Virus record (IMG/VR): IMGVR_UViG_3300035701_000015
Span: 12,009 to 76,008 of that record
DNA length: 64,000 nucleotides
DNA from: a virus
Taxonomy: Duplodnaviria > Heunggongvirae > Uroviricota > Caudoviricetes
Reading direction: 5' to 3' (one strand)
The translations under genes were made by a program, and so were the position numbers. Below the pieces are notes generated by a model, which searched no databases, was not told the origin of the DNA, and saw only the letters and a list, made by a program, of their open reading frames with translations. How positions within the stretch are numbered: position 1 is the first letter of the stretch; the number at the start of each line of letters is the position of its first letter. Shown here piece by piece: positions 1 through 64,000 of this stretch.

Positions 1-570
1 AAAGAATTAAAGTATAAAAGACATAAAAATATACATTTACAAAGGGCTTGGAACAAATATGGGGAAGAAAATTTTGAGTTAGCTATCCTACAGATAATAG
101 AGAACGAGAAAGATTTATTCAGTGAAGAATATAAATATCAAAAGATATTTAATTGTTTGGAGAATGGATACAATCAAGACTATCCTTATGGAGAAAAAAT
201 ACCAAGGTCTGAAAAAGTTAGGGAAAAAATTTCGAAAGGTTTAACGGGTAAAATTCAGACAGAAGAACAAAAAAGAAAAAATAGCGAATGGCATAAAAAT
301 TATATATGGACAGAAGAGCATAAAAAGAAGAGGAGGGACCACCTTATTAGAAAAAATAAGATAAATCCCCCAATGCTCGGTAAATGCCATACACCTGAAG
401 CAAAAAAGAAAATGTCAGAAATGAAACGGGAATCATGGCAAAAAAGAAGGTTGAGAACAGAAAAAGATTATAGAAGCGTGGCTCAATGGCACAGCACCGG
501 TCTCCAAAACCGACATTTGGGGGTTCAAGTCCCTCCGCTTCTGAAAGCAGCGACGAGACAAGAAGGCTGA
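1..570 (+). CDS. GIY-YIG homing endonuclease, 5' truncated at window edge
   Basis: Frame 1 runs from position 1 with the GIY-YIG signature LQRAWNKYGEENFE, followed by four NUMOD3-like repeats (GEKIPRSEKVREKIS, TEEQKRKNSEWHKNY, TEEHKKKRRDHL, TPEAKKKMSEMK). The reading frame continues through tRNA-Trp, so the true 3' end is uncertain. Confidence 0.55.
   Translation, partial: KELKYKRHKNIHLQRAWNKYGEENFELAILQIIENEKDLFSEEYKYQKIFNCLENGYNQDYPYGEKIPRSEKVREKISKGLTGKIQTEEQKRKNSEWHKNYIWTEEHKKKRRDHLIRKNKINPPMLGKCHTPEAKKKMSEMKRESWQKRRLRTEKDYRSVAQWHSTGLQNRHLGVQVPPLLKAATRQEG
472..543 (+). tRNA. tRNA-Trp (anticodon CCA)
   Basis: Cloverleaf: acceptor agaagcg/cgcttct, anticodon loop ctCCAaa, T-loop ttcaagt. 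Confidence 0.6.
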
Positions 571-577
571 AGTTAAT

Positions 578-1135
578 ATGAAATGGTTTAGTAGTGATTG
601 GCATCTTGGACATGATAATGTAATGAAATTTTCTGAGAGGCCATTCGAGAACATTGACGATATGAACGAGAAAATTATATCGAACATGTTATCGGTCGTA
701 AATCAAGGCGACGAACTTTACTTCTTGGGTGATCTCGCTTGGAGAGTATATGCTTTGAACAAGTTCTTTGACAGATGGCCCAAGAGAGTTAATTTTCACT
801 GGATTCTTGGAAATCATGACAAGAGTTGGCAATCTTTTAAAAATCGATGCACTTCTGTATCTGAGATGAAGAAGACGCACATAGGGAATAACACTGTCAT
901 ACTATGCCATTATCCGATGCTGACTTGGGATAAGTCGCATTATAATTCTTGGATGCTCTTTGGGCATCATCACAGGAATTCACACGGAACGATAGAAGTA
1001 GAAAAATTAACAACTGGTAAGATGTTAAATATAAATCTCGAGTTTAACAATTTTATGCCTTACTCAGAAGATCAGATTGCAACGATAATGGCTGAGAAAG
1101 ATAATAACTGGGATTTGATAAAAAAGGGCGATTAG
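578..1135 (+). CDS. calcineurin-like metallophosphoesterase
   Basis: Motifs DWHLGH, GDLAWR and GNHD. Confidence 0.65.
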   Translation: MKWFSSDWHLGHDNVMKFSERPFENIDDMNEKIISNMLSVVNQGDELYFLGDLAWRVYALNKFFDRWPKRVNFHWILGNHDKSWQSFKNRCTSVSEMKKTHIGNNTVILCHYPMLTWDKSHYNSWMLFGHHHRNSHGTIEVEKLTTGKMLNINLEFNNFMPYSEDQIATIMAEKDNNWDLIKKGD

Positions 1136-1199
1136 CTTAAATGGTTAAAGCACTTGACCGATAATCAAGAGAGTCTCAGTTCAATTCTGAGATTGCCCA
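1126..1199 (+). tRNA. tRNA-Ile (anticodon GAT), unusual C33
   Basis: Acceptor gggcgat/attgccc, D-arm gctt-aaatggtta-aagc, anticodon arm cttga-ccGATaa-tcaag, T-arm ctcag-ttcaatt-ctgag. Confidence 0.5.
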
Positions 1200-1294
1200 A
1201 ATGATAAATGGAATATTAGTTGGAGTAATGATGTCAATAATGCTAATAGGCTTTCTCTTAGCATATATTTCTGATAACAAGAAGAACTAACGAT

Positions 1295-1369
1295 GCGGGG
1301 TAGACTGGAGTCTGGTTACCAGCCCTGTCTCATAAGCAGGTCTACGTGGGTTCAAATCCCACCCCCGCT
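1295..1369 (+). tRNA. tRNA-Met/Ile2 (anticodon CAT)
   Basis: Acceptor gcggggt/ccccgc, anticodon arm cctgt-ctCATaa-gcagg, T-arm gtggg-ttcaaat-cccac. Confidence 0.55.
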
Positions 1370-1373
1370 AATA

Positions 1374-1441
1374 AGAGCTGAATTGTGGGGCTTATCGACA
1401 AATTGTAAATTGTAAAGGATGCCTCACGAAAATCTTGCTCT
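1374..1441 (+). ncRNA. structured stem-loop element, family member Y0
   Basis: Outer stem agagc/gctct, TGAA internal loop, inner stem gtgggg/cctcac, TTATCG motif, 3' CTTGCTCT. Lies between tRNA-Met and tRNA-Pro. Confidence 0.4.
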
Positions 1442-1447
1442 TTAATA

Positions 1448-1522
1448 CGGGCAGTGGGCTAGTTGGTTTAGGTCGCTCGGTTCGGGGCCGAGAAAACGGC
1501 GGTTCGAATCCGCCCTGCCCGA
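1448..1522 (+). tRNA. tRNA-Pro (anticodon CGG)
   Basis: Acceptor cgggcag/ctgcccg, anticodon arm ctcgg-ttCGGgg-ccgag, T-arm ggcgg-ttcgaat-ccgcc. Confidence 0.55.
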
Positions 1523-1526
1523 AATA

Positions 1527-1593
1527 GAAGCTGAAGGAAAGTGGTTATCGTAAATGCAAATTACACAAACGCCATTTTCCGAACTCTTGCTTC
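1527..1593 (+). ncRNA. structured stem-loop element, family member Y1
   Basis: Outer stem gaagc/gcttc, TGAA, inner stem ggaaagtgg/ccattttcc, TTATCG, 3' CTTGCTTC. Homologous to the flanks of the element at 7598-7727. Confidence 0.45.
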
Positions 1594-1608
1594 TTTTTAG
1601 GAGACAAT

Positions 1609-2034
1609 ATGAAATACACCGAAGAGCCCAAAGATTTATTTTCAGTAGATTTTAAAAAATGGACTCCAGCTCATTGCATTTCGCTTGATTGTAAAATGGG
1701 AGCTGGAATCGCAGTACCAGTGAAGAAGAAGTTTAATCTTAGTGGTTTGTACGATGTCGTAGATGAGCTCGGTCTCGAGTACCCAGTTTGTGTACATCAC
1801 AACGGAGTCTACAACTTAATCACTAAGAAAAATTATTGGGACAAGCCAACATATGACACACTTGAAGGTGCTCTTATCAGCATGAGAGACCATGCTTTAA
1901 AGAATGGTATAAATCATATTGTGATGCCGAAGATTGGTTGTGGCATTGATGGACTTTCATGGTCCATAGTCAGAGAGTTTATCCAAGAAGTTTTTGATGA
2001 CACTGACATAGAAATTTTAATATGTTATATCTAA
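1609..2034 (+). CDS. Macro-domain protein (ADP-ribose binding/processing)
   Basis: GAGIA and PKIGCGIDG motifs typical of macro domains. Confidence 0.6.
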   Translation: MKYTEEPKDLFSVDFKKWTPAHCISLDCKMGAGIAVPVKKKFNLSGLYDVVDELGLEYPVCVHHNGVYNLITKKNYWDKPTYDTLEGALISMRDHALKNGINHIVMPKIGCGIDGLSWSIVREFIQEVFDDTDIEILICYI

Positions 2035-2050
2035 TGAAAAGGAGATAAAG

Positions 2051-2374
2051 ATGATAATGTTCGGAGATAGAATTCTTCTTGAGAAGATAGAAGAAAAAGT
2101 CGAAGAGAAAAAATCTGAGGGTGGAATTGTAATTCCTAATCAGGTTGAAGAAAGAAAACTGAAAAACAAACACATCTTTCGTGGAGTTATAAAACTAACT
2201 GGAAAAGATGTGAAACTGGTTGAAGCAAAAGATGTAGTGTTATTTAACATCATCAATACACAACAGATTGAGCTTGAAGGAAAAGAATTTTTTATCATGG
2301 AAGAAAAAAACCTTTTGGCTAAAATAGCTCCAGAAGCGAAGATTCAAGAAGTTGCGAAACTTATCAACATTTAA
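2051..2374 (+). CDS. groES: GroES-like co-chaperonin (Cpn10)
   Basis: GDRILLEK...SEGGIVIP...G.VI..G...V..GD.VLF pattern in a ~100 aa protein. Confidence 0.65.
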   Translation: MIMFGDRILLEKIEEKVEEKKSEGGIVIPNQVEERKLKNKHIFRGVIKLTGKDVKLVEAKDVVLFNIINTQQIELEGKEFFIMEEKNLLAKIAPEAKIQEVAKLINI

Positions 2375-2467
2375 GGAGGTGAGACTATGTTGTAGGCTCG
2401 CGATCGTGGTCCTCCCGTCTGAATTGATTTCTAACCAATTTCAATTCAAACTATAAGGAGAAAAACC

Positions 2468-2872
2468 ATGACTAAGGAACAGTATTTTCAATTAAAAGAA
2501 GAACAGAAGGAACTCGGAAAGAAAATCCGAGAAACGAAGGGCGGGTTCAGGGAAGATCAGAGAAACTTCTCTAAATGCCAGAGCACTGCTAATGATTATT
2601 ATAAAGGAAAAACAGACAGTGCTACTTGGGAAAAGATTAGACCCGAGTACAACAAGCTTAACGAGAAACAGTTTAAGTCGATGTGTGATTTGCATAAGAC
2701 GCAAAGAGAGTACAGACACAAACACATCATCTACTGTTTTGCTCGTGGAAAAACTATGAAACAAATTGAGCCTAAAGTTCGAGAGCACAATGAGCCCAAC
2801 CAAACAGAGCTTCAGAGACTTATGAAACTCTACGACGTTCGGGAACCTCTTGCATTAGAGGTCGCAATATGA
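2468..2872 (+). CDS. hypothetical protein
   Basis: ORF with an AGGAG ribosome-binding site upstream. Confidence 0.5.
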   Translation: MTKEQYFQLKEEQKELGKKIRETKGGFREDQRNFSKCQSTANDYYKGKTDSATWEKIRPEYNKLNEKQFKSMCDLHKTQREYRHKHIIYCFARGKTMKQIEPKVREHNEPNQTELQRLMKLYDVREPLALEVAI

Positions 2873-3204
2873 AAACCATAGAAGCTTACATGATTTATTG
2901 TGGCACTGGTTGTACATGTTGCAGTAGCGAAAACCATTACAGAGGTTTTTACAAGACAGAGGAAGAGGCGAATAGGAGAATTCAATACTTCTATTCTCCA
3001 ACTAGCAAGTTCTGGCCTCTTGCTTCACAATATGCAACAAGGGGAAGATACTCAGTCGAGAAGGTGACGACTGAAGAAATTGGAGACGGAAGGTTCATTT
3101 TGAACAATGATAAAATTCTCCAAGACTTGAGCTTTGTCGAGTTGAACGTTGACGGGTCAATAGAAAATAACGAGGATGATTATTTATTCTCGGATCTATA
3201 TTGA
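2869..3204 (+). CDS. hypothetical protein (Cys-rich N-terminus)
   Basis: ATGA start overlap with the upstream gene. Confidence 0.45.
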   Translation: MKTIEAYMIYCGTGCTCCSSENHYRGFYKTEEEANRRIQYFYSPTSKFWPLASQYATRGRYSVEKVTTEEIGDGRFILNNDKILQDLSFVELNVDGSIENNEDDYLFSDLY

Positions 3205-3208
3205 CTAT

Positions 3209-3226
3209 GGGGACTTCGGTCCTCCA
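3209..3226 (+). other. GC hairpin with TTCG tetraloop
   Basis: ggggacTTCGgtcctcc, immediately 5' of a tRNA. Confidence 0.3.
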
Positions 3227-3230
3227 AGAT

Positions 3231-3303
3231 GTCTCCGTAGCTCAATGGCAGAGCGGCTGCCTCTAAAGCAGTGTCAGTGAAGGTTCAAGTCCTTTCGGAG
3301 ACC
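3231..3303 (+). tRNA. putative amber-suppressor tRNA (anticodon CTA)
   Basis: Acceptor gtctccg/cggagac, D-arm gctc-aatggca-gagc, anticodon arm gctgc-ctCTAaa-gcagt, T-arm gaagg-ttcaagt-ccttt. Confidence 0.5.
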
Positions 3304-3513
3304 ACAACTATGGGCGATATAATTGGAGTTGTAATGCCTCACAGAAATAATATAATAGGAGTTGTTTATGAAAAAGATGGTCAGATTTATATGGCTGAAC
3401 CGATAGCAAATTTAACTTCAAAGAAAACTTCAGATCTGAACAATAAAAGTAATGACCATCTTATAAGGTCAATTGAAGACATTAAAAAAGTATATACAAT
3501 AAAGCAATTAAAG

Positions 3514-3586
3514 GGCCCCGTAGTTCACCGGATAGAACATTAGCCTTCTAAGCTAATTGTAGCAGGTTCGATTCCTGCCGGGGTCG
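3514..3586 (+). tRNA. tRNA-Arg (anticodon TCT)
   Basis: Anticodon arm ttagc-ctTCTaa-gctaa, T-arm gcagg-ttcgatt-cctgc. Confidence 0.6.
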
Positions 3587-3589
3587 AAT

Positions 3590-3952
3590 ATGTCACCAGT
3601 AACTAACAGCTATTATTTTGAAAGGATGCCGAATGGAAATATGTTTATGGCGCCCATAGTAAGACCTCTGCAAGAAGTGATATCTGAAAGAACTCAAGTA
3701 GCAGAATTCTTTCGTCAGGGTCCAAACGCCGAAGTTCTTGCTGGAGTTTGTGATCTGATAAAAGCTGATATGGTTTTTAAGAATAAGAAAATAATAATGA
3801 AGAATATGAAAGTTTCTACAAGTCTTGAGATGCAACACAAGATTGACATTTACAATACTATTACAGCAAAAGAATTAATAGAAGAATACAAGAAAAACAG
3901 AGACAACAATAACGAGAAAAAATATATGAAACGAATAAAGGATTACAAATGA
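3590..3952 (+). CDS. hypothetical protein
   Basis: ORF starting right after tRNA-Arg. Confidence 0.5.
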   Translation: MSPVTNSYYFERMPNGNMFMAPIVRPLQEVISERTQVAEFFRQGPNAEVLAGVCDLIKADMVFKNKKIIMKNMKVSTSLEMQHKIDIYNTITAKELIEEYKKNRDNNNEKKYMKRIKDYK

Positions 3953-4098
3953 GAAAATGTAATTGGACCGATTGTTTTAGAGAATCTGGTCATTGCGATA
4001 ATAATTTTAAGCATAAAGTATTTTATTATACTAAAAGGAACAAACACAGACGCAAATTATTGCTATGTGAAGAACATTTAAATACTCTTAGAAAATAG
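3949..4098 (+). CDS. small Cys/His-rich protein (49 aa)
   Basis: ATGA overlap with the upstream gene; CxxxxC...HC...CxxH spacing. Confidence 0.3.
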   Translation: MRKCNWTDCFRESGHCDNNFKHKVFYYTKRNKHRRKLLLCEEHLNTLRK

Positions 4099-4149
4099 AA
4101 GATAGAGCAGATGAAGTAATGGGATTTAAAATAATTGAAATTGTAGAAA

Positions 4150-4221
4150 GACTCCATCGTCCAACGGACAAGACAGAAGTTTCCTAAACTTCAAATCTGG
4201 GTTCAATTCCCAGTGGGGTCA
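4150..4221 (+). tRNA. tRNA-Arg (anticodon CCT), short D-stem
   Basis: Acceptor gactcca/tggggtc, anticodon arm gaagt-ttCCTaa-acttc, T-arm ctggg-ttcaatt-cccag. Confidence 0.5.
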
Positions 4222-4223
4222 AG

Positions 4224-4601
4224 ATGCCTTACGAGTATCAAAGAAAGTTAAAAGCTATCTATGACGTAATCGGTATGAGAGTTGAAAAAACTCCCATATT
4301 GCGAGAAAAAGGTGCAGTGATTATTGAAGATTTTGTAACTCTTCATTATCTGAAAAATAAAAAACTCGTCATATTAAAATGTGCTCCTGGTAGCCGTTTC
4401 ACCTTAGAATCGATAGCGCAAGAACTTGAAAGGAATTTAACTAAAAGCGACAAGCTTTCTGATTGGTGGCAAATTACTAATGAAGGCTTAGTCATGATCT
4501 TTGACATATACGGATATGAAGCTGTCAGGGCAGAAGACCAAAAGAGACTCGTTCAGCTTTTATTAAAGAGAGAGAGAGTTCCGAAAGTTAAAGCAAGATA
4601 A
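4224..4601 (+). CDS. hypothetical protein
   Basis: ORF. Confidence 0.5.
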   Translation: MPYEYQRKLKAIYDVIGMRVEKTPILREKGAVIIEDFVTLHYLKNKKLVILKCAPGSRFTLESIAQELERNLTKSDKLSDWWQITNEGLVMIFDIYGYEAVRAEDQKRLVQLLLKRERVPKVKAR

Positions 4602-4605
4602 TTAT

Positions 4606-4902
4606 ATGTATAGTTCGATGTATAAACTTTTTGGTAAATTCGTGAAATATAATTCATATATAAGATTGAATTACTCCTGGTTGCCTAAAGGTATAATGTA
4701 TATTTATGGTAAAACGGAGTTCACGCCTTATCCTTTAGCTATTAGTGGTTCTAAAATTTATACTAGACCAAACGACCCAATAAAAGTTTTACAGTCTAAT
4801 GATGCAGCAAAGAATTTTATACTAGTGAAACCCACTGAAAGAGAATGCAGAATTTTTATAAATAATATATTCGTCGCAGACTTTGGATATCATAATGAAT
4901 AA
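4606..4902 (+). CDS. hypothetical protein, paralog A
   Basis: Shares KLFGK...GIMY.YG...GSKIY...NFI..KPTE..C..FI.N with the next gene. Confidence 0.5.
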   Translation: MYSSMYKLFGKFVKYNSYIRLNYSWLPKGIMYIYGKTEFTPYPLAISGSKIYTRPNDPIKVLQSNDAAKNFILVKPTERECRIFINNIFVADFGYHNE

Positions 4903-5167
4903 ATCGATGAAGAAGCTTTTCGGGAAAGTAATAAAAGCTAAATCTGATAGCGCTGGTGAAGGGTGGTTAGGGATAATGTATGTCTACGGTTCTGAAATAG
5001 ACGATGGTTATGAGAGGGCTCATATCATAAGAGGTAGTAAGATTTATAAAGAAGAAATGCGATTCGGATTACCGGTAGCTGAAAAAGCTTCTAATTACAT
5101 AATAACAAAGCCCACTGAAAAGCAATGCAAGAACTTTATCATCAACGCTTTTAATGCCTTTGACTAA
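4883..5167 (+). CDS. hypothetical protein, paralog B
   Basis: Tandem paralog of 4606..4902. Confidence 0.5.
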   Translation: MDIIMNKSMKKLFGKVIKAKSDSAGEGWLGIMYVYGSEIDDGYERAHIIRGSKIYKEEMRFGLPVAEKASNYIITKPTEKQCKNFIINAFNAFD

Positions 5168-5176
5168 GATAAACTC

Positions 5177-5440
5177 ATGGAACTAAATCAAATTCTCCGC
5201 CTTGATGAATATGTTGGCTTAGTAGATAAAGGTGAAATAAATCCCAGTGAGTTAGAATTAGCACTGAAACTGTTAAAGTCTAAAGAGGATGCTCAAAGAT
5301 TAGCTTCTCGGCTTAAAAAAGTAGCACTTCGAAAAGAAGTTAAAAGAGCAAGAGAATTAGCTCAGTCATTCACTAAAAACATTTATGTTTCATTTTTTCT
5401 TGATGCTCTCGAAGAAAAACCCGTTGCTCAAGTCTCTTAA
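5177..5440 (+). CDS. hypothetical protein
   Basis: ORF ending immediately before a tRNA. Confidence 0.5.
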   Translation: MELNQILRLDEYVGLVDKGEINPSELELALKLLKSKEDAQRLASRLKKVALRKEVKRARELAQSFTKNIYVSFFLDALEEKPVAQVS

Positions 5441-5441
5441 T

Positions 5442-5516
5442 GGCTCCATCGTCTAAACGGTTTAGGATATCACTCCCTCAAAGTGAAGACTACGGGTTCA
5501 AGCCCCGTTGGAGCTA
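5442..5516 (+). tRNA. tRNA-Glu-like (anticodon CTC), predicted C33
   Basis: Acceptor ggctcca/tggagct, anticodon arm tcact-ccCTCaa-agtga, T-arm acggg-ttcaagc-cccgt. Confidence 0.45.
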
Positions 5517-5552
5517 AAGTTTCGATTCAATCGTATAATTAAAGCATAGATA

Positions 5553-5625
5553 GGGCGGTTAGCTCAACTGGAAGAGTATCTGGTCTACACCCAGAGGGTC
5601 GGGGGTTCAAATCCCTCCCCGCCCA
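5553..5625 (+). tRNA. tRNA-Val (anticodon TAC)
   Basis: Anticodon arm tctgg-tcTACac-ccaga, T-arm ggggg-ttcaaat-ccctc. Confidence 0.55.
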
Positions 5626-5649
5626 AAACTAAAAAGTGAAGGAGAAAAT

Positions 5650-6141
5650 ATGAAACAGATTTTCTGGTTCGTTCTTCTTTTCGCAACTTTGATTTGCACT
5701 GTAGCTTCTGCTGACTGGATCGGGATGGAATATGAGATAGAAGGTGGTTGGAGTCCCTTCGGTGGTTTCGGAGGTTATGAGGTAGCTCAAAGTAAATTTC
5801 TTACCATCGATGGAAAAACTTATTCTCTCTATTCGTTTGACCAGGAAGAGTGGAACGTTTTTTATCTGGAACTTTCCACTAGAGTTTGGCTTTGGGAGCA
5901 TATTTTTGTAGGAGGATCAGTCACTACGTTAATGAGCTTTGTGGGGGAGAAAAATTTTAATCCGTATTTCTCGAACTATATGTTTGAGAGCGGAGTTAAG
6001 TTCGGTTCTCTTGAATTGTTTTATTCTCACGATTGTACTCATCCTGTGACTCCCTATGCTTATTCTTATCGGCTCACGTCTCTTTGGGGAGAAGGAGGAG
6101 TTGACAGGATTGGATTTCGCTTAAAAGGTGGAATGAAATAA
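5650..6141 (+). CDS. secreted hypothetical protein
   Basis: N-terminal signal peptide MKQIFWFVLLFATLICTVASA. Confidence 0.55.
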   Translation: MKQIFWFVLLFATLICTVASADWIGMEYEIEGGWSPFGGFGGYEVAQSKFLTIDGKTYSLYSFDQEEWNVFYLELSTRVWLWEHIFVGGSVTTLMSFVGEKNFNPYFSNYMFESGVKFGSLELFYSHDCTHPVTPYAYSYRLTSLWGEGGVDRIGFRLKGGMK

Positions 6142-6147
6142 TTTTAA

Positions 6148-6219
6148 GGTCCCATCGACTAGTGGTCAGGTCAGCAGCCCTTCAAGCTGTAGACGCGGGT
6201 TCGACTCCCGCTGGGACTA
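6148..6219 (+). tRNA. tRNA-Glu-like (anticodon TTC), predicted C33
   Basis: Acceptor ggtccca/tgggact, anticodon arm gcagc-ccTTCaa-gctgt, T-arm gcggg-ttcgact-cccgc. Confidence 0.45.
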
Positions 6220-6222
6220 ATC

Positions 6223-6295
6223 GCGGTAGTAGCTCAAATGGTAGAGTGCAGTCCTTCCAAGTCTGAAGTTACGGGTTCGAGTCCCGTCTACCGCT
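6223..6295 (+). tRNA. tRNA-Gly (anticodon TCC)
   Basis: Acceptor gcggtag/ctaccgc, anticodon loop ctTCCaa, T-arm acggg-ttcgagt-cccgt. Confidence 0.5.
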
Positions 6296-6323
6296 CACGG
6301 AGTAATAAGACGGAGTAATAAGT

Positions 6324-6587
6324 ATGAGCAAAAACAAAATTTACGTTGTTACTATGTACCGATACGGGAACAAACAGAACGATTCATATGTTCTGGGAGC
6401 TTTTTCGAAGAAGCAAAAAGCTTTCGACGAAGCTGATGCAGAAGAAGCTTATCGAGGTGGGAAATATTCTGGTGAAGTACTGGAGTTTAACCCAAATGAA
6501 TCGATTCGCATTACAGAGAAGGCGAAGATCGTTAGAGTGGTCAAACTTCATCCCGAACTCGGTAGCATACCCAGAGGCGCACTCTAA
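6324..6587 (+). CDS. hypothetical protein
   Basis: Preferred over the overlapping frame 6346..6747. Confidence 0.5.
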   Translation: MSKNKIYVVTMYRYGNKQNDSYVLGAFSKKQKAFDEADAEEAYRGGKYSGEVLEFNPNESIRITEKAKIVRVVKLHPELGSIPRGAL

Positions 6588-6588
6588 A

Positions 6589-6747
6589 ATGAAAGAAGAT
6601 ATTAAATGGCCCACGATGAATGAAGTTCGAGAAGCTGATGGAGATCAGATTTTAAAATGGTTTAAAATTCTTCCTGTTCCTATCACAGAAGAACAGAAAG
6701 AAATTAAATTAGAAATAGATTGGGCGTTCATAGAGCTCAATCGATAA
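6589..6747 (+). CDS. small hypothetical protein (52 aa)
   Basis: Starts with MKEDIKW directly after the upstream stop. Confidence 0.35.
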   Translation: MKEDIKWPTMNEVREADGDQILKWFKILPVPITEEQKEIKLEIDWAFIELNR

Positions 6748-6756
6748 GGAGACAAC

Positions 6757-6999
6757 ATGGACAAGACGTACTCGAGGTGCTGGTCGATCACTACGGCTCC
6801 CAGTGTTGGGCTTGGTACTTTAGCATGGATCGCTTTGATTGTCCTCAAAGCTTTGGGACACATCGGCTTATCTTGGTTTTTGGTCATCACTTCAATCATA
6901 TGGATTCCTATAGCACTCACGATAGCACTCACGATAGCAATAGGAATACCAGTGGTTATTGTTCTTGTAATTGCGGCTATAATCGCATCGCAGCTATAA
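6757..6999 (+). CDS. small membrane protein
   Basis: Two hydrophobic helices. Confidence 0.45.
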   Translation: MDKTYSRCWSITTAPSVGLGTLAWIALIVLKALGHIGLSWFLVITSIIWIPIALTIALTIAIGIPVVIVLVIAAIIASQL

Positions 7000-7019
7000 T
7001 TAATTAATGGAGGTAATAT

Positions 7020-7172
7020 ATGTTTAAGATGGTAATTTGGGTTTTAATAATTGCTTTCTTGCTTTGCGCACTTTGTGTTTTTGTTGTGGGCCCCAAGAAA
7101 GTTGGGAACACAATTGAAAAGTACGGCGTGAAGAATACAATTGGAAGGCTCTGGAACGGATCACCTCAATAA
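7020..7172 (+). CDS. small membrane protein (50 aa), paralog
   Basis: One TM helix and a C-terminal ...KYGVKNTIGRLWNG tail similar to 7182..7367. Confidence 0.35.
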   Translation: MFKMVIWVLIIAFLLCALCVFVVGPKKVGNTIEKYGVKNTIGRLWNGSPQ

Positions 7173-7181
7173 GGAGTAAAT

Positions 7182-7367
7182 ATGGATTTTGACAAGACGT
7201 TCAAACGCACAATTAGGGCTGCTGTTATTATTTGGGTTCTTGTAGCATTTTTCACGGTTGCATTCATTTTTGGAGTAATTTTCTTTGCCGTCAAAGCAGT
7301 GAAGGCAGTCGAACAATATGGTCTGAAGAATACAATTGAAAGAGTTTGGGAAGGACCGAGTAAATGA
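7182..7367 (+). CDS. small membrane protein, paralog
   Basis: TM helix and VEQYGLKNTIERVWEG tail. Confidence 0.45.
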   Translation: MDFDKTFKRTIRAAVIIWVLVAFFTVAFIFGVIFFAVKAVKAVEQYGLKNTIERVWEGPSK

Positions 7368-7521
7368 AATGCACTTATTGTGGTAGACGGATTTGGTGGT
7401 TTCAAAATAGAGCACCCGATAGTAATGGATATATACATAGTACACCTTTCGGATGTAAATGGCATAAGTTCAATGATCGGATGTCGTTAAAGATAGAGGC
7501 TATTTTAGAGATAAAGAAATA

Positions 7522-7594
7522 GGGGCTGTAGCTCAATTGGGAGAGCGCCTGACCTGCAATCAGGAGGCAGGGAGTTCAAATCTCCTCAGCTCCA
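7522..7594 (+). tRNA. tRNA-Ala (anticodon TGC)
   Basis: Acceptor ggggctg/cagctcc, anticodon arm cctga-ccTGCaa-tcagg. Confidence 0.6.
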
Positions 7595-7597
7595 AAT

Positions 7598-7727
7598 GAA
7601 GCTGAACAGAAAGAGGTTATCGTACTAGGAACGAGAGGTCATTGGTTCGAATCCAATCCTCGGCAAATCATGCCGAGGTAGCCTAGTGGTTAGGGCGCTA
7701 AAACATCTTTTTCTAAAAACTTGCTTC
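7598..7727 (+). ncRNA. modular structured RNA (Y2) with permuted tRNA-like module
   Basis: Outer stem gaagc/gcttc, TGAA, inner stem agaaagagg/ctttttct. Apical module is T-arm attgg-ttcgaat-ccaat (7641-7657), acceptor hairpin cctcggc-aaatcat-gccgagg (7658-7678), then D-arm gcct-agtggtta-gggc (7681-7696). Confidence 0.4.
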
Positions 7728-7747
7728 TTAATTTTTGAGGTGATAAT

Positions 7748-8098
7748 ATGGGAAAGCTAAAGAGAGTAGAAGTTCGAGACATTTTAGAACAAGTAGTAGA
7801 CTTTGACAGTCTTACTCTAGAAGATGCTCGTAAGTTACTCGATAGTTTTTTAAGTAGATATGCTAGTATTTATCACAATATTTATTTTGAACAAAATTAT
7901 CAGCACGACATAAGCGATGAACTTCAGCTCATTGGCAACCGATTCGAGAACGACGAGGAATATGGAAGACGACTCGCTGATCAGAAGATGTTTCGAGACA
8001 ACAAGAAGAAAGAGAAAGAACAAAAGGAAGCTGAAGAATACAAAGAATATTTAAGACTCAGAGAAAAGTTTAATGGGTCGGTTAAGGGTAATTGGTGA
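7748..8098 (+). CDS. hypothetical protein
   Basis: The 3' end overlaps tRNA-Tyr by 24 nt. Confidence 0.5.
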   Translation: MGKLKRVEVRDILEQVVDFDSLTLEDARKLLDSFLSRYASIYHNIYFEQNYQHDISDELQLIGNRFENDEEYGRRLADQKMFRDNKKKEKEQKEAEEYKEYLRLREKFNGSVKGNW

Positions 8099-8163
8099 AC
8101 CCTCCAGTCTGTAAAACTGGCGCCTTTCGGCTAACACTGCAGGTTCGAGTCCTGCCCGGCCCA
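8075..8163 (+). tRNA. tRNA-Tyr (anticodon GTA), type II
   Basis: Acceptor gggtcgg/ccggccc, anticodon arm ccagt-ctGTAaa-actgg, 18-nt variable arm, T-arm gcagg-ttcgagt-cctgc. Confidence 0.55.
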
Positions 8164-8164
8164 A

Positions 8165-8461
8165 ATGGAAGAATATCCAATATGTCAAAGATGCGGCGTC
8201 TGTTGTGCATCTACTCTTTGTAGAGTAGGGAAAGATGGAGATAATGGCATCTGTTTTTTCTTAGAGAAAACTGAGAACAATATTTATTCTTGCTCTTTGT
8301 TAGCTTGGAGTAAAATCAAGGGAAGCGACATAAATATAAACAAAGGTTGCATCCTCAGGTCTAAGATCTTTATATTCGAGAATTACGAAAAATTAGCACT
8401 TCCTCGATTGGAGAAACGCTTTAGCTGTCAAAACTGGAAAGCTAACTTTGGCAAAAGCTAG
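8165..8461 (+). CDS. YkgJ-like CxxCxxCC zinc/iron-chelating domain protein
   Basis: CQRCGVCC motif. Confidence 0.45.
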   Translation: MEEYPICQRCGVCCASTLCRVGKDGDNGICFFLEKTENNIYSCSLLAWSKIKGSDININKGCILRSKIFIFENYEKLALPRLEKRFSCQNWKANFGKS

Positions 8462-8708
8462 AAAAGATATTGAAGAGCTTATAGAAGCCCCGGGACCTTA
8501 CGGACATAATATTGTAAGTCTTATTTTAAGAAGCATTGCAACAGAACTTGGCTATGATAAAGCTAATAAGATAGTTGAAGAGTTAGAGTTAGATAAAATC
8601 TTTTCGATTCCAAAATATTGGCCAGCTATTGATATGCTAAAAAACGGCATTAAAAATTCTCAAGTAGGATTTGAGGGACCTACTAAGAAAAAGTTTTCTA
8701 CTTTATAA
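8448..8708 (+). CDS. hypothetical protein
   Basis: ORF. Confidence 0.45.
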   Translation: MAKARKDIEELIEAPGPYGHNIVSLILRSIATELGYDKANKIVEELELDKIFSIPKYWPAIDMLKNGIKNSQVGFEGPTKKKFSTL

Positions 8709-8717
8709 GGAGAGAAC

Positions 8718-9014
8718 ATGCTCAAGCCAAATGAAGAAGATTTTTATACTCAGAAGTATTTCGAAGACATAAAATCGATGAATCAATCTTTGAGAAGCGA
8801 TCCAAAAAACATTCCTTTATTGTTTGAAGATCTCAAGCAATTGATGGTAGATCGTGGCTTTAAAGATCCCGAAGAAATAAAATCTTTGGCCATAACGATG
8901 TTGACTTTTCCATTTTCAGGGAAAGTGAAAATGACAGAAGCTGAAATAGAAGAAAACTATAATAAGCTTTTGCTCATTCTAGAAGACGGAATTCTTGAGA
9001 TTTGTGAGAACTAA
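8718..9014 (+). CDS. hypothetical protein
   Basis: ORF with AGGAGAG upstream. Confidence 0.5.
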   Translation: MLKPNEEDFYTQKYFEDIKSMNQSLRSDPKNIPLLFEDLKQLMVDRGFKDPEEIKSLAITMLTFPFSGKVKMTEAEIEENYNKLLLILEDGILEICEN

Positions 9015-9137
9015 TAAATCTCGTGAGTAAAGTAGAGATCGCCGAAGCGAGATCAGCAAGCTTTACTCACAGAGGAGCTGGAGAGGTCACAAGAGCAGAA
9101 GCTGTAATGGCTTCAGCAAGCTCAGGGGCCACGAATA

Positions 9138-9211
9138 GGGTCAGTAACGCAATGGTTTAGCGTACCAGACTTTTAATCTGGGAGTTGGAGGTTCGAATCC
9201 TCTCTGACCCA
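9138..9211 (+). tRNA. tRNA-Lys (anticodon TTT)
   Basis: Acceptor gggtcag/ctgaccc, anticodon arm ccaga-ctTTTaa-tctgg, T-arm ggagg-ttcgaat-cctct. Confidence 0.6.
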
Positions 9212-9214
9212 AAA

Positions 9215-9346
9215 GAAAGACTGACCGTGAAGGGGTTACCGACTGATAATCGAGAGGTCGTGAGTTCAAATCTCACTCAGTCTGAAAAGACTGATAGCTC
9301 AGGCTGGTAGAGCACTAAAATATCCTTTTGCAATTTCTTGTCTTTC
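9215..9346 (+). ncRNA. modular structured RNA (Y3) with degenerate tRNA-Ile-like module and duplicated 5' half
   Basis: Outer stem gaaagac/gtctttc, inner stem aagggg/cctttt. Degenerate tRNA-like at 9218-9284 (acceptor agactga/tcagtct, loop ctGATaa, T-arm gtgag-ttcaaat-ctcac). GAAA-capped acceptor hairpin, then a second agactga-ta-gctc-aggctggta-gagc 5' half (9288-9313). Confidence 0.4.
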
Positions 9347-9359
9347 TTTTTAAAAAACT

Positions 9360-9719
9360 ATGAACAAACAGATCACTCAAAATCTTTTAAAAGATCGAAC
9401 ATGTAATAATTGCGACCGCATGGAGGGTTACCGTCTCAGGCACGACCTCCCAATATGCTCTTTGAAAAAGAGAAGCAAGTATAAAACTTGTGAAGAATGG
9501 ACCGAAAGAGGTTATTTGTCATCCTCTATGTCGAGTAAAGAGTGGGTTGATATTATGTCAGTGAAAAAAGAAATAGTCTTTCCAATTAATCGCGCTGCTA
9601 CAATTCGAGGAGTACGAGTTTATATCACTGATACACGTGATCTCATTTATGAACAAAATTTTCCAGAATCTTATGTTGTTCCAACTGTGGGTGGTTCTAT
9701 AACTCTAAAGTTTACATAA
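9360..9719 (+). CDS. small Cys-motif family protein (LLKDRTCNNC)
   Basis: N-terminal QNLLKDRTCNNC motif shared with at least 9 other ORFs in this window. Confidence 0.5.
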   Translation: MNKQITQNLLKDRTCNNCDRMEGYRLRHDLPICSLKKRSKYKTCEEWTERGYLSSSMSSKEWVDIMSVKKEIVFPINRAATIRGVRVYITDTRDLIYEQNFPESYVVPTVGGSITLKFT

Positions 9720-9730
9720 GATAAAACTAA

Positions 9731-9850
9731 CAGCTGAAGTGATGAGTTTATCGGAAACTAGTTGTCTAGGTTCGACTCCTGGCTCCCATTTTTGGGATGT
9801 AGTGTAATGGTAGCACACCAGTCAAAACAACTTATTACGTTTACTTGCTG
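9731..9850 (+). ncRNA. modular structured RNA (Y4) with degenerate permuted tRNA-like module
   Basis: Outer stem cagc/gctg with TGAAG. T-arm-like tagg-ttcgact-cctgg, T-rich-capped acceptor-like hairpin, D-arm gtgt-aatggta-gcac (9802-9816), 3' CTTGCTG. Confidence 0.3.
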
Positions 9851-9927
9851 TTATTTATGAGTGGGATTATCAAAAAGAGTGAAGAGATAAGGTAGAAAAA
9901 TATGCGGAAATCCATTTAATTGATGAA

Positions 9928-10000
9928 GGGGCTGTAGCTCAACTGGGAGAGCATCACAATGGCATTGTGAGGGCAGAGAGTTCGACCCTCTCCAGCTCCA
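9928..10000 (+). tRNA. tRNA-Ala (anticodon GGC)
   Basis: Acceptor ggggctg/cagctcc, anticodon arm tcaca-atGGCat-tgtga, T-arm gagag-ttcgacc-ctctc. Confidence 0.55.
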
Positions 10001-10011
10001 AGGGCGACAAT

Positions 10012-10341
10012 ATGAAGTACGAAGTTGAGAAAACGTCTGAAAAAGAGAAAACGATAAAGCGTTTAAAAGACTGCTGGCACGAAATAATTACATCAAGAGG
10101 ATCAGATAAAGTAGCTAGATGTGAGCATTGTGATTATGGTAAATTTGAACTCAAATGGTATTGCCCTAAAAGCCCAGATCACATATGCCATTGGAAATCT
10201 ATGTTTGATTATCCAAGCGGTCTTAGATATGTATTTTCTATCAATGGCGAAAAGATATATTTGAAAGATAAAAGCTATAAGGGGAATTACGAATCACCAG
10301 ACTATTGTATATTTTGTGGTGAACCAGAAGAAAGAAAATGA
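10012..10341 (+). CDS. Cys/His-rich zinc-finger-like protein
   Basis: Start trimmed to the ATG after tRNA-Ala; CEHCDY...CPKSPDHICH...CIFCG. Confidence 0.5.
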   Translation: MKYEVEKTSEKEKTIKRLKDCWHEIITSRGSDKVARCEHCDYGKFELKWYCPKSPDHICHWKSMFDYPSGLRYVFSINGEKIYLKDKSYKGNYESPDYCIFCGEPEERK

Positions 10342-10640
10342 TTTGGGAATTAAACACAAACTATTATTATTTTATTTTTTATAACGCTGAAAAAGAATTT
10401 GGTTTAGCAAAAGTCGAAGTAATTGGGCGTCCGTTGTCGACGTATTTCCCTTTACTGAAAATATTAAAAATTTATACTCCAGACGTATGGTTAGGACATA
10501 AAGACAGAATCGCAGAAAATGGAACTGTAACTGCTAACGAATTCCAGGGAGTAGGAGCTTCAGGGCCAGACGGTTTCTTTTTCACTGAAAAAAGTCTAAT
10601 TGAAGCTATATTCGAGAAAGATAATTACAAATCAGATTAG
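10338..10640 (+). CDS. hypothetical protein
   Basis: ATGA overlap with the upstream gene. Confidence 0.45.
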   Translation: MIWELNTNYYYFIFYNAEKEFGLAKVEVIGRPLSTYFPLLKILKIYTPDVWLGHKDRIAENGTVTANEFQGVGASGPDGFFFTEKSLIEAIFEKDNYKSD

Positions 10641-10650
10641 GAGGCCAGTT

Positions 10651-10884
10651 ATGGCAGAAGCACAGAAAGGATATCAAATTAGTCAAGATAAGGGTAAAGC
10701 CCAGCAAGATATGAGAGGCAAGGGACCGGGAGCAGTTCGAGGAAAAGAATTCGGAGCTCAGAAGATGGGACCCAAGCAAGGTGATACTAAGGGTCAACCC
10801 AAGCAACCCTGGGGAAAGGGTAAGATGGGTGGGATGAAAGCTGAAGGCAATCAACCACACGAAGGCGACGGTGACGCTCAATAA
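10651..10884 (+). CDS. Gly/Lys-rich low-complexity protein
   Basis: GGAGG RBS then ATG; KGxG repeats. Confidence 0.4.
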   Translation: MAEAQKGYQISQDKGKAQQDMRGKGPGAVRGKEFGAQKMGPKQGDTKGQPKQPWGKGKMGGMKAEGNQPHEGDGDAQ

Positions 10885-10894
10885 GGAGAAAGAA

Positions 10895-11158
10895 ATGCCA
10901 CATAAAGATGGTAAGGGACCTGCCGAAAAAGGCATGGATTCATGCATAGATAAGCATGGGAACGTAAATGCTGAGCAGTTTAGTGAATTGTTTACGCGTG
11001 CCATTCGTGGCGAGCTAAATAATATCGATGACCCAAGAGGTGGTTATACACCCCGAGGCGGCTATCGAAAAACTGGACCCCAACCTGGTCCGGGCCCATT
11101 CCACGGTGAAACTACACACTATGGATTGGACGATGTCGGCCAAGGGGAAAAGAAATAA
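10895..11158 (+). CDS. Gly/Pro-rich small protein
   Basis: AAGGAG RBS; PRGGYTPRGGYRKTGPQPGPGP. Confidence 0.4.
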   Translation: MPHKDGKGPAEKGMDSCIDKHGNVNAEQFSELFTRAIRGELNNIDDPRGGYTPRGGYRKTGPQPGPGPFHGETTHYGLDDVGQGEKK

Positions 11159-11177
11159 CCAGCTCTTCTAGATATAA

Positions 11178-11203
11178 GGGTCATCTTCGGATGACCCTTT
11201 TTT
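11178..11203 (+). terminator. rho-independent terminator
   Basis: gggtcatc-TTCG-gatgaccc followed by TTTTTT. Confidence 0.6.
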
Positions 11204-11407
11204 ATTGGGAGCTTACAATAAAAATCTTAGCGTTTTGTAAAAAATGTGGGACTATAATTGGATTGACAAGAAAAGATCTTGCAATTACACTTTATCCATG
11301 CGATTTTTGTGGATATCATATTGGAATTCGTCTTCATTGGGTATGCATTTGTGGCACTAAAAGTAATTATGAATGTTTAAATAGAGAGCCTTGTGGTAAT
11401 TAACAAT

Positions 11408-11483
11408 CCGGCGGTAGCTCAGCTGTGGTATGAGCATCTGACTGAAGATCAGAGGGTCGCCCGTTCAACTCGGGCCCGTCGGG
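11408..11483 (+). tRNA. tRNA-Phe (anticodon GAA)
   Basis: Acceptor ccggcgg/ccgtcgg, anticodon arm tctga-ctGAAga-tcaga, T-arm gcccg-ttcaact-cgggc. Confidence 0.55.
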
Positions 11484-11497
11484 CAAGATAAAAAGAT

Positions 11498-11686
11498 ATG
11501 GAATGTAATCGAAAAGGCACATGCTTGTTTTATAAGAAATACAAGAACGTGTATGCAGCAGCTGAGTCTTTTATCAAGATCGCTTGCAGCAACATGAATG
11601 TACCATGCGCAAGAAGAATTTGGAAAGATCTTCGGAAAGATGAACCACCGGAAAATTATACTCCGGCTGGAACTAGAATTCAATAG
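11498..11686 (+). CDS. small hypothetical protein (62 aa)
   Basis: ORF between tRNA-Phe and tRNA-Lys. Confidence 0.3.
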   Translation: MECNRKGTCLFYKKYKNVYAAAESFIKIACSNMNVPCARRIWKDLRKDEPPENYTPAGTRIQ

Positions 11687-11759
11687 GGCTCGTGGCAGAA
11701 CGGATTTATGCACCAGACTCTTAATCTGGATTAAGGAGGTTCAATTCCTCTCGAGCTCA
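11686..11759 (+). tRNA. tRNA-Lys (anticodon CTT)
   Basis: Acceptor gggctcg/cgagctc, anticodon arm ccaga-ctCTTaa-tctgg, T-arm ggagg-ttcaatt-cctct. Confidence 0.55.
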
Positions 11760-11807
11760 CTTTTCAAATTTCAGGGTTCGAAACGATATGTGAATATTGT
11801 AGATTCT

Positions 11808-11879
11808 GTCCTGGTAGCCAAGTGGTAAGGCGGCGGTCTGCAAAATCGTTAATCGTCAGTTCAAATCTGACCCAGGACT
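11808..11879 (+). tRNA. tRNA-Cys (anticodon GCA)
   Basis: Acceptor gtcctgg/ccaggac, anticodon loop ctGCAaa, T-arm gtcag-ttcaaat-ctgac. Confidence 0.55.
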
Positions 11880-11894
11880 CACAGGACAAGACTG

Positions 11895-12143
11895 ATGGAC
11901 GAGAATAAACTAAAGAAGTTGAAGTCTATCAACTACAAAGTCAAAAGCTGTTGCGGTATGTGTGCTTACAGTAAGTTTAAGAATAGAGATTATTGGGGAA
12001 TTTGCAGAGCACATAAATATAAGCACGAAAAGCATACGGACTCGGCAAGACAGCTTTCAATTTATTGTTTTGGTAGTTGTCCTTACTTCAAAGTCAGTCA
12101 ATATTTCAAAGACGATTTGGGAGTATGGACTGAATTCTTATAA
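11895..12143 (+). CDS. Cys-rich small protein
   Basis: CCGMC...C...CFGSC. Confidence 0.45.
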   Translation: MDENKLKKLKSINYKVKSCCGMCAYSKFKNRDYWGICRAHKYKHEKHTDSARQLSIYCFGSCPYFKVSQYFKDDLGVWTEFL

Positions 12144-12185
12144 GGAGGTACAAAAATGACATGTTATAGTTAAAGGAGAATAAAC

Positions 12186-12428
12186 ATGTCTAGATCGTAC
12201 AAAAAATATCCTGGTTGGTCGGGAAGGCCTGCGGGTCCTTATGAAAAGAAAACATCTAACCATAAAGTTAGAAAAGCTCTTAGTATCGCTAATGGTTCAG
12301 CTTTCAAGAAGGTGTATAATAGCTATAACATCAGAGATTTCAATTTCAGATATTACAGTCAACGAGAAGCGATAGATAAACTAACTAAATATTATGACGA
12401 TAAAGTCTATCAATCTTGGATAAAGTAA
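12186..12428 (+). CDS. hypothetical protein
   Basis: AAGGAG RBS. Confidence 0.45.
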   Translation: MSRSYKKYPGWSGRPAGPYEKKTSNHKVRKALSIANGSAFKKVYNSYNIRDFNFRYYSQREAIDKLTKYYDDKVYQSWIK

Positions 12429-12434
12429 TCAGAC

Positions 12435-12507
12435 GCCCCCATCGTATATCGGATGAGTACTCCACGCTTCGAACGTGGCGGGCCGGGTTCAATTCCTGGT
12501 GGGGGTA
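12435..12507 (+). tRNA. tRNA-Arg (anticodon TCG)
   Basis: Acceptor gccccca/tgggggt, anticodon arm ccacg-ctTCGaa-cgtgg, T-arm ccggg-ttcaatt-cctgg. Confidence 0.5.
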
Positions 12508-12524
12508 AATAAGCGGAGACTAAT

Positions 12525-12842
12525 ATGACTTTCGGTGAAAAGTGGCGGAAAGATCTAATCGATGAGTGGATAACACACGAAACTCGTGAAAAGATTTCTT
12601 ATTTCTATCTTACAAATTACCGAGATGGATTTTTTACTGGATACTATATCTTAATTCAAAAAGGGTATCCAAAGAGCATAAATTATTCCGATCTAAAATT
12701 CAGCAATCGGATTATCGCTGAACTGAGTAATTGGGTTGGTTATAAAAAGATCACAGACAATTCTATGTACTTAACACTAGCTAAGTTAGTAACTCGGGCT
12801 ATGTTGAAGAATGATAAAAAATCAACTGGAGTTCTGGGGTAA
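12525..12842 (+). CDS. hypothetical protein
   Basis: ORF. Confidence 0.5.
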   Translation: MTFGEKWRKDLIDEWITHETREKISYFYLTNYRDGFFTGYYILIQKGYPKSINYSDLKFSNRIIAELSNWVGYKKITDNSMYLTLAKLVTRAMLKNDKKSTGVLG

Positions 12843-12845
12843 TTC

Positions 12846-13292
12846 TTGATCGTTAGACAGTTCAGAGGTTCTTTTGAATTTCTTAGTAATTTTCAAGAGA
12901 TACGTCCTTACATGTACATCGACGGAAAATATTGGTCAACTGTAGAACATTATTTTCAAGCAATGAAGACGCTTGATGAAGAAGAGCAAGAAAAAATCAG
13001 ATTAGCTACGCATCCAGCAATTTCTAAAATATTAGGAAAGAAAGTTCATCTGAGAGAAGATTGGGACAAAGTAAAAGAAGAGATCATGCTCAAGGCTCTA
13101 AGAGTCAAATTCGAGAACATTGAACTAAGACAGAAGTTGCTAGATACGGATGATGATGTTCTCGAAGAGGGCAACACCTGGAATGATCGTTATTGGGGCA
13201 AAGATCTCAACACTGGGTTTGGCCACAACAGACTCGGAAATCTTTTGATGCAAGTCAGAACAGAAATAAAAGAAGATGAAAATAATAGCTGA
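12846..13292 (+). CDS. NADAR/YbiA-like domain protein (DUF1768)
   Basis: FLSNF...YWSTVEHYFQAMK...REDWDKVK...ALRVKF...WG.DLNTGFGHNRLGNLLMQVR. TTG start. Confidence 0.6.
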   Translation: MIVRQFRGSFEFLSNFQEIRPYMYIDGKYWSTVEHYFQAMKTLDEEEQEKIRLATHPAISKILGKKVHLREDWDKVKEEIMLKALRVKFENIELRQKLLDTDDDVLEEGNTWNDRYWGKDLNTGFGHNRLGNLLMQVRTEIKEDENNS

Positions 13293-13482
13293 ATTAGAAT
13301 TATATGCAGATAAAGATTGCCCTGACGATGAAGATCATGATTACGATAATTGTCCTTATTGCCAAGCAAGACACGCTATTAACGAAATCGGAGAAATAGC
13401 GGAAGAGTACTTGAAGAAAATAAATATGATGGCGAAAAAAGAAAATTATATATCCCAACCTTGGTGGCAATTGGGACGTTAA
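13276..13482 (+). CDS. hypothetical protein
   Basis: ORF. Confidence 0.4.
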   Translation: MKIIAELELYADKDCPDDEDHDYDNCPYCQARHAINEIGEIAEEYLKKINMMAKKENYISQPWWQLGR

Positions 13483-13486
13483 GCAT

Positions 13487-13560
13487 GGTGGGCGTAGCCG
13501 AGCGGTTCAGGCGATGGTCTGTGAAACCATTCATCGAGAGTTCAAATCTCTCCGCTCACC
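13487..13560 (+). tRNA. tRNA-His (anticodon GTG) with encoded G-1
   Basis: g-gtgggcg/cgctcac, anticodon arm atggt-ctGTGaa-accat, T-arm gagag-ttcaaat-ctctc. Confidence 0.6.
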
Positions 13561-13584
13561 CAAATCAGTATGAGAGGAGATAAT

Positions 13585-14034
13585 ATGGCCGCAGATCTAC
13601 ATATTCACATTTTCGAAGGCATTACTGAAGATGACCTTCGAGTCATGAACTCACACACCATCGGCTCAAAGTATTTTAATTTTAACGCTTGTCTTCCCTG
13701 GGAAGAAGAACGAAAAATCTCCGACAAAGTTGGAAATACTCCCAATATTTGGATTGGTGAAGTTTCTTGGCTTAAAGCTGCACTCTACGAAGATGGTGCT
13801 GATACTTTCATTCCTAACACAGTAGGAGACATTGCTGACCTTGTCGGAGAAGACTTACCCATCATAGACGATGAATTCATTGCGAAAGTTGTTGCAGCTT
13901 TCAAGCAGCCAAATAACACTGCGAAAGAGGTCGGACCCTGGAGTGGAAAGGGATACTCTCTAGCGAAAGCTGAAGAAGTGAAGGCGTTCCTTGAGCTTCA
14001 CAAAGGTAAAAAAGTATTTCAGATTTCTTGGTAA
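13585..14034 (+). CDS. hypothetical protein
   Basis: GAGGAG RBS then ATG (MAADLH...). Confidence 0.5.
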   Translation: MAADLHIHIFEGITEDDLRVMNSHTIGSKYFNFNACLPWEEERKISDKVGNTPNIWIGEVSWLKAALYEDGADTFIPNTVGDIADLVGEDLPIIDDEFIAKVVAAFKQPNNTAKEVGPWSGKGYSLAKAEEVKAFLELHKGKKVFQISW

Positions 14035-14297
14035 GAGATAATATGTTAATAATACTTAGTGAAATAAAAGAAGAACGTAAAAGACAAGACAAAAAGTGGG
14101 GAGAGCAAAATCATCATCCTTTAATCTGGAACAACATTCTCGGTGAAGAATACGGAGAAGTCTGCAAAGCTACCATAGAAGCCACCGAGAATGATTATTC
14201 GAAATACCGCAAAGAACTTGTTGAGGTTGCAGCTGTAGCAGTTGCTGCAATTGAAAGCTTAGATAGAGGAAAGTGGAAAGAAGATGAACGAACTTGA
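14028..14297 (+). CDS. hypothetical protein
   Basis: ORF. Confidence 0.45.
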   Translation: MVRDNMLIILSEIKEERKRQDKKWGEQNHHPLIWNNILGEEYGEVCKATIEATENDYSKYRKELVEVAAVAVAAIESLDRGKWKEDERT

Positions 14298-14715
14298 TTA
14301 CGATAGAACTCATCACATTAAAATGGTTATTGCTATGAGACGAGACTTAAATATGAGGCGTGGGAAGCAAATAGCTCAAGGAGCTCACGCAGCAATGAAA
14401 ATATTTTTAGACAGAATGAAAATTGAAGAAGATCCTTTGCACAAAGATAAGTACATTATTCACATATCAGACATAGACGAAGCCACGAAATTCTGGATAA
14501 CTGGCGCTTTTACCAAAGTTGTAGTAGGAGTTGATGATGAAGAAGGAATTTATGATTTGGCTAAAAGGGCTACTGAGCTTGGCATTCCTCATGCGGTCAT
14601 TGTTGATAGTGGCTTTACAGAATTTCGCGGAAACAAAACTACGACCTGTATTGCGATCGGTCCTGCCGAAGCGGAAAAAATCGACCCAATAACTCGTCAC
14701 TTAGTACTCATCTAA
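14284..14715 (+). CDS. pth2: peptidyl-tRNA hydrolase, PTH2 family
   Basis: KMVIAMRRDLNMRRGKQIAQGAHAA...KVVVGV...AIGP pattern typical of Pth2. Confidence 0.55.
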   Translation: MNELDYDRTHHIKMVIAMRRDLNMRRGKQIAQGAHAAMKIFLDRMKIEEDPLHKDKYIIHISDIDEATKFWITGAFTKVVVGVDDEEGIYDLAKRATELGIPHAVIVDSGFTEFRGNKTTTCIAIGPAEAEKIDPITRHLVLI

Positions 14716-14749
14716 TAGCATAATTATATCGAAAGATAATTAAGAGAAC

Positions 14750-14823
14750 CGGGACGTGGCCTAGTGGCTTAAGGCGTCTGCTTTGGGAGCAGAAGATCGG
14801 GAGTTCAAATCTCCCCGTCTCGA
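14750..14823 (+). tRNA. tRNA-Pro (anticodon TGG)
   Basis: Acceptor cgggacg/cgtctcg, anticodon arm tctgc-ttTGGga-gcaga, T-arm gggag-ttcaaat-ctccc. Confidence 0.55.
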
Positions 14824-14869
14824 ATCGGCTGTTAGCCGAAATAATATATTATTTCACAAGGAGTCAAAA

Positions 14870-15148
14870 ATGACAAAACTGGTGACAAAGAAACATGAAA
14901 CACGCGAGGGCGAGATCCTCGTCAGGAAGATCAAAGTCAACGAACAGGATTATCAGTTCGTGAAAGACAACATTGATCTCGTGACAATCGACGTGACCAA
15001 CAATGTCCCCAAGTATTACAAGAACGGGGATACAATCTCGTTGGCTAGAGCTCTTCTCCTAAACAGGAGAGTGAAGCCCACTAAGAGGATCCGAAATCTC
15101 AGCGGAGATCCATATGATCTTCGGGTTGAGAACCTATCTTACAAGTAA
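14870..15148 (+). CDS. hypothetical protein
   Basis: Start trimmed to the ATG after tRNA-Pro. Confidence 0.45.
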   Translation: MTKLVTKKHETREGEILVRKIKVNEQDYQFVKDNIDLVTIDVTNNVPKYYKNGDTISLARALLLNRRVKPTKRIRNLSGDPYDLRVENLSYK

Positions 15149-15163
15149 AATAAAATGGATTAG

Positions 15164-15193
15164 GGCTGGCTCTAAAAAGCCAGCCCTCTTCTG
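15164..15193 (+). terminator. rho-independent terminator
   Basis: gggctggc-tctaaaaa-gccagccc followed by tcttct. Confidence 0.5.
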
Positions 15194-15201
15194 AGAGTTC
15201 A

Positions 15202-15663
15202 ATGAAAAAACTATTTATTATATTATTTTTATTCTTTTTAGTATCTGCTAGTTTGTTTGCACTCGATATTATACCGCCAATTGATGGCGATTATTTTATG
15301 TCAAGTGGAATAGGACGCCGAAGTGGTATAGGCGGTGGAGAAGGTAACTTCCATCGTGGAATTGATATAGTTGGTCCTCATCGTTGTGAAATAAGAGCTG
15401 TTGCTGATGGAGTTGTAGTTTCACATTGGCCAGCCCCAGATGGAATTAAATGGTTTGGGCATCCTAAGCTTGGTGGAATGATCATGATTAAACACGATGG
15501 GTTCTATAGCATCTATGGACATCTTAGTGCAACTTATATTCACGAAGGTATGAAAGTAAAACAAGGAAGTGTTATTGGAAGACAAGGAGCAACTGGAGTA
15601 GTAACCGGAGAACATTTACATTTTGAGATCATTATCGATCCCACGCTGTTATTCCAAAAATAG
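15202..15663 (+). CDS. secreted M23 family metallopeptidase
   Basis: Signal peptide; HRGIDI...GHL...GxxGxxTGxHLHFE. Confidence 0.7.
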   Translation: MKKLFIILFLFFLVSASLFALDIIPPIDGDYFMSSGIGRRSGIGGGEGNFHRGIDIVGPHRCEIRAVADGVVVSHWPAPDGIKWFGHPKLGGMIMIKHDGFYSIYGHLSATYIHEGMKVKQGSVIGRQGATGVVTGEHLHFEIIIDPTLLFQK

Positions 15664-15674
15664 AGGCTAAAGCT

Positions 15675-16256
15675 ATGATAAAAAAGCTTAGGGCGGTAAT
15701 AATTTTATTCTTATTTTTTGCTCTTTGCTTTTCTACTCAAGGCGAGACTAAATGGTATCGAACTCAGGCAGGAACCGGAATAGGAAACTGCGGACCCACT
15801 TGTGTTTCTATGGCTATTGCCTGGTCAACTCAAAAGAATGTACCTGTTGAAACTATCAGAGATTTTCTCGGGTATCAGAGGGAAAATGGCGCAACTGACT
15901 TTATGGAGTTAGCCCTAGCTCTCAGAGAGTGGAAAGCTATCTATGACATAGAAGCCATCAACAATCTTTCAGGACTAAAAGAATTAGTTAAAAGAAAAGA
16001 TATGATAGTTATTGTCCTTATCAATACGTCTGGAATCACAACAGCACCTCTAGAAGATATAGATATTTTCGGCAAGAATTATGATTATGAAGTTGGCCAC
16101 TATATAATTCTTACAGACGTTATCAGCAACTATTTCGAAGTACAAGATCCGCTTCCTGGAGGCTCAGACAGAAGGTATAAGATTCAGGAAGTATGGGACT
16201 CGATGAAAGACCGCAAAGTAATCCTCATAAGAAATTTGAATATAAGAAATGTCTAA
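15675..16256 (+). CDS. secreted papain-like (C39-like) cysteine peptidase
   Basis: Signal peptide; GNCGPTC catalytic Cys context and a downstream HYIIL His. Confidence 0.45.
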   Translation: MIKKLRAVIILFLFFALCFSTQGETKWYRTQAGTGIGNCGPTCVSMAIAWSTQKNVPVETIRDFLGYQRENGATDFMELALALREWKAIYDIEAINNLSGLKELVKRKDMIVIVLINTSGITTAPLEDIDIFGKNYDYEVGHYIILTDVISNYFEVQDPLPGGSDRRYKIQEVWDSMKDRKVILIRNLNIRNV

Positions 16257-16455
16257 TGGGTCTGAGATTATACTAAATCTCCTACGAGACAGAACTTGTG
16301 ATAATTGTTATTATGGACAAGGCCTCTTCTGTCACGAAGATACTAAAATATTTCCCGAAGAAAATACTTGTAATCTTTGGGAACCTTGCAAACATTATAC
16401 TGGGAAACCTTATACTGGAAGTTCACAGCTCGAAAGTTTCGAATCTGAGTTATGA
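16249..16455 (+). CDS. small Cys-motif family protein (LLRDRTCDNC)
   Basis: Family motif. Confidence 0.45.
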   Translation: MSNGSEIILNLLRDRTCDNCYYGQGLFCHEDTKIFPEENTCNLWEPCKHYTGKPYTGSSQLESFESEL

Positions 16456-16490
16456 TGATTATATCATAATCTTTCGATAGGAGGACTTCC

Positions 16491-17582
16491 ATGAAGAAGA
16501 TACTTGGATTGATTTCTGTGGTGATTCTTTTGTTTGGATTGGTTGGATGTGGGGGCATCAGCATCGATTTTCTGAAAAACACTGGTGGAGATGAAACGTT
16601 AGTGACCGTTCCGATTTTCAGCCTCAACGATTTTTCTTCAGTAAAATCTTTTGCAACAAAGTCTATCGATGTAAGCGGCACATCGAGCGAAATCGATAGA
16701 AAAGCTTTCGCTTTTTACACAACGATGTTCCAAGGGTTCATAGAAGTTCCTAAATCAAACATCGTTGACGATAAGTATAAAGCTGATGTAGTCAATATGC
16801 CGCAGATTCAAGTGAATGTCTCCGGGTCGAAATTTACTATCGATTCACCCGAAAACAAGATCTACCTGGAAGTCAACATAGATGGAGACACCTTCACGGT
16901 ATTTGAAAAATCGGCTTTCGCCTATAATATACCCGCAGGTTGCGGTATAATTTATCGCGAAGCCCATATAAATGGTACTTTCACCAACAGGATGAAAACG
17001 AACTTCACAGCGACGGGTAATTTAAAATATTATTGTTATAGCCCGTCTGGGGCAGAAGACGGCCATCTCTACTGGAGTGGAAATCTTCATGCTTCGTGGT
17101 TCGAGATTTTCAAGAACAGTCAGATTATAGGGTTATTCGTAACTAAGGGTTATGTAGACGAATATGAAACTTATCGGTTAGATTTCCCTATGCTTTTCTA
17201 TGACGACACGACAGCAGTGGCTGCATCTTGGCAAGAGGCTGAAGATTACTTCTATTTGAACTTAGAGACTTCTCAAATACCAACAGAGTCTCTGAGCATT
17301 GTAGGTCTGGTCAATCGTTTCGATCACATATCTCTGGACCCGATTGATAAAGGAACGGTCGTTTATGGTTCTAGGATCACCAGAAGTTATACCCTGTTTG
17401 CTTTCGAACTCTGGAAAGATTTTCTTTTCAATATGAGCGGAGTTCCAGCAGAAAAGAACGGGTACTTCAGCGAGGTTCTTGAGGGCCAAGGAACCGGTTC
17501 TTACCAAAACTTGTTTGGTTTAAATTTATCGGAAGCTGTTAACAGTCTCTCCGATAAGGGTTGGGTCATCGATCTTTATTAA
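16491..17582 (+). CDS. lipoprotein, hypothetical
   Basis: Signal peptide plus lipobox LVGCGG. Confidence 0.55.
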   Translation: MKKILGLISVVILLFGLVGCGGISIDFLKNTGGDETLVTVPIFSLNDFSSVKSFATKSIDVSGTSSEIDRKAFAFYTTMFQGFIEVPKSNIVDDKYKADVVNMPQIQVNVSGSKFTIDSPENKIYLEVNIDGDTFTVFEKSAFAYNIPAGCGIIYREAHINGTFTNRMKTNFTATGNLKYYCYSPSGAEDGHLYWSGNLHASWFEIFKNSQIIGLFVTKGYVDEYETYRLDFPMLFYDDTTAVAASWQEAEDYFYLNLETSQIPTESLSIVGLVNRFDHISLDPIDKGTVVYGSRITRSYTLFAFELWKDFLFNMSGVPAEKNGYFSEVLEGQGTGSYQNLFGLNLSEAVNSLSDKGWVIDLY

Positions 17583-17588
17583 GTAAGT

Positions 17589-17671
17589 GCGGTCGTGGTG
17601 GAATTGGTATACACGTAAGGTCGAGGGCCTTATGGACTTAGTCCTTGGGGGTTCGAGTCCCCCCGACCGCA
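17589..17671 (+). tRNA. tRNA-Leu (anticodon GAG), type II
   Basis: Acceptor gcggtcg/cgaccgc, D-arm tggtggaattggtatac, anticodon loop tcGAGgg, variable hairpin ggact-tagtcc. Confidence 0.5.
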
Positions 17672-17683
17672 AATGGAGTAAAT

Positions 17684-17941
17684 ATGAAACAGAAAAGAAA
17701 ATTAAATTTTTTGAAAGTCACAACCACTTCTATTTACGCTTTTGAAGAGGGCGAAATAAATGGTCAACCGACTGAAGAAGTAATTCAGGATTGGTTCGAA
17801 GAATTTCCGATGGACCAATTTCACGCAACTCGTGATACTAGCAAACTGGGAGGCTCAACGCTTGTTCAAAAAGTCGAAGTGATTAGCGAGAAAGAATTCG
17901 ACAAATATGTCGAAGAGTTTCAAAAGAAAAAGGAGCGGTAA
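17684..17941 (+). CDS. hypothetical protein
   Basis: Start trimmed to the ATG after tRNA-Leu. Confidence 0.45.
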   Translation: MKQKRKLNFLKVTTTSIYAFEEGEINGQPTEEVIQDWFEEFPMDQFHATRDTSKLGGSTLVQKVEVISEKEFDKYVEEFQKKKER

Positions 17942-17942
17942 C

Positions 17943-18122
17943 ATGAAAAGCACAGTCGTTGTATATACTGGTAACGGAGTAGAAGTTGCTAAATTCAATG
18001 ACGTCCAAAGGATAACTCTGTTCGACAAGAACTACGTAAAAATCTACTACAACGAGAATGGCAAGACTCACATAGTTGAAACTAATATGAGTTATATCTT
18101 TTATGATGGGGTGAAAGAATAA
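17943..18122 (+). CDS. hypothetical protein
   Basis: AAGGAG RBS then ATG. Confidence 0.4.
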   Translation: MKSTVVVYTGNGVEVAKFNDVQRITLFDKNYVKIYYNENGKTHIVETNMSYIFYDGVKE

Positions 18123-18240
18123 GAATTGGGTATTCAATATATTTGTGAATGTGGCTTAAAGTTAACTAAAGAAGAAGCTGAAAATAAACGCTGCACTTTG
18201 TTTCGTTGCACAGTAAAACGAGCTAGGAAACGTTTGAAAA

Positions 18241-18324
18241 GCGAGAGTGGTGGAACTGGCATACACCATGGTCTTAGAAACCATGGCTCGAAAGAGCTTG
18301 AGGGTTCAAGTCCCTCCTCTCGCA
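18241..18324 (+). tRNA. tRNA-Leu (anticodon TAG), type II
   Basis: Acceptor gcgagag/ctctcgc, anticodon arm atggt-ctTAGaa-accat, variable ctc-gaaa-gag, T-arm gaggg-ttcaagt-ccctc. Confidence 0.55.
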
Positions 18325-18332
18325 CAAGATAA

Positions 18333-18596
18333 ATGGATATAGAAAAATTAGCTAAGATACAACATGAGATATGGTCTCACTGGATGAGATTTCTTTTCAA
18401 ATGCTGCAAAGAAATACCTGGTGGGAATATGATCATATCAGCAGAAAAGGTCCAACGTTGGATACGACTATTAAATACACCCTACGACAAACTCACAGAA
18501 GAAGAAAAAGAAAGCGATCGAGAAATAGTTAGAGAGTTCATGCTCAGCAATGAATGCCCGACTACGAAAGATAAACAAAACGGAGAAACTGAATGA
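18333..18596 (+). CDS. hypothetical protein
   Basis: ORF. Confidence 0.5.
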   Translation: MDIEKLAKIQHEIWSHWMRFLFKCCKEIPGGNMIISAEKVQRWIRLLNTPYDKLTEEEKESDREIVREFMLSNECPTTKDKQNGETE

Positions 18597-19408
18597 GCGA
18601 TTTGCAATACATTACGGGCATTATTAGGTCTGCTGAACAAATCACTGGAATTTCTGGAACTCAAACTTTTGGCGGACATGACTCACAGGGTTATTTCACT
18701 TATGATGGAAGGCTTAATCCCTTAGCCGGCCAAAGAGTGAGATTGTTTCCTGCTGAACAGCTAGCTTATGATTATATAGTTGATACTACTGGCGGAATCA
18801 ATATAAGAGACGATTGGGCTACTAGTATTCAAACTGAAGTCTTTTGGGACGAAGTTCCGGTTGATACTCCGATTGAAGTTAGCAATGATAATTCAACTTG
18901 GAAAAAGATGTATTTTGCAGAATATATTCCAGCTAGCCCAGACTTAAAACTGTATTACGTTTTTGTAGCAGGAAGAACCTCTTACTCTACAATAGGTGGT
19001 ACAGAAGTATTTGAAGTGACTATGGCTGTTGCCTCTGGTTTAAATAGTAAGTACTTTCTTATGTACAGCTCTACTAAAACATATTATGTTTGGTTCAGCG
19101 TAGACGGTGCTGGAATAAATCCAGCAGGTCCAGGTGGTCCCTTAGCTGGTCTTGGTTATTACAGTGTACCGATAACTTTAGTTTCTACTGATACTGCAGA
19201 AATGGTCGCAACAAAGACCAAAGTTGTTATAGACGGTCTCGCAGAGTTTTTGGCTATTATCAGCCCAATAAATAGTAAAATAGTAGCAGTTGCTTCTTCA
19301 ACTTCTGGCAGCATATTTGATCCACAATCAGGGAATTCTGGACTTACAATAGTTATAAAAGTTCAGGGTGGTGACAAAGAAAGTTATAGATACGCAAGAA
19401 TTCCTTAA
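18593..19408 (+). CDS. hypothetical protein (possible structural)
   Basis: ATGA overlap with the upstream gene. Confidence 0.5.
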   Translation: MSDLQYITGIIRSAEQITGISGTQTFGGHDSQGYFTYDGRLNPLAGQRVRLFPAEQLAYDYIVDTTGGINIRDDWATSIQTEVFWDEVPVDTPIEVSNDNSTWKKMYFAEYIPASPDLKLYYVFVAGRTSYSTIGGTEVFEVTMAVASGLNSKYFLMYSSTKTYYVWFSVDGAGINPAGPGGPLAGLGYYSVPITLVSTDTAEMVATKTKVVIDGLAEFLAIISPINSKIVAVASSTSGSIFDPQSGNSGLTIVIKVQGGDKESYRYARIP

Positions 19409-19435
19409 GAGCTAATATAGCAGGAGGGTGATAAT

Positions 19436-19680
19436 ATCGCACAGATTATAGTTGGTCAGAATGAATCTATTGATTCTGCTCTGAAGAGATTCAAGAAAAA
19501 GATCGAGAATGAGGGCACCACAAAAGAATACAAAGATAAACAGTTCTTTGTAAAACCTTCACAGATTCGACACGATCACGACAGAAGCATTCAGCACAGA
19601 CAAAAAAGGAAAAAACTTTTATCTCAAAAGCGTGGATTGCGAAAAGGTAAAAGAAACGAAAGAAGAGATGCTCAAGAATA
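19436..19680 (+). CDS. rpsU: ribosomal protein bS21-like, non-canonical start
   Basis: IIVGQNESIDSALKRFKKKIENEGTTKEYKDKQFFVKPSQIRHDHDRS...QKRKK matches the S21 pattern (V..NE..D.ALRRFKR...G...E.RRR.FYEKPS..RKR). No ATG/GTG/TTG in frame; AGGAGGG sits 7 nt before ATC at 19436. Confidence 0.45.
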
Positions 19681-19686
19681 AAATAA

Positions 19687-19769
19687 GACTCGGTGGCGGA
19701 ACTGGTATACGCGCTAGGCTTAAACCCTAGTTCCTTTGAGGAGTGAGGGTTCGAGTCCCTCTCGGGTCA
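19687..19769 (+). tRNA. tRNA-Leu (anticodon TAA), type II
   Basis: Acceptor gactcgg/tcgggtc, anticodon arm ctagg-ctTAAac-cctag, T-arm gaggg-ttcgagt-ccctc. Confidence 0.55.
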
Positions 19770-19772
19770 AAA

Positions 19773-20237
19773 ATGGAAATCAAAATTCGTGGGCAGTCGA
19801 AAAAACGCTGCAATTATTACTATAAAGTAATTCGAAATTTGATAAAATTATTGAGAATGAAGAGGTGTCTCGCTGATAAAGTATTAAAAATACATTTTAA
19901 ATACAGTGGCTTTCAAGAAGGCGACCATGCTAATTTTTGGATGCCAATTCACTCTAAAGCAAATACTAAACCAAAAAATGATATAGTTATAGAAGTCAAT
20001 AAAGGTAATAAGGGCTTTAGCTATATCAAAGATATTATTCACGAACTCATCCATGCAAAACAGTATTTAACTGGTAGAATTCTATATGTTCGTGCTCCAC
20101 AAAAAAGAGGTCAATACGTTTATTGGAAATTTAATAAATTGAGCAAAAAGCTCGACAAGATTTCTTATCTTGCTCGACCCTGGGAAAGAGAAGCTAGAAG
20201 GCTAGAAGAATACTATTGGAAGAAATACCGAGGATAA
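19773..20237 (+). CDS. hypothetical protein with HExxH motif
   Basis: IHELIHAKQY; possible zinc peptidase. Confidence 0.45.
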   Translation: MEIKIRGQSKKRCNYYYKVIRNLIKLLRMKRCLADKVLKIHFKYSGFQEGDHANFWMPIHSKANTKPKNDIVIEVNKGNKGFSYIKDIIHELIHAKQYLTGRILYVRAPQKRGQYVYWKFNKLSKKLDKISYLARPWEREARRLEEYYWKKYRG

Positions 20238-20241
20238 AAAA

Positions 20242-20400
20242 ATGGAAGGATTAGATGCCATCGAAGAAATAGTGAACCGAATTAATACGTTATTGGAAGA
20301 TAAACAGCCAGGTTTGATTACTTGGAATATTTCACTTGCAAAGAAGTTAGACGAACTAGCTGAATATGCGCCTAGTTTTGAAAAAAGAAATTCAAAATAG
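20242..20400 (+). CDS. small hypothetical protein (52 aa)
   Basis: ORF ending at the first nucleotide of tRNA-Leu(CAA). Confidence 0.25.
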   Translation: MEGLDAIEEIVNRINTLLEDKQPGLITWNISLAKKLDELAEYAPSFEKRNSK

Positions 20401-20481
20401 CCCAGATGGTGGAACTGGTATACGCGTTAGTCTCAAACACTAATGGCCTTGGCCTTGAGGGTTCGAGTCCCTCTCTGGGCA
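20400..20481 (+). tRNA. tRNA-Leu (anticodon CAA), type II
   Basis: Acceptor gcccaga/tctgggc, anticodon arm ttagt-ctCAAac-actaa, T-arm gaggg-ttcgagt-ccctc. Confidence 0.55.
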
Positions 20482-20503
20482 TATTTTACTTAAAGGAGAT
20501 TAT

Positions 20504-21259
20504 ATGAAAATAAAAACATATGTCGGTTTAATTCTGGATAAAAGTGGTTCAATGAATAGTCTAAAAGAATTTGCGATCAACACGTTCAACGAACAAATTC
20601 AAACTCTAAAGGCTGAATCTAACTCGCCAAAGGAATCAACACTTCGATTGCTAAAAGGAAAAGGGGACGTCGAAGGAGTCGAGACCAAACTTACTTTGGT
20701 ATCTTTCAACGACAATGTCCAGTTTCACAAATTCAACGAAGATGTGAATGCAATCCAAGAGTTTCCCGCTGATGAATACAAGCCCGATGGCTCTACAGCT
20801 TTGTTCGATGCAATCGGTGAAACTATTGATAGATTCACAACAGAAATTCCCGATCTCGTTGAAGAGAATTCTGGCGCACTTATTATCGTTATAACCGATG
20901 GCCAGGAAAATGCTTCTAAGACCTATGGCGGGGAGAATGGACGAAAGAGGTTGAGATCAAGAATCGAAGAACTTGAGAAGACAGATAAGTGGACTATCAC
21001 GTTCATGGGTTGTGAAAAGGTTATGGAAACTGCTGTTGATCATCTTGGATTGAACGTAGGGAACACTCGAAGTTGGGATCCGACACAACAAGGCTTAGCT
21101 TATGCTTCAGCGGTTAATACAATCAGCACCCAAAATTACATGACAGCTAGAGCTGAAGGAACGACTTCTGTCAAAGACTTCTATAAAGTCACTGACGAAA
21201 AAGAAATCGAAGAAGCGTTTAAGAAGATGATGATGAAGAAAGAATGGACACAGAAGTGA
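20504..21259 (+). CDS. vWA (von Willebrand factor A) domain protein
   Basis: MIDAS motif LILDKSGSM, with later TDGQEN. Confidence 0.55.
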   Translation: MKIKTYVGLILDKSGSMNSLKEFAINTFNEQIQTLKAESNSPKESTLRLLKGKGDVEGVETKLTLVSFNDNVQFHKFNEDVNAIQEFPADEYKPDGSTALFDAIGETIDRFTTEIPDLVEENSGALIIVITDGQENASKTYGGENGRKRLRSRIEELEKTDKWTITFMGCEKVMETAVDHLGLNVGNTRSWDPTQQGLAYASAVNTISTQNYMTARAEGTTSVKDFYKVTDEKEIEEAFKKMMMKKEWTQK

Positions 21260-21477
21260 AGACGGCTACTTATACTTTATTAGATGGTCAAAAAGTAGAA
21301 GTCTCTTACGACGAGAATGCACCTTGCCGAATTTGTGGTTTACCCGTTGTAGAAGCGAGCGTAGGCGGTACAGACGTCTGTCCCTGGTGTGATCGCGGAG
21401 TTCATAGAGACGGGAGAAAATGGACTTATAAAGAATCGATAAGTTTTCTTAAAAACAACAATGAAGCAACAACATAA
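21244..21477 (+). CDS. zinc-ribbon small protein
   Basis: CRICG...CPWCD. Confidence 0.4.
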   Translation: MDTEVKTATYTLLDGQKVEVSYDENAPCRICGLPVVEASVGGTDVCPWCDRGVHRDGRKWTYKESISFLKNNNEATT

Positions 21478-21736
21478 ATGTATAAGATGCGGCAAATGCT
21501 GCCACGACTTATCACTCTGTCCCAATGAGTTTGATATGTTCAAGCATATTTTGAAATTAGAAAATAAATATGACTTAAGTAATATAACTGATTATATGCT
21601 TAACGGAATATGTCCATTCTTAGAAGACGCTGGAAACATAAAGAAGTGCAGAATTTATTCTTTTAGGCCTTTAGCTTGTCAGCTCTTCCCTCTTAGTGGC
21701 CGATGCACGATGCCCGTCTTCGGACAAACAAAATAG
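21461..21736 (+). CDS. YkgJ-like CxxCxxCC domain protein
   Basis: CIRCGKCC. Confidence 0.45.
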   Translation: MKQQHKCIRCGKCCHDLSLCPNEFDMFKHILKLENKYDLSNITDYMLNGICPFLEDAGNIKKCRIYSFRPLACQLFPLSGRCTMPVFGQTK

Positions 21737-21798
21737 ATTCGATGATAGCTTAATATAAATTTTTACTTGAACTTGAAAAGTTAATTAATGTTCGTTGA

Positions 21799-22071
21799 GT
21801 GGATGAAGGAGGTAAAGTGAAAAAGCTCTTCGAAAGAAACGACCTCAAGAAGAATACTGGAACTGGAGACGTTGCCGCTAAGCAAAGAGATGCTTACATT
21901 TTACTGAATGCTCATCGTCATAACAAAACTGCTTCTTTTAGATTTTTTTTAAATTGGATTATTGAAAGCAAGCCGTCCGTCTCTGAAATCCAGCGACATG
22001 CCGAACGGATATTAAAAGAACTTAATTGTGAAGCCGTTTCAGGATATGAAAAAGCTAGCAAAGAAATTTAA
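21799..22071 (+). CDS. hypothetical protein
   Basis: GTG start. Confidence 0.4.
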   Translation: MDEGGKVKKLFERNDLKKNTGTGDVAAKQRDAYILLNAHRHNKTASFRFFLNWIIESKPSVSEIQRHAERILKELNCEAVSGYEKASKEI

Positions 22072-22073
22072 TT

Positions 22074-22162
22074 GGAGGAGTCACCCGAAACTGGTATCGG
22101 TCCCGGCTTGAACCCGGGTCAGCGTCAATGGCGCTGTGCAGGTTCGAACCCTGTCTCCTCCG
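22074..22162 (+). tRNA. tRNA-Ser (anticodon TGA), type II
   Basis: Acceptor ggaggag/ctcctcc, anticodon arm cccgg-ctTGAac-ccggg, long variable arm. Confidence 0.55.
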
Positions 22163-22176
22163 AATAGGTAAGCAAT

Positions 22177-22410
22177 ATGACAGCATCTGAATATGTCTCA
22201 GAATTATTAGGCCGTTCTATTTCAGAAAGCGAAGCACTTGAAATGCTTATTGAATCTCATCGTCATCTTCGCTCAGAACAACAAGAATTTAGAAAGATAA
22301 TTAACATGTTGAGAGATAAGCGAAAATTCTTGTATAGAAGATTATATAAAAAATTGGAGGGTGGGCAAGTAGCAGGCTTTGAAAGTCTACGGCCCGTTCC
22401 GTGGTCTTAA
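22177..22410 (+). CDS. hypothetical protein
   Basis: ORF. Confidence 0.4.
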   Translation: MTASEYVSELLGRSISESEALEMLIESHRHLRSEQQEFRKIINMLRDKRKFLYRRLYKKLEGGQVAGFESLRPVPWS

Positions 22411-22613
22411 CTGGAGATAACATGAAACAAAGTCAAAAAGAACAAAAAATACTAAAAGCTAATAAAAAATATTATAATGATTCATACATAAAAGTATTAG
22501 AAAAACAACTTCAAGAAGCTAAAGAAAGAAAAGACGACGAAGCGGTCAAAACTATTTTGAAGGAAAAGGTAGCTTATACGAAACAGTATCATCGCGATGC
22601 TTTCGGAGGATAA
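22401..22613 (+). CDS. hypothetical protein (Lys/Glu-rich)
   Basis: ORF. Confidence 0.4.
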   Translation: MVLTGDNMKQSQKEQKILKANKKYYNDSYIKVLEKQLQEAKERKDDEAVKTILKEKVAYTKQYHRDAFGG

Positions 22614-22619
22614 TTTACT

Positions 22620-22712
22620 GGAGAAGTGGCCGAGCCTGGTCTAAGGCGGCGTCCTGCTAAGACGTTGCGCTCTCAAAAAGGGGTGCCGTGGGTTCAAATC
22701 CCACCTTCTCCG
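22620..22712 (+). tRNA. tRNA-Ser (anticodon GCT), type II
   Basis: Acceptor ggagaag/cttctcc, anticodon arm gcgtc-ctGCTaa-gacgt, T-arm gtggg-ttcaaat-cccac. Confidence 0.55.
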
Positions 22713-22713
22713 A

Positions 22714-23103
22714 ATGAGTAAAACAAACACTAAAGGTGATATAGCTGAATCAGCTTTTATCAACGAATGCATTAAAAATAGTCTCAAAGTGTCTATACCC
22801 TATGGACATGATACTTCTTATGATTTAATAGTTGATAAAGATAATAAATTATTCAGAATTCAAGTCAAATACGCTGACAACGATGGAATAAAAATAAAGG
22901 CTAGAACTGTTTCTAATGAGAGAAAATATACCTCAGATATGATTGACTACTTAGTTGTATTCGATCCAAGAGAAAATAAATTTTACTATGTACCATCAAC
23001 AGAATTTGCTGATGGTAGAAAGAGCATAACTCTTAGTTTAAATGGGGTCAAAAATAAACACGGCATAAGTCCGATGATGGCTAAAAAATTTGAGTCATGG
23101 TAG
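22714..23103 (+). CDS. putative PD-(D/E)xK-type nuclease
   Basis: GDIAES...YDLIVDKDNKLFRIQVK pattern. Sits in the tRNA cluster. Confidence 0.35.
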   Translation: MSKTNTKGDIAESAFINECIKNSLKVSIPYGHDTSYDLIVDKDNKLFRIQVKYADNDGIKIKARTVSNERKYTSDMIDYLVVFDPRENKFYYVPSTEFADGRKSITLSLNGVKNKHGISPMMAKKFESW

Positions 23104-23123
23104 GAAAAGCATAAGTATATAAA

Positions 23124-23155
23124 GCGGTGACCGAGTTCAACTCTCGGACCCTCCG
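23124..23155 (+). other. mini tRNA-like element (T-arm hairpin with closing stem)
   Basis: gcgg-tga-ccgag-TTCAACT-ctcgg-accct-ccgc in the 5' leader of the next gene. Confidence 0.3.
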
Positions 23156-23168
23156 CATAATTATCGAT

Positions 23169-23378
23169 ATGGAAAATAGTCTAGAAAAAAATATTACTAT
23201 AGCTCTTCTAAAGGAAGAATATCTGGCTAAGGGTTGGGCTCAAAGTGTAAGTACGGAAAGTAGTCCTGGTGAACTTACGAAAATTCATTTAACTATCGTA
23301 ATGGACGAAATTAATAGCAACGGGTTATCGAAATTACTTAGCGGAAAAAACAAAATAGCTATAATCGAAATACAATGA
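23169..23378 (+). CDS. small hypothetical protein
   Basis: Start moved to an internal ATG downstream of the hairpin. Confidence 0.35.
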   Translation: MENSLEKNITIALLKEEYLAKGWAQSVSTESSPGELTKIHLTIVMDEINSNGLSKLLSGKNKIAIIEIQ

Positions 23379-23977
23379 AAAAATTACTACTCATAACAGC
23401 AGCTTTACTCTTTGGATTTGTCTGTCAGGCATTTGCAGAAAAAACTGCACCTTTAGGTAATAGCAATTATAAAATCTCTGTTCGTTCTGTTAATGTAATC
23501 GGAATTGAAGATGGGTCAAAAGTAAGCAAAGAATACTGCATTTATATTGGAAACGAAGAAACTGAAGAATACGACAACATGACAGCAGACGAAGATATAT
23601 TCGTCTGTTTCCAGTTATTACATCCAGTGGAGTTTTTAAAAGAATATAACTTCCAACCATGGAAAAGATGGTATGCTCTTTATATAGATGCCACAAAAAA
23701 CACTAAAATGATTGGCGAGATGTTGACTAAACAAGTTTGGTCTGATTTGCCAATAATTTTAAAACATGTAGTTGTTGCATTAGGCATAAACGATAATGAT
23801 CTCACGCTTATCAACTTCAATGCTATTACTGGTTCTGTTACTATTTTATATAATCCGAAATATGACAAAGATGAAAACTTCTACATTCGAAAGCTTGAGA
23901 AACTTAAAAAATATTTCAACACCCACGATATGAATCGAGATATTCCGCTATCGAGTGTAATGACTTACAGTGCTTAA
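23375..23977 (+). CDS. secreted hypothetical protein
   Basis: Signal peptide MKKLLLITAALLFGFVCQAFA. Confidence 0.5.
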   Translation: MKKLLLITAALLFGFVCQAFAEKTAPLGNSNYKISVRSVNVIGIEDGSKVSKEYCIYIGNEETEEYDNMTADEDIFVCFQLLHPVEFLKEYNFQPWKRWYALYIDATKNTKMIGEMLTKQVWSDLPIILKHVVVALGINDNDLTLINFNAITGSVTILYNPKYDKDENFYIRKLEKLKKYFNTHDMNRDIPLSSVMTYSA

Positions 23978-24060
23978 GGAGACGTTTGGTAACGGTATCC
24001 AGCCTGATTCGAACTCAGGTGCTCCGTAAGGGGCTGCAGGTTCAAGTCCTGTCGTCTCCG
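23978..24060 (+). tRNA. tRNA-Ser (anticodon CGA), type II
   Basis: Acceptor ggagacg/cgtctcc, anticodon arm cctga-ttCGAac-tcagg, T-arm gcagg-ttcaagt-cctgt. Confidence 0.5.
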
Positions 24061-24091
24061 AAAAAATACTCTTCTCACAAGATAATTCTAA

Positions 24092-24364
24092 ATGATAAAA
24101 ACAATTTATTGGAAAGCTGAAGATGTCTTCGGCGACTCTTTTAGTGGTAAGCCACAACTTGAAGCCGTCTATACTCACTATCTCATTGGAGATTTAGTTT
24201 TTACTTGGTCAGAGGTTTGGGCGGGCTTTAGCAAAGTAACTAAGATAGACAAAAGTCATCTTCAGAGAAGTGAAATGGAGGAGATGTCAGTAAAAGAGTT
24301 CCCACGTAAAAGAGAATTAGTAGAGTTTGTATTTGAAAAGCATTTTAAATTTGGAGACGTGTGA
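24092..24364 (+). CDS. hypothetical protein
   Basis: The 3' end overlaps the tRNA-Ser(GGA) acceptor. Confidence 0.45.
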   Translation: MIKTIYWKAEDVFGDSFSGKPQLEAVYTHYLIGDLVFTWSEVWAGFSKVTKIDKSHLQRSEMEEMSVKEFPRKRELVEFVFEKHFKFGDV

Positions 24365-24441
24365 TAATGGTAGTCGGCCTGATTGGAGATCAGGTGCTCG
24401 GCTTAAAAACCGGGCTGCAGGTTCAAGTCCTGTCGTCTCCG
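24353..24441 (+). tRNA. tRNA-Ser (anticodon GGA), type II
   Basis: Same acceptor and 3' half as tRNA-Ser(CGA); anticodon arm cctga-ttGGAga-tcagg. Confidence 0.5.
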
Positions 24442-24454
24442 AAAGAGAAATCAA

Positions 24455-24898
24455 ATGAGTATAGATACTAGAGCATATTACAAAGACGTTACTTCTAAAG
24501 AAATCTTTCACTTTATTAGATTGTTCTTCGATCCTGACGCTAAACATCGCGGAATGAAAGAGATCAGCGAAGACTATTCACAAATTATTTTTACGTACAA
24601 CAAGAAAGAAAATCGTCAAATGCACGTGCATAAAAAAGTCATAGACGTTAAAGCGGATATGAAAAAATGGAATACAAATAACCCAACAGATATTGATAGC
24701 GGAATTTATGTTCAGCAGGGTTTACCTGATAAAACTAAAGGTACATCTCTTAGTTTAGGAATGTGGGGTGCTTCTGTAGAGATCTTCAAAGTGATAGCTT
24801 TACTTTTTGGCGGCTATATAGACGATAATGATTCTGACGCAAAAGGTTATTATTACGTAGAAAAAGATCATCGCAAACTAATTAAAAAGGCTTTTTAA
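24455..24898 (+). CDS. hypothetical protein
   Basis: ORF. Confidence 0.5.
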   Translation: MSIDTRAYYKDVTSKEIFHFIRLFFDPDAKHRGMKEISEDYSQIIFTYNKKENRQMHVHKKVIDVKADMKKWNTNNPTDIDSGIYVQQGLPDKTKGTSLSLGMWGASVEIFKVIALLFGGYIDDNDSDAKGYYYVEKDHRKLIKKAF

Positions 24899-24901
24899 GA
24901 A

Positions 24902-25210
24902 ATGACTATACAAAAAATTAATGAAAGAGTTCCCGGCTGGTTTTCGATGGACGTCACACGCTCTTCGATACGTATCTTCTATATGTTTGATAAAGTTAAA
25001 GCTAAAAGAAAAACTATTAACTCTAACAAGTTTTTTATGTTCGATCGGATCGTGGTAGCTAAATTATACAACCGTTTACATCTTACATTAATGAGTGGTC
25101 CTTTTGCATGGGTCGGTGATTCTACTTTAAAACCATATAAAATAACAGAAGAAGAATGCCGTGCAATAATTAGAGGTAGCTTTGTTCGAAGCAGTGACTT
25201 TCAGAGTTGA
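24902..25210 (+). CDS. hypothetical protein
   Basis: ORF. Confidence 0.45.
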   Translation: MTIQKINERVPGWFSMDVTRSSIRIFYMFDKVKAKRKTINSNKFFMFDRIVVAKLYNRLHLTLMSGPFAWVGDSTLKPYKITEEECRAIIRGSFVRSSDFQS

Positions 25211-25240
25211 AGCGTGATGACTATTCACTTTGTTAAATAA

Positions 25241-25492
25241 ATGATTTATTATATAAACAAGTTCAACGTCCCAAACACTGACGATTGGCGTTTTGCAGTA
25301 TGGCAAGTAGAGCGCAATAGAAAAAATACTCGTTGGTATACTTGGATCAAAAAAATTTATGACCCTGAAAACCGTTTTGATAAGTGGTATGTGCTCGATC
25401 CTACAGCAGCTACTATAGCTGAAAGCGAGCACAAGCTTATAGAAATGATTTTCTTGATTGCAAATTGGAGAGGCATCAAAGCTAAGAGGTAG
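25241..25492 (+). CDS. hypothetical protein
   Basis: ORF. Confidence 0.45.
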   Translation: MIYYINKFNVPNTDDWRFAVWQVERNRKNTRWYTWIKKIYDPENRFDKWYVLDPTAATIAESEHKLIEMIFLIANWRGIKAKR

Positions 25493-25497
25493 AACTT

Positions 25498-25821
25498 ATG
25501 AAGTTTAGAAAAGCCACTAACGACGAAGCAACAGGCACTCACCAAACGGGTATATTGCACACAGACTATCATAAAATAGTTAGTGTATTTGGTGAGCCCG
25601 AAGAAAGTAATTCAGATAAAATTCAAGTGGAATGGATTTTAAAATTTGAAGATAGAACTATAGCTACTGTATATGATTATAGAGCAATAAGAATTCCTGA
25701 AAAAAATAAAGATTGGTACATCGGCGGAAAAAACAAAAAATCTGTATATTATGTACTTGCTCTTGTTTTAAAACATTATAGAGCTTTAATAAAAGATGTA
25801 TTTGAGGCTAATTTAAAGTAA
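25498..25821 (+). CDS. hypothetical protein
   Basis: ORF. Confidence 0.45.
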   Translation: MKFRKATNDEATGTHQTGILHTDYHKIVSVFGEPEESNSDKIQVEWILKFEDRTIATVYDYRAIRIPEKNKDWYIGGKNKKSVYYVLALVLKHYRALIKDVFEANLK

Positions 25822-26884
25822 ATTTCTCACCTTTGTAATTCACGAAATTATTGTCACCTAAATAATAATCTGGAGAGATAGATATTTTTCCACCCCCATG
25901 TGGCAAATCCACAATATATTGCGGAACAGCCAAACCAGAAGTAAATCCTCTCAATCCTTTTACGATGTTAACTCCATCTTCGACTGTAGTTCTAAAGTGC
26001 TTAGAACCTACAATGTTGTCGCAATGATAGATATAATAAGGTCGAACTCTAATCTTGAGTAGTTTCTGCATTAGTGATTTCATAGTCGCTACGTCGTCGT
26101 TAACGCCCTTTAGCAGCACTGTTTGGCTACCAAGCGGTATTCCAGCATCGGCTAATTTATTGCAAGCTTCTGTCGTCTCCTCAGTGATTTCATCGGGATG
26201 GGTGAAATGAATGTTCACATAAAGTGGATGATACTTTTTAAGCATAGCGACAAGCTCATCTGTTATTCTCATAGGTAGTACAACTGGAACTTTCGTCCCT
26301 ATTCTTATGACCTCTACATGCGGAATGCTTCTGATCTCTTTGATCAAGATCTCAAGCATCTCATCTGACATAGTAAGAGGATCACCACCAGAAATAATAA
26401 CGTCTCTTATTTCAGTATGTTCCCGAATATAATCTATTGACTTTTCCCATTCGTCTCTTTCTTCTCCACCAACTATTCTTGAGCGAGTACAGTAACGACA
26501 GTTAGCAGCACAGAAAGTTGTAGACAAGAATAAAACTCTATCAGGATAACGATGCACTATGCCACGAGTTGGGCTTTGTTTTTCTTCATCTAAAGGATCT
26601 TCGTCCTCATCGGGTGACTTTATTAATTCGTGAATTGTTGGCACCATAGTCTTTCTTATTGCTGAGCTCTTCTTAACGATTTCTGCAAAGTATGGTGTCA
26701 ATCTAAAAGGCAAATCTATTTGCTCGAAAGCTTTGACTTCATCATCTGTCAAGTCAATAATAGAGCGCAACTGTTCGAGAGTCGTGATTGAATTTTTGAT
26801 TTGCCATTTCCAGCTTTTACTTGGAGGCTTGTCTTCACACGGTGGGGGTTTATCGTCTTCGGGTTTACTAATGTTAGTGTCCAT
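25808..26884 (-). CDS. KamA-family radical SAM protein (lysine 2,3-aminomutase-like)
   Basis: CAANCRYCTRS (CxxxCxxC) cluster, GGDPL, and overall KamA/EpmB-like architecture. Confidence 0.7.
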   Translation of the reverse strand: MDTNISKPEDDKPPPCEDKPPSKSWKWQIKNSITTLEQLRSIIDLTDDEVKAFEQIDLPFRLTPYFAEIVKKSSAIRKTMVPTIHELIKSPDEDEDPLDEEKQSPTRGIVHRYPDRVLFLSTTFCAANCRYCTRSRIVGGEERDEWEKSIDYIREHTEIRDVIISGGDPLTMSDEMLEILIKEIRSIPHVEVIRIGTKVPVVLPMRITDELVAMLKKYHPLYVNIHFTHPDEITEETTEACNKLADAGIPLGSQTVLLKGVNDDVATMKSLMQKLLKIRVRPYYIYHCDNIVGSKHFRTTVEDGVNIVKGLRGFTSGLAVPQYIVDLPHGGGKISISPDYYLGDNNFVNYKGEKFTLN

Positions 26885-26971
26885 CTTCCTTATATCTTTA
26901 TCTTAGCACATAATTTATTATAATCTCAGTGACTAATATTTATGCGAGCATGATTCAAGTTAATCCAATAA

Positions 26972-27044
26972 GGGCGATTAGCTCAGCTGGCAGAGCGCTA
27001 CTTCGACATGGTAGAAGTCGTTAGTTCAAATCTAACATCGCCCA
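26972..27044 (+). tRNA. tRNA-Val (anticodon GAC)
   Basis: Acceptor gggcgat/atcgccc, anticodon arm ctact-tcGACat-ggtag, T-arm gttag-ttcaaat-ctaac. Confidence 0.55.
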
Positions 27045-27064
27045 AAATATAAGGAGACAAATAT

Positions 27065-27241
27065 ATGTTAAAGGGTATAAAACCAAAAGCAGAATACAGT
27101 TTAGAAATAAAAGGGAAAATGATTGGAGGAAGTGGTACAAAAGTGAATGAAACAGAAAAACCAATTTTTCCTTTCTCCACTAAAAGAAAAATTATTCCCA
27201 AAGCTACTTATTCAGTTGAAATAAACAAAGGGCAGTCTTAA
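27065..27241 (+). CDS. small hypothetical protein (58 aa)
   Basis: AAGGAGA RBS; internal repeat KAEYSLEIKGK / KATYSVEINKG. Confidence 0.3.
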   Translation: MLKGIKPKAEYSLEIKGKMIGGSGTKVNETEKPIFPFSTKRKIIPKATYSVEINKGQS

Positions 27242-27254
27242 GACTGCCCTTTAA
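27229..27254. terminator. bidirectional terminator hairpin
   Basis: agggcagtcttaagactgccct between convergent genes. Confidence 0.5.
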
Positions 27255-27255
27255 A

Positions 27256-28197
27256 TTAACGAAACTCAGTTTTCTTTTGTTCTATTGAATAGGATGTTGG
27301 AAGGCCTGTAGTTTTTACATCTTCTGGAATTTGAAAATTCTTAAATGCATAATAATATTTAAGAGTTTCAGATAATTCGCCTTTACCATATAACGCTTCG
27401 GGTATAGCTCCTTTTCCCTCATCCCAATATTTATCGATCACTTCATATTCATTAGTAAACAAAGAAAGAAGAACCCAGTCGGGCCTATTATTGAAAGTTG
27501 CCATCAAATCATCTATTCTTGCCACCAAAAGTTTTATAGATTCTGTAGGTACGTTCAAAGTATCGGGACCTCTGTAATCTATTCTAAACGAAGCGTCGTT
27601 CCTGCATATTGGCAAATTAGAAATTCTTTCTCCCATTTTATGCATGAAAGCGGCTATTCCTTTTTTGTATGTTTTCTTATCGTTGTAATTCGGATTGAAA
27701 TTAGTAGCTACTTTCATATAAGCAACGGGGAGAAAGAAATTGATTGAGGGGGTCTTGAGTAAGCAATTCCAAAGCGCATCAAATGAAGTCTGAATTTGTT
27801 CGTCGTTCATCTTCTGCTCAAGTGGAACTCTATTTGTATAATATCTCACAATTTGAAAATACTGTTCTCTCAACCTTTCTTTTCTTTCATTTATTGGCAT
27901 TCGCTCCCAATTATTTGTTACCTCTATGTTAGATCGCGTTCGAATGATTTGCTCGGTATCTCTAACATATTGATGATACATCATAATCATGACGAAACTC
28001 ATAGCTATAACTACGAAAATGAAAACTGCAACTAGTCTTGTAAATGTGTGAATGATAGTTTTACTGGGAGCCATTAGCTTCTGGATGGGCTCAGCTAATC
28101 TTTCTAACAGTTTCATATCTTTGTCGCTGGGTTTTTCTGACTTGATGTACTTGGGCTCAGAATCTGCCCCTCGCATCTGCATATCTACACCGTTCAT
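27256..28197 (-). CDS. membrane-anchored hypothetical protein
   Basis: One TM helix (LVAVFIFVVIAMSFVMIMM). Co-oriented with the KamA-like gene. Confidence 0.5.
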   Translation of the reverse strand: MNGVDMQMRGADSEPKYIKSEKPSDKDMKLLERLAEPIQKLMAPSKTIIHTFTRLVAVFIFVVIAMSFVMIMMYHQYVRDTEQIIRTRSNIEVTNNWERMPINERKERLREQYFQIVRYYTNRVPLEQKMNDEQIQTSFDALWNCLLKTPSINFFLPVAYMKVATNFNPNYNDKKTYKKGIAAFMHKMGERISNLPICRNDASFRIDYRGPDTLNVPTESIKLLVARIDDLMATFNNRPDWVLLSLFTNEYEVIDKYWDEGKGAIPEALYGKGELSETLKYYYAFKNFQIPEDVKTTGLPTSYSIEQKKTEFR

Positions 28198-28369
28198 AAT
28201 TATCCTCCTGAATGTTTTATAGATTTATGCGCATAAATGATATAAAGATTTTTTCAAAAAATTTTGAATTTTCTATAAAATTCGCATAGTTATCCACAAA
28301 GATAAATAAGAATAAGTTCTGAAGCCGTTTAGAATTTTACACAACTACATACATAGATTAAAAAAGATT

Positions 28370-28444
28370 GAGCTGCTAGTAAGGGGTTACCGTTATGATT
28401 CAGCCGTAGGCTGAAAACCAACGCCCTTTGCTGATCACTTGCTC
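28370..28444 (+). ncRNA. structured stem-loop element, family member Y5
   Basis: Outer stem gagc/gctc, inner stem aagggg/cccttt, GGGGTTACCG identical to Y3, 3' CACTTGCTCTTCTT. A T-arm-like hairpin follows at 28464-28486. Confidence 0.4.
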
Positions 28445-29044
28445 TTCTTATTAATAGGAATAGACGGGAGTTTCGATTTCCGTTTATTATATCATCTAAT
28501 TCCTTTTTAAAGGAGGTGGATCTCTCAGTAAGATACACTATGAAAGGAAATGGGATAGAGTGATCTATCCAGCTTGACGTTAATGATGTTTAAGTCGAGC
28601 TGACTTAGGGTGATTACCGTAACTACAAATTGTTCGTACATTGCTAATGCAATGTATTGGTTTTTTCTACTGCGGTAGAAAAATAGCAAATCGGGCAGCG
28701 TCCGATTTACCAAAACGCTCGTCAAGTTCATCCTAAACTTTTTTGCTCGCAATTTTTTGTTGTTCTTTGACACATTCGAAATCGGTCGGTCCTATATCTA
28801 CTGATACATAAGTAACCGAAAGTAGGCCTTTCGGGATGAGACTGAAAGGCTGAACTAACCAAAGTAAATTGGGATGATAAAAGAATGAAAATTAATGAGA
28901 TATGTTAGAAGGCGAAAAAGTGACGGTAGACGAAAATATTATAGACTATTATGATGCTTAACTTATTAGTTAAGCAGCAGGACAGGGTTATCCTGACTGA
29001 GATTTATGATAAACAATTCTCTCCCTCTCAGTAAAAACTCTCTT

Positions 29045-29069
29045 GGTCGCAGACTGGTCGCAGACTGGT
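29045..29069 (+). repeat. tandem 11-bp repeat
   Basis: ggtcgcagact occurs 2.3 times in tandem. Confidence 0.6.
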
Positions 29070-29098
29070 TTCAGAAGTGTTGCAGTGGCTTTGGCTGT

Positions 29099-29163
29099 CG
29101 AGAGTAAAATCTGATTCTTCTCTTACTCTCGGCAGCTCTTTTAACTTTGAAAAAAGAGAGCTG
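29099..29163 (+). other. two adjacent long hairpins
   Basis: cgagagtaa...ttactctcg (9 bp) and cagctctttt...aaaagagagctg (10-12 bp). Confidence 0.5.
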
Positions 29164-29301
29164 AAGTGAAAGCGGTTACCGGTGAAAATTTTTGTCTAAT
29201 AAACAGAAACCAGCTGGATTCGATTGCCAGCAAACTAGAGCAATCTAGTAAAACTCGTTTTCCAATTACTTGCTCTTTATTATTGCATATATAAAACAAA
29301 T

Positions 29302-29361
29302 TAGCTGAATGTTGGTGGTTATCGCCTTGTAATCGAACACCCATCAACTAACAACTTGCTA
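29302..29361 (+). ncRNA. structured stem-loop element, family member Y6
   Basis: Outer stem tagc/gcta, TGAA, inner stem gttggtgg/ccatcaac, GGTGGTTATCG, 3' CAACTTGCTA. Confidence 0.4.
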
Positions 29362-29391
29362 ATCTTATTTTATCGCATACTTAAAAACGAT

Positions 29392-29480
29392 CAGCTGAAT
29401 GATTGGTGGTTATCGTTACCATTCACACGACGATCCCTGACATAGTTGGGGACGTAATCCCCATCGATCAACACTTGCTG
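29392..29480 (+). ncRNA. structured stem-loop element, family member Y7
   Basis: Outer stem cagc/gctg, TGAA, inner stem gattggtgg/ccatcgatc, apical hairpin gggga-cgtaa-tcccc, 3' CACTTGCTG. Confidence 0.4.
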
Positions 29481-29703
29481 ATTTTATATTCGTGCAACAG
29501 AAATAATTTCAGATAGTCCAGTTAGAATATTAAAGCTAATTTCTTAGAAAGAAAGGCCTTTGCTCGTATTTCGAGCTGAAAAAGAATTTAGTTTTCCGCT
29601 CAAATCTCAAGTTTTTTAATAGAATTTGATTTTAATCATTTAATTAGATTTCGTTGAACGAAACATACTAATTTGTCGCGCAGCGACTGAAGGAGGCAAC
29701 ATT

Positions 29704-31326
29704 ATGGCTCAGAAGAAATCACCGTATGGATTCACATCAACAAGAAACAAGCCGACTCCGCAGAGCAAGCCGATTCCAGGGAGAGAAGCAGAGATGAAAG
29801 AGAATCTCGCAGGAGGCTATGGATTCAACGCTTCTGATTGGACTGCACTGCGAAGATGGCTGCTCACCGGTAGCATGTTCGATGCATACTACCAGGGCAA
29901 AGAGCAGATGACCGAGGACAACGTGAAAGTCCTCAAAGCAGTGATGAATCAGGATGCTCCGAAGACGGCTCAGGAAATCCAAGATGCTTCAAAGAAGGGC
30001 GTTTCTGTTCACACTCCGATTTACGCTCTAAGCGTTCTCTCAACTGGGAACAAAGAAGCGAAAGCCGCTTTCCGAGAACTGTTTCCATTGGTCATTCGAA
30101 ATGGAAGTCATCTGTACGAGTTCCTTAATTATACTCGTGGCTTGAGGGGCTTCGGTTCACTCATCCACAAAGCAGTTAAGGACTGGTTTTACAGCAAAGA
30201 TGCAAAGGAGCTTGAGTATCAGTTCTTGAAATACCAGAGCAGGTACGACTGGAGCGGCCGAGATGTTCTGAGAACCATCAAGCCGATACCGAAAGACGAG
30301 AACGTAAAGGCAATCTTCAACTGGATTGCTGGTGGTTCTACGAAGAACCCGCTGCTCACTGAATGGCCAGAAGCGCTCCAGAGAATTCGGGCATACGAAT
30401 TCCTCAAGAGTGGAAAGGCTGCAGAGAGTGATGTCATCGACGCAATCAACAAGTATAAGATGACTTGGGAGATGATGCCGGGTAACTTGACTCAAACTCC
30501 GAAAACGTGGGAAGCTCTCTTTCACAACATGCCGGTAGGAGCAACCATCAGAAACCTCGGCAACTTGACTGACAAGGGTGTCTTCAAAGACCACAAAAAC
30601 TTGGAGATTCTCGAAGCGAGGTTCAGCAAGGAAAACTTGGCGAAAGCCTACATCCATCCGATTGTATTCGCTTCAGCAATGAAGATTTATCAAGCTGATG
30701 GAACTCTGGGAAAGAGCCAACTCCGATGGACTTCGGTTGCTCGAGTATCTGACGCCATGGAAGACGGAATCGAAAAGTGCTTCGATGTTCTTGAGCCGAC
30801 TGGCAAAGACTTCTTCTATGCACTCGACGTTTCTAGCTCAATGACAGGCGGAAACGTTGGAACAATGTGGCTGACCCCGATGGAAGTAGAGGGCGTAATG
30901 GCTCTTGCATCTGTACGATCAGAGAAGAACTATTTCGTTGGTGGGTTCAACACTAACTTCCAACCGATCAGCAATTTCACCAAGAAGATGAGCTACAAGA
31001 CTGCTCTGAACTTCTGGCACGGAGGCTTCGGCGGAACTGACGCTGACTCTGCCTACAGGTACGCAATCAGCAATCAGGTTCGAACGGATGTTTTCGTATT
31101 CATGACCGATGGCGAAAGTTGGGCTGGTGCTCGGCATCCAGCACAAGGTTTCAAAGCTTACAAGGGTAAGATTAACAAAAACGCGAAAGCGATCTATATT
31201 ACCCTTACGGCTACTGGAGACCACATTACTCTAGCTGACCCCACTGATCCTCAGTCTTATGACATCGCTGGTTTCTCGAGCGACACTCCGAAAATTATAA
31301 ATCTTATAGTTCGCGGAGATCTTTAA
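29704..31326 (+). CDS. rsr: Ro60-like TROVE-domain protein with C-terminal vWA domain (Rsr ortholog)
   Basis: 540 aa; helical N-terminal ~350 aa with a TROVE-like pattern; C-terminal vWA with MIDAS motif DVSSSM and TDGES. Confidence 0.65.
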   Translation: MAQKKSPYGFTSTRNKPTPQSKPIPGREAEMKENLAGGYGFNASDWTALRRWLLTGSMFDAYYQGKEQMTEDNVKVLKAVMNQDAPKTAQEIQDASKKGVSVHTPIYALSVLSTGNKEAKAAFRELFPLVIRNGSHLYEFLNYTRGLRGFGSLIHKAVKDWFYSKDAKELEYQFLKYQSRYDWSGRDVLRTIKPIPKDENVKAIFNWIAGGSTKNPLLTEWPEALQRIRAYEFLKSGKAAESDVIDAINKYKMTWEMMPGNLTQTPKTWEALFHNMPVGATIRNLGNLTDKGVFKDHKNLEILEARFSKENLAKAYIHPIVFASAMKIYQADGTLGKSQLRWTSVARVSDAMEDGIEKCFDVLEPTGKDFFYALDVSSSMTGGNVGTMWLTPMEVEGVMALASVRSEKNYFVGGFNTNFQPISNFTKKMSYKTALNFWHGGFGGTDADSAYRYAISNQVRTDVFVFMTDGESWAGARHPAQGFKAYKGKINKNAKAIYITLTATGDHITLADPTDPQSYDIAGFSSDTPKIINLIVRGDL

Positions 31327-31335
31327 TACAATCAA

Positions 31336-31365
31336 GGGCTAGATGAAAGTCTAGCCCTTTTGTTT
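31336..31365 (+). terminator. rho-independent terminator
   Basis: gggctagatgaaagtctagccc followed by TTTTGTTT. Confidence 0.65.
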
Positions 31366-31390
31366 GTACATCTAAATAAGAGGTGATAAT

Positions 31391-31609
31391 ATGATTGAGA
31401 ACAAAATTCTCAAGTACTACTTCCTAGTTCTGCTGATGGTTATCATTGGTATTGCGTTCTATGCTTTCTTGCTGCCCGCAATGCTCGGCGAAGCAGATAC
31501 TTTGTTAGTAGTTGGTGGAACTGTATTAGCGTTCATAATCGGTCCGCTAGAAGTTTTCATTTTCTTCAAATTCATTAAGAAACACATTTTTCCACGAAGG
31601 GAGAGTTAA
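31391..31609 (+). CDS. small two-TM membrane protein
   Basis: Hydrophobic 72-aa ORF. Confidence 0.45.
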   Translation: MIENKILKYYFLVLLMVIIGIAFYAFLLPAMLGEADTLLVVGGTVLAFIIGPLEVFIFFKFIKKHIFPRRES

Positions 31610-31610
31610 T

Positions 31611-32453
31611 ATGAAGACCACAGTTTTAGCTTTAGTAGTATTGTTTGCTTTAATGACTCTATTCATAACCGGATGCGTATGGGTAGAGCCAGGTCACGTC
31701 GGGCTCCGCGTATATGAGATGGGCGATCAAAGAGGTGAAATGGAAATCCTTGACATCGGTCGCCATCCCCGCGGAATTTACAAGAAGTATTATACTTACC
31801 CAACGTTCGTGAAACAGTATCCATTTACTTTGGCTGCTACTGAAGGTTCACCAATTGATGAAGCATTTTATTTCCAAAGCAAAGAAGGAATTAAATGCAA
31901 CGTCGACGTCGCAGTTCAGGCAAAAGCTATTGCAGATAAAGTGCCGACTCTATTCAAAACTTACCATGCTGAGATGGAGCTGATCATCAAAATCAACATA
32001 CGATCTTATATGAGAGACTCTTTTATCAAATATGGATCTGCTATGACTATCGACGACTTATATAGTCCAGCCAAAGTAGAAATGCTGAAAAAGGTTCAGA
32101 CTGACGTCAAAAATATGATGGAGCCCGTCGGAATCGAAATTGTTAGCATTTCGTTCCTGTCTGACATTCGGTTCCCCGAAGAAGTCGAACAATCAATAGT
32201 AATGAAGATCAAAGCTACACAAGATGCTATGAGAGCTCAGAACCAAGTTGCTCAGGCAAAAGCCGAGGCAGACATAGCTATTGCCAAAGCAAGAGGCGAA
32301 GCTGAGTCAAATAAGATTAAGCAAGCCAGTTTGAGTAATACAGTTATTGAATGGCAGATGCTTATGAATGAGCAACTTGCAATCAGCAAGTGGGATGGAA
32401 AACTGCCACAAGTAACTAGTGGAGCAGTTCCATTTGTCAACGTTGGAAAGTAA
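31611..32453 (+). CDS. SPFH/band-7 domain lipoprotein
   Basis: Signal peptide plus Cys lipobox, a prohibitin/HflC-like central domain, and a C-terminal coiled coil (QAKAEADIAIAKARGEAE). Confidence 0.65.
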   Translation: MKTTVLALVVLFALMTLFITGCVWVEPGHVGLRVYEMGDQRGEMEILDIGRHPRGIYKKYYTYPTFVKQYPFTLAATEGSPIDEAFYFQSKEGIKCNVDVAVQAKAIADKVPTLFKTYHAEMELIIKINIRSYMRDSFIKYGSAMTIDDLYSPAKVEMLKKVQTDVKNMMEPVGIEIVSISFLSDIRFPEEVEQSIVMKIKATQDAMRAQNQVAQAKAEADIAIAKARGEAESNKIKQASLSNTVIEWQMLMNEQLAISKWDGKLPQVTSGAVPFVNVGK

Positions 32454-32464
32454 TTCACTATAAA

Positions 32465-32495
32465 GGGCTAGCTTCGGCTAGCCCTTTTTATTTTA
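32465..32495. terminator. bidirectional rho-independent terminator
   Basis: gggctagc-TTCG-gctagccc followed by TTTTTATTTT. Confidence 0.7.
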
Positions 32496-33247
32496 AAAAT
32501 CTCTTTTATTATTCTTCTGATTGATTTAGGTGGATGTAATATTTCTGTATCTCCGTATGTATAAGAATTAAGTTGGTTTAGTTCAGTTGACTGGATTTCA
32601 TAATATCCTCTTGAATTTATCATCAACCACTTTACACGTTTGGGTGTAACTTTCATCACGAATCTATACCAGAGTATAACTGATAATGTTTTATTTGGTA
32701 AGTATCTGTGACCCCAAACTATAACTAAATCACCCGTCTTCAGTCTAAGCTTTTCCATATTTCTTCTCAAATATTTGCTTTATAAGTTCGGCTTCATTTT
32801 TGCAATATCCTTCTTTTGGAAAAAAATAAATTTTATGTTCAAATCTTGATTTTTTTACTGAGGGAGGATAAAGTTTCTTATGAGAAGAAGCTGATATCTG
32901 AGGGTCGAAATCACTAAGAAATTTAACGCCAGATAGTTTAGCTATACCCCACATACGAGGATGTGTACTTTGTAAGTAAATTGAATACTCGCTCATTAGT
33001 TTCTCACAAATATCTTCTTTATTAGGTATTCTTTTCCAACTATAAATCTTGAACTTGCCCAAGTTGTTTCTATTTTTAAAATTCCATCTAGAAAATATTC
33101 TGCTGATTTACTCTCTGCCCAAAAAACTTTTCTATCTTTTGGATCAGCAACATAAGCTCCATCGGGCAATCTTTCGGGAGTAAAATATAAAATACCGAAT
33201 ATTTTACCAAAGCGAATGTAGATATAATACACTGGCGGCCAATTCAT
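32468..33247 (-). pseudogene. fragmented minus-strand gene (three overlapping frames)
   Basis: ORFs 32996-33247, 32745-33062 and 32468-32770 overlap end to end in different frames. Confidence 0.3.
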
Positions 33248-33303
33248 AAGTTTATCTTGTACAGCAAGATAATTTAAAAGATACAGTTAGAGGTAAAAGA
33301 AAT

Positions 33304-36168
33304 ATGGCGAATAAGAAAAACTTAAGTCAAACTTTAAACGATTTGGGTATAAAAGCTAAGAAAATTACTTTGGGCTCTTTATTAGTAGAAAGCGGAATTT
33401 CTGAAGCAGCTGAAGAAGAGCTTGAAGAAGACTTGATAGAACCTACACAAGAAGAGCCTGAATTCGTATTGCCTGAAATACCTACAGGTGAACCCGAAAT
33501 AGATCCTTTAGTTGTACAAGGATTAGAAACTGCTGATGATGCTTTTAAAAAAGAAGAAGAAGAAAGACCGATCGTTGATAAATTTATCTATGAAACTGAG
33601 TGGTTCGAGAAATATGACTTTGCTAGTCAAAATTTAGGTATCATAGATCACGGACTAAATGCTGGATTAGACAAACTAGTTATTAAAACCTCATTGAGAA
33701 TAACTGACCCACTTGGCTCAATAGTTGACGAGGGTCCGATTTTAGATCAGATACACTTGTATGAAAACAAACAATATGGAATTGGTTTCATTCCTCTAGA
33801 TGAAAATCACGTTAAAATATTAACAGCTAAAGATGGAGTAATATGGTCGTCTTCAAGTGGAGAGGGATTAGATCTTCGTCTTATAGAAAATATTGAATCT
33901 TCTATAGGCAAAGTAGAATACAAAATAACTTTTCACAAAATGATCTCAGATCTTTCTAAGCAACTATTAGAAGACATAGAAAAAGGAAAGAATGCTCCTA
34001 GTTCGGGCGGATTAGCAATTTATTCTGGACCGGCCGGGGTCCCTGGACCTCCAGGAGCACCGGGACCTTCTGGTGTAACCGATGTTCAGGATAAAAATAT
34101 TCTCTATGTTAGAGCGAAAGGAAATGATAGCGGAAATGATGGTAGTATAACTTTTCCTTATAAAACAATTAAAGCTGCGATTGCATCTATCGTAGCACCT
34201 TCAAGAGCTAACTCTTTTATCGTCGATGTTGGTCCTGGTGAGTTTACAGAAGACAACTCAGCAGGTGCAATAGGTATTCCCAGCAGCACAACTTTAAAAG
34301 GACAGTTTAAAAATATCAGCCATATTACTGGATCAGACGTTTCTAAAGCTTTATTCTATTTAAATGATCACTGTGGTTTAGACAATGTTACTCTTTATGG
34401 TATTACAAGCAATTCTGCTATAGTAGCTGATCAAGCTGACAGCATGAGTACCCTCAAAGACATTGAGATTGAAGATTGCCAGAATGGCATTGAAACTAAT
34501 AACATTACTGCTGTAGTAGATATTTATAACATTACTGCTCTTGGAACTATAACTAATCTATTTAAAGTTGGGCCAGGAAGAGTCAGAGCTAGGAGCATTG
34601 TAATACGAAGCAATACAACTGTAGAAACGATTTTCAGAGTTAATGGCTCTGGTGCTAATCTTCATACTTGGGGCACTATTAGTTATTCGCCTAGTGTGAC
34701 AAATGGCGTTTATGTAACAAACAATGGTATTTCACATAACGTCAATACAGAAATCAACAACGCAAACTATGGACTCAGAGTTGCTACTGGCGGTTATGCT
34801 TATGGGTCTTCTTTCTTCTTGGATAGCACTATCTGGAATATATGGCAAGAAGACTCTACTGGTATTGTAGAACTAGACAGTGGAAGCTTTGAAGGTAAAA
34901 AGATAAAAGCAGCAGATTGGTCTAAAATAAATATTAGCTATATCAACTTAACAGTTGGAAATGAGGGCCAAAATATATCTCAAGAACTTCACGTAGGAGT
35001 ACCAGAAAAAGGGAACTCTACCTCGCTTGGAGAAGGTCCTCCTATATCTAGAGGTATGTTAATTTATAATTATAATGGTAGTACTTACACTGATGTGACC
35101 ACAGAAGCTTCAGATCCTACAACTGGAACTTTTACTTTAGGAACCTCTCTAAATAATGCTATTTACATATCTAGTGATCTAAAAGATTTAACAACGAGTG
35201 ATTATACAAAATTCTTAGGAGTACATTTGAATATTACTCAGGCTTTCAATTTGGGTGCTGGCTCTATGGTTTGGGAATATTGGGATGGGTCATCTTGGAC
35301 TCCTTTCACAGTAATGAGAAGCCAAGCATTATATCCTTATTTACCGTTTAGCAATAAAGATCCCATCCTTTTAGGAGATGGTCAGTTTCAAATACGATTC
35401 AACATAGAACTGATTAAGTCAGGCACAGGATCTTGGTCTAAAAATGATCCACCAAGTACTGGAACTAATAGGCATTGGGTCAGATATAGAGTATCTTCCG
35501 GAATCACTCAAGGAATCATAGTTCAACAAATTAAACTTCATACTAATACTGCTAAATTTCACGAAGACGGTTGGCTGACTTTCTTTGGAACAGCAAGACC
35601 CGTTAGTGTATTATTCTGGGACGCTGGTTTATTTCAACCCTTCGGCGGATCTACACCTGCAGATCAAGATTTATTCATTAGCGACAACTTGGGTGTTGGA
35701 AGAATAGAAAACCTTTTTGCTAACGGAGCTTCAGATAGAGTAGGTTTGACTTCTAATTTACCATTGGATTGCGATGTCAGTTGTCCGATAGTGTTCCAAT
35801 GGTCTTGGGTAGCCAGTACGAATAGTGCAAATACTATAAACTGGATAATTCGGTATGGGTATAGTACTGATGGAGATTCGATTCACTTTACTACTGGTGC
35901 AGCTCCAACAACAGGGCCTAATGAGCTAGCTATACCGTTAAACGTGACAAACACTACAGCTGAAGTCCAAGTCACAAGCTCAGTCTTTCTAAATATTAGT
36001 AATACAGTTTCCAGAAGATCGGGTGGAATTGGAGATACTCTTTGGGCAGTAATCGAAAGAGATGGTGGCGGAGACACTTATGCTGGAAATGTTGCACTCA
36101 TAAATGTAACTGCCAAATATTTCAAATGGTGCGATGGTGGACACATTGACTTATTGATGTCTGTGTAA
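33304..36168 (+). CDS. tail fiber/tailspike-like protein with collagen-like repeat
   Basis: 954 aa; acidic N-terminus; GPAGVPGPPGAPGPSG; long Asn/Thr/Gly/Ser-rich beta-rich region consistent with a beta-helix. Confidence 0.55.
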   Translation: MANKKNLSQTLNDLGIKAKKITLGSLLVESGISEAAEEELEEDLIEPTQEEPEFVLPEIPTGEPEIDPLVVQGLETADDAFKKEEEERPIVDKFIYETEWFEKYDFASQNLGIIDHGLNAGLDKLVIKTSLRITDPLGSIVDEGPILDQIHLYENKQYGIGFIPLDENHVKILTAKDGVIWSSSSGEGLDLRLIENIESSIGKVEYKITFHKMISDLSKQLLEDIEKGKNAPSSGGLAIYSGPAGVPGPPGAPGPSGVTDVQDKNILYVRAKGNDSGNDGSITFPYKTIKAAIASIVAPSRANSFIVDVGPGEFTEDNSAGAIGIPSSTTLKGQFKNISHITGSDVSKALFYLNDHCGLDNVTLYGITSNSAIVADQADSMSTLKDIEIEDCQNGIETNNITAVVDIYNITALGTITNLFKVGPGRVRARSIVIRSNTTVETIFRVNGSGANLHTWGTISYSPSVTNGVYVTNNGISHNVNTEINNANYGLRVATGGYAYGSSFFLDSTIWNIWQEDSTGIVELDSGSFEGKKIKAADWSKINISYINLTVGNEGQNISQELHVGVPEKGNSTSLGEGPPISRGMLIYNYNGSTYTDVTTEASDPTTGTFTLGTSLNNAIYISSDLKDLTTSDYTKFLGVHLNITQAFNLGAGSMVWEYWDGSSWTPFTVMRSQALYPYLPFSNKDPILLGDGQFQIRFNIELIKSGTGSWSKNDPPSTGTNRHWVRYRVSSGITQGIIVQQIKLHTNTAKFHEDGWLTFFGTARPVSVLFWDAGLFQPFGGSTPADQDLFISDNLGVGRIENLFANGASDRVGLTSNLPLDCDVSCPIVFQWSWVASTNSANTINWIIRYGYSTDGDSIHFTTGAAPTTGPNELAIPLNVTNTTAEVQVTSSVFLNISNTVSRRSGGIGDTLWAVIERDGGGDTYAGNVALINVTAKYFKWCDGGHIDLLMSV

Positions 36169-36408
36169 AAATATTTTTTTAATTAAATTATAGTTACTAT
36201 CGATTAATTCCCACCACCGAAATGTATCGTTGATTTGAGTTTCTTTGAACCATTTTCTGTGCTCTTCATGTCGAACCCAAAGTAAATCATATCTTTTACT
36301 TTTGTCAACTATGAGATTTACTTCGGGATCTCTTTTTGGGGTGAATCGCAACAAAGCCTCTATTTCATTGTGGAAATAAGATAAATGGTACATCTCGAGA
36401 TATTGCAT
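36151..36408 (-). CDS. hypothetical protein
   Basis: 85-aa minus-strand ORF in an otherwise + strand region. Confidence 0.3.
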   Translation of the reverse strand: MQYLEMYHLSYFHNEIEALLRFTPKRDPEVNLIVDKSKRYDLLWVRHEEHRKWFKETQINDTFRWWELIDSNYNLIKKIFLHRHQ

Positions 36409-36419
36409 AATTTTATCTT

Positions 36420-36767
36420 ATGAAGATTGCAATTGTAGGCTCTAGAAACTTTAATGATTTCGATAAACTTGAAAAATTCATATTTTCTAAAGTAAGCCTA
36501 GAAGAAATCGAATTAATAGTTTCTGGTGGTGCCAGTGGAGCTGATAACTTAGCAGAAAGATTTGCTTATAGACACAACTTACCAAAGAAAGTGTTTAAGC
36601 CCGACTGGAACAAATACGGTAAGTCAGCAGGATTCGTCCGGAATAAGCTCATCATAGAAAATGCTGATATTGTCTTTGCTTTCTGGGATGGCGAATCTAA
36701 AGGCACACTCATTTCAATCAACATAGCAAAAGAGCTTAACAAGAAGCTTTACATCTGTAACTTCTAA
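36420..36767 (+). CDS. DUF2493/SLOG-family protein
   Basis: MKIAIVGSR...IVSGGASGADNLAERFA...FKPDWNKYGKSAGFVRN...ADIVFAFWDGESKGT. Confidence 0.55.
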   Translation: MKIAIVGSRNFNDFDKLEKFIFSKVSLEEIELIVSGGASGADNLAERFAYRHNLPKKVFKPDWNKYGKSAGFVRNKLIIENADIVFAFWDGESKGTLISINIAKELNKKLYICNF

Positions 36768-36791
36768 GATAATTCTACTTATAGGCACAAT

Positions 36792-36862
36792 GCGGATATG
36801 GTATAATGGTATTATAAGACTTTGCCAAGGTTTTGATACGGGTTCGATTCCCGTTGTCCGCT
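36792..36862 (+). tRNA. tRNA-Gly (anticodon GCC)
   Basis: Acceptor gcggata/tgtccgc, D-arm tggtataatggtat, anticodon loop ttGCCaa, T-arm acggg-ttcgatt-cccgt. Confidence 0.55.
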
Positions 36863-36863
36863 A

Positions 36864-37073
36864 ATGAAAGTTTGGGTTTATTCGCGATTGGTGTTAGCTG
36901 GTCCAGGTAAAAATGATTTCAATATCGAGATCTGGACTAAAAAACTAGAACATCCGAAAGATGTGCATTTTCCAGAAGCTGACGAATGGGATGCTAACAA
37001 TTTAATTGAATCTATTTTTGATAACGCGAAACAATTTCAAGGAACGAACTTAAACATAAGGATTCATCGTTAA
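36864..37073 (+). CDS. hypothetical protein
   Basis: ORF. Confidence 0.4.
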   Translation: MKVWVYSRLVLAGPGKNDFNIEIWTKKLEHPKDVHFPEADEWDANNLIESIFDNAKQFQGTNLNIRIHR

Positions 37074-37076
37074 CAT

Positions 37077-37156
37077 AGCTGGGTCGCAAAGTGGCTTTGC
37101 AGCGGTTTCATAAGCCGTGCCGAAGGGCTACGTGAGTTCGAATCTCACCCCAGCTA
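37077..37156 (+). tRNA. atypical tRNA (anticodon CAT) with 13-nt variable region
   Basis: Acceptor agctggg/cccagct, D-arm gcaa-agtggct-ttgc, anticodon arm gcggt-ttCATaa-gccgt, variable gcc-gaag-ggc-tac, T-arm gtgag-ttcgaat-ctcac. Confidence 0.45.
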
Positions 37157-37157
37157 A

Positions 37158-37427
37158 ATGGAATTTGTACAAGGAAAGCTCTTAAAAATAAAGAGCATTG
37201 GCGGTTTAGGTGAATTTGCGTATATAGAAAAATTACTCCCAAAAACTGTGCGATTTTATCAAATAATTGGAGCAAGAGGACATTTCCCACAGGGAATTAT
37301 TTTTAAAAGACTTTGGCCAATAAAAGATACTATGTATCTACTTAAAAATGCTAAATTGGCTACGAACAAAGATAAGAAAAAAATATTTGATTATATCTTC
37401 GACGTTATAATCAATAAAATTGTCTAA
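37158..37427 (+). CDS. hypothetical protein
   Basis: ORF. Confidence 0.45.
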   Translation: MEFVQGKLLKIKSIGGLGEFAYIEKLLPKTVRFYQIIGARGHFPQGIIFKRLWPIKDTMYLLKNAKLATNKDKKKIFDYIFDVIINKIV

Positions 37428-37513
37428 AGGAAATCTAGATGGTCGACAGAAATAAAGTAAAATCATTGTCTTCTTATTAGGACTATAAAGAGCATACTGC
37501 ATATATAATTAAA

Positions 37514-37945
37514 ATGCAAACATTCTTACCATACGGTGATCCAGTACGAGTCGCTAAAATCCTTGACACAAGACGTCTCGGCAAACAGCGAGTCGAAACA
37601 ATAGAGATAGCTCGTAAATTACTAGAGATCAGTAAAGGCAAAGGCTATACAAATCATCCCGCAGTAAAAATGTGGAAAGGACACGAAGTCTACCTCATCA
37701 AAATATATCTTCGAGCTATGCTTGATGAATGGAACACCCGTGGATTCAAAAATGAAAAATGTGAAGAACACTATAAAGAACTTTATCGTATGGTAGTAGC
37801 AAGACGAGCTGTTCAACCTCGGTGGTTCAGCGAACCAGTCTTCGAATCACATCGATCGAGACTCATTCAGAAAGACCCAAGTTTTTATAAACCGCTATTT
37901 CCCGGCACACCAGATAATCTCGAGTATATCTGGCCCGAAGCTTAA
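37514..37945 (+). CDS. conserved hypothetical protein
   Basis: N-terminus MQTFLPYGD...AKILDTRRLGKQRVE. Confidence 0.5.
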   Translation: MQTFLPYGDPVRVAKILDTRRLGKQRVETIEIARKLLEISKGKGYTNHPAVKMWKGHEVYLIKIYLRAMLDEWNTRGFKNEKCEEHYKELYRMVVARRAVQPRWFSEPVFESHRSRLIQKDPSFYKPLFPGTPDNLEYIWPEA

Positions 37946-37962
37946 GATAATTTCATGAGGAT

Positions 37963-38136
37963 ATATCTTCAAACCCCCGCTATGAGTAGCTCTAAGACTC
38001 GATTAGTAAGAACGACAAAAACTAAGAGCAGCATAGAAGATAAAGATTTAATTAAACAAATTTTCCATTCTCCATATTTCTGGGTATATGCAATAGAATT
38101 AGACCTTTCTAAGATTTACGATAAATAGGAGGTACT
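37963..38136 (+). CDS. small hypothetical protein (57 aa)
   Basis: ORF below the 60-aa track cutoff. Confidence 0.25.
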
Positions 38137-38155
38137 CATGACTTGGCATTAGACT

Positions 38156-38374
38156 ATGCACAAGAAAGAGTACAAAATAAAATGGACTGCCTCTAACAAA
38201 GAGTGTCGAGTGGCAATGTGGCAAAAGTATCACAGTAGCCGTTGTCCCATTTGTGACAGAAGAATTTCTGGTGGGTTCAAAGAATATAAACGATACACTA
38301 CATGTAACGGACCATTTTCAATGAAGTCATTCAGAAATTGGAAACACTATAGAAAGCATCAATGGAAATCTTGA
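38156..38374 (+). CDS. small zinc-ribbon protein
   Basis: CPICD...C. Confidence 0.4.
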   Translation: MHKKEYKIKWTASNKECRVAMWQKYHSSRCPICDRRISGGFKEYKRYTTCNGPFSMKSFRNWKHYRKHQWKS

Positions 38375-38435
38375 AGCTCAGCATGCATAATGGACGGATC
38401 GCCGATAGAGTTCCCAGTAGCGATAAGATAATACT

Positions 38436-38705
38436 ATGAGACAAGAAGAAATAAGGCCTGGTATGTTTCTCACTTTCACATTTTGGAAAAAAGTAAAAGA
38501 AGATGATGTCCGCCAGCAATTCGCTCTTCCGGTTATCTATATTATCAAATCTGATCCTGCTATAGAATATTGGAATACCATCGATTTAAATATGATGGAG
38601 CAACGACATTTATCTTGGCATGCTATAAATAGAGAATTGGTAGAATATAAAGGTGATTTGGACCCTATAAAAAAGAAAATTATAAAAGTAGCATTCACTA
38701 GCTAA
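38436..38705 (+). CDS. hypothetical protein
   Basis: ORF. Confidence 0.45.
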   Translation: MRQEEIRPGMFLTFTFWKKVKEDDVRQQFALPVIYIIKSDPAIEYWNTIDLNMMEQRHLSWHAINRELVEYKGDLDPIKKKIIKVAFTS

Positions 38706-38744
38706 AGATAATTCTTCACATTAAATAACGAAAGGACAGCTAAT

Positions 38745-39095
38745 ATGAATCGACTCGGATGCCATATCTTGGTCGACGTGTATGGTTGTGATTTTGATGA
38801 AATCAATAACGAAGAACTCGTCACCGGAATAATGATCGAAGCCGCTAAGATAAGTGGCGCTACTATTGAAAATGTCAGCGCTAAAAAGTTCCAACCACAA
38901 GGGCTGACAGTACTAATACTAATCTCAGAGTCTCACCTTTCTTTCCACTCTTATCCTGAAAGTCAAATGTGCATGATAGATATCTTCACTTGTGGAGATC
39001 ACACGTTTCCAGAAAAGGGAGTAGAATATATTCTATCTAAACTAAAACATGAACACTTTGAATGCAACATAATCGAACGAGGCAAGCTTTTCTAA
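38745..39095 (+). CDS. speH: S-adenosylmethionine decarboxylase proenzyme, SpeH type
   Basis: 116 aa with ISESHLSFHSYPE, the pyruvoyl-forming Ser context. Confidence 0.6.
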   Translation: MNRLGCHILVDVYGCDFDEINNEELVTGIMIEAAKISGATIENVSAKKFQPQGLTVLILISESHLSFHSYPESQMCMIDIFTCGDHTFPEKGVEYILSKLKHEHFECNIIERGKLF

Positions 39096-39106
39096 TATAT
39101 ATTGTA

Positions 39107-39134
39107 TATGTTATTTGTATATGTTATTTATAGA
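39107..39134 (+). repeat. AT-rich direct repeats
   Basis: tgtatatgttattt x2. Confidence 0.5.
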
Positions 39135-39215
39135 CCCGCAAATGTCGGGCATCTAGCCCGCAAATGTCGGGCATCTAGCCCGCAAATGTCGGGCATCTAT
39201 ACCCGACACATTAGA
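39135..39215 (+). repeat. three 22-bp tandem repeats (iteron-like), last unit extended into a palindrome
   Basis: cccgcaaatgtcgggcatctag x3, each with a cccg/cggg inverted repeat; ends tgtcgggcatctatacccgaca. Confidence 0.7.
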
Positions 39216-39255
39216 CGCAAGATAATTTAAAGATGTCGCGGCAATAGGAGCTTGA

Positions 39256-39555
39256 ATGGCCCGATTCACAAAACCATATTCTAAATATGAAGGCAAGTTT
39301 TATGATATAGTCTTAGGTGACAACTGTTACATTGTAAAATACATAGGTATCGATGGTGACAACTATCTCATATTTACATGTATATTCATAAGCTACGATC
39401 AGGGCCCCTATCTAGTCAAAGACCAAAGATTTGCCAGACAGTTCGATGGGAATCAAATAAAGATGCCAGATGATGCAAAGAAGATAATGTTCAGATTGGC
39501 TAGAAAACTAATGAGGTCAATTTTTATAGATAGTTTTTATACCCAAATCGTTTAA
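39256..39555 (+). CDS. hypothetical protein
   Basis: ORF. Confidence 0.45.
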   Translation: MARFTKPYSKYEGKFYDIVLGDNCYIVKYIGIDGDNYLIFTCIFISYDQGPYLVKDQRFARQFDGNQIKMPDDAKKIMFRLARKLMRSIFIDSFYTQIV

Positions 39556-39694
39556 AGTCTGGCTTAAGTTTTTCTTATTCGCCGACTTAAATAGCTCACG
39601 ATAGCACCTTAGTTTTCACTAATTAACAAGGTATTTACCTCAATAAAAACAAAGATAATATCAAAGGCCTAAATTGGCATTGAGGAGATATAAA

Positions 39695-42100
39695 ATGAGT
39701 TGGAAAAATTTGATAGGCTCTATTAAGGAAGAAGTTAATCAAGACTCTCCTATAATTAAAAAGAGCAAAAAACAAGGAATACCTTTATTCGAAAAATTAG
39801 CCAGAGAGCTAGTTGATGACAGGATAGATGAAATAGATATTAAAGGTGCTGTAAAGAAAGTTGGAGTAGTTATAAAAACTGGATGGCAAAAGCTGACGGG
39901 CAAAATTAAAGAAGTTGCTATGAGAGGTTTTAAATTCGGAGTTGCCGTTGGTAAGACAGTAGCGAATAAATTTGTATTATTCAACAAAGCTGGAGAAATA
40001 TTGACTCCTCCTGCAGACAATGCGCAAATAAAGCCTATAGCTTCTGGTAAGAAAACATTGACGCTTACTTATAAAAGTAAAGCTGGTCCAATGGATATTC
40101 ACATGGGCGATCTTCTCAAGATGGGCTTTGGTACTCAGATAGACAAAAACGGTATTGGCATCTTCTATGTTGTTGAGCCTAAAGTTGCTGGAGTACAAGA
40201 GGGAATAGACTATAAGGCATCTGAAATTCTTTTAGAAGATAGAGAAAAAGAAAAAGAAGAACTTGCCGCTATGTCTGAAATAGATAAATTAGTATTTGGC
40301 TCATTTTCTGGTGAAGGAGCTCAAGCTTTAAAATCTTCTTCAGAAATGCCAACTAAAGCTGCACCAGTAGCAGTTAATTATGATGACTTTCAAAAAGAAT
40401 TAAACGATCTTCTGAAGAGAGTAAAAGAGGGAATAGTTCTTAAAAATAGTAAAATAAAAACTCTTGCAATTTATGCACCTACTGGGTGGGGAAAATCAGA
40501 AATCATAGAGCATACGGCAAAAGCTGCTGGATACCATTATTTTCCAATAGAGCTTCAGAAAGTTGATATAAACATTATTCAGGGCTTTCCATATCTAGAA
40601 GATGTTGAAGCCGCTGATGACGCAACGAAAGAAGATAGATTACGAAGAGCGATCAAAATAGTAAAGATTGCTCCATCTGAACACTTACCACCATCTGAGC
40701 ATCCGGGAAACTGGTTACTATTCTTTGACGAGTTCAATAGAGCAGACACCGAAAAGATGTCGGCAGTTATGAACTTATTACTAACTGGTGAGCTTGGTGG
40801 TGCTGCTAATTTAGTTCGAGATAAAAAGACTGGTGAAAAGAAACTTGATAGATATAGATTACCAGAAAAAACGGTAGTACTTCTGGCAATGAATACTGGA
40901 ATGCAGAAAAACATTTCAGATGCAATGAACGCAGTAAAAGACTTAGACATTGCAACTCTTGAAAGAGTTCACAGAGTACTCCAAGGAAAATATCATGGAC
41001 CAAGCTGGTTCAAGAATTTTGCAGCAAAATCTTTTATAGCGGAAACGAAAGCGGGTCACAAAGTACCCATACTATCAAGAATTCCTCCAATTATATTACA
41101 CTATATCAATCAAGAGATGAGAACTAAAACGGGCATTGATCCTGAGAAACCTTTCTTAATTCCAGTAAAAGTAGCATACGATGAGAAAGGCGAATCTCTT
41201 GGAGGCGGCGGTGAAAGAACGACTTCCCCAAGAGCTTGGACAATTATAGCAGACACTATGATTGAACAAGGTATCGATCAATGGAACTCATTAAGTGATG
41301 AGTCTAAAAAGAAATATATGAAAGACGCTGAAAAAATTAAGAAACAAATAGAAGAGAAGGGTATTACTGATAAAGAAGGAAATAAAGTAAAACTTCCAGA
41401 AAAAGTTGAAGATTATCTATTTGCCGCTTGGGTCAATGATGCTAGAAATCAAGTGAAGCTTCTGGCAAATCAATCACCAGAGCTCGGTGACGAGGGAATG
41501 GAACTTATAGGTAAAATGATAAGATCTTTCATGAGGAAAGGGAGAGAAGGTATCAGCGATGAAGATGTTCTATTAAACTACAAAGCTATTAGAGAGCAAG
41601 TCAAGAACAATTTTACAAATCTTGGGTTTGGAACTAAAGCAAATTTACTTGCCAGATTATTTATGGCTCTATCTAAATTCAAAAATGAAAAGCAAGTTAC
41701 AGATTATATGGAAGACAAGAGTATTCCTCTTCTTTCTAAGCAAGGATTAATTGAACAGTTATTTCAAACTATCAAGGCTCTATACAAAGACTTAGATTTT
41801 GCTCCAGATGAGTTTGCTTCATTCACACACTTAGTGGAAGAAGCCGCTAAGAAGGGCGACAATGAGCTACTTAGATCATTGCACCAGAAGATGGCTGGCA
41901 AATGGGAAGTCTATTTAGACAACATAAGAAAGAAGTTGCAGACTAAGAGTCAAGTAGAAAAAGAGCTTGAAAAAATAGCAGGCGGTAAAGGTAAGGCTGG
42001 CGAGAAAGGTGAAGAAGGTGAAGAAGGCGAGAAAGGTGAAGAAGGTGAAGAAAAGAAAAACGAAGATATTAGAAACTTTTTGAGAGGCTTGAAACTCTAA
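39695..42100 (+). CDS. MoxR-like AAA+ ATPase (AAA_5) with long C-terminal extension
   Basis: Walker A APTGWGKSE, Walker B/sensor LLFFDEFNRAD, LLLTGELGG; C-terminal GE[KE]GEEGEE repeats. Start trimmed to the ATG after GAGGAG. Confidence 0.6.
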   Translation: MSWKNLIGSIKEEVNQDSPIIKKSKKQGIPLFEKLARELVDDRIDEIDIKGAVKKVGVVIKTGWQKLTGKIKEVAMRGFKFGVAVGKTVANKFVLFNKAGEILTPPADNAQIKPIASGKKTLTLTYKSKAGPMDIHMGDLLKMGFGTQIDKNGIGIFYVVEPKVAGVQEGIDYKASEILLEDREKEKEELAAMSEIDKLVFGSFSGEGAQALKSSSEMPTKAAPVAVNYDDFQKELNDLLKRVKEGIVLKNSKIKTLAIYAPTGWGKSEIIEHTAKAAGYHYFPIELQKVDINIIQGFPYLEDVEAADDATKEDRLRRAIKIVKIAPSEHLPPSEHPGNWLLFFDEFNRADTEKMSAVMNLLLTGELGGAANLVRDKKTGEKKLDRYRLPEKTVVLLAMNTGMQKNISDAMNAVKDLDIATLERVHRVLQGKYHGPSWFKNFAAKSFIAETKAGHKVPILSRIPPIILHYINQEMRTKTGIDPEKPFLIPVKVAYDEKGESLGGGGERTTSPRAWTIIADTMIEQGIDQWNSLSDESKKKYMKDAEKIKKQIEEKGITDKEGNKVKLPEKVEDYLFAAWVNDARNQVKLLANQSPELGDEGMELIGKMIRSFMRKGREGISDEDVLLNYKAIREQVKNNFTNLGFGTKANLLARLFMALSKFKNEKQVTDYMEDKSIPLLSKQGLIEQLFQTIKALYKDLDFAPDEFASFTHLVEEAAKKGDNELLRSLHQKMAGKWEVYLDNIRKKLQTKSQVEKELEKIAGGKGKAGEKGEEGEEGEKGEEGEEKKNEDIRNFLRGLKL

Positions 42101-42930
42101 TGAAAAATTTGTTCCAAGTAATATTAGAAGCACAACAAAGCGATCAACCTACACAAGCTGAGTTAGAGCAATATAGAGAGAAGTTGCAAGCTAGTAAGAC
42201 TAGTATACCAAGATCGATTGCAGCAATTAAACCGCATCTTTTTAATACAGGAGAATATGAACTCTATGAGTTCATAGAAAACTGTGAGTTTTGGAAAGTT
42301 CAAAATAAAAATGGTCCAGGCTGGCATGCAACTGCTGGCGTTAGAGTGGGATCGAATAAAATAGAATTTTATTATGATGAAGAGTTTCTAGATAAATTGG
42401 CAAAGAAGCCGGGTCAATTAATATTCTTGATAGGACATGAAGCTTCTCATATTCTGAGATTCCACATAGACAGATCAGTCGCTGCAAATCAAGAAGCAAG
42501 CTTAGCGAATGTAGCACAAGATATGATTATTAATGACGATATATTATTGACTGACAAAGTAGCTGGTTGGAAGCCAGAAATGATAACTAAATCTACTGTT
42601 ATGGAATTAGCTAAGGGTGAGAAAGACGGAGCTTTTGCTCATTCAATTCCAGATAAATTCAGACAAGATTTTAAAGAAGTTGGACGAAAAGCTTATTATT
42701 CAGAAAATATGTACAACTGGCTAAATGCTAATCCAAAAGAAAAAGAAAAAGTGACGGGTCCTGGAGCTCCACAAGAAGTAGATTATTTTGAAAAAGGTTC
42801 ATTAGTAAAAGTAAATAGCGGCCCGCATAAGGGCGAATATAGAAGAATAACTGAAGTCAATAAAGATGGAACTTACGAAACTGAGCCAGTTGATATACAA
42901 GCTGAAATAGAAAAGGTTAAGGGCAAATGA
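42100..42930 (+). CDS. putative zinc metallopeptidase domain protein (HExxH)
   Basis: GHEASHILRFH. Confidence 0.5.
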   Translation: MKNLFQVILEAQQSDQPTQAELEQYREKLQASKTSIPRSIAAIKPHLFNTGEYELYEFIENCEFWKVQNKNGPGWHATAGVRVGSNKIEFYYDEEFLDKLAKKPGQLIFLIGHEASHILRFHIDRSVAANQEASLANVAQDMIINDDILLTDKVAGWKPEMITKSTVMELAKGEKDGAFAHSIPDKFRQDFKEVGRKAYYSENMYNWLNANPKEKEKVTGPGAPQEVDYFEKGSLVKVNSGPHKGEYRRITEVNKDGTYETEPVDIQAEIEKVKGK

Positions 42931-44207
42931 ATATAAAATCTTTATTAGAAACTCTTGAAAATAGAGTTTTATTAGAACAAAAGGAAACGTTCAAACAAGG
43001 CGAACTTACTCCAGTAATCATCAATCCTCCAACTGGTACCCCGTCGCCACTACCACCACAGCAAGGTGGAAAACAAATAGACGTAGAAGTAATAGATACG
43101 GGTAAGCCACCTCCTAGTAAAGGAGCAGGGGCAAGTAAGCCTGGTGAAACTAGCGGTAAAGAAACTAAGAAAACAGATAAGCCTGGTGAAGGCGAAAAAA
43201 AAGCCGCTGCTTCACCAACAATAGATTCTCACGAAATTTTTAATAAATCAGATCCATCTGAAGCTAAAGAGATGGCAGAAAAGATCCTTGAGAAAGCTGA
43301 GGCAGAAAGAAAAGAAAGAGGTGAAGATTTAGAGAAATCTGCTGGAGAAGGTGCTGGCAATTTTATGGATAAGCTCAGAGATATTCACAAACCAAGAATA
43401 AATTGGTCAGTTGAGTTAAAGAGAAAGCTCACGGAATTCAAATCTAGAACATCTACAGCTATAAATAGATACTCTAAAAAGAAAGCAGAGAAATACAAAG
43501 AAGGCGAAGGAGTAGTAAAATCAAAAGCCTATCATCAATGGTTGAGAGATCCAAGGTCTCATGGTGGTAGCAAAATACTCTTCAAAGGACCTTATGTAAA
43601 AGCTCCGATAGGTGAAGTCATATTGATAGTTGCTCTAGATACTTCTGGATCTATTCCAGAAAGTACGATTGGTAAAGTATTTGCTGAAATGGATAAAATA
43701 GCAACGAATTTCAAAAGAGGACTTACCCATGGCGGAGTAAGCATGGAAGGCAAAGTCTACTTCATGACTTGGGACTCAGCAGTAGCTTCTGTTGATGAAT
43801 ATAAGCCTGGAGAATGGAGAAAATATAAAGAGGGCACGAAGAAAATCAAAGGTGGCGGAGGAACAGACCCAAGTAGTATATTCGATTATTTAAAGAAGCA
43901 TACTTTATTCGATAGGGAGAAACCAACTGCGGCTTTGCTTAATATACTGAAAGAACCAGCTCCAACGGGAATGAGTAAGCACGATATAGTAATTCCCGTT
44001 AAAGGCGGTTCTGAGAGTCCTTCAGCTGTTATGTCTCCTTTCTTGTTAATAGCTACAGACGGTTTCTTCTTTGGGAAAGTAAATGATGCAGATTTAGGTT
44101 TGTTATACAAAGATAATGAAAAGAACATACTCTATTTAGTTATAGATGGGCAGACACAAGATTGTTATCCTAAAAACGTAATAGTGTATGAATCAGTAAG
44201 AGCATAA
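42927..44207 (+). CDS. vWA domain protein
   Basis: MIDAS VALDTSGSI; acidic/low-complexity N-terminal region. Confidence 0.55.
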   Translation: MNIKSLLETLENRVLLEQKETFKQGELTPVIINPPTGTPSPLPPQQGGKQIDVEVIDTGKPPPSKGAGASKPGETSGKETKKTDKPGEGEKKAAASPTIDSHEIFNKSDPSEAKEMAEKILEKAEAERKERGEDLEKSAGEGAGNFMDKLRDIHKPRINWSVELKRKLTEFKSRTSTAINRYSKKKAEKYKEGEGVVKSKAYHQWLRDPRSHGGSKILFKGPYVKAPIGEVILIVALDTSGSIPESTIGKVFAEMDKIATNFKRGLTHGGVSMEGKVYFMTWDSAVASVDEYKPGEWRKYKEGTKKIKGGGGTDPSSIFDYLKKHTLFDREKPTAALLNILKEPAPTGMSKHDIVIPVKGGSESPSAVMSPFLLIATDGFFFGKVNDADLGLLYKDNEKNILYLVIDGQTQDCYPKNVIVYESVRA

Positions 44208-44225
44208 ATCATGGAGGTTAATGTG

Positions 44226-44660
44226 ATGGAAATCAGAAAATTCCTCGAAGAAATGGAAAACAAAGGTAGTCTTCTTTTCGAAGAGGGAAAAGAGGGAGAT
44301 AAAATAAATCCCCAGATGAAAAAGGCTTTACAGTCTGCTGGCGTCAAAGCTCAGTGGATTTATCAGCCCGAAGGATATGACTTAGTCGTAATGGAGCACG
44401 ATAAAGACGGCGAGAAGAAAGATAGTTGGTCTATGGCATTCTTCACAGAAGCTGAACTCGGTGGTGAAGAAGGTGAGCAGATTTTCAAGGAAAACTTGAA
44501 TGAAGCTGAAGTCGGTATGAAGATGGTCGATCAAGTCAAGGGAAATTTTCTCGATATCGTTCAGCTAGCAATTGAAGTTGCTTCTAATAAGAAATACAAG
44601 AAAGGTTTCTCTTCTCAGCTAGTAAAGCAGGCAACGTCTGCATCTAAGTCGAAGAAATAA
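44226..44660 (+). CDS. hypothetical protein
   Basis: Start set after GGAGG. Confidence 0.45.
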   Translation: MEIRKFLEEMENKGSLLFEEGKEGDKINPQMKKALQSAGVKAQWIYQPEGYDLVVMEHDKDGEKKDSWSMAFFTEAELGGEEGEQIFKENLNEAEVGMKMVDQVKGNFLDIVQLAIEVASNKKYKKGFSSQLVKQATSASKSKK

Positions 44661-44682
44661 TTGATCTTTTAAATATTTTGAA

Positions 44683-44934
44683 GTGGAGGTGGTGGCGGTG
44701 AAAGAAACAGAATATCAAGAACAGCTGTGGGACATTGAACTGCAAGAGAGGAGATTCAATTTAAGCTATCAGAAAATAGCAAGGAAACACGAGAAGATTG
44801 ACATGATGCTGAAAGTCATTTCTACTCTGTCTCAAGGTTTTGTTGCTGACAAAAAACTTAAAGATGATGCTCTCGATAAAGCAGCTAAAGTGTTGAATAA
44901 AGAATTAGAAACCTACAAATCTGACATTGCTTAA
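44683..44934 (+). CDS. hypothetical protein
   Basis: GTG start. Confidence 0.4.
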   Translation: MEVVAVKETEYQEQLWDIELQERRFNLSYQKIARKHEKIDMMLKVISTLSQGFVADKKLKDDALDKAAKVLNKELETYKSDIA

Positions 44935-44939
44935 GCAAA

Positions 44940-44969
44940 GGCTCCTCTTTACTGAGAGGAGCCTTTTTG
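44940..44969 (+). terminator. rho-independent terminator
   Basis: ggctcctct-ttactg-agaggagcc followed by TTTTTG. Confidence 0.7.
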
Positions 44970-44980
44970 TTGGAGATTAG

Positions 44981-45439
44981 ATGTTAAAATTAGTTAGTCC
45001 ACAAAAAGCTATAAAATTGTGCAAAGATGTGACTGATATAGAAACATTAATAAAATTGGGTGGCGATCTACTTTTTAACAATATATTAGAAATATGTCAT
45101 AAATCTCAGGGAGTAGGCTTAGCTGCTCCCCAAGTTGGTATTTATTATAAATTCTTTATAGCTTATCTGCAAGAGTATAATAATTTCGGGGTTTATGTCA
45201 ATCCTAAGTATAGACCCCTCTCTGACCAAACAGTTGAGTCAATCGAGAGTTGTTTGACACATGGTAAAGATAAACCATATAAAATTAAAAGGTATCATAA
45301 AATTTTAGCTGAATGGCAAGATATTGGACTTGTAAAAAAGATACAAGAGTTGAATGGAATGTCAGCGATAATTTTCCAGCATGAAACAGATCATATTAAT
45401 AGTATAACTATAGCTTCTATCGGAGAACTAAATGTATAA
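44981..45439 (+). CDS. def: peptide deformylase
   Basis: GVGLAAPQVG, ESCLT and QHETDHI motifs. Confidence 0.65.
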   Translation: MLKLVSPQKAIKLCKDVTDIETLIKLGGDLLFNNILEICHKSQGVGLAAPQVGIYYKFFIAYLQEYNNFGVYVNPKYRPLSDQTVESIESCLTHGKDKPYKIKRYHKILAEWQDIGLVKKIQELNGMSAIIFQHETDHINSITIASIGELNV

Positions 45440-45965
45440 TATAACAGATAAATTAATTCACCTAAATCAATATACTAGATCAGGTAAACCATTGTCTAGA
45501 GTTTGTAGTCTAGTAGTTCATTGGACAGGTTTAGCGAGTGGAAGCAATAATGGACTATTCAATTGGTTTGATAAAGTTTCTGTTGAGACACAAAGGTACG
45601 GTTCAGCACATTATGGAATCGACAAGACAAGCATTTACAGATTTATTCCCGATAATGAAATAGCTTACCATGTTGGAGCTTCTAAATATACTGAATTTGC
45701 CAAAAAGAAATTTTGCGATCAGTATCCCAATCAATATTCTCTGGGAGTCGAATTAAATCCTGAATTCGCTAATGGTGAATTTCACGAAGAAGTATTGAAC
45801 AGAGCAGTTTGGTTGTTTGCTGAATTGTGCAAAATTTACAACTTGAATCCCATGTGTGAAATTATTAGACACTATGATGTGACGGGAAAAGATTGTCCAA
45901 AGTTGTTTATTGATCACACTGAGAAATTCTTGCTCTTCAAAGAACAAGTCAAGGAAGCAATGTGA
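45432..45965 (+). CDS. N-acetylmuramoyl-L-alanine amidase (amidase_2, PGRP/T7-lysozyme-like) endolysin
   Basis: VVHWTG...AHYGID...YHVGAS...GVEL...IIRHYDVTGKDCP. Confidence 0.65.
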   Translation: MYNITDKLIHLNQYTRSGKPLSRVCSLVVHWTGLASGSNNGLFNWFDKVSVETQRYGSAHYGIDKTSIYRFIPDNEIAYHVGASKYTEFAKKKFCDQYPNQYSLGVELNPEFANGEFHEEVLNRAVWLFAELCKIYNLNPMCEIIRHYDVTGKDCPKLFIDHTEKFLLFKEQVKEAM

Positions 45966-46249
45966 TGTTTGGTTTTCATGAGCTTTTCACTCCAGACGGT
46001 CTAGCATTTTTGATTTTTGAATTCGATAAAGATAAATATGATGTTTGGGATGTAGGAGATGGGTCTTTCGATATTAAAGTCAAAAAAGTATTATTTTGTA
46101 ATAACAAAATTTGTCCAAAAACTGTAAACCTATCACAAGGGGAACTCAGTGAACTTACACATAACGACCTACATAAGTTGTCGCATATTATTATAGACAG
46201 GATTTTTCTAACTACTAGCGTATATCAAAGACTTAGGTCGCATAAATAA
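45962..46249 (+). CDS. hypothetical protein
   Basis: ORF. Confidence 0.4.
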   Translation: MMFGFHELFTPDGLAFLIFEFDKDKYDVWDVGDGSFDIKVKKVLFCNNKICPKTVNLSQGELSELTHNDLHKLSHIIIDRIFLTTSVYQRLRSHK

Positions 46250-46342
46250 CATATCTTGTGGTTAAGCTTTCGCCGTTAAAAACATACAAATAGTTTCGAT
46301 GCTTCTATATAATGTAAGTAAAATCTTTCGTAGGAGCGCAAC

Positions 46343-47479
46343 ATGACTGTTAAGGAAATCAAGCAGGCTCTTGATTTAATTCTTCTGAAGTCGCCACAAG
46401 TTATCACTCCTTATATTCATGGAAAGCCTGGAGTAGGGAAGTCAGCGATTACTCATCAAATCGCTGAAACCAGAGATATCGGTTTCATCGATCTCAGACT
46501 GTCTCAACTTGAAAGTTCAGACATTCGGGGTATTCCAACTCCCGATCATAAGAACGGAAGTTCTCGGTGGCTTCCGCCAGAAACTATCCCGTTCGAAGTT
46601 TTCGAGAATTTGCCTATACCCAGCGACCCAAAAGGACGAAAGTTTTCTAACGGCGGGATCCTTTTCCTCGACGAAATCAACCGAGCACGTTTCGATGTTC
46701 TGCAATCAGTCTTCGAGTTGGTTTATGACCGCAGAGTTGGATTGCACAAGATTCTCGATAATTGGTTCATCGTATGTGCAGGAAACCTCGGTGAAGCAGA
46801 CAAGACAGAAGTTACCGAATTCACTGATGCAGCTCTCAATAATAGGTTCATCCATTTCTATGTAGAAGACCAGGGCCTCTTTGACTGTTGGGTCGAATGG
46901 GCAGAGAAAGAAGGCAATGTTCATTTCGACGTTGTAAATTTTATCAAGACGAAACCTTCAGCTCTTTACACCGAATGCAAAGACGACGATGTAATTTATT
47001 GCACTCCTCGAACTTGGGATAAATTTTCTCAGATACTCAAACAGAATACCGAAAAAGATCCTTCAGATATTACGAAGATAATCGGTAAGAGCATGCTCGG
47101 ACCTACAGCAGTGGGCTTCTTAGACTATCTGAGACAAAAATCAAAGATCTCACCTGAAGATGTTGTGCTTCGGTACCAGAATGCTGAAATTAAAAAGAAA
47201 GTCAAGAACCTTTCTCGAGATGAGAAGTATTCTTTATCGAACGAGATCACCAATTATATTTCTCAACACAGAAGTATGGACGACAAGAAGATCGGCAACA
47301 TTCATGAGTTTATTAGCAAAGAACTCGAAAAAGATCACATGATCGCCATTTACAAAGTTCTCGTAAATATTCCTATAAAGTATAATAACAAAGAACAAGA
47401 ATTCATGGCAGTTTATCTCGATCTTTATCCCGAGTTCAACGCCAAAATCGCTTCTATTTTGAGAGAGAGCCATGCCTAA
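46343..47479 (+). CDS. MoxR-like AAA+ ATPase (AAA_5), second copy
   Basis: HGKPGVGKSA, ILFLDEINRA. Confidence 0.6.
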   Translation: MTVKEIKQALDLILLKSPQVITPYIHGKPGVGKSAITHQIAETRDIGFIDLRLSQLESSDIRGIPTPDHKNGSSRWLPPETIPFEVFENLPIPSDPKGRKFSNGGILFLDEINRARFDVLQSVFELVYDRRVGLHKILDNWFIVCAGNLGEADKTEVTEFTDAALNNRFIHFYVEDQGLFDCWVEWAEKEGNVHFDVVNFIKTKPSALYTECKDDDVIYCTPRTWDKFSQILKQNTEKDPSDITKIIGKSMLGPTAVGFLDYLRQKSKISPEDVVLRYQNAEIKKKVKNLSRDEKYSLSNEITNYISQHRSMDDKKIGNIHEFISKELEKDHMIAIYKVLVNIPIKYNNKEQEFMAVYLDLYPEFNAKIASILRESHA

Positions 47480-48860
47480 AAACGTAATGCCAGAAAAGAT
47501 TTCGAATATTTGTGTAAGATGGCAAGACGGTTCTACTTGCCCATTCTTCGCCGAGTTCCTTCTGAGATTTAGGTATCGCGAAGATAAAGCTTGTTCAACA
47601 GTTGGTATAGCTTTTAACAAACATAGTAAATTAGAGCTTGTATACAACTCTGAATTCCTTGATAAGTTGACTCCGACAGAGGTTGAAGCCGTCTGTGTAC
47701 ACGAAATAATGCATGTGCTCCATAAGTTCGACGATAGATTAGGAACTAGATTTTTCGATCTCTTCAACGTAGCTCAAGATGCTTGTGTCAATAAAATCGT
47801 AAACGAAACCATAATAGGTAATAGACAACTTCAGATTCCAAAAGGTGGAGTAGACTTTGCGGAGATACAGAAGATGGGTTATAAAGGAGAAGCAATTTCT
47901 GAACCCGTCTATGATTTCTTAGAAAAGAAAGCTGAGAAGATTTATATTGTTTCAACTGGTGCAGATGGCCAACAAGGCGAGGGAGATAACACTTGTCCAA
48001 ATTGCGGAGGAAGTGGTAAAGCAGATAACGATAGCGATGGTAATGGTCAAGGCGAAGGAGATGGAAAATCTGGTTCGAAAAAAGGTAAGTCTGGGCAAGG
48101 AGATGGGAAAGAACAAAAAGAATGCCCAGTGTGCGGCGGATCTGGAAAACTACACGGTAAGAAAATACTTCGCACAACTGATGACCACACTCAAAGAAAA
48201 GAGAAGCTTACCGAAATTGAGAAAGCCATTATTGAAGATGTAATCAACAATGCTCGAACCCGTTCATGGGGCACAATGAGCGGTAATATGCAGAGCACGA
48301 TCACAGAACTAATTAAAACTAAAAGAATTCCGTGGCAACAAAAATTAGCTATGATCATGTCGAGATATGTGCATCAGTCAGGTAACGTTTATGAAAATAC
48401 ATGGTCTCGCAGAAACCGAAGAAGCTTACCACTTCCCGGAATACGAAAGATGTCGAAGAAGATAGTAGTTACTGTAGACACTTCTGGAAGTGTTTCAGAC
48501 TATGATATTAAGATGTTCTTCGGTCAGATTGAAAAGATTGTAAAAGACTTTTCTCAAATGACTTTGATACAATGGGACACAATTGTTCAAGGTGTAGAAC
48601 TTTATAAAAAGGGCGCTTGGAAGAAAATCAAAGTAAAGGGTCGTGGAGGCACTGATCCCCAAAAGTTGTATGATCTTCTCAACAGAGATTACTCTGACGT
48701 TTCAGCTGTAGTGAATTTCACAGATTCGTTTTTTGATTGGGGGTTCAAGTATTACGGCATCAATACAATTTGGGCCGTTATCAACAACCCAAATTTCAAA
48801 GCTCCTTTCGGTCAAACTATTATTATAGACAAACCAGAAAGAAGCGACCGGAGAGTATAA
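47472..48860 (+). CDS. HExxH metallopeptidase + zinc ribbons + vWA fusion protein
   Basis: VHEIMHVLH; CPNCGGSGK and CPVCGGSGK; MIDAS VTVDTSGSV. Confidence 0.55.
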   Translation: MPKNVMPEKISNICVRWQDGSTCPFFAEFLLRFRYREDKACSTVGIAFNKHSKLELVYNSEFLDKLTPTEVEAVCVHEIMHVLHKFDDRLGTRFFDLFNVAQDACVNKIVNETIIGNRQLQIPKGGVDFAEIQKMGYKGEAISEPVYDFLEKKAEKIYIVSTGADGQQGEGDNTCPNCGGSGKADNDSDGNGQGEGDGKSGSKKGKSGQGDGKEQKECPVCGGSGKLHGKKILRTTDDHTQRKEKLTEIEKAIIEDVINNARTRSWGTMSGNMQSTITELIKTKRIPWQQKLAMIMSRYVHQSGNVYENTWSRRNRRSLPLPGIRKMSKKIVVTVDTSGSVSDYDIKMFFGQIEKIVKDFSQMTLIQWDTIVQGVELYKKGAWKKIKVKGRGGTDPQKLYDLLNRDYSDVSAVVNFTDSFFDWGFKYYGINTIWAVINNPNFKAPFGQTIIIDKPERSDRRV

Positions 48861-48861
48861 T

Positions 48862-49123
48862 TATGGTTAAGATTATTATAAAGTTTAATCTTTGGTTAGA
48901 TAGCTTGAAAGGTGATAGGCGACTTTTTGTTGCTCTAGCAATTGCTCTACCTCTTATAATTTTAGGTACTTGGGTCCAAACTATCAATGATCCTTACACA
49001 GGTATTTTACTCATGCTAGTTTGGTTTACTTATTGTATTGTTATATTGTTCATTATTTTATGTCGCTTTGCTTATTTGAAGTATAAACGTGAAGTATCAC
49101 GAACACGCAAACAAAAGGAGTAA
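48862..49123 (+). CDS. small membrane protein
   Basis: Two TM helices. Confidence 0.4.
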
Positions 49124-49125
49124 GA

Positions 49126-49695
49126 ATGTCGTTGCAGATCAATAAAGCAGATATGGATCAAGCTTGGGTAGATAGGAAGAATAGCGATAAGTTCTATAAG
49201 TATCTCTATGACATCGCCAACCACCAAGTTTCTAAAAAAGGCATTGACTTTTATGAGCGATCTGAATATGTTCAATTTGCCGTGATGAAATGCTTTAAAC
49301 ATGAAGGTGCGTTCACACCGTCTAAGGGTGCTGCTTATTCTTTCTTCTGGAAACAAATTTCTTTGGCTATAGCTTACAAGCAAAGAAAAGAAGCTCGAAG
49401 AAATAACAAAGCTCGAACTTTTTATGTTGAACAAGAAAAAGTTCTTGACTGGATCGAGCGTGAGCACGAAAATAAAGGAGTACCTTTTTCTGAGATAGTG
49501 GGCATTGAAGAAGTTCTTAAAATTAAGCGTGCATTCAAGAGATATAATAACGAGCACAAATCTAAACTCAAGCCCAACAAAGAAAATACTGTCACAGTTC
49601 TTAAGTGGAACACAAAGAAAAATCCAGAATTTCTAAATGATTTCACCACACTAAAACACATCTTCGCGAGGTGGGTTGAGTGTCCCGCGAAATAG
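49126..49695 (+). CDS. hypothetical protein
   Basis: ORF. Confidence 0.5.
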   Translation: MSLQINKADMDQAWVDRKNSDKFYKYLYDIANHQVSKKGIDFYERSEYVQFAVMKCFKHEGAFTPSKGAAYSFFWKQISLAIAYKQRKEARRNNKARTFYVEQEKVLDWIEREHENKGVPFSEIVGIEEVLKIKRAFKRYNNEHKSKLKPNKENTVTVLKWNTKKNPEFLNDFTTLKHIFARWVECPAK

Positions 49696-49952
49696 AAAAA
49701 CAAAAAACGATAAATCTACTTAAGGGTAAAACGTGCCCAGATTGTATCTATTATTCTTCTGGTGATAAGTGTCAAGGGGCCGAAGATCTCCTCTTGCGCG
49801 CGACAGAAAAAAGACAGTGCCCAGAAACATTTTCTTGTGTAAGATGGATATCTAGAAACGAATTTTTTACTCGGAACTTAGGTTTGAGTCTAACTGTCCA
49901 AAAAGGAAAAATATTAAAAATTTCTATTACGCCGGTAGGTAATAACGCGTGA
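49680..49952 (+). CDS. small Cys-motif family protein (INLLKGKTCPDC)
   Basis: First of three tandem paralogs with EIEKQKxINLLK. Confidence 0.5.
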   Translation: MSREIEKQKTINLLKGKTCPDCIYYSSGDKCQGAEDLLLRATEKRQCPETFSCVRWISRNEFFTRNLGLSLTVQKGKILKISITPVGNNA

Positions 49953-50227
49953 CTAAACGAGAAATAGAGAAACAAAAAATTATAAATCTACTCAAGAATA
50001 GAATTTGTTCAAACTGTGCTTTTAATTCTCCCATTAATAGATGCCAACAACCTGACTCAGCGGGACAGTGGTACACTGTAGAATGGCCAAAAACACTTTC
50101 TTGTGAAAGATGGAGGAGTAAAAATGATTGGAAACCTCTTGAAATTGATGATGTTCAAAAATTAATTGAAGAATCGGGAAAACTAATTAAGCAATATGAA
50201 AAGACAAAGAAAAAATGGGGAGTCTGA
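49949..50227 (+). CDS. small Cys-motif family protein (INLLKNRICSNC)
   Basis: Tandem paralog. Confidence 0.5.
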   Translation: MTKREIEKQKIINLLKNRICSNCAFNSPINRCQQPDSAGQWYTVEWPKTLSCERWRSKNDWKPLEIDDVQKLIEESGKLIKQYEKTKKKWGV

Positions 50228-50375
50228 AAAACAAAGAGTTATAAATATACTTAAGGATAAAACTTGCCAAAACTGTTATTATTTTTCCAGAGAATGCGTT
50301 TTAGGCGTTTTAGACTCTTGTTCAAAATGGAGATCAACTCAAGTCTTTCCGCCACTTAGTGATCAACTCGAATAG
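50196..50375 (+). CDS. small Cys-motif family protein (INILKDKTCQNC), 59 aa
   Basis: Third tandem paralog; below the ORF track cutoff. Confidence 0.4.
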   Translation: MKRQRKNGESEKQRVINILKDKTCQNCYYFSRECVLGVLDSCSKWRSTQVFPPLSDQLE

Positions 50376-50429
50376 CTTCGTATCTAAGATATAATATAAA
50401 TGTATCAAAATCTCTTAGGAGGTTAAGAA

Positions 50430-50738
50430 ATGATCCTTCTGAATGACGGAGTTTTCGATGTCAAAGAAGAGGTCCCTTCAACTCGGTTCTGGCTCATGGC
50501 TAAGCTTCGGATCGGAGATCAGTTTGATAAGAGATGGGATATTTACGTCGACAACATCCGAAAACGCCTCATGGAGAACATGACTTACAATGGTCCGGAC
50601 ATCGCACCCAGTGAGGTCACCAAAGCTAAGAAAGAAATGGTGGATCAGATTCTTATCAAGTTGGAGAATTCAGCCTGGAAGACAATGCCGGCAGAGTTTC
50701 TTAAACAGTTGGATATTCCGAGAGTTATCAGGAAGTAA
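50430..50738 (+). CDS. hypothetical protein
   Basis: GGAGG RBS. Confidence 0.5.
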   Translation: MILLNDGVFDVKEEVPSTRFWLMAKLRIGDQFDKRWDIYVDNIRKRLMENMTYNGPDIAPSEVTKAKKEMVDQILIKLENSAWKTMPAEFLKQLDIPRVIRK

Positions 50739-50751
50739 CTATTCACATTAA

Positions 50752-50780
50752 AAGCCCCTCAATCACTGAGGGGCTTTTTT
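50752..50780 (+). terminator. rho-independent terminator
   Basis: gcccctca-atcac-tgaggggc followed by TTTTTT. Confidence 0.75.
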
Positions 50781-50785
50781 ATTTG

Positions 50786-50816
50786 CTAAAAAGGAGGGCG
50801 AGTATTTCACTCGCCC
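50786..50816 (-). terminator. minus-strand terminator
   Basis: gggcgagt-atttc-actcgccc with a T-tract on the minus strand. Confidence 0.5.
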
Positions 50817-50823
50817 TAAACGT

Positions 50824-51045
50824 TTAGAGTTCTTTGATCTTGTCGATCATTGCTTTGATGATTGCAATTGCATCATCAATTTGGGCGCCATCTGCCAAAC
50901 TAACCATTGCTTGGTCAACACCTGCTTTTACAACTGTAGCAATTTTGTCAAGCTTTTCTTCTTTTGCTGCATCTTTGAAAAGCTTAAGTACAATTACAGC
51001 TGCTAGTGCTGCAGACACTACGCCAAGGATAACTGTGAGAATCAT
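50824..51045 (-). CDS. small membrane-anchored protein
   Basis: N-terminal TM helix, followed by a minus-strand terminator. Confidence 0.35.
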   Translation of the reverse strand: MILTVILGVVSAALAAVIVLKLFKDAAKEEKLDKIATVVKAGVDQAMVSLADGAQIDDAIAIIKAMIDKIKEL

Positions 51046-51126
51046 AAAGACACCTCCGTACTCAGGATTATATAAGAGACTGAGCTATACCCAGCCAATA
51101 TTATCTTTAGTCAGACAGCCAATTTT

Positions 51127-51663
51127 ATGCGCATATATAACAACATGAACAGACCAACAAAAGAAGAGATTTTAATGAAGACTGCATTGCTTTATGCTGA
51201 ACGCTCAACTTGTATCAGAATAAAAGCTGGAGCAGTTATATCTCTCGGAGGTCACATCATCTCAGTCGGCTACAACGGAAATACTCCTGGCAAAGAACAC
51301 TGTATAGAACATTTCGAAAAAGAATATGAAGATTTAAAAAAGATGGGAGTAGTTTTGGCAAGTACTTGGGAGCAATTCTTACAATCAGATTGGCTATTAA
51401 AAAATCGTCATCACGAATGGGCTCTTAAATATGAACTGCACGCAGAGATGAATGCAATCATCTGGGCAGCTCGTAGAGGGATTGCCGTAGAGGGAGCTGA
51501 TATCTACACAACTTATTCACCGTGTCTCTTTTGCACAAAAGCAATTCTCCAATCTGGTATCAAAAGAGTATATTACAACCAACTTTATGATAAGCCAGAG
51601 GGTCAGAAATCGCTTGAAGTTTTAGAAGAGAACGGCATATTTGTACAGCAAATAAAAATATAG
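51127..51663 (+). CDS. dCMP deaminase
   Basis: HAEMNAI...SPCLFC zinc-binding motifs. Confidence 0.65.
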   Translation: MRIYNNMNRPTKEEILMKTALLYAERSTCIRIKAGAVISLGGHIISVGYNGNTPGKEHCIEHFEKEYEDLKKMGVVLASTWEQFLQSDWLLKNRHHEWALKYELHAEMNAIIWAARRGIAVEGADIYTTYSPCLFCTKAILQSGIKRVYYNQLYDKPEGQKSLEVLEENGIFVQQIKI

Positions 51664-51669
51664 GAGTGA

Positions 51670-52191
51670 TTGATGCTTTTGAAATATAGTTTGATTCGAG
51701 AGGTAGAGTATCCAATCAGAGGTCACGCAACAGATGCGGGAATCGATTTCTTCATGCCACAGATAAATGAAAAATTCATCTCAGATTTTAATGCGCTAAA
51801 AGCAAATAAAGGAGCTAGATTGGATAACGAAGAATTAACTTTGCTTCCAAGCTTTAATGCTTTGATACCATCTGGCGTGAAAGTAGAAATACCGTTTGGC
51901 CACATGGGACTCTTTCTTAATAAATCTGGAGTAGCTTCGAAAAAAGATTTGATTATCGGCGCTCAGGTCGTCGACACTTTTTATAGTGGCGAAATTCATA
52001 TTGATCTGCACAATGTGGGATCAGAAATAATCATAATTGTACCGAATGAAAAATTAGCTCAGATGGTAATTGTCCCCGTTCTGAATTGTGATCTAACTGA
52101 AGTTTCAGAAGACATGTTATACGATTGGATGAAAGAGAATGAATACAGAAATGAAAGCGGTTTTGGTAGCACAGATAAGAAAAAGTCTTAA
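51670..52191 (+). CDS. dut: dUTPase (trimeric type)
   Basis: ATDAGIDFF...GVASKKDLIIGAQVVDTFYSGEIHIDLHNVG. Confidence 0.6.
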   Translation: MMLLKYSLIREVEYPIRGHATDAGIDFFMPQINEKFISDFNALKANKGARLDNEELTLLPSFNALIPSGVKVEIPFGHMGLFLNKSGVASKKDLIIGAQVVDTFYSGEIHIDLHNVGSEIIIIVPNEKLAQMVIVPVLNCDLTEVSEDMLYDWMKENEYRNESGFGSTDKKKS

Positions 52192-52513
52192 GTTATTTTT
52201 TAAAAATAAAATAGTCAGAATAGTAGCTTTGTCTTTAGCTATATTCATAGTAGTAGGTTTAATACTTTTCTTCGTTCCGAAATTAATAATAAGTGTAATC
52301 TTGCTTGCCTACGGAGGTGCACCTAATTTTGCTGACAAAGCATTAACAATAGCTGTTCTTCTTCTTAATGCAATTCTATACCCGATATATTTGCTTGAAA
52401 GTGTGAAAGCTTATAATAAATATGAAAAAATTAAGTCTCAAAGAAAAAACGATAAAACTTTTAAGAAATCAAACTTGCGCCAGCTGTTCGAGATCTTTAA
52501 AAGCGGCCAATAA
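52139..52513 (+). CDS. membrane protein
   Basis: Three hydrophobic segments. Confidence 0.4.
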   Translation: MNTEMKAVLVAQIRKSLKLFFKNKIVRIVALSLAIFIVVGLILFFVPKLIISVILLAYGGAPNFADKALTIAVLLLNAILYPIYLLESVKAYNKYEKIKSQRKNDKTFKKSNLRQLFEIFKSGQ

Positions 52514-52554
52514 ATTTTGGTGTGATATTAGAAAAGATTATTACGATTCGAGAC

Positions 52555-52677
52555 ATGGATAAAGAAATCCGAAACAGACTCAGTGGTGAGCTTCAGAGAT
52601 TATCTCCTGAGGAATCAACGTATCTCAAAGAAGAAATCAAAGCGTTAACTACTCATGAGAGTAGTTTGTTGCGATAA
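52555..52677 (+). pseudogene. duplicated fragment of the dnaE-C 5' end
   Basis: Encodes ...LSPEESTYLKEEIKALTTHE, resembling ...LNSEEQTYLAEEIKALKTQE at the start of 52756. Confidence 0.35.
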
Positions 52678-52755
52678 AATTAAAAGAAAAAGAAATCAAA
52701 CATCTTTTTTCAGATTGCCAATACATAATTACTCATATACCAAGAGCAGGCAAGA

Positions 52756-55005
52756 ATGACGAAGAAAAACTTAATAGAATTTTTGCAGATGAGATCGAAA
52801 GAATTAAACAGCGAAGAGCAAACTTATTTAGCTGAAGAAATAAAAGCTCTCAAAACTCAAGAAGATGATCTCAAAAATCTTTTAAATTTAATAGATTCAA
52901 AGTCTAAATTAGAAAATCATAATAATGTTTTATCATTGTATCTTCTTGGCCTTTCTGAATATCCCAAAAAATTAAGACATTATTATTCGCTTGCCGATAT
53001 GGCCGATGTGGACATGGATTTTAGTCCCGACGGCCGCGACAAGATCAAAACATGGCTTAAAGAGAAATTCGGCGAAAAGAATTGTGTAAGCATTGGAACT
53101 TATGGAACTCTTGGTGTAAAAGGCTCAGTCCAAGAAATTTCTCGGGCTTATGGGATAAAGCCAAGTGAATACATTCAGATTAGCAAATTAGTTTCTGATG
53201 ACGACAAAGATTTAGACGTAGATGAAATCAGAGAGAAGTATCCCCAAGTAGAAGAGTTCCTTACCAATCATCCAGAAATTACTGATACCATCATAAAACT
53301 TATTGGAATGAAAAAGAATATTGGTCAACACGCTGGTGGTTTTGTTGTAAGCTCAGATAATGTATATGATAACATTCCAATTGTAAAAGCTAACAAGGGC
53401 GATGTTACTGGGTGGCAAGAATCTGGTGCTATAAAAGAATTAGAGGCACTTGGTTGGATTAAAGTTGATATTCTTGGTCTTTCTTGTGTAGAGCAAATCC
53501 GGTTATGTGTTGAAGAGATTAACCGAAAATATCCAGGAGCTATAAAAGGCGATCCATATCTTCTTCCTGTGGACGATCCCAAAGTATATGATTTTATTAA
53601 TACTCTTCAACTTGAAAACGTGTTTCAAATGGAGTCTAAAGTTTTCAAAGAAGCAGTAAGAATGATCCGACCGAGAAGCTTGCAAGATATATCAAACATT
53701 TCAACTTTGATTCGGCCTGGAGCAGCCTGCACCGTTGAAGAGTATAAGAAATCAGAGAATGTGAACTTCAAAGAAATTCCGAAATGTTTGCACAAAGTGT
53801 ATGACCACACTCGAGGATGGATGTTATACCAAGAACAGTTGTTACAAATATTAAAAGAACTTGGCGGATTTTCTATTTTCGAAGCTGACAAAGTTCGAAG
53901 ACTTGTAAGAAAGATCGGTAAAGCTAAAACTTCTGATGCAAATAGAAGTGATATGTTGAAAGAGACAGATAAGTATAAGACAATCTATCAGAAGCATGCA
54001 ACTACAAAAATAGTTGAAGAAGATAAGTGGCTTCAAGCGAAAGCTGAGAAATATGCCAATAGCCAATGGGAAGCGTTAATGGGTCAAGCAAAATATTCTT
54101 TCAACATGCCACATTCTTATGCATATTCTTTGATGGGTTATGTTCAAGCTTATCTTAAATGTTATTACCCCATAGATTTTTGGACTGCTGCATTAAATAC
54201 AATCACTAGAGGCTTAGAGAAGCACGGTGAAAGCAGTTTGGGTAAATATATAAACTCTATCGACTCAATGGGCATACCAATCGAAAAACCCAACGTGAAT
54301 AAGTCGGGTATAAATTTTGAAGGCGATGAGGGAAAAATCTATTTTGCTCTTAGCTATATCAAAGATGTTTCGAATGGTGCCGAAGAAGTCATGAAATATA
54401 GACCCTATGAAGATTGGGATGATTTCTTGAACAAAGCTGTTGAGAATAAAATTAATAAAAGAATAGCAAAAGGTTTGATCTTTTCTGGTGCTGTAGATTT
54501 TGAAGATGATATGGAAGCAAGAAGTTATAAGTGGGGTCTTTATCTGAAAGAAAAAGCTAAAGGCAAAAAGAACAAAGAAGAACTTGAAGAATACAAAAAT
54601 AACATGCCAGAGAAATATGAGCTCATACAAATGGAATATGAATATTGCAAATACAGTTTTACAGGCATCGATAAGTTTTTGCAGAGTTCAAAATATAAGA
54701 ATCTGACAACAATTTCTGACAGAGATAAAGCTAAAAAACTTTGGGTTCTTATTGGGTATATTTCTGACGTCGCAACAAAGAAAAGTAAAAAGTCTGGTAA
54801 TGAATATGTGCTAATAACTGTTACAGATTTCAGAGACGCAATAAGTGTTTATGCTTTTGGAGATGAATTTAGAAGTAAAATCCTCGGTACTTATAAAAAA
54901 GGCCAACTCATAAAGATTGGCGTTAAAAACGAATCTAATTGGCTCAAACTCCCTTTTGAAAACGAGTATAATCATTGTTTCCCAATAGAGATACTTTCAT
55001 CTTAG
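52756..55005 (+). CDS. dnaE: DNA polymerase III alpha (DnaE) C-terminal portion
   Basis: DMDFSPDGRD, GQHAGGFVV, FQMESK...LIRPG, GWMLYQEQLLQI, FNMPHSYAYSLMGY align to the DnaE core. Lacks the PHP domain. Confidence 0.7.
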   Translation: MTKKNLIEFLQMRSKELNSEEQTYLAEEIKALKTQEDDLKNLLNLIDSKSKLENHNNVLSLYLLGLSEYPKKLRHYYSLADMADVDMDFSPDGRDKIKTWLKEKFGEKNCVSIGTYGTLGVKGSVQEISRAYGIKPSEYIQISKLVSDDDKDLDVDEIREKYPQVEEFLTNHPEITDTIIKLIGMKKNIGQHAGGFVVSSDNVYDNIPIVKANKGDVTGWQESGAIKELEALGWIKVDILGLSCVEQIRLCVEEINRKYPGAIKGDPYLLPVDDPKVYDFINTLQLENVFQMESKVFKEAVRMIRPRSLQDISNISTLIRPGAACTVEEYKKSENVNFKEIPKCLHKVYDHTRGWMLYQEQLLQILKELGGFSIFEADKVRRLVRKIGKAKTSDANRSDMLKETDKYKTIYQKHATTKIVEEDKWLQAKAEKYANSQWEALMGQAKYSFNMPHSYAYSLMGYVQAYLKCYYPIDFWTAALNTITRGLEKHGESSLGKYINSIDSMGIPIEKPNVNKSGINFEGDEGKIYFALSYIKDVSNGAEEVMKYRPYEDWDDFLNKAVENKINKRIAKGLIFSGAVDFEDDMEARSYKWGLYLKEKAKGKKNKEELEEYKNNMPEKYELIQMEYEYCKYSFTGIDKFLQSSKYKNLTTISDRDKAKKLWVLIGYISDVATKKSKKSGNEYVLITVTDFRDAISVYAFGDEFRSKILGTYKKGQLIKIGVKNESNWLKLPFENEYNHCFPIEILSS

Positions 55006-55600
55006 TATCATCGTGTTTTAACTGGACGAAATCATACTCAGAGAATATCTGAAGTATTTCTTTTTGTCTCTTTACATCTCTATCGTTTAGAGAGCCATTT
55101 TTATAGTGCTTATTCTCATTCCACTCTATTATAAGCTTCAGATCAAAGTTGATATAATCAACCCAATATCCTAATTCTTTTATATAGAATTCCCCACTAT
55201 TAGTAGCATATCTACCAGATGTGTCGTGTGTCAAATCAAACTTTTCAAAGAATTCACATGCGGATTTGTTGAATGTGGGCATTATCCCACAAGTTGATTT
55301 TAGATAGCTTATCTGAGCTAATCTTAGTCTTCTTTTAGTTTCATCACTGTGTTTTCTCTCGCCACTTTTTGCATAACATTTAACAGAGCAATATATTTTA
55401 GCTCTCTTTCTTTTTCCATTGATTCTTCTCGGTATCTTTTTTCCACAAGTTTTACAAAATATAGATTTCATCATACTCTTGTGCTGGCACTTTAAAGAGC
55501 AATATATCGCTCTATTGATATGGCCATTACTCTTTCTATATTTCAGTATTTTGCTACATATTAGACATAATTTTCTCGGTAAATTTTCTATCTTTTTCAT
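54944..55600 (-). CDS. zinc-finger + PD-(D/E)xK (DUF559-like) putative homing endonuclease
   Basis: N-terminal CxxC pairs; C-terminal GYWVDYINFDLKLIIEWNENKHY. Confidence 0.4.
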   Translation of the reverse strand: MKKIENLPRKLCLICSKILKYRKSNGHINRAIYCSLKCQHKSMMKSIFCKTCGKKIPRRINGKRKRAKIYCSVKCYAKSGERKHSDETKRRLRLAQISYLKSTCGIMPTFNKSACEFFEKFDLTHDTSGRYATNSGEFYIKELGYWVDYINFDLKLIIEWNENKHYKNGSLNDRDVKRQKEILQIFSEYDFVQLKHDDTKMKVSLLGNNDYTRFQKGV

Positions 55601-55667
55601 TATTCATCTTCCCTTGGAAGCATCTTATTTTATCTTTAGAATGTGCGTCCTAATCTAAGATAATTGC

Positions 55668-56063
55668 ATGAGAATAGATCGTGTAATAGATTGGTTTAGT
55701 AAAACTGATGCTTATCTGTTAGAATTCTTCGACTTCGGTTCGCCGATATCAATCATATTAGAAGCAGACGTTATATACTATCCTCCCGCTAAATTTACAC
55801 CTTTGCGTAACGTCGACATCAATAAACTCAGATTAATGAATAGAGGCAGAACTACTTTCTCTGTAGAAAATAGAGAGAATAGGTTCGACAATATGCGATC
55901 TGGGTGGTTAAAGGAAACTAAGACTGCATCTAAGTTCAAGAATATAAAACCAGATAAATTGACTTGGGGCATTCTCAGAGGAACGTGTACCGAGCACGGT
56001 AGAGAAGACTCAAACATGCATCAAATAATAGATATGATATTTATTCAGGGAAACAAACTATGA
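55668..56063 (+). CDS. hypothetical protein
   Basis: ORF. Confidence 0.45.
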   Translation: MRIDRVIDWFSKTDAYLLEFFDFGSPISIILEADVIYYPPAKFTPLRNVDINKLRLMNRGRTTFSVENRENRFDNMRSGWLKETKTASKFKNIKPDKLTWGILRGTCTEHGREDSNMHQIIDMIFIQGNKL

Positions 56064-56509
56064 AAGTAGACAAAGCAGTAGATATGGGCAAAAATGGTGG
56101 TCATTCACCACAACATTGCACAGTTAAATACTTTAGTAGAATAGGTAAATTGAGATTCATCCTTAATTTAGATTGCGGTTATCCACCAGCTGGATACGAA
56201 AAGTTAGAAACAGGAGAAGATGAGGCATATCAAAAACCAGAAGATAACTTCAAAAAAGAAGACGCTTGGGAAGTAGCTATGGTTTCTAAGTTGTTTCTGA
56301 ACAAAAGTGCCAAAGCAGTTGATATAGATTTTTACAGTGATCCAAATGACGAAGGATTCGATGAAGAACATGAAAGTTGGATGGAGGAATACAAATACTC
56401 TTGGCCAGCCTTTGCATTTGAGAATAGGAAACCAGACAAATTATTTTGGGACGGTATTTATAGGGTCAGAAAGAATTTCATAAAGAGAATTTTCAGAGGA
56501 ATTGCTTAA
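56060..56509 (+). CDS. hypothetical protein
   Basis: ORF. Confidence 0.45.
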   Translation: MKVDKAVDMGKNGGHSPQHCTVKYFSRIGKLRFILNLDCGYPPAGYEKLETGEDEAYQKPEDNFKKEDAWEVAMVSKLFLNKSAKAVDIDFYSDPNDEGFDEEHESWMEEYKYSWPAFAFENRKPDKLFWDGIYRVRKNFIKRIFRGIA

Positions 56510-56817
56510 TGGAAGCTAATGAGATTAAATTTGAAGACATTGAGCTCACGACTTGGTACAGCATTTTATATAGTGAATTTGGCGATTTTTGGATGATGAT
56601 AACAAAGAAGTCAAAGAATGAACATGAAAGTATATCTTTTTCTAAGAGCGAATGGATTGAACATAATGGAATAGTAAAAAGAAGAGATTGGCACCAAGGT
56701 GAATTTGGGACTATCGGAGCTATTAGAAAAATAAATGAAGAAGGCTGGGATCTCATCAGTCAAAAATTATTCAAGTCTATATTTAATCCCAATGTAAATA
56801 TCTTAAAAGAAGCATAA
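56509..56817 (+). CDS. hypothetical protein
   Basis: ORF. Confidence 0.45.
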   Translation: MEANEIKFEDIELTTWYSILYSEFGDFWMMITKKSKNEHESISFSKSEWIEHNGIVKRRDWHQGEFGTIGAIRKINEEGWDLISQKLFKSIFNPNVNILKEA

Positions 56818-56825
56818 TTCTATTC

Positions 56826-57212
56826 ATGCAAGATTTGTCTCGACATCCACAATTTCAACTTTTAATCAAAGAGATTGATAAAAGTTTAGTACCTGTTGAA
56901 CAATTCACAGAAATAGTTATTGAAAATATACCCGCAGCAATTCTATCTTTCGACTATGAATATCTGCAGACTGCAAATTCTAACGCAAAATTAATGCTCG
57001 AATTTATGGAAAAATATTTAAATGAATTAAATAAAGGCTATAAAGAAACTGAAAAATCTCTAATAGTTCTCCATGAAATAGGCAACAAAAGAGATCCCTT
57101 CGAAATGCCAATTGAGTTTGAACTTGCCTATTATGATATGATAAGACCTATAATTAACAGAATCAAAGACTTAAGGGAAATAATAAGTTCTACAAATAAA
57201 CTCCTCACATAG
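56826..57212 (+). CDS. hypothetical protein
   Basis: ORF. Confidence 0.45.
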   Translation: MQDLSRHPQFQLLIKEIDKSLVPVEQFTEIVIENIPAAILSFDYEYLQTANSNAKLMLEFMEKYLNELNKGYKETEKSLIVLHEIGNKRDPFEMPIEFELAYYDMIRPIINRIKDLREIISSTNKLLT

Positions 57213-57220
57213 TTTGAAAT

Positions 57221-58648
57221 ATGAAAGAATTAAATCCTAATTATGTTCAACTCCACACTCATTCTGTCGGGAGTCTCCGCGATGGGATCATGAAAGTAAG
57301 AGACCATGTGCAATTTGCTGTTCAGCATAAAAAGAAATTCGTATCAATAAGTGATCATGGATCTATTTCAGAATGGATAGAGCTTTATACTGATTGTGCT
57401 AAAGAGAAGATCCAGCCCATTTATGGAATTGAGGGCTATATTCATCTCGACCGAGACAAATATCTCGAAGAAAAGAACAGCGGTAGTAAACCAGGTCACA
57501 TTCTTTTGTTAGCCCAAAATGAAATCGGTTTCAAGAATATAGTAAGAGTTCATAATGATGCCTGGCAGCATTTTTACAAAAGACCGATAATGAGTTATGA
57601 TTATTTATTCGATCATACAGAGGGTATTATTGTTGGTACTGCTTGTATGGGTGGCACTCTATCAAAGTACCTTATAGCAAAAGATATTGTGGGAGCCGAC
57701 AATTTCATAGAAACGATGAAAGAGAAATTTCCAAATAGGTTCTTCGTAGAGCTTATGCTTATTGACATGGACGAACAAACAGAATTAAACAGACAGTTGA
57801 TTCAGATTGCTAAAAAGCACAAAGTTCCCGTGATAGTTGGCAATGATCCACATTATATGACAGCTGAGGACAATAAAGCCCACCAAATATCTTTACTTCT
57901 TCAAAGCAGTCAAACCGTTAAAGATCTTGAAAGCGGTAAAGGCTGGTCATTCTCAGCCCAAGACTTATGGATGAAGACAGAGAAAGACCTTTATCAAGAC
58001 TGGAAGAAGAAGTATAGCAAAGATCCAATCTTTACTGAAGAAGTATTCGTTGAAGCAACTTGGAACGTAAAGAAAATAACCGATACAATCGAAGAAATCT
58101 ATTTAGAGCATCCGCCAAGATTACCGAAATATAAAAACGGTAAGAAGCTTCTTGAGCAAATTACAGTTGATGGTTTTGCTGAAAAAGTTGAGGAAGGTAT
58201 AATTCCCCAAGATCGTGTTGATGAATATATAGATCGTATCAAGTATGAGCTCAAGACGATAGATGATTTAGATTTGATAGATTATTTCTTGCTTATCAAA
58301 GAGATTCATACTTTTTGTGATAAACATGCAATAGCAGTTGGTCCTGGAAGAGGATGTTTTATAAGAGGATCAAAAGTTAAGACAAAAGATGGATATAAAA
58401 ATATAGAAGAAGTACAAATTGGAGATGTGATATATAATAAAAATGGAACTGATTTAGTCGTAAATAAGTTTGATTACGAAGTAGACGAAGATCTGTGTAA
58501 ATTAATAATAGACGGCCAAGAAATAATTTGTACTTCAGAACATAAATTTGAAGTACTGCGAGAAAATAAAGTTTTTTGGATAAAAGCAAAAAATATAAAA
58601 GTTGATGATATGATAGTAAAAATAGACACTTACCAGAAAGATAAATAA
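57221..58648 (+). CDS. dnaE: DnaE N-terminal PHP domain fused to the intein N-terminal half
   Basis: HTHSVGSLRDG and ISDHGSISEW PHP motifs; ...VGPGRG then CFIRGSKVKTKDGYKNIEEV... (97 aa IntN-like); ends with TAA. Confidence 0.65.
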   Translation: MKELNPNYVQLHTHSVGSLRDGIMKVRDHVQFAVQHKKKFVSISDHGSISEWIELYTDCAKEKIQPIYGIEGYIHLDRDKYLEEKNSGSKPGHILLLAQNEIGFKNIVRVHNDAWQHFYKRPIMSYDYLFDHTEGIIVGTACMGGTLSKYLIAKDIVGADNFIETMKEKFPNRFFVELMLIDMDEQTELNRQLIQIAKKHKVPVIVGNDPHYMTAEDNKAHQISLLLQSSQTVKDLESGKGWSFSAQDLWMKTEKDLYQDWKKKYSKDPIFTEEVFVEATWNVKKITDTIEEIYLEHPPRLPKYKNGKKLLEQITVDGFAEKVEEGIIPQDRVDEYIDRIKYELKTIDDLDLIDYFLLIKEIHTFCDKHAIAVGPGRGCFIRGSKVKTKDGYKNIEEVQIGDVIYNKNGTDLVVNKFDYEVDEDLCKLIIDGQEIICTSEHKFEVLRENKVFWIKAKNIKVDDMIVKIDTYQKDK

Positions 58649-59657
58649 GTGCTTACTTGGGGGTGTCTAGTGGGCAACAAGCAAAAATTCCATAAGAGTA
58701 CAATTTACCCCAAAGAAATATACGATTTAAAAGTTGAAGAAAAACTTATACCCTTTGAAATTGCAAAAAAATATTTTTTAACTATTTTTAACTCTAAACT
58801 CGTTGTATGCTATAATTGTGTAAAATGCGGTAAATCTGGACATACGCAATTTAGACACTTAAAAAAAAGAAATACAGATAAACCATATTGTAATAATTGT
58901 TGGCTCAAGATGAAGACATCTGAAAATACTGCATGGCTAAAAAAGAACTCAGATACTCAGAAAATAATTCAGAATACCGACGAGGTAAAGAATAAAAATA
59001 GAAAAGCAGTAAGCTTATTCTGGAAAAATAATCCTGAAAAAATTATTGAGATGAGGAAAAAGATCTTATCTAATCCTAATGTAAAAAATTATAATTATAA
59101 CCATGGTTTTTTTATTCTCGAAAATGGAAATAAAATTCTTTTTGAAAGTAACTACGAACTTTTGTATATTTTATATTGCGACAAAAATAATATTCTAATA
59201 CGAAGATTCGAAGATAAAGATCACTTCATAAAATATAAAAACTCGATAAAAAATAAATTGTGCTTATATAAGCCAGATTTTATAATAAACGAAAAAACAA
59301 TAGTAGAGGTAAAGGGATCTAAAATAAACAAAGTGCTTTCTTATCAAATACCATTTTTAGAAAAAAAAGAAGCTTTAGAGAAATCAGGTCGAGAGCATAT
59401 ATTTTTATATAAAGAAGATATAAAGAAAATAAGTGGTATAAATAGATTTAGAAAAGGTAATAGAGAATTTGATAATTTAATCCTTTCTCTCTTGACTAGG
59501 AATAAAATAATTATTTCTTCTAAGAAATACAAGGAGTACTATCATGTTGGTGGGTAGAGTTGAGAGTGTAAGCAAAGTGAAATATGTTGGCCGAGTATAT
59601 GATTTGGGAGTGGAAAGAGATCCATCGTACAACGTTGAGGATTATATAGTACATAAT
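58355..59657 (+). mobile_element. intein in dnaE interrupted by an in-frame TAA and a frameshift (IntN - HEN ORF - IntC)
   Basis: Intein starts at Cys after GPGRG and ends at ...YIVHN before [14 protein letters not shown]. Confidence 0.55.
58649..59557 (+). CDS. homing-endonuclease-like ORF within/between intein halves
   Basis: Same frame as 57221..58648 directly after TAA; GTG start; CxxC pairs. Confidence 0.45.
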
Positions 59658-59780
59658 AGTGTTTCAGCATCTTTGGTAACTTTCGTTATAGGAATAACTA
59701 AACTCGATCCTATTAAGTATAACTTTATTTTTGAAAGGTTCTTGAATCCAGCCAGAAAGACGAGGTTGAAAATATTCTGA
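59544..59780 (+). CDS. intein C-terminal half + 40-aa DnaE extein fragment
   Basis: [38 protein letters not shown] | [31 protein letters not shown]... Confidence 0.5.
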
Positions 59781-60184
59781 TGAAACTATTCAGAAAAGAT
59801 AAAAATGAGATAATCCAAAAGAAAACTCTTAAAAATGAGATAATTGATTTGCTCAGAAATCAATCATGTCAAGGTTGTAAATATCTTTGCATATCGTATG
59901 ATACTACTAGAAAAACAGAATTTAAATTTTGCACTTTAGATACTAAAAATGGTTGCATCTTAGATTCAGAAGAAGTAAGAAGTTGTGAGAATTATGAACC
60001 AAGTATAAGAATAGCTGAAATTATCGTTCGACCCGATGATGGCAACAAGATAATATCAAAGGTAGACTTAATTCATTTATACGACAACAAAGAGATCAAA
60101 TTTTTGATAGAACAAAAAGGAGATGATTTGTTGGGTCGTGGTCCAGGAATCATAAGTTACCATATGCGACTTTACTTGGAGTAG
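59780..60184 (+). CDS. small Cys-motif family protein (IIDLLRNQSCQGC)
   Basis: Family motif. Confidence 0.45.
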   Translation: MKLFRKDKNEIIQKKTLKNEIIDLLRNQSCQGCKYLCISYDTTRKTEFKFCTLDTKNGCILDSEEVRSCENYEPSIRIAEIIVRPDDGNKIISKVDLIHLYDNKEIKFLIEQKGDDLLGRGPGIISYHMRLYLE

Positions 60185-60187
60185 ACT

Positions 60188-60613
60188 GTGGTTGAACAAT
60201 CTGCAGGATGCGCAATAATAAAACATTTTAATGGAGTGCCGCATATACTCCTTGCACATGCTGCTGGCAACTGGAAACTTAAATTGATGGGTATTCCAAA
60301 AGGCCATGTTGAAGCTGATGAAGATCTAAAGAAAGCTGCTATCAGAGAAACTTATGAAGAGGTTGGGATCAAGCCAGATATACTCGACTATCTCGGTTCA
60401 GTAACGACTAATCAAGGTAAGAAAGTTCACGGTTATATCGCTCTTATGAAATCTGGCGATTTAGATGGTAAAAAAGCTACTAAGTTGCATAGATCAGAAA
60501 TAGATTACGCTAAGTTCTTTCCCATCGAAAATGCGGTCAATATGGTTTATGTGTATCAAAGACCTTTGATACAGAGAGCGAAAGAATATATTGAACGAGA
60601 ACATCTACGCTAA
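60188..60613 (+). CDS. NUDIX hydrolase
   Basis: Nudix box GIPKGHVEADEDLKKAAIRETYEEVGI. Confidence 0.65.
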   Translation: MVEQSAGCAIIKHFNGVPHILLAHAAGNWKLKLMGIPKGHVEADEDLKKAAIRETYEEVGIKPDILDYLGSVTTNQGKKVHGYIALMKSGDLDGKKATKLHRSEIDYAKFFPIENAVNMVYVYQRPLIQRAKEYIEREHLR

Positions 60614-60848
60614 ATTAGCAACTATTAATTTTCTAAAAGATTGGAACTGTATGAACTGTGCAAGATGTACAGTTCGAGGCAGAAATAAAAAAGTTGAGTT
60701 AGTACCGATTATCTCTCGGTCAGAACAAAGAGCTTATACTACATGCTGGGACTGGGCGCCTAGAGATGTTTTTCCAAACCAAGAAGACGCAAATATTTTC
60801 TTTTCTAGAGAATTAGATTACCCTGAACTATACAAACAAAAAACATGA
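60591..60848 (+). CDS. small Cys-motif family protein (INFLKDWNCMNC)
   Basis: Family motif. Confidence 0.45.
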   Translation: MNENIYAKLATINFLKDWNCMNCARCTVRGRNKKVELVPIISRSEQRAYTTCWDWAPRDVFPNQEDANIFFSRELDYPELYKQKT

Positions 60849-61135
60849 TAACTAATAAAAAAGAAAATACGATAGCATTACTTAAAGGTGATATCTGTAA
60901 AAACTGCATTTTTCTTATTCATAAAACAATGATAGATATATTAGAAAAAAATTATAAATTTTTAAAAAGATATGTAGTTTTAGAGGGCGATTATATATCG
61001 CTTAAACCACCTCATTGTGCTTATCTACATAATGGTCTCTTTACTCAAAAAAGCGAAGTCGATTTGTATGGCTGTTGTCAACATTATGTAGCTGTTATCC
61101 CTCATGTGAATGCTTCGATTCGAAGATATAATTAA
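60845..61135 (+). CDS. small Cys-motif family protein (IALLKGDICKNC)
   Basis: Family motif; tandem with the previous gene. Confidence 0.45.
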   Translation: MITNKKENTIALLKGDICKNCIFLIHKTMIDILEKNYKFLKRYVVLEGDYISLKPPHCAYLHNGLFTQKSEVDLYGCCQHYVAVIPHVNASIRRYN

Positions 61136-61138
61136 ACT

Positions 61139-62452
61139 ATGACACTAACACGTAAAGCGAAGAAAATAGTCAAGACTCTCCAGAAGAATGGCCATCAGGC
61201 CGTTTTTGCTGGAGGGAGTGTCAGAGATATGCTTCTTAGCAACACTCCTCACGATTACGACATAGCCACTTCTGCTACCCCCGAACAGGTCGAGTCTCTA
61301 TTCAAGAATACCAGGGCGGTGGGAAAAGCTTTCGGTGTAATACTCGTCAAATACAAGGATGTAGATTTTGAAGTGGCTACCTTCAGGTCTGACGGTCATT
61401 ATAGTGATGGCCGTCGACCTGATGAGGTCGTATTTACTACAATAGAAGAGGATGCTGCTCGCAGAGACTTTACAGTCAATGCGATGTTCTACAATCCTAT
61501 AAACAAGCAAGTCATAGACTATGTTAATGGTTTGCAAGACTTAGAAAACAAAGTTCTTCGGTTCGTCGGTAACGCTGAAGAGAGAATAAACGAAGATAAC
61601 CTCAGATTACTTCGAGCTGTAAGGTTCTCTCTTAAGCTCAACTTTGAAATGGACATTGCCTCTTTCAATCAAGTACGATTCAACGCTGAGAAGGTGCAGA
61701 ACGTAGCGCCCGAAAGAATACGCGAAGAACTTATGAAGATGATAGAACTCGGCAAACCTCGTAAGATGATACAGCTTCTGTTCCAAACGGGGCTCATGCA
61801 CCAGGTACTACCTGAAGTGGTAAATCTAAAGGGTTCTCCTCAGAATCCTGAGTTCCATCTTGAAGGAGATGTTCTAGAGCACACTATACTCGTGATGGAA
61901 AAGTTAGTTGGGCAAAATCCTTTAATGCAACTTGCCGGCTTGTTACATGACATAGCGAAACCCACTACTCTAGTCATAGAAGATGGGAGGCCTACCAATA
62001 AAGGGCACGATGCTGCAGGTGCCGACATGACTGAGACGATAATGCTTCGACTCAAGTTTTCTAATGATGAGATAGAGTTCGTGAAGAATCTCGTAGCCGA
62101 TCACATGAGGCACCACATAGCGAAAGAATTTAGAAAGTCTACTCTGAAGAGGTATCTGGCTTTGCCTTACTTCAACGAGCTTATGTTGTTGAATGAAGCT
62201 GACACTCTGTCTGCTTCTGGCAATCTGGAACACATAGAGTTTCTCAGAGAAAAAATGAGCGAATGGAAGCCCGAAGTAATAAGACCCAAGCCTCTTATAA
62301 CTGGTCTCGATCTTATAAAGCTTGGGTATAAGCCTGGTCCCATATTTACTACTATACTAGACCACGTATCAGATCTCCAACTTGAAGGTCAGATAGCAAA
62401 TAAAAATCAAGCTCTGAGGATGGTAAATGAGAACTACCCGCTGCCACGATAA
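61139..62452 (+). CDS. cca: tRNA nucleotidyltransferase (CCA-adding enzyme) with HD domain
   Basis: GGSVRDMLL...DYDIAT head domain; HD motif LLHDIAK...DH. Confidence 0.7.
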   Translation: MTLTRKAKKIVKTLQKNGHQAVFAGGSVRDMLLSNTPHDYDIATSATPEQVESLFKNTRAVGKAFGVILVKYKDVDFEVATFRSDGHYSDGRRPDEVVFTTIEEDAARRDFTVNAMFYNPINKQVIDYVNGLQDLENKVLRFVGNAEERINEDNLRLLRAVRFSLKLNFEMDIASFNQVRFNAEKVQNVAPERIREELMKMIELGKPRKMIQLLFQTGLMHQVLPEVVNLKGSPQNPEFHLEGDVLEHTILVMEKLVGQNPLMQLAGLLHDIAKPTTLVIEDGRPTNKGHDAAGADMTETIMLRLKFSNDEIEFVKNLVADHMRHHIAKEFRKSTLKRYLALPYFNELMLLNEADTLSASGNLEHIEFLREKMSEWKPEVIRPKPLITGLDLIKLGYKPGPIFTTILDHVSDLQLEGQIANKNQALRMVNENYPLPR

Positions 62453-62702
62453 TGACAAAGAAACGATCAAGAATGTTCTTCGAAATCGAGCTTGTGGAAA
62501 CTGTGAGCGCCACCGAAGTTTTAATAGTAATTGGCAACATTGTGCATTGAAAAGATACACACCAGAGTTCAACGTTTGTTCGCAGTGGAAAATGAGTTGG
62601 TCAGCTAAGGCGACTAAGCTTAATAATCACAGAGAGAAAATTGCCAAAAAGCGGAAAGCAAAGAGAGAAGCAAAGAGAGAAACGCCGAGCCTCATCTCTT
62701 AA
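62427..62702 (+). CDS. small Cys-motif family protein (NVLRNRACGNC)
   Basis: Family motif. Confidence 0.45.
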   Translation: MRTTRCHDNDKETIKNVLRNRACGNCERHRSFNSNWQHCALKRYTPEFNVCSQWKMSWSAKATKLNNHREKIAKKRKAKREAKRETPSLIS

Positions 62703-62940
62703 AAGACAAATACAGAAAACAAAAAGTATTGAAGTTATAAATATCCTCAAAGAGCAAGTATGTAGTAATTGTACTCACTCGAAGACTTGGGGCAAAAGAT
62801 CTTGCCAAAATCCATTCAAAATCAAAAATCACAAATCAACTGAAGCTCCCGAAATTAAAACTTGCAGACTATGGAAATTATCTACTAACTATAAGACTAT
62901 AGATGATTGGAGAAAAGAACGTAACCGCATAATTAAGTAA
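62641..62940 (+). CDS. small Cys-motif family protein (INILKEQVCSNC)
   Basis: Family motif. Confidence 0.4.
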   Translation: MPKSGKQREKQREKRRASSLKRQIQKTKSIEVINILKEQVCSNCTHSKTWGKRSCQNPFKIKNHKSTEAPEIKTCRLWKLSTNYKTIDDWRKERNRIIK

Positions 62941-62943
62941 AAC

Positions 62944-63594
62944 TTGGAGGATGTCTGTTTGAATATATTAGACTTCGAAGCACAAAAATTAGATGCTCCC
63001 ATTTTAGAGAAAGTCTTTGAAGTAGTAAAAACACTTTTTATAAATCGATACAAAGATTACCAACCTACAGTCAAAGATTTAACTCTTCCAATTGACATAG
63101 ATACATTCGAAGGTCAAATAGCAATGAAAGATTACCTTGAAATAAGAGTAGTCGAAGAGTTGATGGAAATGCGTGAAGCACTTGTCTCGCACAAAGAAGA
63201 GAACGAGATGTATGAACATGTTTACGAAGAAATTGGTGATTCGTTTAATTTCCTTATCAATTCATATATCCTCTATGGATGGGATCATACTCGTTTTGAA
63301 CCAGTAGAAAGATTGTGGAATGACTTTAGAAAAATTGGTTCAAATGGTACAGTTGATAAAGCAATCTTAGAAGTAGTTTACAATATTGGTCTAACTTGTA
63401 ATAAATTAAAAATCCGTCCTTGGAAGAAAAGTCAATACCTTACAGACATGCTTGTATTTGAAGATAGATTTGAAAAAGTTTATTATTCGTTTATAGAGTT
63501 AGTGTTTAGTTTGAATGTACATCCCGAACTTTTGTGGAGTATATTCAGTAGAAAAAATCAATGCAATGAATTTAGATTAGATACAGGATACTAA
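62944..63594 (+). CDS. MazG-like all-alpha NTP pyrophosphohydrolase
   Basis: EELMEMREAL...EEIGDSFNFLI pattern. Confidence 0.5.
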   Translation: MEDVCLNILDFEAQKLDAPILEKVFEVVKTLFINRYKDYQPTVKDLTLPIDIDTFEGQIAMKDYLEIRVVEELMEMREALVSHKEENEMYEHVYEEIGDSFNFLINSYILYGWDHTRFEPVERLWNDFRKIGSNGTVDKAILEVVYNIGLTCNKLKIRPWKKSQYLTDMLVFEDRFEKVYYSFIELVFSLNVHPELLWSIFSRKNQCNEFRLDTGY

Positions 63595-63830
63595 TGGATA
63601 TAACTTATATAGAAAAAGAATCTATCACATATGAGGTAATAGCAGAAGAAATGGAAAGACCCGGCTATTTAAAGAATAGAGTTATGTACAGATTCTGGCC
63701 TATCGGCGACGGAGATTGGAAGCTACAAATTATAGACGGTAATAAAGCACCTATAGAACCGATAGTTATTCCAAAAAAAGTTATAGATAAAATATTGAAT
63801 GTGAACGTTAAGGGGGATTTGAAAAAATGA
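63594..63830 (+). CDS. hypothetical protein
   Basis: ORF. Confidence 0.4.
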   Translation: MDITYIEKESITYEVIAEEMERPGYLKNRVMYRFWPIGDGDWKLQIIDGNKAPIEPIVIPKKVIDKILNVNVKGDLKK

Positions 63831-64000
63831 AAAGATCAACGCTAATATTGATGGGAGTTACTTTTATCTTAATAATTATATTTATTCTAGTCGTTCACTT
63901 TGATTGGTCTCTAGGGCCCATCAAGATCGGCAACAAAGTTTATTATACTCCATCAAGTGAGAAAGCCCAAAACGATATTATCTTAGTATCTGGTCCAACG
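63827..64000 (+). CDS. membrane protein, 3' truncated at window edge
   Basis: ATGA overlap with the upstream gene; TM helix. Confidence 0.4.
   Translation, partial: MKRSTLILMGVTFILIIIFILVVHFDWSLGPIKIGNKVYYTPSSEKAQNDIILVSGPT

Follow-up and report, generated by a model that had tools for sequence, protein, structure and literature searches.

A HiPIP-like setting for a [4Fe-4S] cluster is described in proteins other than the HiPIPs themselves (PF01355), which in their canonical form are periplasmic Tat substrates. Glycyl radical enzymes have small subunits that are HiPIP-like in structure and have been assigned probable structural or solubility roles; those of BSS (β/γ), HPAD (γ) and MASS (β/γ) are stand-alone proteins of about 60-90 aa with a HiPIP-like [4Fe-4S] knot, which act as accessory or structural parts of a larger enzyme and not as electron carriers (PMC13450708). 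The Wbl proteins of Actinobacteria and actinophages are small [4Fe-4S] factors that bind sigma-A and feature a HiPIP-like cluster environment (PMC13013590, PMC6954389).

The locus described here, a window of 64,000 nt (positions 12,009 to 76,008 of IMG/VR record IMGVR_UViG_3300035701_000015) from a large uncultivated phage, features 11 plus-strand ORFs of 46-134 aa that carry a common motif. Our preferred reading, to which we assign a probability of about 45%, is that they encode phage-specific small metalloprotein paralogs with a HiPIP-like [4Fe-4S] knot that may dock as accessory subunits. The glycyl radical enzyme subunits are alike in being small and stand-alone, but they bear no significant sequence similarity to the family and are neither phage proteins nor multi-copy; one family member weakly matches the HPAD small-subunit model (E 0.011), such subunits were absent from a PDB search with the family profile at E up to 10, and the annotated window ORFs include no glycyl radical enzyme. 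The likeness to Wbl proteins is a functional analogy only: in both cases the proteins are small, have four cysteines and occur as several paralogs in one genome, Wbl proteins too are encoded by phages, and some members carry basic tails. The Wbl cysteine pattern is different (C-xn-C-x2-C-x5-C), no sequence similarity to the family was detected, and according to reports only Actinobacteria and their phages have Wbl proteins, whereas the phages that bear this family have a GC content of 34-39%.

Copies in the window and their common pattern

The first-pass annotation of this DNA proposed a multi-copy family of small proteins, and all ten of the ORFs that it listed are present on the plus strand at the positions it gave; its count of at least eleven exceeded its own list, and the eleventh proved to be a truncated copy. 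An HMM of 72 metagenomic relatives, none of them from this phage, retrieves exactly these 11 ORFs from 1033 six-frame segments of the window (E 5.7e-18 to 4.8e-5), the next match lying at 0.062. The loose expression [ILVMF][LIVK][KR]x(2,3)xCxxC gives 12 six-frame matches, 11 of which are the family ORFs, against 2.4 expected and a maximum of 6 in 50 shuffles.

The common pattern comprises an N-terminal helix motif, (I/L)xNLLKxxTCxNC, followed by two more cysteines and a Trp. All four Cys columns (C1 to C4) are invariant across 82 aligned members, and this Cys4 set almost certainly binds metal. A Trp at C4+3 is present in 93% of members, an Asn before C2 in 72%, an aromatic residue or His at C2+2 in 82% and Leu/Ile at C4-6 in 46%; Leu and Trp columns are conserved in at least 90% of family sequences. 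The Trp had been noted together with further cysteine pairs, and in place of pairs we found single residues, C3 and C4, which are 7-29 positions apart. No Pfam, PHROG or NCBIfam model matches the family above threshold, and no enzymatic domain, signal peptide or Tat motif was found, the N-terminus being a short hydrophilic helix. AF2 predicts a helix with short strands; in model 1, of the 49949 copy, these are a helix at 3-15, four short strands and a helix at 66-90 (pLDDT 74). Fold searches gave no match, HiPIPs included.

Two copies are found in the tRNA region, where no obvious partner gene adjoins them. The first (9360-9719, 119 aa, E 5.7e-18 with the external-only HMM, as for all values in this section) is flanked by tRNA-Lys and tRNA-Ala and continues beyond its Cys4 domain into a β-rich C-terminal extension in common with its best relative, the metagenomic protein P0024 (32% over 121 aa). 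The second (16249-16455, 68 aa, E 2e-15), which was placed first in alignment A3 and in AF2 model 2, is a compact Cys4 domain, its start overlapped by 8 nt by the end of a C39-like peptidase ORF. The tandem arrays proposed earlier, one triple and two pairs, are all present and all overlapping. The triple array comprises a 90 aa copy with a GTG start (49680-49952, E 1.7e-11), its nearest relative and neighbor (49949-50227, 92 aa, E 5.2e-14; 37.5% identity) with a C-terminal helix, and a minimal domain of 59 aa (50196-50375, E 2.4e-9) in which the C2-C3 and C3-C4 spacings are each 7; successive overlaps are 4 nt and 32 nt. The truncated copy (52422-52562, 46 aa, E 7.3e-8) keeps the motif and C1-C3 without C4 and the Trp, and is probably decaying; it lies between the dUTPase and the C-part of DnaE, overlapping ORF 52139-52513 in another frame, and one or two intact copies occupy this position in the related loci L003 and L018.

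The copy at 59780-60184 (134 aa, E 3.6e-9), which has additional cysteines and a domain at its C-terminus, overlaps the stop codon of the last DnaE N-part exon with its own ATG (TGATG). The remaining copies surround the CCA-adding enzyme. Upstream, a spacing outlier with a TTG start (60591-60848, 85 aa, E 3.1e-6), in which C3 is just 2 residues past C2 (CxxCxxC), overlaps the next copy by 4 nt; the Logan gene caller places its start 20 codons further downstream, which would cut the motif. That next copy (60845-61135, 96 aa, E 4.8e-5), immediately upstream of the enzyme, has a long C2-C3 insertion and a Tyr in place of the Trp after C4. Immediately downstream lies a copy of the 'CSQW' subfamily (62427-62702, 91 aa, E 3e-17), whose C-terminal tail is conserved and strongly basic; it overlaps by 62 nt a copy with a TTG start and a basic N-terminal extension (62641-62940, 99 aa, E 6.6e-12).

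Protein-level conservation, distribution and divergence

The motif might stem from a repeated nucleotide element (promoter, terminator or other), the refutation that the first-pass annotation had named, or from chance in AT-rich sequence. Direct repeats do occur: at 70-89% over 35-90 nt they are confined to the recently duplicated triple array, the repeat family D6 spans the motif in five copies (69-82% over 39 nt), and AT-rich codons favor a K/N/I/L-rich motif. Yet the conserved residues differ in their synonymous codons, with CTT, CTC, TTA and CTA at the invariant Leu (TTA versus CTN) and AAA, AAG, CGA and AGA at the K/R position (Arg as AGA versus CGA), and mean pairwise identity at codon positions 1/2/3 is 0.60/0.66/0.46. 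The codons thus vary synonymously, with the lowest conservation at third positions, and this refutation fails. Moreover, 11 of 11 matches are in frame within plus-strand ORFs, promoter-like sites are at chance level, and the HMM of independent metagenomic proteins reaches E 6e-18. Shuffles, codon analysis and that HMM rule out a repeated-DNA or chance origin, to which we assign practically no probability; this is a genuine protein family whose conservation acts at the protein level.

A metagenomic search, which had been suggested as a check, covered 1.84 billion proteins and yielded 84 representatives at E<1e-3, almost all 50-115 aa long. Three of these proteins (P0010, P0014 and P0038) are tandem double domains, and no other informative domain fusion was found. 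All genomic contexts examined are phage-like or IMG/VR contigs, and narrow searches of GenBank phages and of 185,579 reference genomes gave no family match. Three pattern matches in GTDB genomes were rejected as family members. The family looks specific to phages, as had been claimed.

Related low-GC uncultivated phage contigs carry arrays of 4-8 copies, and loci L003, L007 and L008 have further genes in common with the window. The position after the DnaE N-part is kept in L002, L003 and L018, and those before and after the CCA-adding enzyme recur in three or four syntenic phages. The 60845 copy has a positional ortholog at L003 10699-10935, with L(K/N)PPHC in common; the 62427 copy has orthologs in P0020 (50%), P0083 and P0015, its position being occupied also in L003 (12344-12748) and L018 (9210-9548); and the orthologs of the 62641 copy, P0008 (L018 9478-9819) and L003 12702-12974, retain the same basic N-terminus. 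Between the 59780 copy and its L002 ortholog P0004 (65% identical), the single close pair on which the estimate rests, dN/dS is 0.13. Most paralogs are old, at conserved positions and under purifying selection, which qualifies the earlier description of a family under diversification; that description holds in that copy number varies between relatives and that family copies diverge much faster (about 30-35% identity between syntenic phages) than neighboring core genes (56-70%).

Similarity to HiPIPs and DUF7140

In a search of the PDB with the family profile, HiPIPs account for 10 of 11 matches, with all four ligand cysteines aligned, at E-values of just about 0.01-0.1 (best 0.015); zinc-finger proteins were absent among the 11. 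The search is reciprocal, as the Pfam HIPIP model also matches the family consensus. That consensus matches only DUF7140 (PF23601; E 0.013) and HIPIP (E 0.026) in Pfam, each below its curated gathering score (15.8 bits versus 27 and 15.2 versus 22). An hhalign comparison with the C. vinosum HiPIP gave a probability of 56% (P 1e-4), and an alignment of 24 HiPIPs gave 68% (P 5e-5) in the same register. Real HiPIP cores receive a mean of 16.4 bits from the family HMM, and Cys-fixed shuffles 1.4 +/- 2.6; for each of the 24 HiPIPs, 0 of 200 such shuffles equaled the real score, although these 24 tests are not independent because the HiPIPs used are related to one another.

Both families feature C-x-N-C-x-[FY], then C, then [LIVM]-x5-C-x2-W, with the cysteines in one register and the Asn, aromatic and Trp signature residues aligned besides. 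Unlike HiPIPs, the family is phage-encoded and multi-copy, lacks the N-terminal half of about 40 residues and has its own conserved helix there, and features Thr before C4 where HiPIPs have Gly-[YW]. DUF7140, an uncharacterised 42-residue domain and the best Pfam match of the consensus, is covered at model positions 4-41 with the full Cys4 knot; three family members match it (best E 7.9e-5), none of them a copy from the window. No publication on DUF7140 was found, so the match carries no functional information. Judged from sequence, HiPIPs and DUF7140 appear to be the sole consistent remote similarity of the family, at borderline significance though well clear of the Cys-fixed shuffles; with HiPIPs as the only detectable resemblance, the family may represent undescribed phage metal-cluster proteins.

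Candidate metal and role

Small phage proteins with four cysteines very often bind zinc, and four cysteines that chelate one Zn2+ in a small binder or regulator are a quite possible alternative, if one that we would hesitate to adopt. Zinc ribbons and treble-clef fingers are also small, with a CxxC at the start and four cysteines in total; single members weakly match Zn_ribbon_ACC (0.0057), Zn_Ribbon_Prim (0.042) and TFIIB (0.047), two members weakly match a haloarchaeal zinc-finger family, the AF2 helix and short strands are compatible with many zinc folds, and the fold searches returned no HiPIP. The family nevertheless lacks the second CxxC knuckle, and each zinc-ribbon family is matched by at most one member; the ribbon or treble clef suggested earlier is not indicated. 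The fold searches returned no zinc fold either. ORF 11191-11403 of this window, a genuine zinc ribbon, matches Zn_ribbon_RPB9 at 2.4e-4, the PDB is rich in zinc fingers and yielded none, and the residues around the cysteines fit the HiPIP signature beyond cysteine spacing. Overall, a zinc-binding phage domain under diversification is partly supported.

The same signature would suit true HiPIPs for electron transfer, encoded by auxiliary metabolic genes that would serve host respiration or photosynthesis during infection. This is very improbable, and we do not think that the proteins are soluble electron carriers: besides the sub-threshold HIPIP scores and the absence of export signals, a single redox carrier is hard to reconcile with 4-11 copies in each phage that diverge from one another and vary in their tails and extensions, and the neighbors are replication, nucleotide and tRNA genes rather than genes of energy metabolism. 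Alternatively, the copies may be fast-evolving host-takeover or anti-defence effectors, each aimed at its own host protein or defence system, in which the Cys4 knot (with any metal) is a folding scaffold and proximity to DnaE and the CCA-adding enzyme has no meaning. Tandem arrays, varying copy number, rapid divergence, confinement to phages and small size without enzymatic domains are consistent with such effectors, which we consider unlikely given that individual paralog positions are conserved in three or four diverged phages, that subfamily traits such as basic tails are retained, that the single pair compared shows no positive selection, and that the scans run, which left out PADLOC defence-system models, gave no defence link.

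We infer the metal, fold and function of the family as follows. The 11 paralogous genes, one truncated, would encode small cytoplasmic metalloproteins of an undescribed family restricted to one clade of uncultivated phages that are large, low in GC and rich in tRNAs. In each protein, an amphipathic helix at the N-terminus (xTKNLLKxx) would precede a knot of four cysteines, with the pattern C-x-N-C-x-[YFH], about 12 residues, C, then about 14 residues ending [LI]-P-x3-T-C-x2-W, that bears the signature of the HiPIP cluster-binding half. Its cysteines may hold a buried [4Fe-4S] cluster, which the conserved Leu, Tyr/Phe and Trp would shield, or alternatively zinc, and the knot would be a minimal rigid scaffold for fast-evolving surfaces and tails. 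Fixed genome positions of these old paralogs, the apparent translational coupling of one copy to the DnaE N-part, the two copies that precede and two basic-tailed copies that follow the CCA-adding enzyme, and analogy suggest that the proteins dock singly, as accessory or regulatory subunits, onto the nucleic-acid machinery of phage or host, for replication, tRNA or transcription. The analogues that we have in mind are the actinophage WhiB-like [4Fe-4S] proteins and the small glycyl radical enzyme subunits with their HiPIP-like knot. A radical-SAM enzyme is also among the products of this phage, which so already depends on host Fe-S assembly.

A phage-restricted family of Cys4 mini-proteins

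The ten ORFs in which the first-pass annotation had noticed an N-terminal NLLKxxTCxNC-type motif are all present as described, and an eleventh copy was found at 52422–52562 (+), a truncated ORF of 46 aa that keeps the motif and three cysteines and lacks the fourth cysteine (C4) and the Trp. A loose regular expression gave 12 matches in six frames against 2.4 expected, with 11 of the 12 in frame within + strand ORFs. An HMM built from 72 related proteins, all from other metagenomes (the external-only HMM), recovered exactly 11 ORFs among 1033 six-frame segments (E 5.7e-18 to 4.8e-5; next-best segment 0.062), and the earlier description of the family is accurate. Ten window copies feature the N-terminal helix with its invariant Leu, four cysteines (C1–C4) and an aromatic residue at C4+3, which is Tyr in place of Trp in copies 59780 and 60845 (copies are named by their start in the window). 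Other small Cys-rich ORFs lie between tRNA genes (9967–10341, 11191–11403, 11895–12143 and 13276–13482). One of these, 11895–12143, shows the pattern CxxCxY...C...CxxF and was considered as a twelfth copy; its four cysteines align, its N-terminus is family-like, and an HMM built from the window copies gives it E 0.088, but it was rejected because the external-only HMM misses it.

Conservation acts at the protein level. The first-pass annotation had asked whether the motif might instead arise from a repeated nucleotide element, and this does not hold: codons for the invariant Leu include CTT, CTC, CTA and TTA, those at the Lys/Arg site AAA, AAG, AGA and CGA, conservation at codon positions 1, 2 and 3 is 0.60, 0.66 and 0.46, lowest at the third, and nucleotide repeats among the copies were found mainly inside a recently duplicated triple array. 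A sigma-70 promoter scan of the window returned matches at chance level and is uninformative on expression timing.

An exhaustive HMMER profile search of 1.84 billion cluster representatives returned 84 proteins at E<1e-3, which, minus one spurious eukaryotic protein, are 48–139 aa long and share a common architecture. Word-indexed protein searching was nearly blind to the family, giving 4, then 6 matches, mostly from the same phage. An 82-sequence alignment has four invariant Cys columns, as well as a Leu and a Trp shared by at least 90% of sequences. The family signature comprises a helix of ~15 residues (xTKNLLKxx) followed by T-C1-x-N-C2-x-[YFH], then ~12 residues to C3 and ~14 to C4, with [LI]-P-x3-T before C4 and x2-W after it. 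Searched individually, the window copies had no significant match in Pfam or PHROG, and NCBIfam models run against the 82 members gave only noise.

All genomic contexts examined are phage-like; these comprise the syntenic loci L003/L004, L018 and the fragment L002, seven IMG/VR contigs, and loci L005 and L019. The seven IMG/VR viral contigs, of 6–106 kb (six of them 35–106 kb), were detected by scanning for KNLLKxxTCxNC as a degenerate DNA pattern; protein 59780 as a query against IMG/VR gave no match. Family-bearing contigs have a GC content of 34–39%, those with more than ~3 kb of retrieved sequence carry 4–9 detectable copies, often in tandem, and L003, L007 and L008 have other genes in common with the window. 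Among GenBank phages, tblastn with copy 49949 or with the consensus, which was possibly masked as low complexity, gave no match. The degenerate pattern also matched three contigs in 185,579 GTDB reference genomes (Treponema, Pyrinomonadaceae and Crocinitomicaceae); about one match was expected and the family HMM rejects all three, so these were treated as chance. In the contexts and genomes searched the family is restricted to phages, as had been suggested. A literature search found nothing on phage HiPIP-like proteins (HiPIP stands for high-potential iron-sulfur protein), on DUF7140 or on comparable Cys-rich phage paralog families. The Cys4 mini-proteins form a genuine, phage-restricted multi-copy family that had not been described before; its remote similarity to other families, judged by sequence comparison, is borderline.

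Conserved gene positions and divergence of the paralogs

Most window copies have their nearest relative in another phage rather than in a window paralog. Such cross-phage pairs, formed with metagenomic relatives from the profile search, include 59780–P0004 (65%) and 62427–P0020 (50%), as well as 62641–P0008 and 9360–P0024; the tandem pair 49680/49949 alone are mutual nearest relatives. The window, L003 and L018 have copy positions in common. One copy directly follows the N-part of DnaE, its start overlapping the DnaE stop in the window and also in L002 and L003. The CCA-adding enzyme is preceded by one or two copies and followed by two, of which the first carries 'CSQW' and a C-terminal tail that is basic, the second a basic N-terminal extension. 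In the relatives, one or two further copies lie between the dUTPase and the DnaE C-part, the place of the truncated copy in the window. Between the window and L003, core genes are 56–70% identical, whereas positional-ortholog copies are ~30–35% identical or undetectable by BLAST. The closest family pair has a dN/dS of 0.13, against 0.074 for the adjacent NUDIX gene. Positional orthology, fast divergence and dN/dS together indicate old paralogs, each of them kept individually and evolving under purifying selection; local duplication, decay and loss of copies also occur. The proposal that the family is diversifying therefore stands in part: the copies are fast-evolving outside the Cys4 scaffold, but they are old retained paralogs under purifying selection.

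The Cys4 site: HiPIP-like cluster or zinc

A PDB-wide profile search at E up to 10 returned 11 matches, 10 of which are HiPIPs (best E 0.015), and these align the four cluster ligands, the Asn of CxNC, the aromatic residue at C2+2 and the Trp at C4+3. Against 24,736 Pfam models the family consensus matched two only, both below their gathering scores: DUF7140 (PF23601; 15.8 bits, E 0.013, threshold 27 bits) and HIPIP (PF01355; 15.2 bits, E 0.026, threshold 22 bits). At E<0.1 each model is matched by 3 of the 82 members, none of them from the window, with best values of 7.9e-5 for DUF7140 and 0.012 for HIPIP. Profile–profile comparison with hhalign gave a probability of 56% against the C. vinosum HiPIP and 68% (P 5e-5) against a 24-HiPIP alignment, in the same register.

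The objection that any Cys4 spacing would do was addressed by shuffling HiPIP cores with their cysteines kept in place. The family HMM scores real HiPIP cores at a mean of 16.4 bits (range 9.0–21.4) and the shuffled cores at 1.4 ± 2.6 bits (99th percentile 9.5); the real score is never reached by the shuffles for 24/24 HiPIPs, which are not independent of one another, and a shift is seen in the reverse comparison as well (Mann-Whitney P 9e-28). Since real cores score so far above these shuffles, the similarity exceeds cysteine spacing; by database E-values it is still borderline.

The PROSITE-type signature of HiPIPs is C-x2-C-x(8-16)-C-x(10-13)-C, and position C4+3 is aromatic. The family has this HiPIP-type ligand pattern, with a median C2–C3 spacing of 12 and C3–C4 spacing of 14; position C4+3 is Trp, Phe or Tyr in 100% of members (Trp in 93%), Asn precedes C2 in 72%, and C2+2 is aromatic or His in 82%. 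The two groups differ before C4, where HiPIPs have Gly-[YW] and the family x-Thr, and at the N-terminus. The HiPIP precursors retrieved (alignment A4) feature an extension of ~37 residues with an invariant RR, whereas in the family C1 is preceded by a median of 15.5 residues, mostly hydrophilic, with no RR and no hydrophobic leader; the twin-arginine export feature of HiPIPs is thus absent from the family.

Zinc is the main competing occupant of the Cys4 site, and the first-pass annotation had favored a zinc-binding domain, naming the zinc ribbon and the treble clef as folds to look for. Those folds use two knuckles, or a knuckle and a helix-start pair, whereas the family has a single conserved CxxC, with C3 and C4 each standing singly, 7–29 residues apart. 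Scattered matches to zinc-ribbon Pfam models do occur (E 0.006–0.05), but each model is matched by at most one of the 82 members, while a genuine zinc ribbon encoded in the window, ORF 11191–11403, is recognized by Zn_ribbon_RPB9 at 2.4e-4. Structural prediction favors neither side: three fold searches matched neither a HiPIP nor a zinc ribbon nor any other fold, and the AF2 models of copy 49949 (pLDDT 74, 11-sequence alignment) and copy 16249 (pLDDT 71.5, 82-sequence alignment) both begin with the N-terminal helix, after which come short strands or irregular structure, with the cofactor left out by AF2. HiPIPs are themselves small, poor in regular secondary structure and organized around their cofactor. 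A WhiB-like (Wbl) assignment finds no counterpart among the Pfam or NCBIfam matches of the family, and the Wbl motif, C-xn-C-x2-C-x5-C, differs from its Cys pattern. The zinc-ribbon or treble-clef reading lacks support; we tentatively replace it with a HiPIP-like reading, and estimate at about 50% the probability that the Cys4 site holds a [4Fe-4S] cluster in a HiPIP-like environment; zinc would be the less probable occupant, though a serious contender.

If a [4Fe-4S] cluster is bound, the family would represent a minimal HiPIP-like module of ~40 residues plus a helix, would bring HiPIP-type chemistry into viruses and the cytoplasm, and would imply that a phage lineage invests host iron-sulfur assembly in an entire set of small proteins with regulatory or accessory roles. 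To our knowledge, phage use of host Fe-S assembly for such small proteins is so far known only from actinophage WhiB-like proteins. The window also encodes a radical-SAM enzyme whose C-terminal domain is that of lysine-2,3-aminomutase (25808–26884, − strand; 56% identity to a gene in IMG/VR locus L007), which shows that the phage relies on host Fe-S cluster assembly already. Even with zinc at the site, the family serves as a clean marker for large, tRNA-rich phages of an uncultivated clade.

Possible roles and the genomic setting

The invariant Cys4 site with its conserved hydrophobic and aromatic shell, the lack of a signal peptide, the variable tails and the conserved gene positions are what the analysis establishes. 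A periplasmic electron carrier is unlikely, as the family lacks the export features of HiPIPs. The proteins could instead be accessory or regulatory subunits that dock onto nucleic-acid machinery, a role we advance with some reserve; the best leads for it would be the copy coupled to DnaE and the copies with basic tails on either side of the CCA-adding enzyme, and the paralogs beside these two genes are testable candidates for polymerase or tRNA-enzyme partners. There are precedents in which small Fe-S proteins that are HiPIP-like, or whose cluster has a HiPIP environment, work as binding subunits and not as electron carriers, namely the small subunits of glycyl-radical enzymes (PMC13450708) and, in Actinobacteria and their phages, the WhiB-like proteins (PMC13013590, PMC6954389). 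A live alternative to docking subunits is that the copies are fast-evolving host-takeover or anti-defence binders without a fixed partner; their rapid divergence speaks for it, their conserved gene positions against it. Taken to its full extent, the docking reading would make these the first phage-encoded HiPIP-type [4Fe-4S] proteins: a minimal, cytoplasmic, oxygen-tolerant knot that has expanded, within one clade of large uncultivated phages, to up to eleven or more specialized paralogs in each genome, acting as accessory subunits, sensitive to iron, redox state or NO, of the machinery for replication (DnaE), tRNA maturation (CCA-adding enzyme) or transcription. We consider this complete scenario doubtful; if true, it would constitute a non-actinobacterial counterpart of the WhiB-like proteins.

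The window (GC 37%, nearly all genes on the + strand) belongs to a 77.6-kb JGI metagenome contig and was also assembled in SRR11719878. Megablast with 15 kb found no close relative among GenBank phages, and no cultured phage has a DnaE C-part more than 31% identical to the one encoded here. The annotated gene set is typical of a large phage, comprising the radical-SAM enzyme, a Ro60/TROVE protein, MoxR-type ATPases with DUF2201 partners, dCMP deaminase, dUTPase, split DnaE, NUDIX, CCA-adding enzyme, PTH2, NADAR and M23 peptidase. Thirty-two tRNA genes, all on the + strand and covering most amino acids, are interspersed with small ORFs between 471 and 37157. One of them (3231–3303) has a CTA anticodon, is labeled 'Pyl' by ARAGORN and looks like an amber suppressor; amber-codon recoding was rejected, as TAG read-through lengthens window ORFs no more than read-through of other stops and so gives no sign of recoding in this window. 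The Ro60/TROVE RNA-binding protein with a vWA domain (29704–31326; Pfam E 7e-31 and 4e-20; PHROG 850) co-occurs here with the 32 tRNAs, CCA-adding enzyme and PTH2. A second paralogous expansion occupies 39674–48860, with two AAA/MoxR-like ATPases (39674–42100 and 46343–47479) and three DUF2201 metallopeptidase/VWA-like proteins (42100–42930, 42927–44207 and 47472–48860).

DnaE is both split and permuted, its C-terminal part (finger/HHH domains, 749 aa; 52756–55005) lying upstream of the N-terminal PHP part (57221–59780), an order also seen in L003 and L018. The N-part contains an intein (within 58400–59780; start junction GPGRG/CFIRGSK, end IVHN/SVSASLVTF), which is in turn broken up by a separate ORF of 302 aa in a different frame (58649–59557) that has no Pfam match and is possibly a homing endonuclease; the interrupted intein may be a split intein. 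The corresponding junction in L002 is uninterrupted. Between the DnaE parts, a 218-aa ORF (54944–55600, − strand) with repeated CxxC pairs and a weak DUF559-like endonuclease match is on these grounds probably a mobile endonuclease; L018 has a NUMOD3 endonuclease, also on the minus strand, at the equivalent place. Upstream of the C-part, a short ORF (52522–52677) contains '...LSPEESTYLKEEIKALTTHESSL', which resembles '...LNSEEQTYLAEEIKALKTQEDDL' at the start of the C-part (52756–52880); this points to a partial duplication of the C-part gene at its 5' end, adjacent to the truncated family copy.

A conserved ORF of 189 aa (49126–49695), with 58% identity in L003, lies immediately upstream of the triple array. 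It had no match in Pfam or PHROG and non-significant similarities in the PDB (sigma factor E 0.81, MvaT 0.66); a sigma-factor assignment, for which the PDB match at E 0.81 was the sole support, was dropped. The operon ends at a strong hairpin terminator (50750–50778) that faces a convergent one at 50817–50795.

What the first reader, a model, noticed from the sequence alone, without database searches (positions are those of the whole stretch)
28198..31326. Ro60/TROVE-vWA ortholog with three Y-like structured RNAs in the upstream noncoding region
ORF 29704-31326 has a helical TROVE-like N-terminal region and a C-terminal vWA (MIDAS motif DVSSSM), the Ro60/Rsr architecture. In bacteria Rsr genes are typically accompanied by Y RNA (YrlA) genes, whose effector domain mimics a tRNA. 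The 1.5-kb noncoding region immediately upstream contains three members of the stem-loop family (28370, 29302, 29392) and a T-arm-like hairpin (28464-28486). It also has alternative-pairing hairpins (28816-28850), an 11-bp tandem repeat and long hairpins. Together with the permuted tRNA-like copies elsewhere, this suggests an Rsr/Y-RNA system adapted to a tRNA-rich phage.
Basis: partly seen in the sequence, partly recalled or inferred. Interest (0 to 1): 0.85.

Follow-up and report, generated by a model that had tools for sequence, protein, structure and literature searches.

The report
Phage Ro60 gene with Y-RNA array
An uncultivated, tRNA-rich phage encodes a clear Ro60 (Rsr) RNA-binding ring protein together with about ten small structured Y-like RNAs, a known kind of partnership that is far more multiplied here than in any described bacterium or phage.

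Summary
ORF 29704-31326 is a full-length Ro60/Rsr orthologue: it has TROVE and Ro60-type vWA domains with a DVSSS MIDAS motif, and matches Xenopus Ro60 at E=7e-56. The 1.5-kb upstream region holds five members of one RNA family, not three. They lie at 28370, 28596, 29155, 29300 and 29389, all on the + strand. Five more sit in the tRNA array at 1373, 1526, 7598, 9211 and 9728, and four of these begin 0-3 nt after a tRNA.

All ten share one plan. A terminal stem is formed by the 5' and 3' ends, and it carries the motif 5'-AGC-U-GAA paired with 3'-ACUUGCU, which leaves a bulged U. Above it sit an upper stem, a UUAYCG motif and a variable distal module. Both stems covary strongly across 33 copies from this window and five related metagenomic loci. 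Three copies carry the permuted tRNA-like module of bacterial YrlA, but they score below Rfam's threshold (best 42.9 bits against 69).

Every relative with upstream sequence has 3-8 copies upstream of its Ro60 gene. Phage Ro60 with Y RNAs is already known from mycobacteriophages and Thermus phage phiLo. I therefore class this as a new variant of a known kind. Binding was not tested.

The parts
29704..31326 (+). Ro60/Rsr orthologue, 540 aa: TROVE HEAT-repeat ring region plus a Ro60-type vWA domain with MIDAS motif DVSSS
   Evidence: Pfam vWA_Ro60 E=7e-31 and TROVE E=4e-20. Near full-length match to Xenopus Ro60 1yvp (E=7e-56) and Rsr 2nvo (E=3e-51). About 30% identical to 356 GenBank phage 'Ro-like RNA binding protein' genes.
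28370..28444 (+). Y-like RNA A, 75 nt: 4-bp lower stem, GCUG motif, 11-bp upper stem, one distal hairpin
   Evidence: Fold z=-3.84. 5' motif found by pattern search. 3' partner found. An orthologue with the same 5' motif (GCUGCUUGUAAGGGGUUACCG) lies in L005 at 1394.
28596..28749 (+). Y-like RNA E, 154 nt: lower and upper stems enclosing three distal hairpins; 3' motif UUUUUUGCUCG
   Evidence: z=-3.83. Positional and sequence counterparts in L001 (2131-2273) and L005 (1639-1791).
29155..29278 (+). Y-like RNA D, 124 nt: distal module has a V-like hairpin, a T-arm-like hairpin (GCUGG-AUUCGAUUG-CCAGC) and a hairpin with a GCAAU loop; no D arm
   Evidence: z=-2.80. Consensus fold with L001 3257-3371 and L006 290-405 gives 33 pairs, 11 with compensatory changes.
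29300..29363 (+). Y-like RNA B, 64 nt: minimal form
   Evidence: Best hit of the core covariance model R1, 46.9 bits, E=2e-8.
29389..29483 (+). Y-like RNA C, 95 nt
   Evidence: Fold z=-3.35. Its lower stem differs from B by a compensatory U-A to C-G change, read directly from the sequence.
1373..1442 (+). Y-like RNA, 70 nt, starting 2 nt after a tRNA-Gly and ending 5 nt before a tRNA-Pro
   Evidence: z=-3.95; tRNA distances.
1526..1594 (+). Y-like RNA, 69 nt, starting 3 nt after a tRNA-Pro
   Evidence: 40.6 bits; z=-3.11.
7598..7727 (+). YrlA-type Y-like RNA, 130 nt, with a permuted tRNA-like module (T arm, closed 8-bp acceptor-like stem, D arm); starts 3 nt after a tRNA-Ala
   Evidence: Rfam YrlA RF02553 at 29.8 bits, E=8e-4, below the gathering score of 69. 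Fold, consensus fold, tRNA distance.
9211..9350 (+). YrlA-type Y-like RNA, about 135 nt, 5' motif GACUGA; it folds on its own into V, T, acceptor-like and D arms; abuts a tRNA-Lys
   Evidence: Rfam YrlA at 42.9 bits, E=1e-7, below the gathering score of 69. Minimum-free-energy fold z=-3.12.
9728..9853 (+). YrlA-type Y-like RNA, 126 nt, with T arm, closed acceptor-like stem and D arm
29675..29696 (+). Ro60 mRNA leader: hairpin GUCGC-GCA-GCGAC followed directly by UGAAGGAGG. The sequence GAC-U-GAAGG copies the 5' motif of the Y-like RNAs and overlaps the Shine-Dalgarno sequence
   Evidence: Present in all 6 genomes compared, with compensatory stem changes. CTGAAGGAGG occurs only once in the window. 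A regulatory role is inferred only.
31334..31359 (+). Terminator-like hairpin plus T-run immediately after the Ro60 stop codon
   Evidence: 11 pairs, 5 of them G-C, tail TTGTTTG.
28459..28488 (+).
   Evidence: Fold. The same position in L005 has a hairpin with changed but still pairing bases (sequence printed). Role unknown.
29094..29136 (+). Long hairpin (14-nt arms, 93% complementary) followed by UCUUUU. It is terminator-like and separates an uncharacterised middle stretch (28750-29140) from RNA D
   Evidence: (I6). Function not established.

Best explanation
This is a phage-encoded Ro60-Y RNA ribonucleoprotein system with an expanded set of Y RNAs.

**Proposed binding.** The Ro60 ring protein most likely binds each small RNA at the conserved base of its closing stem. 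There, 5'-NAGC-U-GAA pairs with 3'-ACUUGCUN, leaving a single bulged pyrimidine followed by a G-U pair and an A-U pair. This is the same geometry as the metazoan motif GGUC-C-GA paired with UUGACC, and it lies one nucleotide away from the bacterial YrlA motif GNCGAAN0-1G.

**Proposed role of the distal module.** The variable module above the upper stem would act as an adaptor or gate. It comes in four forms:
- a full permuted tRNA mimic
- a T-arm-only mimic
- three hairpins
- a single hairpin

By analogy with D. radiodurans, Salmonella and Thermus phage phiLo, the adaptor would tether Ro60 to host enzymes such as PNPase or tRNA-handling enzymes, or control access to the ring's cavity.

**Proposed biogenesis.** The five Ro60-proximal RNAs are probably cut from transcripts that run into the Ro60 gene. 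The five copies in the tRNA array are probably released by tRNA-end processing, since four of them start 0-3 nt after a tRNA.

**Shown versus inferred.** Shown here:
- the identity of the protein
- the shared RNA architecture with covariation
- conservation of arrays upstream of Ro60 in relatives
- the tRNA-like modules

Inferred only: binding, processing, partner recruitment, and a biological role in surveillance or repair of structured RNA and tRNA during infection.
For: **Protein.** TROVE plus vWA_Ro60 domains and near full-length homology to solved Ro60 and Rsr structures.

**RNA family is not chance.**
- The 5' motif occurs 10 times on the + strand against 0.12 expected, and 0 of 100 shuffles reach that count.
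- 32 of 39 + strand motif hits in the window and relatives have a 3' partner scoring at least 13 paired positions. Only 1.8% of random anchors do, and only 1 of 7 minus-strand hits has any partner, at score 10.

**Covariation over 33 copies.**
- 88.4% of cells are paired, against 66.1% in shuffles.
- 12 of 14 pairs show changes on both sides, in 111 cells.
- The covariation score is 0.651 against 0.227 in shuffles, with 0 of 500 shuffles reaching it.
- All slid registers score 0.32 or less.
- The lower helix is 100% paired, with up to five pair types per position.

**Folding.** Each window copy folds into the same plan of lower stem, internal loop and upper stem, with z-scores from -2.0 to -3.95.

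**Link to YrlA.**
- Rfam YrlA hits at 9217-9347 (42.9 bits, E=1e-7) and 7610-7733 (29.8 bits).
- A known mycobacteriophage Ro locus gives only 31.4 bits with the same model.
- Six tRNA-like copies share a consensus with T, acceptor-like and D arms. 21 of 31 pairs carry compensatory changes.

**Genomic association.** Relatives whose Ro60 is 67-79% identical carry 3-8 copies on the same strand upstream of Ro60.

**Precedent.**
- YrlA-type RNAs lie within 4 kb of Ro60, on the same strand, in 254 bacteria and 22 phages. The motif GNCGAAN0-1G is proposed as the Rsr site (PMC4201824).
- Thermus phage phiLo Ro60 binds two upstream Y-like RNAs and assembles with host PNPase (PMC12135203).
Against: - No copy reaches Rfam's YrlA gathering score of 69 bits. 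The five copies next to Ro60 give no Rfam hit at all, even at E up to 10. The tRNA-like copy in relative L007 also gives none.
- The motif is not the published one. It reads GCUGAA rather than GNCGAA or GGUCCGA.
- Half of the copies lie about 20 kb from Ro60, among the tRNAs.
- The elements used for covariation counting were chosen partly because they pair. The random-anchor control bounds that bias but does not remove it.
- There are no expression, end-mapping or binding data.
- No PNPase or RtcB gene was seen among the 24 window ORFs scanned.
Confidence: 0.78

Rival explanations
1. The repeats are punctuation elements for RNA processing or transcription termination, and have nothing to do with Ro60. 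They would be structured spacers that guide RNase P, Z, E or III cleavage, or end transcription, within tRNA and ncRNA arrays.
For: - Four of the five array copies start 0-3 nt after a tRNA 3' end, and one ends 5 nt before the next tRNA.
- The 12 nt following the elements are 46% U, against a 28% background.
- The distal modules vary widely, as if only the stems mattered.
Against: - Invariant single-stranded motifs (UG(A)A, UUAYCG, ACUU) are not needed for a plain terminator or spacer.
- Three copies carry a complete permuted tRNA mimic of the YrlA type.
- The densest cluster sits directly upstream of Ro60, on its strand, in every relative. No tRNA was found among those copies in the window or in L001, L005 and L007 (copies).
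- A processing role and a Ro60-ligand role are not mutually exclusive.
Confidence: 0.1
2. The elements are decayed or rearranged tRNA genes, either tRNA pseudogenes or permuted tRNAs, that spread by duplication within a tRNA-rich genome and have no function of their own.
For: - The tRNA model itself gives a weak hit at 9218-9284 (30.4 bits).
- Three copies contain T and D arms.
- The genome carries 32 tRNAs.
Against: - Seven of the ten copies have no tRNA-like module, yet keep the closing stems and motifs.
- Compensatory changes maintain both stems across genomes whose Ro60 proteins are only 67-79% identical, which indicates selection.
- In the tRNA-like copies the acceptor stem is closed by a loop, so they cannot be aminoacylated unless they are cleaved.
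Confidence: 0.05
3. The 1.5-kb region is one long cis-regulatory leader of the Ro60 mRNA, and its stem-loops control Ro60 expression in cis. They would not be separate trans-acting RNAs.
For: - The elements share Ro60's strand and lie close to it.
- A conserved leader hairpin carries a Y-like motif that overlaps the Shine-Dalgarno sequence.
- No strong sigma-70-type promoter lies between the elements.
Against: - The same family occurs about 20 kb away among the tRNAs.
- Copy number and order vary between relatives.
- One relative has a 193-aa ORF inserted in the array.
- Terminator-like hairpins lie within the region.
Confidence: 0.05

Closest known systems
Bacterial and phage YrlA/YrlB Y RNAs with Rsr (Chen et al. 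2014, PMC4201824; Rfam RF02553)
   Same: - The RNAs are encoded on the same strand, upstream of a Ro60 orthologue.
- The 5' and 3' ends form the closing stem.
- A short purine-rich 5' motif is followed by a YUAY element that begins the variable region (here UUAY).
- The 3' strand carries ACUUG.
- Some copies carry a permuted tRNA mimic ordered V, T arm, closed acceptor-like stem, D arm.
- Shorter partners without a full tRNA module, in the manner of YrlB, lie beside them.
   Different: - The motif is AGC-U-GAA(N)G, not GNCGAAN0-1G.
- All copies score below Rfam's gathering threshold (best 42.9 bits against 69).
- There are ten copies in 64 kb, and 3-8 in the arrays of relatives, against the one to three identified per species in Chen et al. 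2014 and the single hit found in mycobacteriophage Tonenili.
- In this genome the tRNA-like copies sit in the tRNA array about 20 kb from Ro60, not beside it.
Thermus phage phiLo Ro60 with Yrl1 and Yrl2 (PMC12135203; PDB 9KOP, 9L5Y)
   Same: A phage-encoded Ro60 has Y-like RNAs directly upstream of its gene, each built as stem, bulge and stem. In phiLo, binding and assembly with host PNPase were demonstrated, which gives the mechanism inferred here.
   Different: - The phiLo protein is only distantly similar to this one (E=1e-6, partial alignment).
- phiLo has two RNAs with a CGAA motif. Here there are at least ten, with a CUGAA motif and several distinct distal modules.
- Nothing has been tested experimentally for this phage.
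Metazoan Y RNAs with Ro60 (Xenopus Ro-Y RNA structure, Stein et al. 2005, as cited in PMC4201824)
   Same: The closing stem has a single bulged pyrimidine followed by G-U and A-U pairs. The metazoan form is 5'-GGUC-C-GA over 3'-UUGACC; the form here is 5'-NAGC-U-GA over 3'-UUGCUN. The spacing is identical, which is closer than the bacterial GNCGAA motif. The protein aligns to Xenopus Ro60 at E=7e-56.
   Different: - The helix bases differ (AGC/GCU rather than GUC/GAC), and the bulge is U rather than C.
- The distal modules are unrelated.
- The human and Xenopus Y RNA sequences used for this comparison are partly from my own knowledge. Only the GGUCCGA motif is quoted in PMC4201824.

Membership tests
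Ro60 / TROVE2 / Rsr protein family | TROVE (HEAT-repeat ring) domain | tested here: met
   Pfam PF05731: E=4e-20, 72.9 bits against a cut-off of 23. The alignment to 1yvp covers aa 32-532.
Ro60 / TROVE2 / Rsr protein family | C-terminal Ro60-type vWA domain with a MIDAS DxSxS motif | tested here: met
   Pfam PF25045: E=7e-31, aa 370-533. DVSSS aligns to DVSAS of Xenopus Ro60.
Ro60 / TROVE2 / Rsr protein family | Closed ring fold with a central cavity and an outer Y-RNA binding surface | not tested
   No structure prediction was run. The fold is inferred from near full-length sequence homology to three solved Ro60/Rsr structures.
Y RNA (functional class: Ro60-bound small RNA) | Closing stem formed by pairing of the 5' and 3' ends | tested here: met
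   The lower helix is 100% paired across 33 copies, and 4 of its 5 pairs show changes on both sides. Individual folds agree.
Y RNA (functional class: Ro60-bound small RNA) | Conserved Ro60-binding motif or bulged helix near the 5' end (metazoan GGUCCGA; bacterial GNCGAAN0-1G) | tested here: inconclusive
   C, U and G of the GCUG core are invariant, the first G is 32/33, and GAA follows in most copies; UUG(C) is conserved on the 3' strand. The bulge geometry matches the metazoan motif, and the sequence is one nucleotide off the bacterial motif. It is not identical to either.
Y RNA (functional class: Ro60-bound small RNA) | Encoded close to the Ro60 gene on the same strand | tested here: met
   Five copies lie within 1.35 kb upstream of Ro60 on the + strand. 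All relatives with upstream sequence have 3-8 copies in the same position. Five further copies lie 20-28 kb away.
Y RNA (functional class: Ro60-bound small RNA) | Physically bound and stabilised by Ro60 | not testable with these tools
   This needs EMSA, RIP or CLIP with the phage protein.
Rfam YrlA (RF02553) | Covariance-model score at or above the gathering threshold of 69 bits | tested here: not met
   - Best scores are 42.9 bits (9217-9347) and 29.8 bits (7610-7733).
- There is no hit in 28150-29750 at E up to 10, and none in L007.
- A mycobacteriophage Ro locus also reaches only 31.4 bits.
Rfam YrlA (RF02553) | Permuted tRNA-like module (T arm, closed acceptor-like stem, D arm) | tested here: met
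   Met for three of the ten window copies (7598, 9211, 9728), and for one copy each in L005, L007 and L008. 21 of 31 consensus pairs carry compensatory changes. It is not met for the five copies inside the reported interval; the copy at 29155 has only a T-arm-like hairpin.

The most novel reading that the evidence does not exclude
This phage clade may have turned the Ro60-Y RNA pair into a multi-adaptor system. One Ro60 ring would serve ten or more Y RNAs, each with a different distal module, and each would direct the ring to a different host or phage partner or substrate. Several of these RNAs would be made as tRNA-Y RNA fusions and released by tRNA processing. Ro60 would limit its own translation by binding a copy of the Y motif (GAC-U-GAAGG) that overlaps its Shine-Dalgarno sequence. 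If so, this would be the largest Y RNA repertoire outside animals. It would also offer a natural view of how Y RNAs arise from tRNA genes within tRNA arrays.
Probability: 0.3. Interest if true: 0.75.

Novelty: new variant of a known kind. Interest (0 to 1): 0.55.

Why it matters
Ro60 and Y RNAs are conserved from bacteria to humans, and Ro60 is a major autoantigen. Even so, what the variable part of a Y RNA does is understood in only a few cases.

A single genome with about ten paralogous Y RNAs is a ready-made comparative set. The copies share one Ro60-docking base but carry at least four kinds of distal module. That lets one ask which module recruits which partner, and why phages that carry their own tRNA sets also carry Ro60.

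The motif variant explains why standard YrlA models miss these RNAs. It also gives a concrete pattern for finding more of them in metagenomes. The tRNA-fused copies and the Y-like motif in the Ro60 leader suggest testable routes of biogenesis and autoregulation.

Tried and rejected
- **DNA-level search against GenBank phages.** Searching the locus found no match, so no annotated close relative exists there.
- **Core covariance model R1.** It was built from 33 constructs with the distal module removed. It recovered only the short copies (46.9, 40.6 and 25 bits) and missed those with long distal modules. I therefore based the census on the 5' motif plus a stem-partner test with controls.
- **Pattern scan of IMG/VR.** When re-examined, none had clustered or convincing family members. 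These are chance matches, so the scan says nothing about how widespread the family is.
- **Rfam search of relatives.** Searching L001 and L005-L008, then L007 alone, gave no YrlA hits, even though tRNA-like copies are visible there. The Rfam model is simply too distant.
- **Search for tRNA-array relatives.** Looking for relatives through ORF 7748-8098 found nothing. Whether sister phages also carry Y-like RNAs in their tRNA arrays remains open.
- **Rejected candidates.** The ACTTGCT match at 25755 and the 5' motif at 6432 both lie inside ORFs and lack partners.
- **Middle stretch, 28750-29140.** Its alternative hairpins, tandem repeat and long hairpin fold only modestly better than shuffles (z from -1.7 to -2.0). 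The stretch aligns in patches with L001 and L005. I could not assign it to the family or to any Rfam family.
- **Two review papers.** PMC10870794 and PMC6047535 are not held in the library.


Full report
**The protein**

ORF 29704-31326 on the + strand encodes 540 aa, preceded by an AAGGAGG Shine-Dalgarno sequence. It matches Pfam vWA_Ro60 (PF25045, E=7e-31, aa 370-533) and TROVE (PF05731, E=4e-20).

It aligns over nearly its whole length to three solved structures:
- Xenopus Ro60 1yvp, E=7e-56, aa 32-532 against 16-530
- human RO60, E=3e-54
- D. radiodurans Rsr 2nvo, E=3e-51

The MIDAS motif DVSSS aligns with DVSAS of the Xenopus protein. A terminator-like hairpin follows the stop codon at 31334-31359. 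This is a Ro60/Rsr orthologue.

Phage Ro60 genes are common. 356 GenBank phage records encode one, each about 30% identical to this protein, mostly phages of Mycobacterium and Streptomyces. The locus has no DNA-level match there. The window is therefore from an uncultivated phage with about 37% G+C.

Reading them alongside a relative showed a shared 5' signature: AGCUG, then 4-12 nt, then G-N-U-W-A-Y-C-G. That pattern occurs 10 times in the window, all on the + strand, against 0.12 expected.

One hit, at 6432, lies inside an ORF, has no 3' partner, and was dropped. A looser pattern added the copy at 9211, which has GACUG.

The census is ten copies. Five lie upstream of Ro60:
- 28370-28444
- 28596-28749
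- 29155-29278
- 29300-29363
- 29389-29483

Five lie in the tRNA array:
- 1373-1442
- 1526-1594
- 7598-7727
- 9211-9350
- 9728-9853

**Shared anatomy**

Every copy has the same parts, in this order:
- A lower stem of 4-11 bp made by the two ends.
- An invariant C-U-G (first G of GCUG in 32/33), usually followed by AA, on the 5' side, and an invariant UUG(C) on the 3' side, usually within ACUUGCU.
- An upper stem of 8-12 bp.
- UUAYCG.
- A distal module of very variable size and shape.

If U is bulged out, 5'-AGC-U-GA pairs with 3'-UCG--UU. This is read directly from the sequence.

**Are the stems real?**

I aligned 33 core constructs from the window and five related loci. The results:
- 88.4% of cells pair, against 66.1% after shuffling.
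- 12 of 14 pairs show changes on both sides, in 111 cells.
- The covariation score is 0.651 against 0.227 in shuffles, and 0 of 500 shuffles reach it.
- All slid registers score 0.32 or lower.
- The lower helix is anchored on both sides by invariant motifs, so its register is not a matter of choice. It is 100% paired, with up to five pair types per position.

The 3' partners had been picked partly for pairing, so I ran controls:
- Random anchors reach the typical observed score of 13 or more in only 1.8% of trials.
- 32 of 39 real 5' motif hits reach that score.
- Of seven minus-strand motif hits, only one finds any partner, at score 10.

**Link to Y RNAs**

Two array copies give sub-threshold hits to Rfam YrlA (RF02553): 42.9 bits with E=1e-7 at 9217-9347, and 29.8 bits at 7610-7733. 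The gathering score is 69.

The alignments place a T arm, a closed acceptor-like stem and a D arm exactly as in YrlA. The copy at 9211 folds into that cloverleaf on its own.

Six tRNA-like copies share a consensus in which 21 of 31 pairs carry compensatory changes. Three come from this window's tRNA array. One each comes from the Ro60-upstream arrays of L005, L007 and L008.

Chen et al. 2014 (PMC4201824) describe the same features in YrlA:
- a 5' motif GNCGAAN0-1G, proposed as the Rsr site and likened to the metazoan GGUCCGA
- a conserved YUAY that starts the variable loop
- the order V, T, acceptor-like stem, D

The motif here, G-C-U-G-A-A-N-G, differs by one nucleotide. It keeps a bulged pyrimidine, as the metazoan helix does. 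UUAY matches YUAY, and ACUUG matches the 3' consensus of the Rfam model.

A known mycobacteriophage Ro locus, from phage Tonenili, scores only 31.4 bits with the same model. Scoring below threshold is therefore normal for phage Y RNAs.

**Conservation with Ro60**

Eight related loci were found through the protein, at 67-88% identity. L002 and L003 duplicate L001, and L004 has no upstream sequence. Every relative that includes upstream sequence has copies on the Ro60 strand upstream of the gene:

| Locus | Copies upstream of Ro60 |
|---|---|
| L001 | 6 |
| L005 | 8 |
| L007 | 5 |
| L008 | 5 |
| L006 | 3 |

Order is partly kept. L005 starts with clear counterparts of the 28370 and 28596 elements. 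The 29155 type has counterparts in L001 and L006, with a consensus of 33 pairs, 11 of them compensatory. That type has a T-arm-like hairpin and a GCAAU-loop hairpin but no D arm.

**What the reported interval does and does not contain**

The five Ro60-proximal copies have no complete tRNA mimic and give no Rfam hit even at E up to 10. In that respect they resemble YrlB-type partners.

It is conserved in L005 but is not T-arm shaped.

The tandem repeat at 29044-29065, the long hairpin at 29094-29136 and the overlapping hairpins at 28816-28852 all exist. They fold only modestly better than shuffles and align only in patches with relatives. I could not assign them to anything.

**Context**

The window carries the following:
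- 32 tRNA genes, including one with a CUA anticodon
- a CCA-adding enzyme (61139-62452)
- Macro and NADAR domain proteins inside the tRNA array
- a split DnaE with intein signatures
- MoxR-like AAA and vWA proteins

No RtcB or PNPase gene was found among the 24 window ORFs scanned.

Four of the five array copies start 0-3 nt after a tRNA 3' end, and one ends 5 nt before the next tRNA. This points to co-transcription and release by tRNA-end processing.

**Mechanism**

The best-supported reading is a Ro60-Y RNA ribonucleoprotein system. Ro60 docks on the conserved bulged base of each RNA, and the distal module acts as adaptor or gate.

Two precedents support this. Chen et al. 2014 summarise the tethering of Rsr to PNPase by Y RNA in D. 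radiodurans. Thermus phage phiLo Ro60 binds two upstream Y-like RNAs and assembles with host PNPase (PMC12135203).

Binding, processing and partner choice are all inferred here.

The rival readings fit less well. They treat the elements as processing or termination punctuation, as decayed tRNA genes, or as one long cis leader. Against them:
- The single-stranded motifs are invariant.
- The stems are kept by compensatory change.
- The family clusters by Ro60 in every relative.
- The family also occurs far from Ro60.

**A lead: the Ro60 leader**

Immediately before the Shine-Dalgarno sequence lies a hairpin followed by UGAAGGAGG, so that GAC-U-GAAGG repeats the Y motif. All six genomes compared keep this arrangement, with compensatory changes in the hairpin. 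CTGAAGGAGG occurs only once in the window. Autoregulation by Ro60 is possible but untested.

**Novelty and score**

Phage Ro60 with Y RNAs is established (PMC4201824, PMC12135203, and the jumbo-phage survey PMC7824862). What I did not find described is the following:
- the copy number: ten in 64 kb, with arrays of 3-8 in relatives
- the AGC-U-GAA motif variant, which standard models miss
- the tRNA-fused copies
- the range of distal modules

That Y RNA repertoires elsewhere are small, one to a few per genome, is partly from my own knowledge.

I class this as a new variant of a known kind, with interest 0.55.

Noticed in passing
window 29675-29696 (also L001 about 3960-3990, L005 about 2930-2960, and L006, L007, L008 just before the Ro60 start): The Ro60 mRNA leader has a hairpin followed directly by UGAAGGAGG, so that GAC-U-GAAGG mimics the 5' motif of the Y-like RNAs and overlaps the Shine-Dalgarno sequence. 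All six genomes compared keep it, with compensatory stem changes. CTGAAGGAGG is unique in the window. It may be a Ro60 autoregulation site.
   Followed up: partly
window 3231-3303: A tRNA with anticodon CUA, which ARAGORN labels tRNA-Pyl, scores 60.8 bits as a tRNA in Rfam. An amber-suppressor tRNA in a phage hints that TAG may be recoded in some genes.
   Followed up: no
window 52756-55005 and 57221-58648: DNA polymerase III alpha is split and out of order. The PHP domain plus the first part of the polymerase domain, with intein/HINT signatures at its C-terminus, is encoded downstream of the ORF that carries the rest of the polymerase, the finger and the HHH domains.
   Followed up: no
window 61139-62452: A phage-encoded CCA-adding tRNA nucleotidyltransferase (PolyA_pol head, RNA-binding, HD and tRNA_NucTran2_2 domains). 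It is relevant because M. smegmatis YrlA is reported to receive CCA after cleavage.
   Followed up: partly
window 1609-2034 and 12846-13292: Macro-domain and NADAR-domain proteins are embedded in the tRNA array. Both families remove ADP-ribose, which suggests counter-defence against ADP-ribosylating host systems.
   Followed up: no
window 28920-28940 within 28750-29140: The uncharacterised middle stretch contains GGUAGACGAAAAU, which includes the canonical bacterial GNCGAA motif. This block and an upstream block (UCUAUAUCU...AAGUARCYG) are conserved in L001 and L005. There may be a further, different small RNA here, ending at the terminator-like hairpin 29094-29136.
   Followed up: partly
window 29543-29585: CCUUUGCUCG-UAUUU-CGAGCUGAAAAAG looks like the 3' end motif of one Y-like copy joined directly to the 5' motif of another, with no body between them. 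29543-29564 is 73% identical to part of the 28370 element. It is probably a remnant of recombination between copies.
   Followed up: no
L001 2675-3256 (also in L003): A 193-aa ORF sits inside the Y-RNA array of a relative and is absent from the window. By eye it has CxxC and HNH-like motifs, so it may be a homing endonuclease insertion. It was not checked against profiles.
   Followed up: no
window 42100-48860: A cluster of a MoxR-like AAA_5 ATPase (46343-47479) and three proteins with DUF2201 metallopeptidase-like and vWA-like domains.
   Followed up: no
window 25808-26884 (- strand): A radical-SAM protein with a lysine-2,3-aminomutase C-terminal domain, encoded on the opposite strand at the end of the tRNA array.
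   Followed up: no
L130 (Streptomyces phage Riptide) and L131 (Mycobacterium phage Tonenili): In cultivated actinophages the Ro-like gene also sits inside or beside a tRNA array. No Y RNA is annotated in either record. Rfam finds one partial YrlA hit upstream of Ro in Tonenili, and none in Riptide or in Sinorhizobium phage Phosso.
   Followed up: partly
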